Shown in pieces: positions 1 to 64,000 of a DNA stretch of 64,000 nucleotides (positions are counted from its first letter, which is position 1; every line of letters begins with the position of its first letter). A program made the translations under genes and the position numbers. The notes beneath the pieces were generated by a model, which did not search any database, had not been told where the DNA came from, and was given only the letters and a program-made list of their open reading frames with translations. The stretch is from Haliotis rubra (lineage: Eukaryota): contig NW_025767288.1 of NCBI RefSeq assembly GCF_003918875.1, positions 558,001 through 622,000 of the forward strand, read 5' to 3'.

Positions 1-195
1 CAAAAACTCCGTGAGAGTTTGTTAGCTAATATATTTATAATGTAACCATAGTACTGAGCTTAAGATATGATTAACTTAAGCTAAATATATAATAACAAAC
101 TCCGTGAGAGTTGTTAGCTTACATATTGTATGATATAATAACCATAGTACTGAGCTTAAGATAATAAATTGAACTTAAGCAAAATATATATAGCA
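1..195. repeat. ~95-bp tandem repeat (2 copies visible) downstream of the DIRS recombinase region
   Basis: aactccgtgagag...aaccatagtactgagcttaagata...aacttaagc occurs at ~5 and again at ~98. Confidence 0.8.
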
Positions 196-3100
196 TGTAG
201 CTATTTAGTACTGTTATAAGATAAGTAAAATTCTGTAAGATGGACTTATCTTCTCCGAGGAACTGTCAACTGTTGTGCGAGGACCATGGGACCTAATAGG
301 TGGATACCTGAGACGCCCTCGGTGGTGATATCTCTCAGATAGTGGTTGGCAAACACCATATCGGATCTCCAGAAATAACCCTCCATTATTCCAAAAGCAT
401 TTGTGTAGAGCAATTGGAGATATTAGCTTCTAATATTATGAGGATTAGAAGCTCATGGAGGGTAGAGTCCTACAGTCTTGTAGGCACGTAGTATGACAGT
501 TCTGATCCAAAAGGAGATATAGTAGTACGCGGAGACTTCCGCTCATGTGAGCTTGATAAAGGAAATAAATCTCTTGCATTTTTCCCTCCTGTTTGGCCTC
601 GGTGGAGATATATTTTCAGTGCTATTACTGGCCATCGGATAGATTCATCGTATCATGGGGTTCAAGTATATCATCAAAGTTGTTCATAAACCTCACTTGT
701 GAGGTGTTGGAGCACTATATTCAGATCCCAAGTTGGAGCTGAACTTCCGCTTTAATCCTCCAATCGAAAGCTCGAGCAGGCGAAAGTAACTGGGTTAGGT
801 TAACTTGACGCTTCATTCTCAGTTATGATAGAGCTATTGCTGCAAGATAGGTGGACAAGCTGCTCTTTATAAAATCTTAGTCTGACGTAGATAACATAAG
901 TAGTCCGCCACTTGAGGATGAGTAGCATATCTAGCTGTAAATCCTTCCTTTGCAGCATAATTGACAAAACTGTGCCATTTGTCATCGTGATAAGTTGCCA
1001 GTTGAGTTACGCGAGGGCAAGTTAGACTGCTTTGTCGCCTGGCTGAATAACTTGTTATTCAGACACGCCTTTGATACAATCCATACGCGGAGTTGGAATA
1101 TATCTGGCTTTCCATGCTTTGTTATTCGAAAGCACTCTGTAAGGTGTAGTATTGGTTGTCCGATTTCTTGAATAAGAGTTGGAAACCACTTCCTCGCTGG
1201 TCAGTAGGTCGTGACCAAAATCAGATGGAGGCTCTGCTTTAGACTGATTTAGAGTAAACTTGTGAGATTAACGCTGGTGGCGGAAAAGCCGCACGCTGCT
1301 GAGACCTTCCCACGATATGCTTAGTGCGCCTGTTGCCAATGCTAGTGGGTCTGGAACTGGCGATACTTAATGTTGTCAGTTGTTTGTTGAATCGAATGGT
1401 AAATAGGTCTATTAGTGTAGTTCCTATTTCCTTGATAATTTGAGTGAATATCTCTGTATGGAGCATTCATTCTGTCGGGCGATGGTATGTGTGGTCGAGA
1501 GAGAGCGCCTGCTATCACATTCTTTGCTCCTGGAATGTGATATGCTCTGACATGTATGTTGAGATTGTTGATTAAATCGAACAATTGAAAACAGAGTCGA
1601 TATGTTCGGGACCTGGTTGAGCTTTAGTTTGTTCACATAAAACGCCACTGTCGAATTGACTGTGTGAATCATCCACTGGGTATACTGTAGTAAGTTGCTC
1701 CAGTGTATTAAGGCGTTTATTACTGCTTGCATCTCTAGCAGATTTATGTGTAATTGCTCTCTTGATTGCTCATAGCCCTGATGCCGCCCTGTTGGCAAGA
1801 TGGGCTCCCCTAACCTTATAGTGACACATCTACGAGAGAAGTGTTATCGATTCCAGCTCTATTAACGAGACGCCTATTCAAACATTCGATCTCTTGGTGC
1901 ATCATAGTAGATGAGGTTTGACCTGAACCGATGATTGAACGGTAGAGATTCGCCTAGATGCTAATTGCTGATGACTTGTAACGGATGTAATTGTAGTCTG
2001 CCTCTGTCTGTCATGTCTTGAGCTGAGCTGAAGTGCGAACCCCAACAGACTCTGTCACTGTCGAGTGGTAGTGGAGATAGTAAGGCTTGTGGAAATGACT
2101 GTTGATCTTGATCCATGGTCCTCCGTACAATTATACGATGATTCTGCGCCAAGCATAAATCAAAACCTAGAATAGCAGATCTTTGCGAAGGTTCTAGGTC
2201 CAACTTAAGTAGGTTTACTAACCATCTAGTTGTGTTAGTAGCTTGATGATGAATTCAACTGTAGTCTGAGACGCTATGGATTTGGATCCATTTGTATCCC
2301 GTCGCCGAGGTAAATTCGCTGGCGAAGTGCTTGACGATGTAGATGCATAACCAGGGTGACTGCCATCGCTGAACTTTATGTAAAAAAAAATCGCCTGACT
2401 GCCGTGGTCCTCGCCTTTACTTGACAGGGAGGTCTCTAACCTCAAGAAGGCAGCCCAATCATGAAGGTTTAGATTAGCTGGACTGTAAGGAGGCTTGCTC
2501 GCTCACTGATATATTGTTGTCACTTGCAACCTATGTGTTGAACTGTGAACTATGATCGACCTTCGCGCGAGGGCGCTGTCCATCTCGGTCCAATCAGAAC
2601 AAGGCATTTTGATTCTGTAGAGTACCCGCTGTGACGCCACCGTGTATCAGGAAAGGAACCTTGTATAATATAGTGCCGCTGCTGATATTAGAACAATCGC
2701 CGGTCTTCACCGTAACTTCCCGGTTACCCGAAAGTGACCACGTGTTTCGAGGGTTGATGGTAAACGCTGAAACCTCCGCCAAATACCTCGCCTGTAATAT
2801 TAATGCTGGATAAGTTATTTTCCAGGTTGTCGAAAGTAACTTCAGTCTTGAAGATAATTCGACTTCCTTATATAAGGTTCAATAACCTTGCAAGTTGTCA
2901 GCTTGTAGACTGTTAAAGCTGAACTTGTTGTACATATTACTTCTGAGGAAATCGCTGACGATTATGAGTTTTACTCGCTGTAACAAGACTGCTGTTCAAT
3001 TTCGCTTTGAATTGTCTGCAGATCTGGCGAATGGTCACGCATGTAGATAATCGTGATCGTAGTAGGTAGTCGGCTTGAAGATCCCTAATTAGGCTCTTCA

Positions 3101-5140
3101 TCCGCTGATAAATTAATACAGCGACGTTGTGTGTTGTAAATAGCCTGTGCAATTGTCTTCGCAGAGGCTTGTAGACGCATATGGCTTACAGTTGATAAAC
3201 AACTCATGTGATGTCTTGAACGGACTGACGAAAGTGGCTATATATGACGAAAGTGGCTAGTATATGGAGACCTTTGAGGAGACTTCCTCGGCTAACTGGA
3301 CTTCGCTAAGATCTCAAGTAACGCTTCTAGATCTTCTGGGTGAAGTAGACTTGAGCCACTTAGCCTTCGCGACCTTCGCGAAAGTATCGAGTCAGAGATT
3401 AATATATGAGCTTTGCTTCGCGAATCCACCTCTGTGTTCTACAGGGTGTGGGCTCGGCGCTAAGCCTTCTCCGCTGATGTCCCTCTCAATTGGTGAGGCT
3501 GTAGCTCCTTCGCTGAGGCGCCTGGGACTTCCTTAGCCGGCGTCTAGAGTCCGATCTTAAATGATACCATCGCCTTCCTCTGACGATGGTCGATGTCGGA
3601 GACCTCGATCTGTAAGAAGATCTATGTGAGGACTGAGGAGAACGGACTGACGATTGGCTAGTGTATGTAGACCTTGGAGAAGACATCCTTCTGAAACTGT
3701 GGGCTTCGAGAACGGTGATGGCTTCACCGACGCCTGGGCTTCTCGAACGCTGAGGGCTGCGCTAACGCCTTCTAGGCGCTAGAACCACTTAGCCTTAGCC
3801 TTCGCCTTGGCGCCAATGTCTGGAGTCAGTGTCCGATCCGACATATGAGTGCTTGCTTTGCTATAACTCTTCGTGACATGACAAGGTGCGCTAGGCGAAG
3901 CACTCCTTCTCCGCACAAGCCTCTTGCAAAGGGTCAGACTCTAGCTCCTTCTCGGAGGCGCCTGGGATACCTTATGCAAAGAGCTCACCCGGCAGGGTTG
4001 CTTCTCGCGGAGGAGGCTGGGCCTATGGGCTCAGGGCTCTCTACGCTGAAGTCAAGGCGGCTCTGGGGCCCTGTATGACTTAGTATGGGGTGGGCTCTGG
4101 GGCCCGTGGCTCTGAGGCCTCTGTAAGCCGTGAACGGTCTTCCATCAGCCTCATGATTTGGTTGACCAGGTCGCCTGGGATGGTCTCTGCGCTGGCGCTG
4201 AGGGTGTCCTCTGTGATAGTGACGGACCCTCAGTTATAATCTCCGGCGCCAGCGTAGGCATCTCTGATTGCATGTTGATTCGCGCTGAAGTGACGGTAGC
4301 CGCACTGGTCACTTCTTATGACATACATCTGGAATGATAATCGAAATGTCATCATCATATAAACATAATTCTGAATATCAGAAGCAAAGTTTTTAGTAGT
4401 CTTCGTGGATTTCCCTTTGACGAGGCTGTAGACCTGGGGCTCGGAGCATACGCTGAGACGACGTGGAAGTTCTTCTAGTTTTATACTGTGATGAAGGAAC
4501 GCCCTGGGAATCAGGTCGCTTCTAGATATAGCGGACTGCGCCCCACGCTTTATCCCCGAAGGTAACTCAGGATATATCTGACTCGATCTATTAGCCATGA
4601 CTGAAGATTGTTTCTAGAGATTTATCTGCCTTCCGCCCTCAAAACGGAACATAAATATTTATCAAAGGCAGAAATTGGTAAATTAATATATAATTTACAA
4701 CAAGAAACAATAGAACATGGAGTAATGCAACTAGGGCATTTTAAATGTGGATCGGTAGCAGAGTAACGTAATTTACAAACAGTGCAGATTTTATTAACGC
4801 AAACTGTTGAGCAACACGGCTAACCGTGAATCAAGCAGCAGAAACACTAATAATTATCAATGCATGTTGAATAATGATACTAGTTACACCTCTATAGATG
4901 AATATAAGAGGTAACAAACTAAATATAAATAAAGGATATAGTGTGCAGGGAGACACAGGTGCTCTCACGCCTTGCTCACTGGGCTAAGAAGGAGAGAGTG
5001 AGGCACATGGGTTCAGGTGGCTCTCGCTCCTCGCCGCGCTTGTGGAAGGGAGGTAACTCGTGGTCAGTACTAATGAGTGATTTTTATTGAAGGAACTTCA
5101 ATTGGGAGATACAAGTGTTCCACTAGGTTCGCCAGAAGAA
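1..5140 (-). mobile_element. Degenerate DIRS1-like tyrosine-recombinase retrotransposon (gag-RT-RNaseH-MT-YR) in an intron of RSPH10B; runs off the left edge
   Basis: Frameshifted minus-strand motifs lie in DIRS order. Arg/Ser-rich gag-like region ~3250-4600. RT remnants IYLGDG (~2295-2315; cf. YLDD) and LEPSQRSAILGFDL (~2155-2200). RNase H HINLLEMQAVINAL (~1710-1750) and HIPGAKNVIAGALSR (~1495-1540). Methyltransferase-like IDLFTIRFNKQL...AFPPPALI (1270-1415). Recombinase NPHNIRS (HxxR, ~426-446) and FWRSDMVFANHYLRDI (~328-375). Many stops and frameshifts. The right boundary is approximate. Confidence 0.9.
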
Positions 5141-5409
5141 GAAGACAAGCAAATAAACATGAGTCAGGATAGCAACCCATGAAAAATAAATCGATGCTCA
5201 TGATGCTGATCACTGGATTGTCTGGTCCAGACTCGATTATGAAAGACCGCAGAGCTGGAATATTGCTGAGTGTGGCGTTAAACAACATTCAATCAATTCC
5301 AGGCGTACTTTCAAAAGTATCTGTGTAGCATATCTTAAACGACACATTGGCAACAACCAAATTATATCAAATCATTAAGAAAGGATCACTCTCATTGTCC
5401 GTCACACAC

Positions 5410-9830
<4,421 letters not shown>

Positions 9831-10068
9831 GTTGAATCCAATGAAGCTGTCAACAAATGCAGTACCGCACTGAATGGTTTAGAGTAGTAACGAAATATAA
9901 ATAACCTAGAAATCTGATTATTATATTATATTCACGTGTATATATATTTATTTATTTATTTATGACATTATTTGAGTATCACCAACACAGCCGAACAAAT
10001 ATTAAATGTTTTTCGTGTTTTTGTTGAAAAGTTGAGTACGAACCCGCAGTAAAAATTCAAGATGGCGG
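9831..10068. promoter_or_regulatory. Probable bidirectional promoter between RSPH10B and SLC66A3, with a YY1-type motif CAAGATGGCGG over the SLC66A3 start
   Basis: Divergent start codons at 9830 (-) and 10062 (+) have only 231 bp between them; caagatggcgg at 10058-10068. Confidence 0.65.
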
Positions 10069-13000
10069 TGGAAGCGTCTGCTAATCTACAGTTCATGTGC
10101 AATATTTTAAGTTTAACTGTCATTGTAGCATGTGTGATTCTTAAAGTACCTCAGATTATATCTGTTTTCAACTCCAAGAGTGTTAGAGGTATAAGCTTTA
10201 GCAGCGTCATGTTGGAAACATGTGGGTAAGACATACTGACACAGACCTAGTTTAGTGACGAGGTACAACTACAAGATCTGATTTGGAGCACTGACCAGTT
10301 TAAGATAGATAAAACCTGAGCCTTAACCTGGGAGTGGTAGCCTAACAAATGTGAATAACATCCGATTGACCTTATATTTCTATTCAGCAATGTTAATTTA
10401 CAGAGTCTTGGTCAGTTTACCGGATACTATCGATGGCAGTGATACCCTTTTCTCATTGTGAATGTGACAAACTGACAATGTATACATGGTATAGCAGCTG
10501 TCAATCAGTGGTTGTGCATGTAATTTGGCATGTTATATACACCTCTTAAGCATCCTGCAATCTAGCTGTTGGTGTTATCTCTCTCATTACAAATTACTTC
10601 CTGATACACTGACAATTGGGATTACATTTGTCATATGCACCAGTCATATGTATACATAGACTTTTAAAACTTGATTTGTTTTTGCTAATTATTTTATATT
10701 ATATTTTATATTATTTGCTGATTGTATCAAAGAGAAATAAGGTTCATGAGAATAATAAACAGCAAATGATAATGTCTTACAATGTTCCTGTTATTTTAGA
10801 TGGAACGGATAGAAATTTAAGGTAATCCCACTATGATCAAAACAAACAGCTCATAGGTTTAGTGGCTTTATCAAAACAACACAAACCATACTATAAGATG
10901 ACATCACAATCAAGAAGTATTACACCTGCGATGTCATATAGCAACAGAATCAATAGCAACCTGTCATCAGAGATTTGAGGGCTGCTGTCAAGTTGCGATG
11001 GCACGCAGACTTCTGATAACAAGTAGCCTTTTTAATTCTATTTCTAACCATTATCAATATGAAATGAAATAGTTCACTTGGTCTTCGATGGTAAAACTGG
11101 CCAACTTAACAGTGCATGTCTTGAGCATATGCACTGTTAGGCCTACCCCTGAACAAATGGGATTGTTTCACACTGCCATTTCAAAGGTAAAAAAATATGG
11201 TACAATCCCCAAGGCCATTTATTATATCAGATATTGTAATATTTCCTCTATTTTTCAGATATTCCATCATGCTGACTTACCACTTCGCCATGCAGTATCC
11301 ACTGTCAACATACTTCGAGTACACATTCTTGGTGCTGCAAGGTATTCAGAAACAGTCTTGAAATAACATACAAGCTTTCTTACCTAAGTCTCTTATTAGA
11401 AGAGAGTAAAAAATAGCTATTGGGTTAAATCAGGTTTGCCAAAACAATGTTCAATATATAAAATAGAATCTAATATATATGTACACATTTAAATTACTCA
11501 TTAAGTCTATAAAATACACCTAGTTGAATACTTCTGTAACTATATCAGAAGTTACAGTGTTACACAATATTAAGACAATTATGCAATGAGCAAGAAGACA
11601 TACTGTAGGTATTTTTAAGTAAATATGACCCGGTAAATTCAATATATATGGAGTATTCTAAAAGTGAATCAGTCAGTGGACATAAGGTGTTATAATTCTC
11701 AGCTTGTTATATTCTGAAGCTTGTGATGGGAGTTGACCTTTGGTCATGTGGACAAGGCGTCTGACTTTGGATCGGAAGTTCCTTGGTTCGAATCCCTGAA
11801 CGGGACTCAGACATTTTATGGCTGCTCATATGTATTTTTCTAATTGTAAATCACTTGCAGCTCATTTTAACAATTTCTGTTTCAGATTTAACATTAGTTA
11901 CCCTGCTGCTACACTACAGTGGTAAATTGCAAGTTAAAATTCTTCCGTGGTTTGCAGTGTATCCTTGAGTTGTTGATGGATTTTTGTGGTTGTTGGGGAC
12001 CGTTCATAATTTATGGCAAAGGGTGTGTGTGAAGGGGTGATGATGATTTTGATGGAGAAACATGTACAATGTGAATGACACCCCCCCCCCCTAAAATTTA
12101 TGTACAAAGTAAGTGACCCCCCTGCATGTCATGTACAAAATCCTGAACCCCCTGTCCCTCCCGAATTTTCTTAGCATAATTATTTAATATGTATGTGTAC
12201 AAAATTGCTCACCCTCCCAAGTACATATGTACAAAATTGATGACTGCCCCTACCTCCACAGAAAACAATTGTTGACCCCCTCCTTAAAATCTACATCACC
12301 CCCGCCCCTAGCCATAAATTATGAACAGTCCCTTAGTCTCTTGGTGTTGTCTTTATTGAATGGATTTCTGTACATGTTTGTTTGTTTGTTTGTTTTTAAA
12401 TGATGGAGATACAGGTATGACCTGGTACTGCTACCTCCCTCTTATTACCCATGATAGAATTAAATAGTGATTAATTAATGGTATTTATGTTCCATTAGCC
12501 ATCTTAACTTTAGTTCAGCTAATGGATTTGATGGTCAGATTCAGTGACTTATGACTGTATGTCACTGTATAACTCAGATCAAGTTTGTTCACCCAGCAGA
12601 AAATGGGTACCTGGTGGTATAAGTCATTTGACTATTATTAACCTTTTAACACCTCACAGGCAGCTTGGGTTATCCGGGGTAATAATGTCCATCATATTGT
12701 ATGCGCTTAGAGCATGTCCCTGCAGCGTTGAGTTCAGCGCTATGGAAGTGGCCAGTTATTATTATTTTTATTGATGCTTTGATGTCAATCACAGGATTGT
12801 CTGGTCCCACATCTCATTTTATATCTGAACTGTTGCTGGCTGTGCAAACAAACAAATGAACTTTGACATCAAGATTTATCACCATTTCTAAACAAGCTAA
12901 ACATCAGTCTTGTCCAGACTATATGTAAGAAAAGCTTGATCCAATAATTTTTGGCACAATATTTTAGGGCATCTTCTGATATTAGTCATGATGAAAAGTT

Positions 13001-14731
13001 ATGATCACTCATTTTTAGTCTTTGAAATGATAATGTATATATGTTTGCTTGTGACTTCAATCATCACAGGTATTTAGAGCAACCCATATAAGAGAATGGT
13101 AATGATGAGGTGTAATGTAAATTTAAGCCTGTTAATGTCTCACAGCTGTGGTGCTGTAGGGTAGCGTAGTGGTTAAAGTGTTCGTTCGTCATGCTGAAGG
13201 CCTGGGTTCGATTCCCCACATGGGTACAATGTTTGGAGCCCATTTCTGGTGTCCCCCGCGGTGATATTGCTGGAATATTGCTAAAAGNNNNNNNNNNNNN
13301 NNNNNNNNNNNNNNNNNNNNNNNNNNNNNNNNNNNNNNNNNNNNNNNNNNNNNNNNNNNNNNNNNNNNNNNNNNNNNNNNNNNNNNNNNNNNNNNNNNNN
13401 NNNNNNNNNNNNNNNNNNNNNNNCAAGAAAAGATAACAAGGAATTCTTGTTCACTGTTTTCCTCTACTTCTGCTTTTCTTTTTCTTCTGTTTCTTCCCTG
13501 AGCTGATGATTATTTGTCTTAATTTTTTATGCTTGATGTGTCTGTATTTTCCTTATCTTTTTGCAGCTATTTTGTAGTGAGCAGTTCTTTTGCTTTCAGA
13601 TTTGTGCCTGATGTTGTTTTGCAGTTGGCCATTGTGAGTTGCATTCATGGGAGATAACTCTTCCATTCATGTTTTTGCTGGCATACTCGGGGATAATTTA
13701 ATGTATGGTTGCATTCAAAGAGCTGTGTTAGACTTCCTCATTCAAAGGGGGAAGTATGGCATAATTTAAATAACATAAATATAACAGTTTGTTGAGTGTA
13801 AAACCTATATACCTATATCAAGTAATTTTATGTTGAATGAATGTGCTGGTTTGTATTCTTTTAAGGGTTCTGGTCTACCACTGTCAGTCGGTAGCAAAGT
13901 GATGCAGATATACTCAATAGTGAGTAAACAGGACCCTGGACAAGTGAGTGCTGTCACATGGGGAATGGCTTTCTATACAACCATGGGTAAGTGGTGGTGT
14001 AGGGGCTTTTACAAGTTACGAGATCAATCATAATTTAATAGTAACATTTGGATTCTGGGTTTGATCAGGGCCATGTTGGACACAATGCTCTTAGCAAAAT
14101 ATAGTGAGCCCATGTTAAAGAATGGGAGTTATGATCTCCTTGGCACTTAGATAGCTTTTTGCAATGGGGTGCTGGTCCCTTGCAGCCTATGCTTGTTATA
14201 CCAGGAGGCTGAATCGATGGTGATGTCAGGCGGTGGAACTTCGTTGATTGTTTGGCATTCTACCTGACTGTCAGGGGATGTTGCTTATTTTCAGTCACTG
14301 GATTGTCTGGATAATTTATAAACACTGAACATTAAGCACACTTGATGTCATAGCCAGAAAGCATGGACTAATTATCACACTATCAGCTACTGTTGGTTCA
14401 CTTGAAACCAGACACATTGCTGGTTGCTAACCAAATAAGTAATACACTATCTTTTAAAAAAGCAAATGTTATATAGAATAGTACATTGTGGCATTTAAGT
14501 CAAAATGATGAATGTTCCATAATTTAATCTTTATTTTTGATCATAATAGACTGCCAGCTTACAAAGGTATGTGGTCATATGTTGTATATTTCAGCGCGAA
14601 GTGTGACAACTCTTGTCCTGACAGGAGACATCACAGTGTTGACCAATTTTGCCCTCAGCTGTCTCCTCAACCTGACACTGATGCTGCTGGTCATTTACTA
14701 CAGGAGGATCAGCAAGAAGAAGCTCTATTAG
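10062..14731 (+). CDS. SLC66A3: PQ-loop repeat-containing protein 3 / solute carrier family 66 member 3 (214 aa, complete)
   Basis: Exons 10062-10225, 11259-11341, 11886-11958, 13567-13633, 13866-13986 and 14595-14731 total 645 nt in frame, ending TAG. Product: MAVEASANLQFMCNILSLTVIVACVILKVPQIISVFNSKSVRGISFSSVMLETCGYSIMLTYHFAMQYPLSTYFEYTFLVLQDLTLVTLLLHYSGK...GSKVMQIYSIVSKQDPGQVSAVTWGMAFYTTMARSVTTLVLTGD...YYRRISKKKLY. The LKVPQI PQ-loop and VSAxTW motifs match PQLC3 as I recall it. Confidence 0.92.
11735..11810 (+). pseudogene. tRNA-Arg-like pseudogene or head of a tRNA-derived SINE
   Basis: tggacaaggcgtctgactttggatcggaag...ggttcgaatccc resembles tRNA-Arg(TCG) and has a B box, but the acceptor stem is poor. 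A related element lies on the minus strand at ~59875-60008. Confidence 0.55.
11996..12332. mobile_element. PIF/Harbinger-like MITE, same family as 5673-5966
   Basis: TIRs gggaccgttcataatttatggc ... gccataaattatgaacagtccc. Confidence 0.8.
13150..13287 (+). mobile_element. tRNA-derived SINE family A, truncated by an assembly gap
   Basis: A box (tagcgtagtgg), B box (ggttcgattcc) and family body; followed by the N run. Confidence 0.85.
13288..13423. other. Assembly gap (N run)
   Basis: Run of N. Confidence 0.99.
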
Positions 14732-15404
14732 GATTACTATTGAATCCTGCATGAGCAGGATATTTGTTAAGTCAGGAGAAAGATAGGACACACTGGGGTT
14801 TTAAGTCAAGTAGATATGTTTCTTAAAAACATGTTTTAGGCCTTATGTTATGCCATATTTCTTATGTAGCGTTTCTGTTTCATTCTCGGAAGAAACTTTG
14901 GTATGTGATCAGGTGAGCTTCAGGCCCACATGTTGATATGATGGTCTAAGAATGTTTGAAAACCGATTAGTTTGTGGCTGTCAAAATGAAATCAAGATTT
15001 GTTTGTGCAACTTTTTAAATTATGTATTTGGTGTGAGCGGGATGTTTAGTATTTTAACTACGACATTTACATGTGTTTTCCATGTGTAATTTAAGAAAAA
15101 CCTATGTATCTCTTTTTGAAGACTATTTTCTAGAATACCTCAGGAGATACATTTTGTAAAATGACCAAACATCCATGTTTTGATATTCTTTATCATATAC
15201 ATGTGTTGGACGTCAAGTGTCTCAGCATGGAACATGCAAACATGCTAAATAATTGTAAGGGTAACATATTTCAGAGCATTATTATGTGCAGAATGTAGAG
15301 GAAATAAGAAATTTTACTGTGTGCTTTGACATGCCAGAAGCCTATGATTGTGGGATCAAGTCCTGTTTGCCAGGATTATGTTTCTAAGTTTGTCAGCACC
15401 ATAC

Positions 15405-15612
15405 CCTAGTCTGCCTCACAGTCCCTGAACCACATTATTTTCCCTAATGCCTAACCATCCCTGCAATGCTAAAGTCCTAAATGAAGCAAGTCTAGATTTC
15501 CCCAGGTTCCTGAATCTCCCAACTCACTGGGGTTCCTTTTCAATTTAAATGAATTTGTTTGTTTCTATCAAAATTACTAGTATATATATTCAGGGACTAA
15601 ACGTTAGTGTAG
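15405..15612 (+). mobile_element. ~200-bp interspersed repeat family with ctag-like ends; other copies at ~25783-25890, 28029-28228 (reverse), 33985-34175 (reverse) and 40355-40514
   Basis: Shared core aagcaagtctagatttcc(t/c)caggttc...ctcctttTCAAtt...tatatattcag(a/g)gact in all copies. Confidence 0.75.
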
Positions 15613-16934
15613 CTACACCATACCCTTGCTCCTGAAGCTCTCTAACCTGGTAAACATTACTTTAGGCTTTCCTCTCACATGAAACATGTTGTGATATAAC
15701 TGGAATGCTGTTCAAGTCACTCATTCATTCACCCTCTAGGATTTTACAGAAAATGTTTCTTCAGGTGTCACTAATGTCTCCGATATGTGTCAAGATGAGA
15801 TCAATGTCATATGAAGATATTTCCAAGTTTGGATGATATGGAAATAAGTCATAGAGGTACTTAACTATATTCCAAGTGTATACAGGTATGTGTGTTTTGC
15901 ATTCCCCATAGGTGCAATCATCTCGTGCTCAGTCAGTATTATTACTCTAATATTTTGTGACAGTTTATTGACGTATTACATCTATGGAAGGTGCTATGTA
16001 TATTGTATTCAAAGGTACATGTATATTTTAATATTCTGCATTGGTATTTCACTTTTGTTCATCCAGACATTGAAGTGTTAGGACATGACATCAACTTTGT
16101 ACAGTAGGTTTACTAACATGGCATTGTACTTATTTTTGTATTAGTGTACACTCTGTATTGGTAAAAGAAGGTTTCCGCTTCAAAACTGTATTTGATGGGT
16201 TATATCCTGCTAGCCCACTGAAACGAAACTGTGAGAATCCATGCGCAGATAAACATGTATACCCCCTCTCAGATAAATTACAGACAGGCAAGGGGCCGAT
16301 ACCTATCATATTTAGCGGCTATTGTATGACTCGGGCAGGGAAGTTACCACCACCCTTTTTATATTTGAGACTTAAACACATTGCCTAAATCCTTTAAAAA
16401 TTCGTAATTATAGTGGAACACATAGAAACAGGCCTCTTTGTTATCCAAAATTTATTATGGACCGGCCATAAGTTATCGGGTACAGATTCATCATTTTATG
16501 TGGTAAAATGATCACAAGGTTCTGTACATGCAAGATTGGTATAATCTTCTTGCGTAACTCTTTGTTTAATGATGAGAACAAAATGAGAGTTATAATTGAA
16601 TATAGACTGTATCATTGTGTGGAAAGGGGTGCTAGGTCCGGGTACACGTTCACTATTAGCATCGTCCTGGAAATCCACGGTGGAATTCACCAAAGTGATA
16701 AACAGCGGCGTACTATCCAACTCACCCATTTTAAATCACACCCTGACCAAGTGTACCGTTGTTGGTTCGCAGTTTCCGCTGTTGAGCAAGGGAGTGTCTC
16801 ATAGTGTACGCTATCACCCAACGCTATACACTAAAGCTTATGCTCAAATCACCGGAGTTTGTGAATTTGTGCGTGTGGTAAGATGAAACTTTGTTGATTG
16901 TCGTCGTACCCCGAAGGCGTATAGTGCGGGTCGT

Positions 16935-17100
16935 AGTGAGTGAGTGAGTTTAGTTTTACGCCGCTTTTAGCAGTATTCCAGCAATATCACAGCCGGGGAC
17001 GCCAGAAATGGGTTTCACACATTGTACCCATGTGGGGAATCGAACCCAGGTCTTCGGCGAGACGAGACAACGCTTTAACCACTAGGCTACCCCACGGCTC
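16935..17100 (-). mobile_element. tRNA-derived SINE family A (a more decayed copy follows at ~17185-17315)
   Basis: Reverse complement of the family consensus with its (CACT)n tail. Confidence 0.88.
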
Positions 17101-17363
17101 ATAATATCAATCACTGGTTTGTGTAGTCCAGAGTGTGGGATGTACATGTCGACGTCACGTAGTTGGTGTTGAGTTAATGCTTTCTGGAATATTCCAGCAA
17201 TATCACAGCCAGGGACACCAGAAATTGTTTCACACATTGTGCCGATGTTGAGAATCGAGCCGAGTTTTCGGCGTGACGAGCGAATGCTTTCACCACAAGA
17301 CTACCCCACAGCCCCAAAAGACAACAGAAAACACGGAAGCTAATGTGTGAAGAAAGTTAGCAC

Positions 17364-17369
17364 TTTATT
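17364..17369 (-). promoter_or_regulatory. Candidate polyadenylation signal (AATAAA) of the adhesion GPCR, implying a ~3.1-kb 3' UTR
   Basis: tttatt on the + strand at the left edge of a SINE-free, UTR-like stretch that runs back to the stop codon at 20490. No transcript evidence is available. Confidence 0.4.
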
Positions 17370-18314
17370 TAACAGCTTAATTATGTCAGTACTCAGCAAG
17401 TGTTAACAGTCATTATAAACCAAGATGTGACAAAATGTACATTTACAGCCACCAAATAGCACCAAACAAGATCTGAACCACCGGGGATCATACACTGTTA
17501 ATATACAATATTCAGTATCATCTGAACGTTAGCTTCAGATGACACAAAAAGCCCCCTCCCCAACCCCAATTTAGGTCTCGATTCTAAAAGGAATCCACAG
17601 ATTCTATAATTCCAAAAAGAGTTGACCAGTTTTGTTTTCCTACAGCTGCTTTCGTTTCAATCAGAAGTCGTGTGGAAGCCTTGAAATACCAAAGATATTC
17701 AAGATTACATCTATTAGCAATAAACCTCTCAAATGAAAACGACGTCATAGTTGTCATCATTTACAACAGCCATTTTGAAACAACGAATAGGCAAAATACA
17801 GCAATGTATCTTGAGTATATGAAACATTATTCTGTAATGCATAACATACAATGTACACAATATACACTCATTAACACAGTAAATATGAGACAACGGTCAA
17901 AGTCATGCCTGGTATAGCATCTAATATTTTCTCCCAATCTTAAAAAAAACGAAAGAAAATTCATTAAGTCTGTGAGATGTTTTCAGACAACCGCTTTTAA
18001 AGAAGGGACTGCGTTGGAATAACTTAGGTTTGTATAATTTGTTAAAATGCGAATTCTGTATAAAATGTAAAGTATCAGGAACCTTGCTAAAAAGTTGTTA
18101 TGATGGAACTGTAAAGCTGAAATTCTCAATCGTGAACATACACGTTACCTACAAACACTTTCATATCTACGTGCATATCTTTTAATTTTTTGGGACTGAG
18201 ACGTTTTAGAAAAGTATGTTTTGCTCAAGATAAAACTGAGTTGTTCTCGGGTTGAACACCCAGCATCAATGCCCGCTGAATTAAGATGCTGCATTTCGTG
18301 ATGGTCTAATGGTG

Positions 18315-18484
18315 AGAAATACAAGATTTATAGATGTCAACTTCTTTATTGTGAATAACACGACCTTTCGGAACATATGCTTGCTCCTTCATCAGGTGTT
18401 GATACAATTGTCAATAAAGAGTTGACATAATAAATCTTGCTTTTCTTATGCATTCCACTTCTAAACACCCTTCAAACATTTAGC
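18315..18484 (-). mobile_element. Penelope-like terminal fragment with inverted arms and a minimal hammerhead motif
   Basis: Inverted arms caagatttatagatgtcaacttctttatt / aataaagagttgacataataaatcttg, flanked by a 9-bp direct repeat ctaatggtg (18306-18314 and 18485-18493), with a hammerhead core inside. Confidence 0.65.
18357..18400 (-). ncRNA. Minimal type I hammerhead ribozyme motif (stem III imperfect)
   Basis: The minus strand reads AACAC-CUGAUGA-A-GGAGC-aagcauau-GUUCC-GAAA-GG-UC-GUGUU: stem I AACAC/GUGUU, stem II GGAGC/GUUCC, conserved CUGAUGA and GAAA, UC cleavage site. Confidence 0.6.
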
Positions 18485-19408
18485 CTAATGGTGGTCTAAA
18501 AATGTTTGGCTTCGGCGGGAGAAAGATAGTGTGTTTTGGAACAATGACCGAAGCAAAGCATCGTTTACCTGACACAAATGTCAGCCTCTCAGCCCCTGGA
18601 GAATGTTACATGGTTTCCTTATCTGGCGTGAATGAACAGTCATACATATTATATCATTTAGTTTACACAGACACTTAATAGTCATGCTGCACACTGTCAA
18701 CGTTTACAGACATTTCTCTGAATGATGATCACAAGATAGAATGTCATAGCAACGTGTCATGGAAACATTGATTGTTGGTCCAGTTGGAATAAATATAATA
18801 ATATGGAATTGATATTTGTGTCCAACATTGAGTACCTTATACGGGTACTGTATGCAAATTGTGTCGGAAAATAAAAGTAGCATGGAAAGTTGACCTATGA
18901 GAGTTGGTCATATGATTTTGTACGTCATATGTCCCCAGATCCATTTAAGATCTTAGAGTGTTAGTTTAAATGTGTGCCCTGGAAAGTTGTAAAGACATTA
19001 CCAATGTTTCTGTTAATAGTGATGTAAAAATGCCGGAATTTGTTGCGTCCCATGTAAGAGTCGTAAGAAATACATGTTGTATTGAATGGCAAACATGGCG
19101 GGTTTTAATGTTAATGCAGAGGAAGGTACCATTGTCAAATATCAGCATAAATTACTGACTTTGATTGTCATTTATATACACATGAAACGATGCGACTACA
19201 AACAGATTCATACCCTGTACATATGACTAAATGATTAAATACACCATTGATGGTGTGGGGATATTATCTAAATTCTATAACAGACTCTACAACGAGTATT
19301 TGGTATGGAATACTGCATGGCAATACTTTGTTAACATGCTTTGTTAATTAAGAATGCATTATCATCAAAAGCCTTGCAAAGTCCAGGACCTCGTACCCCA
19401 AAGCTACA

Positions 19409-19676
19409 TAGTTGATCTTACTACAATATTTAGATCGATTCGTAGTACAGAGCCGAGATCCACAAAGCGATCTTGGTGCTTAGTTGATCTAAATACTATA
19501 CTAAGATCGATTCATAGAACAGAGCCAATATCCACAAGCGATCTTAGCGTTAAGTTGATCTTACTCCCATAGTAAGATTGCTCCATGGGACAGAGCCAAG
19601 ATCCACAATGCGAGCTCCGCGGTAAGTTGATCTTACCCCCATACTAAGATCGATTCCAAGAACAGAGTCAAGATCC
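19409..19676. repeat. ~72-bp tandem repeat (about 4 copies) with internal palindromes
   Basis: agttgatct recurs at 19410, 19482, 19553 and 19625; units contain agagcc(a/g)agatccaca and gatcttag/ctaagatc. Confidence 0.85.
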
Positions 19677-20489
19677 CTTGTATCCTCTTGGAGGCTTCTT
19701 TATGTTAATCTCCATGGTTTGGATATGATTACAGGAAGAGGCTAAAGGATCTTAACATGGCTCCAAGACAAGAGTAGCTCAACGTTACCGATATACTCAA
19801 GGCAAGTCTGGCTTCTTGAAGACCTCCTTCCGTGACCTTCTTGAGGACCTCTTTCCGTGACCTCGCGGTCGATTCACCCAGTTTCTTGGCTAACACAGAA
19901 CAATACAATACGGAAGTGCATAGACAGTTACATATACATGGCAGTGATGTCTTAGTGCATTAGTACATACCACACTTGTCAACGGTTAGTCTCAATGAGT
20001 GTGAAAGACAACATCCTTGAAGCGTTAGTACTTCAACACGTAATCCATAAACTTGACCTGCACCAACTGAGTATCATTGGGAAAGGTCTTAAGTACAATC
20101 ATACCATACCCCAACATGTATAATTGTTGGGTAATATTTTTAAAAAATCAATATTATCGTACCCTCCTTGAAAAAACAATAAGTGAAAATAACAAAAATG
20201 GGTTGAATAAATTCTTTGTGTCGGCCGACCGTAAATTATTGCGGCCCTCAAAGCAAACTATGATGAAGTTATGTTGCCTTTGATATGGCAGATTACACGA
20301 GTGTCTTACATTACAATTCTTAAATAAACTGATAAATGTAATTGGAAAAGATGTCAGCCAAAGACAAAGGTCAGCCCATGTGTAAAGGTATCAATTCTAG
20401 GTCGGAACCCTAGCCTACGACCTAGACATGAGAGTCGTGGTGTCATTGGACTACTGTCTTTCACGTCCTTGACCTAGCGGTGGTTGGGA

Positions 20490-23400
20490 TCAGCAGCTGG
20501 AATCCTTGCGAGACTTGCTGGACATCTCGCACGACTGGCTCTGTTTGCGCATCAGTGATGCGGACTGTGTAGAGGCACTGGGGCGCTTCTTGCTGATGTG
20601 GAGTATTCTTTTGTATTCCTTGAGCACCTGCAGCAGAAAATTACAGCATCGGTATGAGTAAAGTACATTTGTGTTTCTTGATTTCACTTGATTTTTTTTG
20701 CCTGGGCCTGCTGGATTCGAAAACTCGCTCCGATTATGATCATTGGCAGGTCAGCACCTTACCTATGTTCATGGTTTTCATCGACAGGTATACCAACCAA
20801 ATGTAGTACAGACATTTGTCATGATGTCTCATGACGCCAATTTATATACGAGATAAAACGATGAATGGTTCAACAGACGGGTAAATCAACAATACAAAAT
20901 CATACAGTCTAAGTACATGCCCCTATGTTTCAAAACCCGTGACGACCCCGGTTAGAATTGGCGTTCAACAACCCACGCTTGTCATGAGAGGCAACTAACC
21001 GGATCGGGTGGTCAGGCTCACTGACTTGATTGACACATGTCATCTATCCCAATTGCATAGATCAACGCTCATGCTGTTGATCACTGGATAGTCTGATCCA
21101 GTCTCGATTATTTACAGACCATATGGCTGGAATATTGCTGAGTTCGGTGTTTAACAAACAGACAAACAAAACAATCAATATTTCAAACATAAAACACCCC
21201 TATCTGCGATGTGGTAGGACTAGCCCAGCTTCAACATAACATCACGGAAATGGGTTATGAGTAATCAATAAGTCCTGTATGTATCCAAGCTACTGAGACT
21301 ATCTCGGTCGTCTCACCTTCTTGTTGAGGAGGCAGTGGAAGCAGAATATGAAGAGACCCTGGAGACTGTTGAGGATGGTGAAAATATAGGCCAGGGCGAT
21401 GGTTTCCTTGCTGATGTAGAAGTAGCCAAATGTCCAGGTGAGACCGAGCAGAACCTCCATCGACAGAGCACCCTGCAGCCATGTTCTGGAGAAACCAACA
21501 GAACAATAAATACAGGATTCTTAACCTGTTTCACAACGACTGACTAACGGAAGATCATGATGTATTACAAGCAGTTGGTGGGTCAGTGGACCGAGCCAAC
21601 TCAATTACTAAGGCTATGGTCTGATCGAAGCCTGTTTCGCCTCGATTACGAGTCCTGACAAAGACCACAACGTTTCACTGATGTGGAAAACAGTACGAAA
21701 CGCGCGTCCTGCTGGCTTCCACAAGAAACTATAAAGGACCCGTGGTTTACCTGGCCCGAAACTGAAGGAAGCACTCATAATATACTTTACACAAACCTTC
21801 AATATCGGATATGAGCGTACAGTCTGTACTGAATGGATTCTTGATAGAAAGACAATGCAATTATATTTTAATATTAGTTTTCTTACTACTTGATCAAATT
21901 GACCAGTTGTATTAGCCACTTTAATGTTTAAGCATAAAACTACATTTTCTTGTGGACTAATGCCTCGTATTTTAATACTGTTTGTAAAGTATGTCAAAAG
22001 TAGCTTCGTCTTACGATCAACTATTTACTTACAGTTTTCCCCGTTTCTGTGTTGTTTTTTACCTTAAATATGGCCTTATTTCGTGACTGTAAATTGTCCC
22101 TTTGTCATTGTTGCTGTCTTTAACTTATTCACTTTGTCAAAAGGTTATTTCCATGACCGGTAAACAAAATCCTTAGAATTAAACGAAAAAAAGAAGTATT
22201 TTTAGGTTGCTTTTTTAACTTGTTAATCTGTTTCCTAACTACTTGGTTAGTGGACTTGTTTGGTATACACACGTATTAGATTTAGAATATGATTGTGTTA
22301 AGTTACTGTGTGGAAACAACATTAGAAAGCATCGATATTTTGTCTGGTTGAAGGTGTCACCTACCTCATGCCGCCTGAGTTCTTCTCCTTGCTGTTGAGG
22401 ACGTACTCGGAATGACGACACACCATCACCATGGCATACGTCAGGATTATGGCGTTTACCTGGGACATGAATAGATGTGAAATATTTAGGGTATACGGCT
22501 GAATGAAATAAACAGAGGCCTCATTGTATGTTCTATCTCGTTCTATGTAAATTGATGTCTTTTGTTTGTTTGTTTGTTTGTTTGTTGCTTCACGCCGCAA
22601 AATGCCAGCTACATGACGATTGTCTGTACATATTCCAGCCTAGATCAGACAATCCTGTGATTGAGATCATGAGCATCGATCTACACAATTGAGTTATGAT
22701 GGGATGCATCAAACAAGTCAGCCAGCGAAGACCAATTCTAACCCGGATTTTCAAGGGCAGCAAATTGGTCTCTGATTCCGTGGAGCAAGAAATCACCAGT
22801 AACCCATGCATGATGACACAGCAGAACTTAGGTAAACAAATTGCAGTAGGGGGGTTCGGGTGAGTGAGTTTAGTTTTATGTCGCTTCTTAGCAATAATCC
22901 ATCAATATCACGGCGGGGGACACCAGAAATGGGCTTCACACATTGTACCCATGTGGGGAATTGAACCCGGCCTTCGGCGTGACGAGCAAATGCTTTAACC
23001 ACTAGGCTACCCCACCGCCCAGGGTGATCCTAGTGTGGCTGGTTTAGCTCATCGCCAGCTCAGGTAACCTTGCCCCCTCTACACGCAGCCCAGACAGGTA
23101 GTGGGACTCCTTAGCTCCACGACTGATGACATATTGCCGCCATGTTCTAATTATACTTTCAGATATGATATAATTCCCTTGCCATTTTAGAGGTTTGATG
23201 GTACCAAGATAAGTTTCATTACTCACCAAAAGTATCAAGGCAACTGGACCAGCGAAGCTCCAAATGAAGAAACGGTCCGTTGTCAGCCAACAGCTGAAAC
23301 AAATACAGTACATGTCTGGTTTTAAAATTAGTTCCATTAACGTCAAGTGTGATTTAAGCGGAAGAGTTATCTTTTCTTTCCAAAAGGGTTTACGCCGCCA

Positions 23401-26400
23401 TTGATGCTAAAAACGAGGTTCAGGACTACTTAGTGAAAGGACGTCGTAAAAAATAACATTCTGACGAGAAACGTGCATGTTTTGTTTAATTTATGACCAC
23501 ATGTAAAAGAAAATTAATCGCGATAATGATGTCTGAAGGTTATGAAATATAAAACGTCAGCGCCAAAAAATAACCAGTTTGATTATCTGCCGGAACAGAG
23601 TCAGCTGAGCGAAAGGTAAGATGGTGGGGAGATATTAAGTATAGATTACTGAAAATCAATGCTGGCACCAGTTGTTGGCACCAAGGGTTAAGCATTGCCT
23701 GTTGACAAGTATTGCTAAGTTTCTGATGAAGGCTCGTAAAATTAGAAATGTATAAATTTCAGTCAGTATTCTACACATTAAGATCCATATGTTATTTCTT
23801 AGATATAGTATGCCTATACACTGTGCAAAAATGTCAGACACTTTACAAAGCAAAATTGTATGATTGTTACAACATACTGTCACTTTATGACACTTGTGCA
23901 AATTGAAAGATATATTTCCTTAGATATATTCTACAGTATTATAAACATGTTTTAAGCTAGTCCAGATATAATAGCTTCCAACCTCCAACTGTAACAGGGA
24001 GGCATAATACACTGTACTGTAATAGACTCTGTTTATATTGCTATACCAGTAGTTGAAGAGGAATACCATTTAATTGTCAATGTTTAAAAGATGCATAAGA
24101 TAGAATGTTTTCCACCATACCTATATATTGGTAACCCGTATAAGGATAATTTTGTTAGACTTGTGTCATCTAAGGATGATGTTTTGATAAGTATTGCTAC
24201 TTTTTCTTTAGAAGGGTATATTATGCCTGTACATTGTGCAAATATGGTTCCATAGCTTTCAAAGGCAATAATGTATGATTATTACTGGTTTTACCAGCAT
24301 CAAACAAAATGTAAAATTATTCTGTAATGTGGGCCATGGCCTTATATACTGAAATAAAACTGTCTGTCTGTCCTACCCAACTCGCTACTCACACAAGTCT
24401 CATTAAAGTGAACGTGTCTTACTATTGGTCTGTTCCATAACCTTGGTAGTAGAAGCCCGCAGATATAGAGACAATGATGAGAGGAATACCTGCAAAATAC
24501 AAACATAGAAGGGTCCTTGGATCTCAGTGCTGAACGTTTGCAACGTCACATTAATGGAAACCAAAACAACAGAAGTTTAAACACTGTGAAATAAGACACA
24601 CATTTTAGTAATTGTTGGTAACAAATCACTATATGGAACCTAAGCTAATACAGTGGAAGCTGTCAAAACCGGCAGCTGTCCAATCCGGCAAGTTGTCAAC
24701 ACCGGCATATAATCTCAGTCCCATCCGTGGCTAGTACATTTTTCATCATTTAAGAGTTCTGCAATCTGGCAGCTGTCAATTCCGGATCTCAGCATGAAAT
24801 GAGCCAATCGAATATGTGTTTATACATAATTTAATCTTAGTACAGTATGGGTATACTTGTACATGTAATTAGTGTGTATACAGAGAAATTGAGAGAACCA
24901 CGTGATACAACAATGTATATTTGACTGACAAAACTGGTTCAGTTCTAGTCATAGGTAACCGTGACAGGTCTACAATAAGACACGCTGTCTAAACCGGATT
25001 ATTTCTTCATTCCCAATGTGTACCAGTTTAGACAGCGTCCACTGTATATCCTACTCAAAAACGTTACAGAACACCTGAATACTTTGATTGTGACTATTTT
25101 TAATCTAGGTATTGTTCCTCACAGCATCAATTATTCGATTGTCTAATTAAGACATTTTTATTGACAGATGGCAGGAATATTTCTGAGTGTGGCGTTCAAC
25201 CTCAAACATCACCCCCTTTAAACTGATGGGAAACATTACAAGAGACCCACCATATCCAGTCATGTAGTAGTAGGGAAGACGTGACTTGGCGGCATCGAAC
25301 ACCTGGACCAGCATGATGACCATGTGGATACCCTCTATGAACATCCACATGAACACGCTGAGGAAGAAGTAGTGCAGGAAGCCGGCGATCAGAGTGCAGG
25401 CCAGCTGAAAACATATATACAGTCAGGTAAAACAGTGTGAAAGATATCCATTAGCACTCAGGGCCTAGATTTTCGAAGCTCTCTAAGATAGTCGTAAGTG
25501 CCATACATTAACATTATCTTACGACTATCTTAGCGCTAAGAGAGCTTCGAAAATCTAGGCCCAGGTATCAGGATGAGTGATCATTTTACATCGCTTTTAA
25601 CAAAATTGCCGCAATATAACTTCAGGGAACACCAAAACTGGGCTGCACCTATTCTGCAATCTTGGAGAATCAAACTCGGATTTTCGGCTTGACGAGCGAG
25701 CACTTTAACCACGAGGCTACCTAACGCCCACAACGAATAGACAAGGGATAGTTTCACAGTCCGTGAGCTATATTGTTTATCCTTAGATTTCCTCAGGATC
25801 AGAATGTCCCATCTCAGTGGGGCTCCTTTTCTGTTTAACTCCTTGTTTCTCTAAGAATTACATATTTTCAGAGACCAAGCGTTAGTCTAGGCATAGACAC
25901 ATCAAATTGGGTAGTACAATTCATCCACGAAGTCTACCAAAGAATATTAGAGTTCGTTAATTCAGAAACTTTGGTATATGGTCTCTTGATAACTTTTTTT
26001 TTTTTCGAAATTGCTAATTTTTCCAAAGGCCTTATGGTAGAGGTGGCCTCAGTTCGGTAGCTCTCGTTAATCTTCGGTATGACACGGTAAAATTATCAAT
26101 GTTTATTATCGACTACAAAAAGATACGAAGTAATTCCTCGAATTACATAAGGAACCTTGTGTCTCGCTGATGGGAAGCTAGGGCGTCTGTTTTGTGATTT
26201 AGTACGTCGATAACGTGTATACAGAAACATATCCATGGCGTTGAATGACGTTGTTTACGTCGGCGAAAAATACGCAACCTTCGTCTGAAAACAGCTTTGT
26301 ATGATGAACTCATCGCGAGGCTGATCAGTGCACACGGCCCCAATGCACGTTGGAGATGGAGAAACGACAAGGTATTTGTTTACTACTGCACAAACGCACC

Positions 26401-29400
26401 GACAGCATCGTTACACGAGGTTTCTGCATCTTCAGCGAACACACGGGAGGAAATACGTATTTATTTAACGCTGATTTTTTTAATTCCTTCTCGTTGATCC
26501 AGTGTCAGGATATAAAGATAACAAACAAAAACAAATCTCGACAGATGTCTGGAAGTTAAAATGTGTACATGGGAGCTGACAGATTTGTCGACAGCCTGGG
26601 GAAGCAAGACGGTGCTGTGCAATATCTGCTGTTGTGCAAGGGAGGGGTTAAGCGTATGGCGAGACGTAACGGCACTCAACCTACTTTTACCGTTAGTCTT
26701 ACGTTACCGAAGTTTGTGTAATAGTGTAACTGGAGATATGTATTTCAGACCACCAAGATCCAGTCAGAATTGGTCCCAGAAAGCTACGTTGGTCGTTCGC
26801 GGCGGACAAAGTGCATCGGGTGGCCAGGCTTGGTTACTTGCCAGGCCTAGATTTTCGAAGCTCTCTTAGCGCTAAGATAGTCATAAGTTAATGTTAATGT
26901 ATGGCACTTACGACTATCTTAGCGTTAAGAGGGCTTCGAAAATCTAGGCCTTAGTTCATAAACGTCATCGTAACCCGATTAATTACAATTAATGCAGTTG
27001 TCATCTTAAATTGCAACAAAATATGTTTATTTTTGTCTCGGGCGTTTGTTGAAATATCCCAATATGCTACTGCAAGAGAGCCATATTGGAAATATGCCTT
27101 TCGGCTAAAGCAATTGCTAAAAACACACACACAAAAGTATGATATATATGCGTATACTAGATGTCACTTATGAAGTTGTGGAATTCAATCATAAAGGTTG
27201 GTTGGTTTGTTGTTTAACGCCGCACTCAGCAATACTACAGCTGTATGGGGGCGGTCTGCAAATAATCGAGTCTGGACCAGACAATCCAGTGATCAGCAGC
27301 ATGAGCATTAATTATAAAGGAGAGACCGAGAGAGTCTTGGTTTTCTTTGTATGGTGATTCATAAGCCTTTAGCTACAGCAGCAACACCAGATTGTTTTAT
27401 GAAAACACTTTGCAACAATGTATATTTGGCAGACAATCTTATTTTAGAAAAGTCTGATGCATAATACTATTTTCAAGAATTTCCTGGGAATATTCCCCAC
27501 CTCCAATGGTCGTTCCCTTATGTGGGATAAATGACGCTTGGAAATATTTTCGACATACCCTTAAGTAAGGACACCACAGATGAAGAAATCTGAACTGCTT
27601 TACACCTTTCCAACATATTTATTGACATGCTTCTGCTGTTGCGTCACTCACCTTATTTTCCGTTCTGCTGACACCCGTTATAAATAGAATCTCTGCAACC
27701 CACAGACACACCACCAGATTCTTGTGTATGGAGTTCCTTTCTCCTTGGAGCGATCTACAATGAAGGTTACAGAATATGTCAAACTGCTATAAAGAGCTAC
27801 AGAGTCTCATGTTATTTAGTTTGTGTTGTTTTGTCTGGACCAGACAATCAAAAGATCAACGTTATGAGCATCGATCCTCGCACACTGGAATACGATGACA
27901 TATGCCAACCAAGACAGCGAGCCTGACCATCCAATCCCGTTAGTCACATAATTCTAACCCGGATCTTCACGGCTTTTGAAAAACATGCAAGGTATCAGTC
28001 GTATTGTCGCAGGCGATGTAAGGACAACACTAGACTAAGGCTTAGTCTCTGAATATATATAATTTTGATAGTAACAAACAAGCTCATTTATATTGAAAAG
28101 GAGCCCTAGGGAGACCAGAGATTCTGAACCTGAGGAAATCTAGACTTGCTTTATTTAGGGCTTTAGCACTGCAGAGAGGGCTTGGCAGTAGGGAAATTAA
28201 TGTGGTTCAGGGACTGTGAGACAGACTAGGACAACACTACTACTACTGTTATTATTGTTGTTGCTATAGTTACCCGAAGCAGGTGAAGGTGATCCAGCTG
28301 GCGAAGAGACAGAGGATGGAGATGATGCAGCCTACCAGAGTGATGAACTCCAGCAACATCTTGTGGACAGTGTGCATCTGCAAGGACAGACTCAGTATTT
28401 AGCATCATATTGCAGCTGTGCCCTCGTATACTGTGCGACGTATATAGACAACTGGCATTAATTACCAGTATTGAAGCAAGACATCCAAACGTAGGATATC
28501 CAAACACAACCTTTGAAAATTGGTAATCGAACCTGGGTCTCCGCTCTGACGAGTAAGTGAGTGAGCTTAGGTTTACGCCGCTTTTAGCAATATTCCAGCA
28601 ATATCACGACGAGGGACACCAGAAATGGAGTTCACACATTGTACCCATGTGGGGAATCGAACCGGGTCTTCGGCGTGACGAGCGAACGATTTAACCACTG
28701 GGCTACCCAACCGCCCCGTTGAAAAGCGTAATAAATGTTATGCATCTGTTTCTTGTGTTGGGTGGTACCCACTTTGCACCAATAACAACTTCCCAAACAG
28801 TATCCATGTTGAAAATCGAACTGACCTATCATCTGAAAGAGCTGACAGATCAACCACTAGGTTATCCTATTTTTAATAGACACTATATATAACTTTAATA
28901 GACACCCGATACAAAATATCCGAAAAACCCTTCAGCAAGTCTCGGGCAAGTCTACATACATCAGTTTCATATAATGAACAGATACCCGGGGCTTCGCTCT
29001 ATCAAATATTAAAAGACGTTTAACAAACAAGAGTATAAAGATTTTTCATTTCATTCAATGACGATGATGATTGTCGGTGCTGTTGGTGTAAACGATGTCT
29101 GGCGGCTTCTGCGTCCAAGATAAGAACCTCGGGCGCTCACAGCTGCAGCCGTAGGACCACATCTTACGAACACTTGTTACAGCCCCAGACCAATTCCAGA
29201 ACAGGCGGATTCCCTCGGTGTCTACTCAGCGTCCGGGGATCGGGAAGAGAATAAATAACGCCGACAGTTGAATTTCCTCCCCACCCCTTCTTGTCCCCTC
29301 CCGACCATCTGGAGCGTATTTGAGGCATGCAGTGAAGGGACTGGATTCTGTGCCAGTAGACTTCCCTGGGGTAGAGACCTGGGAACGTCGGACAACGTTG

Positions 29401-32400
29401 AAGGATGGAAAACAAACATCTTGTTCGACGTCGGTAAAATCTTGGGGAAACAGTAACAAGCAGTTGGGGGTACAATTAGGGTTGTGGATGTGTTGGGTAA
29501 GGGAAGACAAGGAGGCAGTGGGTGGCGGTATTGTTTGTTGGAATTGTTTAAGAAAACAAACAAGGGAATACTTTTGGTTTGGGAAAGCATTTGATAGAGA
29601 CGGATCGGCTTCGAAGAAACATTCTTGGCATAAATAGTTATACTGCATGATATAAATCCAGAGACCGAGCTCCCAGTATCATAGGGGGCGGTGGGCTAGC
29701 CAAGTGGTTAAAACGTCCGCTCGTCACGCCGAAGACCCGGGTTAGAATCCCCACATAGGTACAATGTGTGAAGCTTATTTCTGCTGTTCCCCGCCGTGAT
29801 ATGGCTGGAATATTGCTTAAAGCGGCGTAAAACTATACTCACTCACTTACCCAGTATCACAACGAGGACAGGCGGGTGGATTTTATATCTTTCCTTAGGG
29901 TTCACATTCGCTAAATCACGAAGTACATTTTATAATAATAATAATAAAAAAAGATACTTAAAAGTAAAATTAAGACATAAAAGATTTTGCGTTAATGTAG
30001 ATTTAAAATATTAAAAATAACTTAAATGTTTCGGATACTGTGGCACATTATTAACATGAATTGCGAGCTAATTTCTACAAATCTGAGTTACTATATTTCA
30101 GCAGCCTTCCAGTTAAATAGCAGGCTGGACGATAGTGAGGATTTGACTGGCCAAACCGGGGATTAATAGCATGAACACCGATTGATCGATGCCATCGGGA
30201 CACAACGATACACATGTAGTCAACAAGTCATGACATTGTAACGATTAAATTCAATATATGTCCCCCTTTAGGGTACCAGGGACCTATTTTACCCGGAATT
30301 CGCCCTTATGTGTCCAGTGACAGTGAGTGTACAGTGTTCGAGCGATAACATAACAGAAACATAGTATCTGTAAGGGAAATCGAACCCAGGATTCCGGCGT
30401 GGCGAGCGAACGTTTAACCTCTGAACTGGCAACTGCCGGTATACAGCTATAGACAGTAGCTCAGCCTAGGATTCCTGTTTGTAATCAGAAACCTGTTTAT
30501 GATCCAATTCTGCGCATTACGTTTGTCACTAAGGTGCTTCTAAATACTTCTACCACATCAACTGTCAACTCGAATATACGATCCTGTCCGAATCTAAGGA
30601 TGGTCCTCAATAATCGAACACATTCGTGTTTGAAAGACTGACTGACTGAGTTTGGTTTTACGCCGCTTTTAGCAATATTCCAGCAACATCACGGCGGGGG
30701 ACACCAGAAATGGGCTTCACACATTGTACCTATGTGGGGGTTCGAACCCGGGTCTTTGGCGTGACGAGCCAACGCTTTAACCACTAGGCTACCCCACCGC
30801 CCCGTGTTTGAAAGAAGCCAATGATCCTGGTATCTGCCCTTTGACTCTTGAGATATGATACAGATGTTGATGATACTATTCTTGGAGCCCTAACAGTAAA
30901 TCCCTCCCTTAAAACGGGAGCCACCTGATTGTACAATAAACCGTATCGAAATACTTAACGCTTCAACAACCTCTTAAGTTACGCCCTTTGAAGCGGACGG
31001 GATGGGGTTCTTAAACACGTCTGAAATCATCTGTTTAACTAGGGCGGACATCGAAACGATCTGACGATGCAAAAAAACACTTCCACCACGTGTTTCTATA
31101 GATACGGCGTCGCTCTGTAGACGTTGAGGCATAGACACACGATCGTTCCGAGTTGCACCTTATCATCAAGGACAAGATATGGAGCCCAGTCTACAAGTGG
31201 TTGCTCGCATTGGTTTCTTTGTATTTTGACACAAACTCTCGTGTTTCACGAGAACCTCGTGAGATCTGGGGGAAATCATTGAGAAGTCACTTTACGTCGT
31301 TTAGATAAGTTTATCTTCAGTTTATTTACTTCTTATTGCTCCTAACGTAGATTACGACCAGCTTGATTGGAGTGTTGACTCCCAGTCCTTGAGAGCTGAT
31401 TAAAAGGCTGTTCGTACAATAGCCTACTGTTGACATGAGTAGGGCACTGTTGCTCATATCATGTTGATATACAACCACGTGTGTATTGATCAATAAATAA
31501 CAGGCTAACTACTTCGACATTTGTGGCAGGTTTAACGTACTGATTGCTCGTCAATTAAACAAACCCTTTGGTTCAGAATAGAACTACTGTACTTCATAAT
31601 AGTTAAATGGGGGATCTTGAAGATCACGTGGTTGCATCGTATATGTCATCGTGTCCTGATGGCATAAATCGTGATTCAATCACCGGTTTGACTGGTCCAG
31701 GTTCAGGTATTTACGGTTGCTGTGGTGTAATATGCGTTAAAATACATGCGTTCACGCATTCCCAGTCCGGGATCGTTGACATCAAGGCAACAACATTCAT
31801 GGCCTGGGTAAAGCATTCAAAACGTGTTTTGATAGAACGTGGAGAACGTTACCACATTTGACGCATCAGTAACAAACATTATGTTCTACGCAATTCCCTA
31901 TTTAGACATACATGTATGCTCCCGTCTTTTTTCAGGAGGGCGGTTGGATAGCCCGAGTTTGATTCCCCACATGGGTACAATGTGTAAAGCCCATTCCTGG
32001 TGTCCTCCGCCGTGACATTGCTGGAATATTGCTTAAAGCGGCGAAAAACTGAACTCACTCACTCTTTTTCAGATGAAACTTTGACTTGCCTTTGCACGTG
32101 TTTGTGACGGGTGCCAGGAAAGGCTCACCTTTTCCAAAACATCACTAGTTGATAGCGATTTATATACACATGTTCAAGATACTACCAGAATGATACAAGC
32201 AGTCGACTCTGCTTTTAGCAAACAGTTCTTTTGACAATGTAAATGATTTTTGTCACTATAATCTGATTATTTGAGATCCGACGTGAAAGTCGACCGCTTC
32301 AATGGTAGGGCGAGATAAGACAGTAATTCACTAACTATTCGCCTGTAATTGAAAACCAGACATTCTGATAAACAAGGGAACACATTAACAACTTGGCTAC

Positions 32401-35400
32401 CACTCGCCCCTTGAAAACAAAGGCAACTGATATCGACTAACGTGTAGGCCAGGATCTTGCCAGCAGGCTACACTCGTTTTAACATCATGGATACGGTTAA
32501 TTACAGTAGAGATTGCGACTGTGGAATCTTTCAGGTAATGAAGCCAAGACATTATCTCTGAGTATAAATATAGAAATTCACCACTAATTCCTGATTAAAT
32601 TCTTGTTTTCCTTACTTAGACACTGAGGGTCCGGTGTTCATGAGTGTGTAGGTTGCCTTGGCCCAAGTCAATATTGTGTTCCGTAAACTGACGTGCAATA
32701 GGATGTACGCACCTGTTGTTTTTTTAATATTTATTTATTTATTTATTTTTTTTTTTTTTCACATCATTTTTTATTCACTTCACTTGGATACACTTTGTAT
32801 GAAACAATCCGTGGACAATATAAGGATTGGCATGTCACTTTGTTTCAATTTCCACTGGGGGAAAAAGAGCATGTAAAACTGGAGCAATGGCAGATACACA
32901 CGGGGTATAAGCTATTTCATTGTCACAATCACAGAACATTTTGGAGTATAATCCATTTTCTCTCAAATAAATTCATATTGAAATTTTTCTAGCAATATAT
33001 TTATTTATTTATTTAGGGGTGGGGTGGGTGGGTGGGTGCGTGGGTGTTGTTTTGAAAAGTACTTTGATTGTGACTTACCAGTCAGGACCATTGTATACAT
33101 TGCAACATCAGAGAGGAGCGATAAACGTGCCATTGGAATGTCGCAGATGGGGTTTTAAACAGCCATATTAAACAAAGCAGGCCATCAGACTATTGAGACG
33201 CGTCAACCAAACTGACCCGACATCTCAAAGAACCGGAAGACCGGGAGTGACCATCCCGCAAGTTGCGACTTCTAAAGGGCAGATAATGCACTTACGGACA
33301 TTTTTCAACCATTTTAGAAGCAGACGAAATGTCGAAACCGGAAGTCATGAGACTTCCAAAGGGATGATGATACCTTTACATGTATGTACTTTTACCAGCC
33401 ATTTGAAATCAGACGATATGTACAAATAGTAAGTGGTCTGTTGGATGAGACTTTAATAGGTGGCAGAATACCCTTATCTTCTTGTTTCACTCGTTAACGT
33501 CGGTTTTATACAAAAATCAGAAAGAAAACTTAAATCAAGTCTCTCACTCACCTCTACTCCTTCCACGTCCATCAAGATAGCAAAATTGGTAAGATGGTCA
33601 CATTTGCACGTGGTGTGAGTGTTGTTTGTCCCGGCCAAACGGCAGCCATCTTGAGACCAACGACCGTAGCCTTTGCTGAAACATAAACAAGAACACTATA
33701 GCTAAGACAAGCAATATACTATGGCGGGGCGCTTTATTATCGTCTTGTCAGTTTATTGACAGAGTATACATAGAGAAATTTTCGCGATAAACTTCAAGGA
33801 AGACCAGCACGAGATATTTCTTCTCAGGTTTATGAGGAACAAACTTGATGGCATTTCATGATGACATGCACGAATGAGGTGTCTAGATATGTCGACTACA
33901 GTGGGATACAGAGGCCAATCCTCGGCAATTTGGAACAGCCAGGCCTTATGTAGCCTCTTACTCGCATGTCTGCTTGACAAACGCATTATCTCTGAATATA
34001 TAATTTTGATAGAAAGACAAAATAAAATAATTCCTTTTAAATTGAAAAGGAGTCCCAGTGAGATAGGAGACTGAACCTGAGGAAATCAAGACTTGCTATA
34101 GTTAGGGCTTTAGTATTGCAGAAAGGGCAGGGTGCAGGGAGGGAAAAATGCGGTTCAAAGACTGTGAAACAGACTCGCTGCAAAAGTACATAAAATTAAC
34201 TACAGGTCTAGAAAATGGTTTGAGTGTGTAGAATTTGTTCGTTGCTCAACGCCATAATAGTTCAACTGACTGACATGACTTTCCAACTAATCACGTTTGG
34301 ATAAGACGATCTTGTGATGACAGAACGAACATCGATCGTGGGATCTATTCAGAAGGTATTCGCACTCAGTCTGGTACTGGCACTGTGCAGGCATATTCAC
34401 AATTCAAAAGCAAATTCAACATTTTTCAGTCACCACTGAAAACCTTACATTTTGTTTCTCTAATGAATGGACAAACCACTTGGGACCCACAATAGTGTCC
34501 AATGAATTGTATAATTTTCTCAGCATTTTCACTATCAGTTTGTCTTATAAAAACGATAACATTGCGAAGTGTATAAGAAGGTGGGCGACATTTTAAAACT
34601 ATATTCTGATTCAACAGCACCTCTTTTGATAAACAAACAGATTTTTTTAACAGCATTTTTCAAACAGCTCATGGTAAAATGAAACAGCTTTATCAACAGT
34701 TCATCATGGGGATGTCCCTATGTTGGTGAGAAAAAAGAAAATTGTTTAAGTAATAAGTCGAATTATCAGACTGAATTCGATGTTTTGATAAAAATGACGT
34801 CACACACACGGACATCAAACACCAAGCATAAACTACACGCAGCGGCCGACGATTAAATGTATTCCGTTGTCTTTGACAATGATAAGAATGTCCTGTTATG
34901 ACTCGACCAAGCCTTAGACTTCAACCATGTCCATCAAGCACTTAAGCTACGTTACCAAGAGTACATATGACATATTTAACCTTAGATGAAAGTAATTAAT
35001 TAAAAAACAGAAACATCAAAGGTTCGGCGCTCTTGACACTTTGGGCGGTTCCGGATATTCGATCCGACTTTTGAGTCCATTCTTATAAACTGCTTTCTAC
35101 CAATCAGTAATAACACTTCTATCATCCGGATGATAAATTAAAATCCGGAACAAAGTTTAGACACTCAGACGACGCGCTGACACAAGTCTAAGTCCGCCCC
35201 CCGTCGCAGACGGCAGGAAACGTGGCGACGTCGGTCTTTGCCTGCTGGGGCATATACACGTACACTCTCCCATAAACAGCAGCGATAATGATAAAGGTTT
35301 AAGTTCCAGATACGTATAATTTGCAATTGGAAGATCCCGGCTGTGGGTGTGATGTTGTTCTAATTGAATGACACATATTTTGGGGGACAGTCTCTGTCAG

Positions 35401-38400
35401 TTGTCGAAGGTTTTACTGAAATGAAATTATATTATATTGAAGTTTCAATTCTTCTTCACAGTTGTCTCGAAGTAAGTCATCATTTTGCGGTTTGCGAACC
35501 TCGTATAACTCGAAGTATTATATATGTCCCTTCGACATAACGGTGTTCGACTATGTACCCGTTTTACTCGAATGTACAGTTGTCTCGAAGTAAAAAAGCT
35601 TGATCCATTTGTATGCTTTCTTTATTCGCCATGTTGCGGTTGTGTCGCACCTTGGCTAACTCGAACTATTATGCAGGACTCTTCGACACAGCGGTGACTG
35701 ACTCCGGTACACCGAGTTTTTTCAGTTACACAGCCTGTTAGCTTGGTGTGAGACGAAATCCCGAGATTTTCAGTGTTTACCCGGGGTGGTGGAGTAGCCA
35801 AGTGGTTAAAGCGTTCGCTCGTCACGCCCAAGGCCCGGGTTCGATTCTCCACATGGGTACAATGTGTGAAGCCCATTTCTGGTGTCCCCCGCCGTGATAT
35901 TGCTGGAATATTGCTAAAAGCGGCGTAAAACTAAACTCACTCACACACTCAGTATTTACCCATTTTGGTGAGACCCACGAGCACGTTTATGGGGACAAAC
36001 GTAGAAACATAGTCAGGCTGAACCGGAATTCAAACCCATAATCAACGGTTTCACTAAGGACGAAACTTGCAGGGCACAGCGGATTCTCAGAATACTTGTG
36101 AGTGAGTGAGTTAGTTTTACGCCGCACTCAGCAATATTCCAGCTATTTGGCGGCGGTCTGTAAATAATCGAGTCTTGACCAGACAATCCAGTGATCAACA
36201 GCATAAGCATCGATCTGCGCAATTGGGAACCGACGACATGTGTCAACCAAGTCAGCGAGCCTGACCACCCGATCCCGTTAGTCCCCTCTTACGACAAGCA
36301 TGTGTTGCTGAAGACCAATTCTAACCCGGACCTTCACGGGTATCTCAGAATACTAAATGAACAACTCTAATTTAACAACGGTATATATAGGGCATATCAA
36401 TGTGACAACATACATACTCTTAACGTGTATGGTGACTCAAATATACTTACTCTTGTCTTATATCCCAGAAAGAACACTTTGGCGTGACTCCTCCAGGTAT
36501 CTCCTGCGATAAAAACAATATTTCAATAGTTAAGTACAGTCGACAATGTGCAGCATTTCATCAAAGTAATAAAAGTGAATATGGGCCCACACTGCTTTTC
36601 ATGATATTTTAGTTATACCACAGCATGTGATACAAGGCTCCACAAATGTACAGACACTGCGAATAAAACCCAGACTTCAGGATCAGGAGCGAATGCTTTA
36701 ACCTTTAAGCTACCCTTGATATTTACCAGCCACGGGCTAGCGGGCCAGTGGCTATTTCGCACACTGATTCCAGTGGTGTTTAAGGAGCGCTTTTCTGTGA
36801 TACCAATATGTGTTTATCTCTGTCAAAACTGATTTCCCTGAGGAGATATTGATCACTACTGAACAGACAGTGAACAATTCATCTGTGAACAAATACTGAT
36901 AGTTAAACCTTAAAGGTCACTTGCAACGTAAAACACAACTTTGCAGATTCTGATACCTTTCGGTATGGACTTACCGAAACAAATCGTCAAAAATGCAAAG
37001 TCAACTTATAAAGTTGAAAAATAACGCGATGAAAAAAACCGCGCGAAATCGGAGTTCAAACGCTTCACTAATTTTCCCCGACTTTTCGGGGGACAACTGG
37101 TTTCAACAGCTGGGCTGCGCTCATAGCAGGTGCGCAGTGAAATAGGTTCTGTTGATTGCAAAATGTTATACACAAAAAAATGAGCATGTATTTGCAAAAC
37201 CCAACATCTCTATATATACACACACAATGAGCCGTGGGGGCATCTGCAAATGAACCAGCCGTTACACTTGAGTGCACACCCACCCTCTCTGACTGGGTTC
37301 GGTATCCCGGCTGCTTCGTTTCTTGGGAAGTAAACCCAAGTACACAATATTGCACTTTCGATTTGCGATTGTACGCTTATAATTTTGTTTATATGTATTT
37401 TCATAAGCAGCAATGTATATTATATGTCATGAATAAGTGATAATTGTGTTTTAATTATGTTTGATTTTTTGGTTGCATGTGACCTTTAAAATCAGTAAGT
37501 TCAAAATCCGACCATTTTCACGCTGTTTATGAATATTCCTGTTGGTCAAAACGGGTAAATGAAAGAGAGAAATACACCGTGTTGTCAGTCATATGAACAG
37601 GTCTCATAACTTTGGCAACAATTTTCATTTGCATTTACCAAGGGTGCAGAATAGTCCGATCATTTTCTCGACCTCAGACATCCCATTTGCAACCTGATTG
37701 GATGCGGACGAGACTGCGCAGTTCGACAGATTTTTTAGTGAAATATTTTACATCAAGGAAATACAACTCTGTATCATCTTACCTGAGTTAACTTCATGGT
37801 GAATGTAATTGGTTCTGATAGTTGTATGATGCCGTGACTGTCAGTTCCGATTGAGGCGCTAAGAATGCTGCTTGCGATCTTCGTGCGCGTTCGTTTTTCA
37901 TCGGTAGCACTCGGCCTTTCTTCGAGCAGGTCCGCCATCTTGTAATGCGTCATAAACACCGCCTTGGCAAGGCCGCCTTTGAATATATACAGTGTGTTTC
38001 ATAAAGGTGGACACAGGAACAACAGATTATTTTCTCAATGTCAACACTGAACGCATCAAGAAACACTTCTATTTTCAGAAAACCGTTCACTAAAAACGCT
38101 TCTAAGACCCCTGAACGCTCGATGTTGCTCTACATGGCTCACCTTTACTCAGTGACTTGAGGGTTCCAACAGGGATGGAGATGACGTTGTCTGATCCTTC
38201 GTCGTCGTATGTAAGAGCATCCTCAGTCATGTTCTCCACGTCTATCACGTGTAACTCCAGATCTGAGCGTAGAAAGGTCCATTATGTATACTTGGTTAAC
38301 AGTGTAACATATCATTGTTGACATAACTGTATCTGTATGTAAAGTCGAAATTGTAATTATAAGAAACATATCTTTATTACTTAGAGCAATGAAAACCACT

Positions 38401-41400
38401 TATGATAAGAATACTTTACAACATTAATAATAAAATTATGCGAGTCTGAGGCCATAAAGGTCAACTTAATGCTTCTCATTCCACCGTTGAGTCAAATGCT
38501 GCAAAATGTACCACTGGACAAACAGAAAATAACCAGTAAGGTACGAGGAGTCGCGGATGATCTGTCCCGAGGGATAATCCGTAATTCCAAATTTCGACTG
38601 TGAGCTACTATTGTTTTCCGCCGATTTTTAGCAAGAAGTAACTGGCAGGGATTGACGTAAGACTGATGTTCTAACATGACCTTAGAACCAAACAATGTCT
38701 ATAATATTACATTTAACCTATTTATATACATGTTCTTTTGACCTTAAAATACTATCCGTGTATTATCACATACACATTTAAACCAGACTATATATCATAA
38801 CCTGTGTCATCTTCTAGATAAGGACAAACTTTATGGATGAACAGCTTCTTTATTCGGATTTATATTCATCCATAAAGTTTGTCTTATCTGATTCACCAAC
38901 TTCAAAACATGCCATAAAACAAGCTTTGCCATCTTTTTTCATTATGTATTTCTATTTTTTTCATTTAGTCATATTACAATTATGAATAAATGCAAAATAT
39001 TAGGAAAACCTGTTATAATATAGCTTTGAAATGAATGAGGTCGAGAATACGCATTGAATTCATGTTAATTAAGAATATTCCATATCGTTACTACATGTCA
39101 TTATGGAGAATGGCCATGAGAAACGTTTCAGTGAATGAACGCTCATGAACAAATTTGAATTCTGTTTACGAGTCAAAATATAATGCACTGAAAAGGGAAA
39201 ACACTCTACCACTTAAAACACAGAAATACGGTCTGTATGAAAAGCTGAACCTTTCATCAAAACAAGGTCATGAGATATGCTTTTAATGCCAAAATAAATT
39301 ATGTCAACGCGAGTGGCCTCCACAGTAGATATGCACTGTGCAAGCACTTTGCTTTAGATGAAATACATGTGTATACCCTTCCCCCTAGAAAGCCACGTAT
39401 TTCGGGAACATATTTATCCACAACATACCTCGAGGTTTGAGGTCAAAGCTTGTCTGAACTACAGCTTAGCAAAAGGTGGCGTTTCTTAGAAAACCCAGAA
39501 AATTTCATGAATAAAGACCCTATGTGTTATCTTTAAACTGCAAAGGCTCTTAAATATTTACTCAAAGGTTCATAGTAAAGCGCTTTCAAAAATTAAAACG
39601 AAATTGGGCCTCTAAGAAAATACTGAAATTTGAGCCTTTCTTAACCAAGACGCACATTGGGGGAGTGTCAGCAAGCCACAGGCGCTTTATCATAACACGA
39701 CAGGTTTGACATTGTTTTACCTACAAAAAATAAACACGCCAGATGCACACAGATTAAAATTAATTCAACGCTTGTCCCACGCAACAGTGAATTCGGTCTT
39801 TCAAGAAATTAGTTTCCAGATCATATTTTATCTTTCCTAATTTTCTGTTGCTGATAAGAACTAGAAAGCAGGTTCACGTTTACCACGAGACAATGCGAGA
39901 AAGGATGGTTTTGTACCCTCTGGGGCGCCATTTGTTGAGAAAACCCGGATCTATCAACACAGAACAAGCACTTCTTGTGTCGACAAATACAAATCACTCT
40001 CAGTTACAAATTACTGTACAAAAACTTCAATCGCCGATAAGATTGTTTTGTGCCATACTTAAATCCCGATGAGTGAGACTGAAATGATAAGATTGCGAGA
40101 AGGTGTATTATAAATAACTATTTGAAAGTGATAAACCAGGGCGGGTGCATGTTGTCTACAAGGTTTCATTCACAATGGAACCGACGCGTTTCTTTGAGTC
40201 ACGTTCTTTCTCCATTTTCAAAGAGCTTCATTCGACTCATGCACATTTGTTTGATAAAGCTAATTGAAACATTCAAGGTCAGAGTAAAGCTTTCAAAACA
40301 TTTGTGGCAGTTGCTTTCTCTTAGTCTGTCTCACAGTCGATGAACCAAATAATGTCCCCTACTGCCTAGCCCTCTCTACAATGCTGAAGCCATAAATGTA
40401 GCATGTCTAGATTTCACCAGATTTCCTGAATCTACTGGGGCTCCTTTTCAAGTTAAGTAGGCTTATATGTTACTATGAAAATTATATATATTCAGGGGCT
40501 AATCTTTAGTCTAGCTTGTTCTTTGAAAAAGATATGAATTCGGACAAATTCTTAACTTTTAACAAAGGTTATATAGAATCGGTTTCCAATATTATATATA
40601 TTTTAAAATCTACTATTATAAATAGAGTTCTAGTTTGTACATTACGGCAATGCCTCTCCATTCTCCTACTATTGGTATATTACTATATTAAATGAGTTTT
40701 AAAATAACATTTTTAAAATGCATCACCTTATTCGGGAATTTGTCTGTGTTTTGTATTTACGATGCATATGTTTTGTTGAATATCGCCAGAGGTTTTTCAT
40801 GAAAAAAATATATCGTAACATATTCCAACATGTGTTATGATAACATTATAGCCGCATGCCTTCACATATGGGTATTTAGTGGCATATGATCTACCTATAT
40901 ACGACCAAATCTCCCATTGATTATAGCCGCATGCCTTCACATATGGGTATTTAGTGGCATATGATCTACCTATATACGACCAAATCTCCCATTGATTATA
41001 GCCGCATGCCTTCACATATGGGTATCTAGTGGCATATGATCTACCTATATACGACGATATTTCCCATTGCACAACTTACCGCATCACATATGTTGCACAT
41101 ATTTGTATAGTCGAAGGGGAAATATCAACTTTTACTTACCAATATTTTCATCCTTCGCTTCAATAACAGTTGGATGATCGATCACAGCTGCCATGGCAAC
41201 TGTTGTTGATTCTATGGCAACCAAGAGATTGGAAGCAGATCTTGCCTTGTCCTCTGGTGCCATTTCTTCCCACGTGGACGACTTGTTCTCGGAGACGACG
41301 TTGCTGCCGGCTTTAACAACGTTCTGTAAATATACAAAATGGTTGACTTGTTACCATTAAGTAAAGCAGAAATGGTTCGATTTGCGGAATCGACCTGAGC

Positions 41401-44400
41401 TGGAACACAAACAAGAACAAAATGTGTATTCGGTATCAGAGGCCACATGGTTAAGGGCACAGTTAATAAGATGAAGCTTGTACGCAAGGACATGTCGGAC
41501 AAATGTTATGTTATCTTAATGCAGTAATAATGATATATTAACGACCAGGTTTCTTCTCCAATCTTTCACAACTGTTTAAGTTAGCTTCACATCTTGATAT
41601 CATAGTTTGATTATGATTATTATGGTGCGCGCATTTAACGTGAGAATAATGTAACATGAAGCCAAAATGACCGTCAAAGAATATAACAGGAATGTGCCAG
41701 CGTACCTTGACGATACTTTTCACAGCTTTCTCATCTTTGGGTTTGCTATCCTGGCTCTGGGTGGCGAGACTCTGAATGACCTTGGAGGTCAACATGACAT
41801 CTTCCACCGACATTTCCTCCGTCTTGGTGACCTCCACAAGGGCTGTGGTCATCTTGACCTGTTCCTCCTCGTTGGCCTCCTCCACAGACGCCTCCAGCAC
41901 CTACATCACACAGAAATGTTGGAAATCTAATACAATAATACCATTACAGTCGACTAACCAGGGATATGTTTTGTTTCTTGTTTAACGTCTCATGGAGACT
42001 CGAGTGTGGGCCAGTGGTTGTACAATGTCCCACATCGTTAGGATTCCATTACAAGTCATCAACAAAGTCACCAAGCCTGATAGGTCAGCTTCTTTGATTG
42101 TCATTCTAGAAGTTGAGGAGATGTATAATGAGGACAATTTTTATGGATATACAACTTCATTATTGCTTGCTTGACAACGACATTAGAATTTCTGTCGATA
42201 CGTCGCCTGTACAGAATAAAGAAGACTTAGTTTATATCCATCAAAATTGTCCTCATTCTCCTGATAAGTCAGATCTCGTAAAACACAACCAAATGTTTAT
42301 GAAATATTGCCAAAGAAAACGAAAAAGACGAAAAGGCAAAAGATGATGCCGATTATCGATTCTGTCCAACGTTAAGGACATCGTCTCAAGGCATGACTGA
42401 TTAGTTGAATAGAATATAGTGTTCCTTCTGCCACATATTCAATTAAAATGTTTAAAGGATTAGGTGCATTCAAGGCGGCACACCCTGTTGCTACATATCC
42501 GCTTCAATAACGGAGAGTCTGATCAGAGTACTCTGTAATTAGTACTAGACTAAGTACAGTTACATGAAGGTTACATGGTTACGTGGCGACAGCGGACACT
42601 CCATACTGCTACATGACACACGTCAGCCAGGATGTAGACTCAAGCGAACTTGAGATGCTTTCTTCCCTGTTTCCTGACGCACCATCTTCTGTACCATATA
42701 ATACTGATGGGCTTGTTCCGGGTGTGTGTGTTGGGGGAGGGGGGAGTCAGGCGGACAATGGGGAGGGGAACCGGAACGGAAGGGTAGAGGGCAAGGACAA
42801 GGGTACTGCGATGAATAAATATGATAAGGAGCAAGGTCATTCGGCATGACCTTCCTGTGTCCCATAGATTGAAATATCATGTAACCGAAGTTCCCTGGTT
42901 CATTGAAATGTACTGAACAAAACAATTAAGGGAACATAAATATTTTTACATTTATTTTCTAGATAAGATTGAGCCCAATTTCACACACACACCCTCCAAA
43001 AAATCCAAAATCAAACAAAGAAAAAACAACAATAAAAATACAATAAAAACAAACAAAACAAAACAAACAAACAACAACAAAAAACACAAACAAACAAAAC
43101 AAAACAAAACAATCATTGTCCCCTAGTTTTATGTTCAGTATATTATGCTCGAAAGAAGTTTAAGAACACATAATTTTTCACCTGACCATACTTAATCATT
43201 CATATCATGAAAAGTCGAATGAAAACTTCGTGTTCTTTGAGTTCAATGAGTTCTTTGAGTATTTGGAGCTCTGTAGTTCTAGAGGCGGAGTAGCAATTGT
43301 AATATTGTTAAGGTTTTGAAGGAAATATAATGTCTCATCGTCTCAAATGATGCATCGAGGAAATGAGTTGTGCCGATCATGTAACAATACGATAAATACC
43401 ATCAGTATTGGATAGTCAGGCATAGTCTTTGTCAAGTGCAGATTAATTATGATACCTTTTTGAGGATCTTTTTGAACTTGGGAGAGGCACATCCGGCCAG
43501 ATTTGGTTCTCCTCGCCAACAGGTCGGGTTGCTGCCACATCGCCATGTTGCAGTTCCTGATGAGAGATCAAATGGTATGTACATATCTTGTTACGTATTC
43601 TATCATACTTACTGTCGGGCAAAATAAGTATACCTTTCAAAATTAAATTTGACAAAGAGGGCGACTGTTGACAGCGTGACGAGCAAACGCATTAACCACT
43701 AGGTACCGCACTTACTACACCTAGTGTAGTTCTTGTTTCCTTTGAACACTTTGCCTACAGGGGACAGTGAGTATGAAATTCAATATCTTTAACTTTAAAA
43801 TATGCAAATCTGATTAAGGTGAGCTAAATTTAAGAGAGACTGAATTAAATCTACGACAAATCTGACCCGTATTACAGAATAATCGTTCGATTATCAAATA
43901 ACTTTTATACTTTAATGTAGTGTTACCCATCACTGACTTTCAGGTATTAGGTCATACGATTGTCAGTGCTATTTTGCCTTCAGCACCTAACTGAATTTGT
44001 TTCGGTGGTAAATCGAGACTGGTTGTTCTCTTGTGTTAAAGTTAGATATTACGTCAATCTCTCTGTGAACACTGCTCTTCTTTCCATGAAACGGTCTTAT
44101 CACTTCGACCGTTGTAATTCGATGTTCAAGTATGAAAGATGTGTGGATCAGGGCCCGCTTATTTGTGGTCGTATCATTGGATAACAAGTGCGTTTTTTCA
44201 TGTTCATATGTTCATATTTCCCCACTACGTAAATAGACGAGGAACACACACGGTGTGTGTGTGCATCTTTTTATGAAAACAACTGTCGCTCATCCATGCT
44301 ACATAGCTTCACAGGCTTGACAAAAACAGATACTTCGCCGATCTTCGGTGTAAACAGACACAAAATGTTTTTATCTCAATTTCAGAGCCCAGAAATAGGC

Positions 44401-47400
44401 AACGTTTTTCTGGAATAGCCTCTGTGAAGCTTTGAAAAATGATCTTCCGTGTAGAATATACAGCGAAACATTTAATGCGAGCTAAGACGACCTCTCACAC
44501 GTTATATTTCAATATTTTGAGTTGGATAAAATACGAAAATTAATTTCATGAAGAATGTCCATAAATGCTTAATATCAATGTACTTATGTAGTTTTGCTAC
44601 ATACCATCTCTATATCGAAGACAGTATGATACATCTCGTAGGGGACCACACATTCTTTCAAAACTAAAACCTTAAAAATGGGGCTCATGTGATCACAATG
44701 GATGCTAGATATGAATATTAGTTTGAGAAGTGACATAGTAAAAATATCTGGACCAGTGAAGATCCGGGTTAGAGTTAATCTTCAGTAACCCATGCTTGTC
44801 GTAAGACTAACGGGATCGTGTGGTCAGGCTCACTGACTTGGTTGACACATGTCATCGTGTCCCAGTTTCGTAGATCGATGCTCATGATGCTGATCACTGG
44901 ATTGTCTGGTCCAGACTCGATTATTTACAGACCGCCGCCATTTAGCTGGAATATTGCTGAGAGCGGCGTAAAACTAAACTCAATCAATCAGTCAAGTAAT
45001 CAGTCAGTATATCTACTTGTGATATTGATAATAGGTTGTGCTGAGTAATCTTTTGCTCTCTCCCATTGGTTTACAGACATTTGAGTATTAAGCAGGGTTT
45101 GGAACGAACGCTTGCTGACTGTCTTCAACAACACTTTAGCCAGTAGATCTCTGGTTTAAAGGGGACACGAGTTGCCTAGTAATCCATGGCGCCATAGAGA
45201 TTTAAACCCAAGACTCGGAACTTCTAACTGTTCTACATTAATCAGACTTAACTAAATACTGTTCAAATAACTCATAACTTTAATAGAATATTGAAAATAC
45301 ATAAGCCAAAGCTGGTATCTACATTACCAGCCGCCATGTTTGACAGCTTGTCTATCTCCTAGCGGGATCTCGCGAGAGATTACAACTCTCATTTTTCCAA
45401 TGTTTTATTATTCTTAAAAACAAAACAAACTCGATCCTTTCCAAATATGAAGAAGATGCCCTGTGATTACAACAAAGCTTGGCGAACGTCGGACATTAAG
45501 ATACAATCTCCAGATGTCAAAAACAATTTTCTAGCTGTCAAAATATACCAAAAAAGTTAAACCGAAATATTCAGACTTTTTAGCGTCGTTTAGGGTTATT
45601 TTTTCCTGTATTCGGAACCAGAAAGTTTGCAGTCAAAACGCCTTATTTCTCCCCATGTTTCTTTAGAATGCCAAATAAATTCTGATAATAGGTTTGGAAA
45701 AATATAGATACGGGTGTGTATGTGATAAAAACACACATTGCACAGAGAGACACCGACCTCACCACAGAAGAATTATTTTTACAATTCAAATAAAATATGT
45801 TTAAGACGGGTCTCCGGGGTAAAAACCGAGACAACTAAAAACACTTTATTTCTGTATAAAAGAAACGCATTTGTCCCAAGTGACTGTACTATCTGATATG
45901 TTAGTTTCACAGTTGACATGACTTGAACTCAGGCGACGGGGATGGGGGATAAGAGAGGTCATTCCCCGAGGAGGAAATATGACGTTTAAAACAGCTGTGG
46001 AACTGAGGAACTCACGTACTTCGTTTTTTAATATTTTTGTTCTGTGTGCTTGCAATTCCTGTCATATGTGCGCGACGGGGAAACAGGAGATCGGAAATGG
46101 CGTTTGTCAAAGGTTAATGACGTACATTATTGAAAATATTCACGACGCGCACGCATCTGTGCCCTGTTGCCATATTATTGACAAGGAAAAGTTGATACTC
46201 AGTGTTCAGTTATTCCTTATTCTCGCATGTTATAACTGAATGGTGAACATGAAACCAAATAATACTTGTGAATGACAATCTATATATTACACTTTTGAAG
46301 TCACTAAATATATCTTAATGATAATCATCATTTAGATATCAATAAAACACAAAAATCCGACAATGTGTGTCTACTTAAAGCTTAAGGCTCAACTCAGCAA
46401 TATTCAACCCCTAAAACTGTCACAGAAAATGCCTGAAAAAAATTGTGCTTTATTTTGGTCGGCCACATAAAATACATTGTTGCAAGGAATAGAATTAAAT
46501 GCCGAGACTCTATAAGTTTTAACGACAAAAAAATGTCTTGATTTTGAAGTTGAAGCTAGAAAAAAATACTTGCTCACAATATAAATCGCCCCTCCCCTGA
46601 AAAGAAAAGAAAATGCATAATAAATTTCTTTCTTCATCCCACACCCCGAATATCGAAAGTTAGTCCTTTCTACTTACCAGAGCCACTTCTACATTTTATT
46701 TCAGCGAATGTTCCAGCGACCGTTGCAGGCCAGTTCATGTTGGAGGCATAGGCTTCTGGACAAGTCGTTGCACCCCTCTTATACTGCTGCATCAAGGCTG
46801 CGCTGGCCATGCCGTCACTGTTGACGGGCTTGTTATTCTCAGTCAGCTCAAAACATCCATGAAAGGGAGACAACTTTTCCTCCCAGGTGGTGCTGGTGAG
46901 CACGCTTAACGTCGTCCTCCAGTTTGGTACTGGCGTTGTTGGAGGAACACGAGAAGTCTTTGGTGACGTTGATGTGGTCACTGTTGGTGAGGTAACAGGC
47001 TTTGTCGTTGTTGATGAAGACGTTTCAGGTTTAGATGATGTTTCCTGTTCGGATGATGTTTTAGATGATGTTACTTGTTCGGATGATGTTTTAGATGATG
47101 TTTCCTGTTCGGATGATGTTTTAGATGATGTTTCCTGTTCGGATGATGTTTTAGATGATGTTTCCTGTTCGGATGATGTTTTAGATGATGTTTCCTGTTC
47201 GGGTGATGTTTTAGATGATGTTTCAACAACTGATTGTGTTTCCACTCGTGACGTTGAAACTGCTCCTGGTGTTGTTTGCGTTTGTGTTTGCGTTTTTGGC
47301 TGATCCTGTGTTGTAGGTTTTTGTGCCTCGGTGCTTGGAACTTCGGTCGGTTTTGTCGTAACTACCTGTTGTGTGGTGGTTGTAGTTGTTGTTGTTGTTG

Positions 47401-48640
47401 TAGTGGAGGCTGTAGTTGCAGACGTTGTAGCTATCGTTGTGCTTGTCGACGTGACGGCTTCTACGGTGGTTTGGAATGTAGGTCGTTGGGTTACTGAAAC
47501 ATGAACAATTATGTGCATACCTTAGTTTAACTTTTTATAAAAAATGTTTAAAATACTTAATTCAGATATAAATACACACAGTGAAGTTCAGAACTAAAAT
47601 AGATGAACTGCATTAAAGAAACGGTATTATCAGTTCCTCTGTATGTCAAGCACGTGACGTCATCCTCCTGAGACGACACAGGTGAATAACATATTTATAA
47701 AAAATAAAGGTAAACATCGTTATTCAGGGCAATGAGACAATTACTCTTGGGAACGTATATAGTTATATACCAGTATACAATTAAAGGACAGAAATATATA
47801 CAATTATATGACAATTACTCTTGGGAACGTATATACTATTTACTCTCCGGAAATATATACAATTATGTGACAATTACTCTTGGGAACGTATATTCAGTTA
47901 ATGGACATTTACTCTTGGGAACTCACCTACAATTAATGGACAACTAACATTCAGAGCGTACATACAACTAACGGCCAAATACAGATGAGGCGGGAGATAC
48001 AATTTATGGAAAATTACTTTTCGGAACAAATATACAAATAAAACAGAAACACTCATGGGAACGTATAAACATTGAAGAACACTTTCTCTTGGTATGTATA
48101 TACAATTACAGAACTATTACTCATTTTAACGTGAATACAGTTAATAGAAAGACCAGTTTATATTCGACTGTTAACAGGTAAAGCATAAAACTACATACTC
48201 TCATGACGTTCGCAGATAAACGGCCTGAGGGTTTCATAAGCTCTATCGTTGAGAAATCCATTAAACCGTATTTCCACACAGTGCTCGACGGATCTTCCCC
48301 GGCCATTGTTGGGTTCCCCAGGTCCCCATTGGCTGAAATAAATAATAATATCAATGAGGTGGGTATCATGTATATATTATCATATGCCCAATAACCAAGT
48401 TGTAAAAGGAAGTACAATAAACTAAATAGATAATACGCCGATCATGGCATATTACATACCGCCAATACTTTGTTTTTGCTTTAAAACAAAAGTGTGCAAA
48501 CCATAAAACCAGGAATGATATGAAACAATATGATTGTAACGATATTATGCTTATTAAACAATTTAGAACCTAGAAACAGAACAAGTGGTGTATCACAGAC
48601 ATGTTTCTGTTTCGGTTAATATTCAGTCTCGCTACTACTG

Positions 48641-48700
<60 letters not shown>

Positions 48701-50486
48701 TTACTACTAATTCTACTATTACTACTAGATATCATTTTCAAGGGCACCATTATTGCCCCAATAAACAAGTGTCCATTCATTATTTCTTTCCCAACCCTCT
48801 GAGGAGAAAACAAAGCTAGCTGCCTCTCGCACCCTACCGGGTACCCATTCACTGTTAGGTGAACATACGTCTGTTTGGAAATGAAGTCACTTGCTCTAGG
48901 AGACCCACTGACACAGTATTCAAAACGGCCTAACACCGCTCATTTGTGGAACATTTGACTGAGAAACATGCATGTTTTGCTATAAACAGAAGTCGACGAG
49001 GCAGGCTAATCGGGATAAAAGAGAATAACGGTTCTCTTCCACTCACGTGATCCTCCTGCTAAAGGTACCCCCGTCCTGCCAGATGAACTTGTTGAGGTCG
49101 GTGTGCCATTTGAGGCCAACCCACCACGTCAACATGTCGTCTTTCGTTATCTGCTTCTTCAGTTCACGAACAACCTTTTTCTGAAATTACAATAAGTTGT
49201 TGGTATTTGAAGAATTTACAATATTTACTTGTTACATTCTAGTAAATTTTGAAAATAGTAACTAACCCTTCATAGTGTGTCGTAGAGATATTGCGTCTAG
49301 TGTTTCCGTATCGTAAATGTCATGCTTTTTTGTAATGAGAATGGAAAATGGACCGACTTTAGAACTTTGAATACAAAGCTTGTCAACAACCCAATTTATC
49401 ATATTGTGCCTTGTGATTTACGAATACTGTATGGTGCTAACAAAACTAGTAACGTAATCGGTGCGAACAATGCTTCCATCAAACGGTATTAGGTTTCTGG
49501 TGAACCCAAGGGACGAAACTCTGTATAGCGAATTGCGGTGCCTTAGACGACCTCATTCGTAACTACTCGTGTCATTGCGACAAGCCGGATGGCGACTCGT
49601 ACCCCTCACGTGGACATGTTCACGACTGGGCCTTGTCGAAGCGCAAACGGGCACAGAGAAGAAAATAGTCTAGGGCTCTTTCCAAGGAAAGGTAGCTCTA
49701 AATTTCCAAACATGGCTACTCCAAGAAAACAACAAGAACAAATTGGTTTAACACTAAAGTCACTTTAGGTAAGTGTCTTATGTCGTTAACAAATGTCAGT
49801 AACAAGATAATTATATAATCACAGAAATAAGAATAAATATCAATAATCGCAAAGAAACTATTTGGCCTCATTTCTCATTTCACTACGCGCGGTTTGATTG
49901 GTTTGCCACGATTCTTGGCAATAATGGCGTACTATACAGATACGAGTCTTCTTGTAGATCATTGAAAGAGGCGAGTAGTTATGAATAAGACGACCTATCA
50001 ACTTTTGATGAGTTACGGGGCGGTGGGGTAGCCTAATGGTTAAAGCGTTGGCTCGTCACGCCGAAGACCCGGGTTCGAATCCCCACATGGGTACACTGTG
50101 TGAAGCCCATTTCTGGTGTCCCCCGCCGTGATGTTGCTGGAATATTGCTAAAAGCGGCGTAAAACCAAATTCAGTCAGACAGTCAGTTGATGAGTTACAG
50201 CAGGAATGCTGCTGCGTTTATGACACTTCGAGAAAACCAAACACCTTCGAAATAGAACACTATAACTACAGAGGGTTGTATGTTTTAGGACATACAACTT
50301 AGGTCCGGAAGCTCACCTTCTCCGCTTTAGAGCTGATTGATATCAAGGTTCCCCCTTCTTGTCTGCAGGCGTTTCTGGCGTCCTCCCATGACATCTTCCT
50401 GGTGTCAAACTTGTAGCAGGCACGGTGCATGACAACCCAGCCGCTACCACATGACTGTTCCTCCTCTCGTCGACGACGACTGTGGG
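20490..50486 (-). CDS. Latrophilin-like adhesion GPCR: C-type lectin, Ser/Thr mucin stalk, HRM, GAIN/GPS, 7TM (5' signal-peptide exon not located)
   Basis: 19 GT-AG exons in continuous frame (3122 nt). C-type lectin: 50486-50317, 49180-49047, 48332-48199 (CYKF...WEDARNAC...WWVGL...WGPGEPNN...FICE). Mucin and start of HRM: 47493-46678. HRM: 43556-43456. GAIN: 41900-41706, 41323-41140, 38262-38143, 37976-37783, 36503-36451 (CSFWD) and 33675-33552 (WSQDGC...CKCDHL|TNFAILM, the GPS). 7TM: 28377-28274, 27754-27652 (IHKNL), 25404-25251 (LHYFFL...WMFIEG), 24489-24423, 23293-23227 (CWL...WSFAGP), 22459-22365 and 21485-21317 (LLGLTW...NSLQG). Tail: 20627-20490 (TGA). Confidence 0.93.
20935..21170 (+). 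mobile_element. Headless retroposon family B (diverged full-length copy)
   Basis: cccgtgacgacc...ggttagaattgg...gtggtcaggctc...gatcactgga...gctggaatattgctgag...aaac tail. Confidence 0.8.
22560..22757 (-). mobile_element. Retroposon family B (diverged, internally deleted)
   Basis: (tttg)n tail, agacaatcctgtgat...gaagaccaattctaacccgga. Confidence 0.7.
22859..23021 (-). mobile_element. tRNA-derived SINE family A
   Basis: Near-consensus reverse-strand copy. Confidence 0.88.
24651..25044. mobile_element. Tc1/mariner (pogo/Tigger-like) MITE
   Basis: TA|cagtggaagctgtcaaaaccgg ... ccagtttagacagcgtccactg|TA, with internal repeats of gctgtcaa...ccggc. Confidence 0.75.
25462..25561. mobile_element. 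~100-bp palindromic MITE (second copy at 26844-26950)
   Basis: ggcctagattttcgaagctctct...agagagcttcgaaaatctaggcc; flanked by a CAG duplication in this copy. Confidence 0.85.
26844..26950. mobile_element. Palindromic MITE, same family as 25462-25561 (opposite orientation)
   Basis: ggcctagattttcgaagctctcttagcgctaagatagtc ... gactatcttagcgttaagagggcttcgaaaatctaggcc. Confidence 0.85.
28551..28718 (-). mobile_element. tRNA-derived SINE family A
   Basis: Near-consensus reverse copy. Confidence 0.88.
29684..29848 (+). mobile_element. tRNA-derived SINE family A
   Basis: A and B boxes; TSD cccagtatca. Confidence 0.88.
30637..30803 (-). mobile_element. tRNA-derived SINE family A
   Basis: Near-consensus; TSD gtgtttgaaaga. 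Confidence 0.9.
31937..32063 (+). mobile_element. SINE family A, internally deleted
   Basis: gggcggttggatagccc joined directly to the B-box region, then body and (CACT)n tail. Confidence 0.8.
35782..35950 (+). mobile_element. tRNA-derived SINE family A
   Basis: Near-consensus; TSD cagt(g/a)tttacc. Confidence 0.9.
36097..36342 (-). mobile_element. Headless retroposon family B, full length
   Basis: Bounded by the 12-bp TSD tctcagaatact (36085-36096 and 36343-36354); shares the 3' tail gctggaatattgct...cggcgtaaaacta(CACT)n with SINE A. Confidence 0.88.
36914..37485. mobile_element. Non-autonomous DNA transposon with TTAA target site (Kolobok-like AG...CT ends)
   Basis: TTAA|aggtcacttgcaac ... 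gttgcatgtgacct|TTAA. Confidence 0.75.
38815..38925. mobile_element. Penelope-like inverted fragment without hammerhead
   Basis: agataaggacaaactttatggatgaa / ttcatccataaagtttgtcttatct, a tail similar in style to 18440-18480, and a flanking repeat tg(t/c)catctt. Confidence 0.5.
40846..41069. repeat. 75-bp tandem repeat, 3 copies
   Basis: ttatagccgcatgccttcacatatgggtatttagtggcatatgatctacctatatacgaccaaatctcccattga x3; explains ORF 40797-41072. Confidence 0.95.
44752..44995 (+). mobile_element. Headless retroposon family B
   Basis: gtgaagatccgggttagag...gtcgtaag...ggtccagactcgattatttacagaccgccgcc...cggcgtaaaactaaac. Confidence 0.88.
47031..47225 (-). repeat. Coding 30-bp minisatellite ([10 protein letters not shown], ~6 copies) in the adhesion GPCR mucin stalk
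   Basis: ttagatgatgtttcctgttcggatgatgtt repeated with very few differences. Confidence 0.95.
47740..48120. repeat. Degenerate tandem repeat (acaattactcttgggaacgtata core)
   Basis: The core recurs about 8 times with increasing decay. Confidence 0.7.
48632..48727. repeat. (ACT)n microsatellite
   Basis: Direct reading; explains the poly-Thr and poly-Ser ORFs. Confidence 0.95.
50017..50185 (+). mobile_element. tRNA-derived SINE family A
   Basis: Near-consensus; TSD ttgatgagttac. Confidence 0.9.
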
Positions 50487-51893
50487 CTGAAAAATGTGAT
50501 ATTAACATATGACATCACTGATACGATTTTGTAAATATTTCATAAGAATGCCCTGCAGCTATATCGAAACAGCAAATGCCCTGCTGGATCAAAACATATA
50601 TACATTCATGGCTGGCGGTGGCCAAAATTGAAACAAACAAGATTGTAAGATGATTATATTATTAGATGGCGATTCTTTTTATTGTGAAGACGTATCATTG
50701 TCAGTTGTGGTGACTGGTCGATTTAAACAAACTATTTTTGTCCATCTGTATCCAACAAACTATATATTTGTAAGCTGTTAATGTTTGTTAGTAAGAGGGA
50801 AAAATAGCGTTTGGTGTTTTACACAAAACATATTCCCTTTTCATCACCACTGTTAAACTAGTCGTTTTTGGCATATTTTAAAAAAATCTCCCGTACCGCC
50901 ATCCCCTTTGCAATTAAATGGATGCCACCAACTTGAACCTGCTTTTGAAGTCTTTCTGTTGCATGTACATCGGATGTTAAGCATCTCAAACTCAACATAT
51001 TACAAGAACAAAGTTATAAGTCAGCACTCAATAGAATGGGCGCATTGATACACCGTTTCCGACACGACTAACCTATTTCCACATCCGCTGGGTTACGAAA
51101 GAGCTCTTAAGATCTGCCAGACACTCAACTCGCACCTTCCAACCACGCTCTCACACACAGGATCTGCTACACGAGGGTCACTCTATCTTAACTATATATC
51201 GGAAAGGCAGGAGTGCGTTACATAAGATCCAGCTTCCAGATGATAAAAACGACAAGGTTGGGTATTGGTATCGTTTTCGTGACCCCCTCTGCTTCATTTA
51301 TGGTAACCGTTTAACAAAACAGGTTTATTTTCTTGAAACATTGATAGACCTGTAAAGGGTTTACACCGAGATATACAAATCATGCGTCACACCCATATTT
51401 CTTCTCAGAACGTGAAATTATATATAGTAACATATTTTTCGAATTGGAATCGTGAATGTTGATAAACATTAGAAAAATGTTTGCTGATACTGAATTCAGA
51501 TCAATTCCTCACTCACTCGCCTCCATTTATATATACAAACAAAGATACAATAATGATAGAAAAACGAAGATTGAAAGAAAAAGAAAAAGAAATAACATGC
51601 ACACTGACTGTTCAATTAATTGGCAATATGTCAATTGTCTCATGGTAGTTTTTAAATAAGAGTATTGGGGAACATGTAGCCGAGTGGTTTAAGCGTTCTC
51701 TCGTTCTGACAAAGACGTGAGTTCGATTCCCTAAATGGCTTTTTTTGTTGGTGGCGATATTTGGATTAACTGATTAAAATACGATGAATGTTGACAAGAT
51801 GTTCATATTGTTTTTGTTGTTGTTGCCATTACTATGGTCTTGTAGACAGAGTGTCTGCCTGGGAATCTGGGAGGTTCGAACCCTTACGATCAT

Positions 51894-52068
51894 AGGGGGC
51901 GGTTGGGTAGCCTAGTGGTTAAGGCGTTCGCTCGTCACGCAGAAGACCTGGGTTGCATTCCTCACATGGGTACATTGTGTGAAGCCCATTTCTGGTGTCC
52001 CTCGCCGTGGTATTGCTGGAATATTGCTTAAAGCTGCGTAAAACCCAGCTCAATCACTCACTCGCTCA
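51894..52068 (+). mobile_element. tRNA-derived SINE family A
   Basis: Near-consensus; TSD cttacg(a/g)tcatag. Confidence 0.88.
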
Positions 52069-53566
52069 CTTACGGTCATAGAAAAATACATTTAAAATGG
52101 TAGATGTTGTTACCCTGGCTACTGGTGTCAGCTATGGGGATTACACAAGGACAGGTCACCCGGAGCCTCGGTATACTCTATCTTAGATAGGTATTCATGT
52201 TGACCACATGACCACAAAAACATCATTATTCTATACCAATTCAAACAATCACCACAAAATACACGCATGCATGTTGCCATAAGAATCCAATAACCTTTAA
52301 ACCACGACGTTAAAGCACGTTTCAATACTGCCCAACAACATATGTTGACCTGGTATTTGTCCTGGCCCAAAAATGATCAGAAACAAGTTAGATAACCCTG
52401 TAACAATAGCCACGCATTCTGAAATTTTTGAGCCATGACGTTTACAAAATTGCCAATATGCAAGATTGATATAGGATCAAAAACGCGGTCCCTGTACGTT
52501 TATTATGTTCATATACTCATATTTATATTTTGCCTTCACAGCTGATGTATCACGTTGGGTTTCATGCATGTATTAAATCAGGCTGATAAAAACCAGGCTG
52601 TTAGATAGCCATGCTCAAAGATTATACTGATTGATAAGTTCATGGACATAAAGTAACTCCATATAAAGGTTAAGTCTTGATAAGCGGACAGGAGAGATCT
52701 AAGGGCATCAATTTTTCATCGGAAAACTTTGTTCTTATTTTAATATAATCAAAAAATTAGAATTTAAACTAATATTTGTTTGCCTTACATACTTGTGCAA
52801 GTCCAGCTGTATTAGTTAAGTCTGCACATCCTACTGAGATTGTTTCGCGCTTGTACCTGGTACAAACATGTGAAGCCCATGTTTGGTGTGTCTCTCCCCA
52901 TCCACGGCCCATCCCCTTGTGTGTTACTGCAGGAATATTGCTTAATATTTCTACTCTCTTTTGAATTAAAGAAAAATATTTTTTGAAAAACATGTTTCTT
53001 CTTTTGACAGTCTAAGTAGTGAATGATCATGTTTCGTCATGGAAGTACCGTGTACAGAGACCCTAAATGTCAACTCGAAGAGTTCCCATGTCTCGTGGAC
53101 AGTTATAGCAACCCATAAACAAGCCTCAGCTAATGCATATCTCGTAGTTTTTTTCCCGCAGAGTATTACACCATATTCACGGTGGAAGAGTGAGATGTGT
53201 TTCACGTTTCAAATACATCTGAGCACACTACCGCGTGAAAACAAATACTGTGAAAAATGCACGCTGTCTTTTTATTTGTCTGCCAAATGCATAGACTCGA
53301 GGAACATGTCATGGAACCCTCCTTCGCGTGGAACATCTGTTGCGAAACGCTGGGAAACGTAGGCCTTGGCATAGAAACTCTGGTGCATCTCCAGTATCAG
53401 TTGCCTGCTCGGCACCATTTCATTGACGTTGTAACGTTATGTAAGTGGCTCAAGGTTAAATATAAGGGGATAAACGTTCTCCGGTATTGGTCATTTCCAA
53501 CAGAGGGGCTGATGTGGGCTTATAAACAACTGAGTGATTAAATGATTGATGTAATGTGTGTCTGTC

Positions 53567-53599
<33 letters not shown>

Positions 53600-54524
53600 G
53601 GGGGGGTGAATCTGTGTTGTTGCTTCTTCAAATATATAATGAAATTATAGCCTTTGAACAGTATTCAGGAACTGGTCACTTGTAATATGGTGTGGTGAGA
53701 GGGATGTCATAAAAAATGTTACATTAAAGCCAGAGCATGAACATGGAGGATTGGGGTTTGGGTGGGGGGAGGGAGGTCAACGTAATGTGGAAGGGGGGAA
53801 CCCAGGTCGAAGAACATATTTGGTGCAGCCAGCGGTCATGGGTTTGTCTGGCAACGTAGTAGTCACGTATACCATATGTCATCATAACTGAAACTAGAAT
53901 GTGTCTTGGCTATAACCACATTGATAGAGAGTGACAGAGCGATCACTCTTTGTCGTAGCGTCATAGCTAACACATTCTCGCAGTTAAAAGAATTGTTTGA
54001 GCTCCCTGATACGGGATCTGAATAACTGGAAATACATCTGAGTTATTTGCACATCTGGACTGGCAGCTCAACGTTACCCAGTGGCACATTCCTCGAGGAA
54101 ATGTAGTTATACAAAATGATAACCGACCATAGCCTTGTATCACATTTGATAAACATGTCAGCAACGTGTCCTTGACCTTACGTAATTAGGTTGCCTTGAC
54201 CCTACCCACTGACCTGCATAGCCTATCGAGCATTGCGCTCCACTATCTAATCCTGTAAGTGGAAGAGATATACACACAGAAGATACAGTCTTGTCTCAGA
54301 CGTCTACACACTAATGCGCATGTAGTGACGGATGCCGAGCAGTTGGCATTTGCAGACTGCCCAAGCACCAAGCTGTAAAGCTTCATTTGAAACCCTCTAA
54401 GATGATGGGTGTGTGGTTGACGTTTGACAATACTGCCACATTTCATAGGTATAATTACGTTGGCTGAACAAAGGGTCGATGATGTCTACCATTATTGTTA
54501 AACCTACGAATATGGAGTGAATAA

Positions 54525-54673
54525 AGTGAGTTTAGTTTCACGCCGGTTTTAGCAATATTCCAGCAATATCACGGATGTAGACACCAGAAAAGTGCTTCAC
54601 ACATTGTACCCATGTGGGGAATCGAACCCGGGACTTCGGCGTGACGCGCGAACGCTTTAACCACTAGGCTACC
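54525..54673 (-). mobile_element. tRNA-derived SINE family A
   Basis: Reverse-strand copy, slightly 5'-truncated. Confidence 0.85.
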
Positions 54674-54716
54674 AAGTCAAAACATTCATTACACAAGAGT
54701 CTCTTTTCCTGCTTAC

Positions 54717-54783
54717 TTGGTTCCGTCCTGTTGCGCACCTTAGTACAATAGCCAGTCCAGAATTTTGAGACCATTTCATCTAG
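54717..54783 (-). CDS. Possible additional upstream exon of the adhesion GPCR (LDEMVSKFWTGYCTKVRNRTEP)
   Basis: tatccag| acceptor and |gtaagc donor, open phase 0 to phase 1, compatible with the phase-1 start of exon 50486. No homology support. Confidence 0.3.
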
Positions 54784-56568
54784 CTGGATACATAAATATT
54801 TATCAGTATTATTTGATACATCTAAGCACTTGTATATTGCAATACTACGCCCCGTCTTCTCCTTGCAAACACGTCGTGCAACGTGCTCTGTCGTAAAGCG
54901 GGCTCTGACAAACGGAAATCTGGAAATCGTGGAAATCTCAAAACGAGGCTCTGCTGCTATAAAACGTTTGGCGGTCTGGTACGGACTTGGTATTATATCA
55001 ATCACATTGTGCGTTACAATACTACACCAACGAAAAAGCCCAAAAACACAGGGCCCGTGTAACCGGCCCGACAAATGAATTGTGAATCATTTTACGTCCT
55101 CATCAAACAGGGGCAGTCTGTGACGTCTTAGTTAAGGTCACGCTGCCTCAACCTCGCCATATAATATAGAAATACGAAGTTATTAAAGTTTCAAATAAAA
55201 ATTAACTTGTGAATGCTATTTTCTTATGAAACAAGGAATTGGAATTCACTGTATCCAAAGTTGTTTGTGGTGTCTCTTTTCACTTTCACACGAGGAAGTT
55301 CGGATCGGCTGAAAAGTAGGTCATTGTCTGAATAGGTTAATAAGACTCATGTTTCGGTTTGCCACCGCCCCTAAGAATATGGACTTTGTACTGAAAGACC
55401 AGGAATCATAATCAACGCGAGTTTAGAATTTAAGCCAACGACGTACGGATCCTGGCAGCTAAGGGGCATAACTCTTAATCGTTAAAATACTTTGTCCATA
55501 TGGTCATCTATGGTCCCATTATTGGTTATTCGCGGAAGAAATATGTACACTGGTTAACCAAGTTTCATAAGTTTAAACACAAACCTTATTCTTATTTGGA
55601 AATGCGGTTTCAATGGTAATGTCCTCCAACAGCCTTAAAACATCCTTCAAACGTCATCTCCGTTAGCAATTACTCTCTTGTGGGAGGAAACAGGTCGTTT
55701 TGGGCTCCAACTTGAGAAACACTTATGTAACCCAGGAACGTTGCTGTCACAGTATATGGTGCTGAAAGAGCTCTTTACAGTCCCAATAAACGTCTACTTG
55801 TTAACGTGATATTTAAAACACCCACACTGGACAATTACAACGCCTCGTAATGACTAAACCGGCGACGGGGAACCAATGGAATAACGGTAACCAAGTGGAT
55901 TTCCATAGACATGTTGCACATTAAACACAGTCTTGGCACTTAAAGAAGGTGTCCTTTTCGTATATTCGTATAATAACATTTGAAAAGTGAGGAAAAAGCA
56001 GTTGGTAAATGATGACATGGGGATGGAGGCTGACCAACAAAGTGTTGATTCTGTTGAACGCCGTGCTCAACATATAATTTCTGAAATGAACATATTTGAC
56101 TGAAAAAAGTTCCTAAATTATCATAAAAAAAAATATAATGAAAAGGAGCAGAGGTACGTTCTTCACTTACCTGGAACTATGGTAATCTAGATTTGCCAAC
56201 ATACTCTGGACTAGCATTGGGTTTCTTGGATACATTTATTTCTGGGTCTGAGACTATGAGAATTACTGGCATCTTTTACACTGTCTTGATAATAGTTAGC
56301 ACTGTGTTGATGATAGATAACACTGCCTGGATCAAAGTATGGGTGATGGGTGACACCCTCTTCACTATGGTTAATACCTTGTGAATGACGTTTAATACTG
56401 CGTGGGTGATGGTTCACACGACTGGATAATATTCAAAGGTGTTAACACTGCATGGATAATGATAACTCTACATGTATGGTTATTAATACTGTATATATAA
56501 TGTTTATCACTGCGTGAATGGTTGTTAATATCGTTGATGACTGAGGGTTTTATTGGCTGTTTTTCTGT

Positions 56569-56835
56569 GAGTGAGTGAGTTTAGTTTCACGCCCCACTCA
56601 GCAATATTCCAGCTATATGGCGGCGGTCTGTAAATAATCGAGTCTCGACCAGACAATCCAGTGATCAACAGCATGGGCATCGATCTGCGCAATTGGGAAC
56701 CGATGACATGTGTCAACCAAGTCAGCGAACCTGACCACCCGATCCCGTTAGTCGCCTCTTACGACAAGCATAGTCGCCTTTTGTGGCAAGCATGGGTTGC
56801 TGAAGACCTATTCTACCCCGGATCTTCACGGGGTT
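56569..56835 (-). mobile_element. Headless retroposon family B, full length with a duplicated 5' hairpin module
   Basis: TSD tgtttttctgt on both sides; near-consensus body. Confidence 0.88.
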
Positions 56836-56942
56836 TGTTTTTCTGTACGAATTTCTCATTCTGTTAGAACTTGTTGAATCTTTACATGTGTTTTCACGAG
56901 TATGAATATTTACACACATTGATAAGACATCCTTTAAGAACA

Positions 56943-57333
56943 TGTTTGTTTGTCTGAGGTTTTACGCCGCACTCAGCAATATTCCAGCTGTATGGCGGCC
57001 GTCTGTTAAGTAATCGAGTCCGGACCAGACAATCCAGTGATCAACAGCATGAGCATCAATCTACGCAATTAGGATACGATGGCATGTGTCAACCAAGTCA
57101 GTGAGCCTGACCATCCAATCCCGTTAGTCGCCTAATTCTAACCCGGAGGGGCGGTGGGGTAGCCTAGTGGTTAAAGCGCTCACTCGTCACGCCCAAGTCC
57201 CGGGTTCGATTCCCCACATGGGTGAAATGTGTGAAGCCCATTTCTAGTGTCCCCCGCCCTGATATTGCTGGAATATTGCTAAAAGCGTCGTAAAACCAAA
57301 CTCACTCACTCACTATAACCCGGATGTTCACGA
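56943..57333 (-). mobile_element. Retroposon family B copy interrupted by a SINE A insertion (57148-57315, + strand)
   Basis: TSD taacccgga at 57139-57147 and 57316-57324. Confidence 0.85.
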
Positions 57334-57813
57334 GTTTTGCAAAACATGCAAGGTATCAGTCGTATAATATTATCGCTGGCGATTTAAGGGCAACATTGAA
57401 AAGGTAAACGCTTAGGATAATCAAGTTAAAACGAATGTGGATCCACGTGCAAGACCAAGACTAAAGTTCCAGATTACAGACACAGATTTGAAGCAACAGT
57501 TCCAGGAGGATCTTGTGGGAACAAATAGTTTCACATTTCCATTTTTCCAGATGTGTATAAACAGTACAAAACATAGTCCCTCAGATAGCAGAGGAAACAT
57601 GCCATCATCATTCAGCATTTCGGTCCAGTCATGACTTATCACACAGCAGCCAGCTCTGAACACTACGATAGTCACCCATGCATAGATGGTACGTGTGTAT
57701 CACGTAGTGGTATGTGATACACAGAGTTGATAGAAACTTATCTATGAAATCTCCTTTGAGGCATGAAATTCAGCCTTCATGGAGAATTAAACACGAATGG
57801 AGTACTTTTAGAA

Positions 57814-58118
57814 CTATTGATACCATTCACTATGCAGATTGACACCTGTGGGACACTTCGAGATAGCCGAAGTAAAACAGATTTACAAGCGACTACAGCA
57901 TAGAAAACGAGAGAGCTATTGATACCATTCACTACACAGATGGACACTTGTGGGACACTTCGAGATAGCCGAAGTAAAACAGATTTACAAAGCGACTACA
58001 GCATAGAAAACGAGAGAGCTATTGATAACATTCACTACACAGATGGACACCTGTGGGACACTTCGAGATAGCCGAAGTAAAACAGATCTACAAACGACTA
58101 CAGCATAGAAAACGAGAG
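57814..58118. repeat. ~102-bp tandem repeat, 3 copies
   Basis: ctattgata(c/a)cattcacta...gggacacttcgagatagccgaagtaaaacagat...gactacagcatagaaaacgagaga x3. Confidence 0.93.
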
Positions 58119-59623
58119 AAAACCTAAATGTATACACTTCAAGACTTTCACCACGGTATGACATAAATTGATAACACGAAGAATGGAAAAATACTCGCCA
58201 CAAATGATACATCGAGATAACCAAAAAGGTTAACTTATTTGCACATATGCTTCAAAAGAATGTCATCTGGTATTAAACATTTACCGTCCGAGTTAATCGG
58301 TTTCAGTAAGAATAAGTATGCAGACAGATAAAATTGAAATCGAGACGTACTGTATCACTCCTTGTCTAACCCCTGCGTCTGTGGATGTCAACAGTGGTTG
58401 ATAAGGAGTAACGTGCAAGTTTTCTGTACGTAATATTTAGTTGAGATGTTGTATTCAGATTAACGCACCTTTACCGTGTAATATAACCAGTTATTCCGAA
58501 TATTTCAAAGGAGTGGATACACTGCGAACTTTACAACAATAGTGGAAATTTAGTCATTTAGGCCTACCGTGAGTTTTCACTTTTAAGACTCAAGTTTGCA
58601 TTTAGCTCTAACCTCTGACTCAAGTATTTTCATGCAGATCCAACCTGTGACTGAAGCATTTTCATTTCCGCCTAACCTGTGACTTAAGTATTTTCATTTA
58701 GGTCTAACGTGTGACTTAAGCATTTCCATTTGGGTCTAACGTGTGACGTAATGATTTCAAATAAGGTATAACGTGTGTAAAGCTTTGTTTCTTCTTTACA
58801 CTCAGCAGTAAGTACTCGAGTATGGACCAGTCAATCCAGTGATTGCCATTATTAGTATCGACCTACGCAACTGAATATGCATCAACCAAGTCTGACCACC
58901 CTGTCCCGTTAGTCGCCTCTTACTCTTACTCATCTCGGTTGACTTCTCATGTAAGAGGCATATGTTTTGACTCAGGTAGCTTAGGGTTATCTTTGTTAGC
59001 CATAAAAGGATTCTTTGAATAAACATATTGTCAAAATCTTTGACATTGCCTACATAAATGTTTGAAGGTCAGCGTAGCTTGACAGTGAAGTACATAATTT
59101 AAGGTATACGGCTTTGTAAGCGTCCATATTTTTCAACTCATATCGTTCTCCACACGTATCACGCCCGGAGAAAGGCAATATTATGTTCACGTCAAATGTG
59201 TTTACAAGGGTGGGATAAATATAACTGTGTAATGAGGCCCCTATTAACCACGCCCCTATATCAAAGCTTATTGTGATGGCTTATTGCTTAATGCTTATGT
59301 TAATGTACCATTTATCATGAAAAAACACTAAGGTTATAACGAACTCAAGAGGACAATAAATTGTAGTTCGTGATAACCGTAGTTCTTTAAACGTACTTCG
59401 ACTAAAATGTACAAGACCAATAAAACAGTTCGTTATTTCCGTAAGTTCGTTATAAGCGTGTTCGATGTAAACGTAGTTTACTGCAGGTTTTACTGTGGCA
59501 TGTATGCATCTTGACACTAAAGTCCGAGTGCATTCTGTTTCTGAAGAGGTTCCAGGTCTCCAGAGGCGACAGAATTGGAAATAGTGGTCTGGCTCGGTAC
59601 CTTGGTTTATTGCATGTCATACT

Positions 59624-59783
59624 GAGTGAGTATGGTTTTACGCCGCTTTTAGCAATATTCCAGCAACATCACGGCGGGGACACCAGAAATGGGCTTCACA
59701 CAATGTACCCATGTTGGGAATCGAACCCGGGCCTTCGGCGTGACGGGAGAATGCTTTAACCACTAGGCTACCCCACCGTCCCG
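59624..59783 (-). mobile_element. tRNA-derived SINE family A
   Basis: Near-consensus; TSD atgtcatactg. Confidence 0.88.
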
Positions 59784-61654
59784 TATGTCATACTGCGTCC
59801 ATGACGTGGAAACAAAATGCCATTTAGAAAGTGGTCAAATGTATCATATGTTGTATTTGGGATTACACTTTCTTAGTACCGATTCTAGTACTTTTGTTGC
59901 GTTAAGTCCCATCTGGGATTCTAACCCACCCACACCCTCAGAGTCAGGCACCTACTCGCCACCACACAAAGTCAGACGCCTAACACGCTTAGCCACCGCG
60001 GCTTCCGCATGGAATGACGTTTTATTGTTTGCAGTATCGAATACAATAAAGTACGAACTACGTGTGTGACGAACACGTTTATAACGAACTAGTAAACTCC
60101 CTTTGTTCTTTGTGTCCACTGTCAACGACAGTGTTTATTTACCAATTAGCCTTTCAAAACTTCAAAACCCGTACTGCTGTTTACAGAGGCAACATGCAAT
60201 TGATGGCATGTGATAGTCGTGTCCTCTTAAGTAGAAATCTTCCAGAAAATGCGACGACAAGAGTTAAATTCAGTCTTGATGACGGTTATAACGAAATACG
60301 GCTATTACGATCTAAAACTAGTGGTACCTTTGAATTCAACGTGAAGGTAGTTTTCAATAATTTGGTTAGACCATCAAACGTTCATTCGTCAAATGAATAT
60401 TCTAACATGAATTCTTTTACAGATTTGGTACTACCCCCTGCAGTTGCACACGCTGTCTTTGATTATAAACCAAAATGCTACACTTTGGCATTTCCAACTC
60501 ATAACCCAAACTCGATGCTTATATAGATAACGTGTCATCAGGATTCCAATAATCTAACGAGTTATCAGAAAATGCACCACTTTAAAAAATAATGTTTCAC
60601 AAGATAACATTTTCGCCATGGGGCTTCCCACGAAATTAAATCAGTATTTACACAACATCTTTATACCACCGCTTGCGACATGTGAGAAGGAACAGAGACA
60701 AAATCTAGCCCAAGATTCGACAATCGCCATCATCTGCACATAATTGAATGCAGCTGATTGCAGCGTGCACACATTGCAATCCAAAGTATGCAGTATGTGT
60801 GCACTGAACACTCCCTGGCTAAACATAAATGATTGATGTGATAACTTTTAATGACCGTATATAAACACTCTTAGTGTATATATATCTCCACCATCAGCCT
60901 AGTCGATCGCTGTGCAGCAGTAACCTTGCGCACATGCAGCCGCGGGGGACGTTGTTTGGCAGGGATGAATGTCGTGCTGTCGTCAGCGGGACGTCGATGA
61001 AGATGACGTTGTGATATATTCTGTTATGAGGTTATGGTGTGTGGGACTAAGAGAATTAAATATCAACAATATATGGTACAAACATGGGGAAAATGATTTT
61101 ACGAAATGCATGTATTTAATGCATATTTTTATTACAAAACTTGCAATATTTTATGGATTAGGAGTGGTAAGTAATTACTCAAGTGCAAGAAGGGAGTTGT
61201 ACAAACTAACCAAACACGGTCCACTATCCTACACTTTCTACTGGTCAAACTGACGTGTTCTGGATGATGTCAAGGTCCAGTATCTCTGGTACGCCAGGCT
61301 TGAGATTTGAGTCGTTAACACCTTTATCTCTACTTACAGGCTATGTTCATCATCCGCACGTAAGGGATCGCACGTACCACAAATCCATCCGTGCCATACA
61401 AGCGACTGGTCAGTTAAGCTTTGTAAGTGTCATTGTCATCGATTTTAAATTAAACAGAAAGAAATTACATAAAAGTGTGACGAATGATGTACTAGTACTT
61501 ACTGATGCACACTGAAACTGGCACACAGAGAGAGTTTGTTTGTTTGCTTGTTTGTTGCTTAATAACGCACTCAGCAATATTCCAGCTATATGGTGGCTGT
61601 CTAAAGATAATCGAGTCTGGACCTGACAATCCAGTTAACTACGTAATATAGCAT

Positions 61655-61680
61655 CGAGAGAGAGAGTGAGTGAGAGGGGA

Positions 61681-61712
<32 letters not shown>

Positions 61713-61714
61713 GT

Positions 61715-61750
<36 letters not shown>

Positions 61751-61927
61751 GTGAGTGAGAGANNNNNNNNNNNNNNNNNNNNNNNNNNNNNNNNNNNNNN
61801 NNNNNNNNNNNNNNNNNNNNNNNNNNNNNNNNNNNNNNNNNNNNNNNNNNNNNNNNNNNNNNNNNNNNNNNNNNNNNNNNNNNNNNNNNNNNNNNNNNNN
61901 NNNNNNNNNNNNNNNNNNNNNNNNNNN
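61655..61927. repeat. (GA)n microsatellite running into an assembly gap (N 61763-61927)
   Basis: Direct reading. Confidence 0.95.
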
Positions 61928-62399
61928 ATATAAAATGGTGGGTCATGGGTCTATGGGTCCTGATTGTAAGCCAAAGACACTTTGTAACAATAACTATTAC
62001 AGAAAACATATCTTAAAGTGATACCTTTGGAAATATTATAACATACGCTACATATGAATGAAGTAAGTACAGGGCGTTTCCAGTGAAAGAGAACACGAGG
62101 GCGTGGACCAGTCACTGCTGGAGGGGTAATTCACACACGGAGACTGCTGAGAAACCAGGGCCTCGTGATGACATTATGTTCCCCCTGCATATACTGCTAA
62201 TAACCCCGGGGAATTGATGGGAGCTCAGATTAACACCGGAATGTCAGAGACTATTTCTGTACGTCACAGTATATCTACCCGCAATTCAATTACACGTATA
62301 TGATAATTGAGCTTGATGATATGAACGTTGCTGAAATGGCTGTATGGTTTAATGGTGTGTAAAGATTCTTGCTGTTGTTCGTAAAAGGGTTCTCTACAT

Positions 62400-62862
62400 A
62401 CCTGTTACCTGTGATGTAATGGATCACACAGTGATACCAGTTGACTAAATGTGCCATTACACGTGGTACTGGATCACAGGTTACCATGTTACCAACCATG
62501 TCATTACGCTTGACATTGAATCACATAGTGTTACCAGTTCACTATATATGTCATTACATTTGACATTTGATCATACAATGTTATATGTTTACCAAATGTG
62601 GCATTACATACACTTGACATTGGATCACATAATGTTACCAGATGTGTCATTACACTTGGCATTGAATCACACAATGTTACCAGTTTAATTTAAATAGCAT
62701 TACTCTTGGCACTGAATCACACAATGTTACCATGTTACCAGATGTGCCATTACACTTGGCATTGAATCACACAATGTTACCAGTTTAATTTAAATAGCAT
62801 TACTCTTGGCACTGAATCACACAATGTTACTATGTTACCAAAGGTGTCATTACACTTGGCAT
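62400..62862. repeat. ~40-50-bp tandem repeat (cattacacttggcattgaatcacacaatgttacc core) with a higher-order duplication
   Basis: The core recurs about 10 times; 62633-62732 is almost identical to 62733-62830. Confidence 0.88.
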
Positions 62863-63674
62863 TTTCCATGTTAAATTTGCAGACATGCCATGATGGAAGT
62901 GACGTCGTCTATAATGTGTACTTGAAATGACATCATACAAGAACTTTCTTAGTGTCAATCACTACGTATGCCATGAACCATTTCTTCAACGAACGACATT
63001 CCTATCCCTACTCTACAAATCTGTGCATTTGGAACGAACATAAACTTCCTTGCATCATATCACCTTCAGATGTTTCTGAACTAACTCTGAACGTGTCGAC
63101 ACTTCACGATAGAGCAAGCATGAATGAACCAAACCCTCAATAATTCTTTTTCGTATCAGGGAATAAATCTCCTGGAATTTGTTCAAGGTTGATAACAGCA
63201 CACTTCTCACTACAACGTCAGACGACGTGTGATATCTGGATTTCAACGTGCAGTAATTAGACACAGGGTGCGATTTGTTAACACGGAGGTACAACCTTGA
63301 TGAATGTAAGCAGCTGTGTTGTAGCCGGCGGTAGTTCCCGCATTATATTGCCATGTCCCTACACATGCCGTAACACGTCAAGTCACGCTGACACCTTCGT
63401 CTAATAATATTCCAACGTAACGCTGAGAGGAACCCTCTCAACGATACGCGGTTTGTTTATTTCACCTATGTTTGAAGGTAAACAGAGAATGTGGAGAAAC
63501 ATCTGTTAGGTAAGTGCAGCTGTTCTGGATGAATTGATCCTATGGTTGAGGTTGATGTACAACAGTTGTGTTAATTCCCAAAGTATGACCGGCACATGAC
63601 TACAAGACTTAATTACTTTGTGCCATGTTAACGTCAGCAACGTAGACGTGATCATATCCCAGTTACATTATATT

Positions 63675-63903
63675 ATCCGGGTTAAAATTGGTCTTCAGCA
63701 ACCCATGCTTGTCGTAAGAGGTGAATAACGGGATTGGGTGGTCAGGCTCGCTGACTCGATTGACATATGTCATCGTATCCCAATTGTGTAGATCGATGGT
63801 CATGATGTTGATCACTGGATTGTCTGGACCACACTCCATTATTTACTGACCCCCACCATATAAGTTGGATATATTTTGCTGAGAGCTCCGTTTAACAACA
63901 AAC
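63675..63903 (+). mobile_element. Headless retroposon family B (diverged)
   Basis: atccgggttaaaattggtcttcagcaacccatgcttgtcgtaagagg...gatcactggattgtctgg. Confidence 0.82.
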
Positions 63904-64000
63904 TTAATGCGGCCAAACACGGTTTACTAATTCAAAACAATTTACAGTCAAAAGTCATTATTCAAATGTGGGTAGATAGTTATGACCATAACTGCATTTT

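What the first reader, a model, noticed from the sequence alone, without database searches (positions are those of the whole stretch)
20490..50486. Latrophilin-like adhesion GPCR whose adhesion module is a single EPN-type C-type lectin on a mucin stalk: candidate glycan-sensing receptor
Seen: C-type lectin, ~200-aa Thr/Ser stalk, HRM, GAIN with an intact HL|T autoproteolysis site and a TNFAILM tethered agonist, latrophilin-like 7TM, and a very short (~45 aa) tail ending DSSC. No rhamnose-binding lectin or olfactomedin exon was found between 50486 and the HRM. Known: vertebrate latrophilins use RBL plus olfactomedin domains and have long PDZ-binding tails; EPN C-type lectins bind mannose/GlcNAc/glucose in a Ca2+-dependent way. 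Inference: a lineage-specific receptor coupling carbohydrate recognition (microbes, mucus, substrate cues) to mechanically triggered G-protein signalling.
Basis: partly seen in the sequence, partly recalled or inferred. Interest (0 to 1): 0.7.

Follow-up and report, generated by a model that had tools for sequence, protein, structure and literature searches.

The report
Mollusc latrophilin paralogue with C-type lectin
This abalone gene really does encode a latrophilin-type adhesion GPCR whose only outer binding module is one C-type lectin on a sugar-coated stalk. It is not a one-species oddity: NCBI has already modelled it, the family is conserved across molluscs, and its function is untested.

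Summary
On the minus strand, 19 GT-AG exons (50486 down to 20490) encode C-type lectin domain (CTLD), a 214-aa stalk (51% Ser+Thr), HRM, GAIN/GPS with HL|T and TNFAILM, a 7TM and a 45-aa tail ending DSSC.

- **One transcript.** Spliced RNA contigs join the three lectin exons to the stalk/HRM exon, and other contigs run about 3.9 kb further downstream.
- **5' end.** The missing exon lies 40.5 kb upstream, outside the window, and encodes only a signal peptide.
- **No RBL or olfactomedin.** Neither domain matches anywhere on this contig. A separate canonical RBL-latrophilin sits on another contig.
- **Family.** The same architecture occurs in gastropods, bivalves, a chiton and cephalopods. These proteins form one well-supported clade among lophotrochozoan RBL-latrophilins, with short tails (median 48 vs 359 aa).
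- **Lectin site.** EPN...E...ND is the family consensus (15 of 20 orthologues keep EPN), but several lineages lost it.
- **Oddity.** The assembly has Tyr at a near-invariant CTLD cysteine; all four laid runs read Cys.

Glycan sensing is plausible but untested. CTLD-aGPCRs were already described in placozoans and amphioxus. Verdict: a new variant of a known kind, of moderate interest.

The parts
50317..50486 (-). Exon 2 (170 nt, aa 41-97): start of the mature protein and N-terminal third of the CTLD. Entered in intron phase 1.
   Evidence: Pfam Lectin_C E 1.1e-4. Acceptor ag at 50488-50487. RNA contig piece 50317-50488 (table 8). Exon model.
49047..49180 (-). Exon 3 (134 nt, aa 98-141): middle of the CTLD with the WWVGL motif.
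   Evidence: RNA contig pieces 49047-49180 joined to exons 2 and 4. Exon model. Alignment.
48199..48332 (-). Exon 4 (134 nt, aa 142-186): CTLD long loop and beta strands with EPNN, the Glu before Cys (VEHC), LND and FICE. Left in phase 1, so the CTLD is a 1-1 exon module. Codon 48238-48236 is TAT (Tyr) at the conserved Cys.
   Evidence: Pfam Lectin_C 69-107. Sequence. The four laid runs read C at + strand position 48237, which gives TGT (table 3). That column is Cys in 18 of 20 family members.
46678..47493 (-). Exon 5 (816 nt, aa 187-458): Ser/Thr-rich stalk followed by the N-terminal half of the HRM, in one open frame.
   Evidence: One ORF at 47521-46673. Composition. HRM profile positions 3-27. 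RNA contigs cover it, with an assembly break in the repeat at 47060-47169.
47030..47224 (-). 30-nt tandem repeat, 6.5 copies, inside the stalk exon (decapeptide [10 protein letters not shown]). The H. rufescens orthologue has far fewer copies.
   Evidence: TRF: 96% matches. Gap in the tblastn alignment to P0001.
43456..43556 (-). Exon 6 (aa 459-492): C-terminal half of the HRM.
   Evidence: tblastn with P0001 and P0180. HRM E 0.0024 on the orthologue stretch P0001:385-470.
41140..41900 (-). Exons 7 (41706-41900) and 8 (41140-41323): helical part of the GAIN domain.
   Evidence: Pfam GAIN E 1.4e-9 for 41135-41350. Exon model.
36451..38262 (-). Exons 9 (38143-38262), 10 (37783-37976) and 11 (36451-36503): beta-sandwich part of the GAIN domain up to the first GPS cysteine.
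   Evidence: tblastn. GAIN 507-702 in P0180. Exon model.
33552..33675 (-). Exon 12 (aa 741-782): GPS motif with the cleavage triad HL|T and the tethered-agonist start TNFAILMDV.
   Evidence: Pfam GPS E 1.2e-13. Sequence.
21317..28377 (-). Exons 13-19: the seven-helix domain. Exon coordinates: 28274-28377, 27652-27754, 25251-25404, 24423-24489, 23227-23293, 22365-22459, 21317-21485.
   Evidence: Pfam 7tm_2 in four exons. 7tm_2 790-1025 in P0180, E 1e-59. The TM3 exon matches ADGRL3 and L2 best among solved structures. Exon model.
20490..20627 (-). Exon 20, coding part: the 45-aa cytoplasmic tail ending DSSC, plus the stop codon.
   Evidence: Sequence. Tail length.
18430..20489 (-). 3' UTR. The extent is inferred, not mapped.
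   Evidence: RNA contigs of 4292 and 4315 nt start at 47059. The exons from there to the stop sum to 2250 nt. This leaves about 2.04-2.07 kb of UTR if it is unspliced.

Best explanation
This is the single-copy Haliotis rubra member of a mollusc-wide paralogue family of latrophilin-type adhesion GPCRs. In this family the usual N-terminal rhamnose-binding lectin is replaced by one C-type lectin domain and the long cytoplasmic tail is reduced to about 45 residues.

Shown here:
- A 20-exon gene. Exon 1 lies 40.5 kb upstream of exon 2, outside the window.
- The encoded protein has, in order: signal peptide, CTLD (three exons forming a phase 1-1 module), a 214-aa Ser/Thr-rich stalk with a 30-nt tandem repeat, HRM, GAIN/GPS with the HL|T triad, a TNFAILM tethered-agonist sequence, a 7TM closest to ADGRL1-3, and a short tail.
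- It is transcribed and spliced as one mRNA.

Inferred mechanism:
- The CTLD has the Ca2+-site-2 ligands of mannose/GlcNAc-type lectins (EPN, Glu, Asn-Asp). Held away from the membrane on a probably O-glycosylated stalk, it binds glycans on another surface (cell, matrix, mucus or microbe).
- The GAIN domain is self-cleaved.
- Pulling on the anchored N-terminal fragment exposes the tethered agonist, which activates the 7TM and a G protein.
- With almost no tail, the scaffold or PDZ-type coupling of classical latrophilins is probably absent.
For: One transcript:
- Contig 22 of run X3 joins 50488-50317, 49180-49047, 48332-48199 and 47265-47170.
- Runs X1-X3 have zero depth in the introns, where DNA run X21 has depth of about 55-80.
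- Contigs of 4292 and 4315 nt continue downstream from 47059.

Gene model:
- The GT-AG exon set translates to P0180 residues 41-1080.
- Exon 1 was found in the same contig, with donor GGAG|gtaagt in phase 1.

Domains.

No RBL or OLF on contig C2398.

Paralogue status:
- The next-best TM3 match in the genome has 50% identity, on C2, 13 kb from an RBL exon.
- That gene encodes the 1202-aa RBL-latrophilin P0245. Its TM3, TM4 and TM5 exons have matching sizes, and it has a long tail.

Latrophilin class:
- The orthologue P0001 matches ADGRL3 at 442 bits over HRM-GAIN-7TM.
- For the C-terminal fragment alone: ADGRL3 291 bits and L2 271, against E5, D1 and L4 at about 180-224.

Family:
- Lectin_C+GAIN+GPS+7tm_2 is found in many molluscs.
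- These proteins form one clade with support 100/95.
- Tail beyond the 7TM model: median 48 aa (n=66) against 359 aa for RBL forms (n=82).

Lectin site:
- The family consensus is PGEPNN..G.E.C.E....G.LND..C, kept from chiton to octopus.
- The CTLD model has pLDDT 86.9. Its best fold matches are CD23, Endo180 CTLD2 with bound sugar, and SPL-1 with GlcNAc.
Against: - No binding, cleavage or signalling data exist for any member.
- EPN or ND is lost in Mercenaria, Mya, Candidula, Batillaria, Babylonia, Biomphalaria and Plakobranchus, and is EPD in Mytilus. Sugar binding therefore cannot be the universal function of the family.
- The Trp of WND is Leu here.
- The assembly itself has Tyr at the conserved disulfide Cys of the CTLD, which would weaken the sugar-binding loop if real.
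- HRM is below Pfam's cut-off in Haliotis.
- Whether the runs laid (coded organism A) are the same species as the assembly is unknown.
Confidence: 0.75

Rival explanations
1. The architecture is the same, but the CTLD is a protein-binding (non-sugar) adhesion module, as in many CTLDs. On this view the receptor does the developmental or neuronal cell-contact work of other latrophilins rather than glycan or microbe sensing.
For: - Several orthologues lack EPN/ND yet keep the whole receptor.
- The best fold match, CD23, binds a protein ligand (IgE) through its lectin domain.
- The 7TM is of the latrophilin type.
Against: EPNN, the Glu and ND are the family consensus. They are kept in distant classes (chiton, cephalopods, gastropods, bivalves), which argues for selection on the Ca2+/sugar site in most lineages, Haliotis included.
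Confidence: 0.3
2. In the sequenced H. rubra individual the lectin domain is impaired. The Tyr at the conserved Cys breaks the disulfide that fixes the sugar-binding loop, so this allele is a weakened or non-lectin receptor.
For: - TAT at 48238-48236 in the assembly and in the public model P0180.
- The column is Cys in 18 of 20 family members.
Against: - All four laid runs (three RNA-like, one DNA) read the Cys codon (table 3).
- A single-base consensus error or a rare allele is at least as likely.
- The rest of the gene is intact and expressed.
Confidence: 0.12
3. The gene is the ordinary latrophilin orthologue, or a false fusion of a lectin gene with an aGPCR gene.
For: NCBI's automatic name is 'L3-like'. 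The first intron is very long (40.5 kb).
Against: - Spliced contigs join the lectin exons to the stalk/HRM exon.
- The stalk and the HRM start share one exon.
- A separate RBL-latrophilin exists on C2.
- The same architecture is modelled independently in dozens of molluscs.
Confidence: 0.03

Closest known systems
Latrophilins: vertebrate ADGRL1-3, Drosophila Cirl, C. elegans LAT-1
   Same: - HRM-GAIN/GPS-7TM core; the best solved match is ADGRL3.
- HL|T site and a TNFA(I/V)LM tethered agonist.
- A Ser/Thr-rich stalk before the HRM, as in vertebrate latrophilins (my own knowledge).
- Branches among lophotrochozoan latrophilins.
   Different: - No RBL and no olfactomedin; a CTLD stands in their place.
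- A 45-aa tail instead of about 360 aa.
- No conserved C-terminal PDZ-type ending across the family.
The abalone's own RBL-latrophilin (P0245 in H. rubra on contig C2; P0147 in H. rufescens)
   Same: - Same genome.
- About 50% identity in the 7TM.
- Matching exon sizes for TM3, TM4 and TM5.
- HRM, GAIN and GPS are present.
   Different: Its N-terminus is a SUEL/RBL lectin with a short linker, and it has a tail of roughly 340 aa.
CTLD-bearing Secretin/Adhesion-type GPCRs of placozoans (PMC6321704) and the Lectin C-type adhesion GPCR of amphioxus (PMC2246102)
   Same: A C-type lectin domain coupled to a family-B 7TM. Coupling of pattern recognition to GPCR signalling was already proposed for the placozoan receptors.
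   Different: - Orthology was not tested here.
- The mollusc family is a latrophilin derivative with HRM and a full GAIN domain, is mostly single-copy, and is conserved across a phylum.
- The placozoan set is a lineage-specific expansion.
- The amphioxus protein carries additional domains, according to PMC6321704.
CD23, Endo180 (MRC2) CTLD2 and the bivalve SPL-1 lectin domain
   Same: Canonical long-form CTLD fold: TM-score 0.74-0.77 by query length, 26-33% identity. Best sequence matches are CTLDs of the mannose-receptor family.
   Different: Here the CTLD is a single copy at the tip of an aGPCR. It has Leu in place of the Trp of WND, and Tyr at one Cys in the assembly.
ADGRE5/CD97-type receptors (my own knowledge)
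   Same: Small N-terminal binding modules on a mucin-like stalk above a cleaved GAIN domain, with a force-dependent activation model. Third-ranked 7TM similarity.
   Different: EGF modules instead of a CTLD; no HRM; a vertebrate family.

Membership tests
Adhesion GPCR (class B2) | GAIN domain with GPS motif directly before the 7TM | tested here: met
   GAIN 507-702 (83 bits) and GPS 731-775 (67 bits), followed by 7tm_2 790-1025 in P0180. Also seen exon by exon.
Adhesion GPCR (class B2) | Cleavage triad H-L|T/S with the GPS cysteines and a hydrophobic tethered-agonist strand | tested here: met
   ...CKCDHL|TNFAILMDV... read in the window. Actual cleavage is not testable with these tools.
Latrophilin (ADGRL / Cirl / LAT-1) | 7TM and GAIN closest to ADGRL1-3 | tested here: met
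   ADGRL3 at 442 bits over HRM-GAIN-7TM. For the C-terminal fragment: L3 291 and L2 271, against E5, D1 and L4 at about 180-224. The clade sits among RBL-latrophilins (the tree is midpoint-rooted and contains only latrophilin-like hits).
Latrophilin (ADGRL / Cirl / LAT-1) | HRM domain before the GAIN domain | tested here: inconclusive
   18.7 bits in P0001:385-470, below the cut-off of 26.2. The Mytilus orthologue scores 29 bits, above the cut-off. The cysteine/Trp pattern is present in exons 5 and 6.
Latrophilin (ADGRL / Cirl / LAT-1) | N-terminal rhamnose-binding (SUEL) lectin | tested here: not met
   No PF02140 match on contig C2398 and none in P0180. Exon 1 is only a signal peptide.
Latrophilin (ADGRL / Cirl / LAT-1) | Long cytoplasmic tail (vertebrates: with a PDZ-binding end) | tested here: not met
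   45 aa after ...NKK. Family median is 48 aa, against 359 aa in 82 RBL-latrophilins.
Vertebrate-type latrophilin | Olfactomedin domain | tested here: not met
   The only PF02191 matches are on contigs C2445 and C150.
Ca2+-dependent carbohydrate-binding C-type lectin domain (EPN type) | CTLD fold | tested here: met
   Lectin_C at 56 bits. Model pLDDT 86.9. TM-score about 0.75 to CD23 and Endo180 CTLD2.
Ca2+-dependent carbohydrate-binding C-type lectin domain (EPN type) | Ca2+-site-2 ligands: EPN, a Glu two residues before the beta-3 Cys, and Asn-Asp of WND | tested here: met
   GEPNN ... VEHC ... FLND in exon 4. The Trp of WND is Leu. This is the family consensus.
Ca2+-dependent carbohydrate-binding C-type lectin domain (EPN type) | The conserved disulfide cysteines | tested here: inconclusive
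   The assembly has Tyr at the Cys after ND. All four runs laid read Cys, as do 18 of 20 relatives. The other cysteines are present.
Ca2+-dependent carbohydrate-binding C-type lectin domain (EPN type) | Measured Ca2+-dependent sugar binding | not testable with these tools
   Needs recombinant protein and a glycan array.
Placozoan / amphioxus CTLD-GPCRs | Common descent of the CTLD-7TM combination | not tested
   No sequences of those receptors were retrieved. The mollusc clade nests among RBL-latrophilins, which suggests an independent origin.

The most novel reading that the evidence does not exclude
A latrophilin paralogue that goes back at least to the last common ancestor of chitons, cephalopods, gastropods and bivalves swapped its rhamnose-binding lectin for a Ca2+/EPN C-type lectin and lost its long tail. 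It works as a force-gated glycan sensor for microbes, mucus or substrate. That would make it the first conserved bilaterian receptor coupling C-type-lectin pattern recognition directly to a G protein.
Probability: 0.3. Interest if true: 0.6.

Novelty: new variant of a known kind. Interest (0 to 1): 0.42.

Why it matters
Adhesion GPCRs are thought to turn binding plus pulling into G-protein signals, but few have a known ligand class. This is a phylum-wide, mostly single-copy latrophilin derivative whose only binding module is a lectin with a readable sugar-site signature. That gives it a testable ligand hypothesis, and lineages that lost the motif serve as natural controls.

It also shows how the family evolved. 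A phase 1-1 exon module replaced the RBL, and the tail was cut from about 360 to about 45 residues, which implies different intracellular coupling from classical latrophilins. Invertebrate latrophilin surveys that I could read list EGF, Ig, LamG and FN3 as extra domains but no C-type lectin (PMC6422961).

For abalone and bivalve aquaculture it is a candidate surface sensor. It would be worth checking in haemocytes, gill and larval settlement tissue.

Tried and rejected
- **CTLD-only word search.** It gave only 53 candidates and two hits, the gene itself and its H. rufescens orthologue. It says nothing about non-mollusc relatives. 'Mollusc-only' therefore rests on the best 120 of 1572 hits of the 7TM-based search.
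- **Exon-wise Pfam.** It found nothing for the second HRM exon or for the GAIN exon at 38105-38281. These were placed by alignment to the orthologue.
- **Literature.** I found no description of this mollusc family. A sacoglossan survey lists CTLD and GAIN/GPS in one figure legend (PMC7663992), but that could be polycystin-like proteins. 'Latrophilin' entries in Mytilus, oyster and Biomphalaria expression tables cannot be assigned to either paralogue.
- **Rfam.** At gathering score it gave no match in 17500-20600.
- **Earlier findings by words.** The search was blank.
- **Depth across runs.** I did not use it as an expression level, because the runs are contigs.
- **Joined models.** All whole-protein work used the public models P0180 and P0001. 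The only joining was a local yes/no check that the GT-AG exon set translates to P0180 residues 41-1080; only the last 10 residues of the joined translation (already shown) were printed, and nothing was saved.
- **Complex prediction.** Not attempted, because no partner is proposed.
Full report
**Where and what**

The window is G000:C2398:558001-622000 of a 1.378-Gb, 2855-contig assembly. The finding lies on the minus strand. Six-frame reading and exon-by-exon Pfam scans gave these matches:
- Lectin_C at 50302-50514 and 48194-48376.
- The first 25 positions of HRM at the end of the long ORF 47521-46673.
- GAIN at 41135-41350 and 37777-37998.
- GPS at 33477-33695 (E 1.2e-13).
- 7tm_2 in four exons between 27786 and 21302.

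The sequence shows ...CKCDHL|TNFAILMDV..., and after ...CLLNKK a 45-residue tail ending DSSC and a stop. The acceptor before the first lectin exon is at 50488-50487, so the exon starts at 50486, in intron phase 1.

**One transcript**

Of the runs that hold this DNA, three (X1-X3, coded organism A) behave as RNA when laid on 46600-52599. They have zero depth in the introns, where DNA run X21 has about 55-80. Their contigs also skip the introns.
- Contig 22 of X3 (866 nt) lies on 50488-50317, 49180-49047, 48332-48199 and 47265-47170. Lectin exons 1-3 are therefore spliced to the stalk exon.
- Ninety-nine further nucleotides at the 5' end of that contig match nothing within 50489-52599.
- Contigs of 4292 nt (X3) and 4315 nt (X2) begin at 47059 and continue about 3.9 kb beyond 46677.
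- The only break, 47060-47169, falls in a 30-nt tandem repeat (6.5 copies at 47030-47224) inside one uninterrupted ORF. It is an assembly break, not a gene boundary.

**The public model and the 5' end**

A single-exon search of the representative library with the TM3 exon returned a 1048-aa protein with 98% identity (P0001). [quoted passage not shown] Its first 41 residues match G000:C2398:648992-649111 on the minus strand, 27 kb beyond the window's end. That exon encodes only a Met-initiated hydrophobic leader and ends GGAG|gtaagt in phase 1, which fits the phase-1 start of exon 2. The first intron is about 40.5 kb.

[quoted passage not shown] A set of 19 GT-AG exons in the window translates exactly to its residues 41-1080. 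So the window is blacklip abalone, and NCBI's pipeline has already modelled the gene with this structure.

I sent no joined model of my own to any search or fold tool. Whole-protein analyses used P0180 and P0001. The join was a local equality check only.

**Architecture**

Pfam on P0180 gives Lectin_C 71-184, GAIN 507-702, GPS 731-775 and 7tm_2 790-1025.
- HRM scores 18.7 bits on the orthologue stretch, below the cut-off. It passes in the Mytilus orthologue at 29 bits.
- Residues 187-400 are 31% Thr, 20% Ser and 7% Pro.
- The CTLD is encoded by three exons (170+134+134 nt) bounded by phase-1 introns. This is the form expected of a shuffled module.

**Not the ordinary latrophilin**
- The SUEL/RBL profile has nine matches in the genome, none on C2398.
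- Olfactomedin matches only C2445 and C150.
- The second-best genomic match to the TM3 exon (50% identity) is at C2:2894103-2894252, 13 kb from an RBL exon at C2:2907186-2907332 on the same strand.
- That locus encodes the 1202-aa RBL-latrophilin P0245. Its TM3, TM4 and TM5 exons match in size (53, 22 and 24 aa), and its tail is roughly 340 aa.
- The H. rufescens counterpart P0147 has SUEL_Lectin, HRM, GAIN, GPS and 7tm_2.

The abalone therefore has both genes, and the gene in the window is single-copy.

**Class**

Against solved structures, P0001 matches ADGRL3 at 442 bits over HRM-GAIN-7TM. For the C-terminal fragment alone, ADGRL3 (291) and ADGRL2 (271) are ahead of ADGRE5, ADGRD1 and ADGRL4 (about 180-224). 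The TM3 exon alone gives the same order.

**A conserved family**

Among the top hits, proteins with an N-terminal CTLD come from:
- Gastropods: Haliotis, Gigantopelta, Patella, Littorina, Batillaria, Pomacea, Babylonia, Nucella, Biomphalaria, Plakobranchus, Candidula.
- Bivalves: Mytilus, Ostrea, Saccostrea, Pecten, Argopecten, Dreissena, Sinanodonta, Potamilus, Mactra, Ruditapes, and several paralogues in Mercenaria and Mya.
- The chiton Liolophura.
- The cephalopods Octopus and Argonauta.

Most non-mollusc hits among the best 120 (Lingula, Owenia, Arenicola, Lineus, Priapulus, arthropods) carry the RBL; none carries a CTLD.

In a maximum-likelihood tree of the 7TM, the CTLD-bearing proteins, plus four rows without a full CTLD (three short fragments and the Lymnaea model with a partial one), form one clade with support 100/95. 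It sits inside a group of lophotrochozoan RBL-latrophilins. The tree is midpoint-rooted and contains only latrophilin-like sequences.

The short tail is a family trait. The median beyond the 7TM model is 48 aa (n=66) against 359 aa in RBL forms (n=82). The DSSC ending is confined to Haliotis.

**The lectin site**

The family consensus is ...PGEPNN..G.E.C.E....G.LND..C...FICE.
- EPN is present in 15 of 20 aligned orthologues, including chiton and cephalopods.
- It is EPD in Mytilus.
- It is lost in Babylonia, Biomphalaria and Plakobranchus, and in Mercenaria, Mya, Candidula and Batillaria.

Haliotis keeps EPN, the Glu and ND, with Leu for the Trp of WND. An AlphaFold model of the domain (pLDDT 86.9) matches CD23, Endo180 CTLD2 with bound sugar, and the bivalve GlcNAc lectin SPL-1 at TM-score about 0.75. 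Most lineages, Haliotis included, thus keep what a Ca2+-dependent mannose/GlcNAc-type site needs. Its repeated loss means sugar binding is not the only thing the receptor can do.

**An oddity**

Codon 48238-48236 is TAT (Tyr) at the cysteine that follows ND. That column is Cys in 18 of 20 relatives. All four runs laid read C at + strand position 48237, which gives TGT (table 3). This could be an allele, a species difference (organism A is coded) or a consensus error. I could not decide which.

**Mechanism (inferred)**

By analogy with other aGPCRs, I propose these steps:
1. The CTLD, held out on an O-glycosylated stalk, binds a glycan on another surface.
2. The GAIN domain is self-cleaved at HL|T.
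3. Traction on the N-terminal fragment frees TNFAILM..., which activates the 7TM.

None of these steps was tested. I put the architecture and family assignment at about 0.95 and the glycan-sensor mechanism at about 0.5.

**Literature**
- CTLD-bearing Secretin/Adhesion GPCRs are described in placozoans. That paper proposes a link between pattern recognition and GPCR signalling, and notes one amphioxus aGPCR with a CTLD (PMC6321704; PMC2246102).
- The review of invertebrate latrophilins lists EGF, Ig, LamG and FN3 as extra domains, and RBL/HRM/GAIN for molluscs, with no C-type lectin (PMC6422961).
- I found no paper describing the mollusc family.

**Verdict**

This is a real, expressed and correctly described gene. 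The reading 'latrophilin-like with a CTLD in place of RBL/OLF' holds. The novelty is moderate: it is an already modelled member of an undescribed but phylum-wide variant of a known receptor class, and its function is untested.

Noticed in passing
window 48236-48238 (minus strand codon): The assembly and the RefSeq model have Tyr (TAT) at a near-invariant CTLD disulfide cysteine. Three RNA-like runs and one DNA run all read the Cys codon here.
   Followed up: partly
window 47030-47224: A 30-nt coding tandem repeat (6.5 copies, decapeptide [10 protein letters not shown]) lies in the stalk. The H. rufescens orthologue has far fewer copies, so stalk length varies between congeners. The repeat also breaks the short-read RNA assemblies.
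   Followed up: partly
That falls inside the interval where another note proposes a hammerhead motif. Rfam at gathering score finds nothing in 17500-20600.
   Followed up: partly
window 50017-50187 and 51896-52001: Two copies of a very high-copy element lie in intron 1. Summed contig depth reaches about 3x10^7 in the DNA run and 10^5 in the RNA-like runs, with many false 'joints' between the copies.
   Followed up: no
window 40800-41075 (intron 8): Three tandem copies of an open-frame unit of about 75 nt (…[25 protein letters not shown]…). They lie in an intron and were not examined.
   Followed up: no
window 48620-48730 (intron 3): A trinucleotide microsatellite that reads as poly-Thr or poly-Ser in open frames on both strands. 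It can be mistaken for mucin coding sequence, but RNA depth there is zero.
   Followed up: partly
C-termini of orthologues P0041, P0023, P0163, P0207, P0229: Bivalve, chiton and cephalopod members end in a shared Tyr motif (…GSYEVY…, …GSYELY…, …DGSYAL, …SYEM, …YEMAAP…). Haliotis lacks it. It may be a sorting or phosphorylation signal.
   Followed up: no
G000:C2:2882850-2916943 (loci L003-L008): This is the canonical RBL-latrophilin gene of the same genome. Its public model P0245 looks poor between the RBL and the GAIN domain: a low-complexity His/Tyr/Asn stretch where the HRM should be.
   Followed up: no
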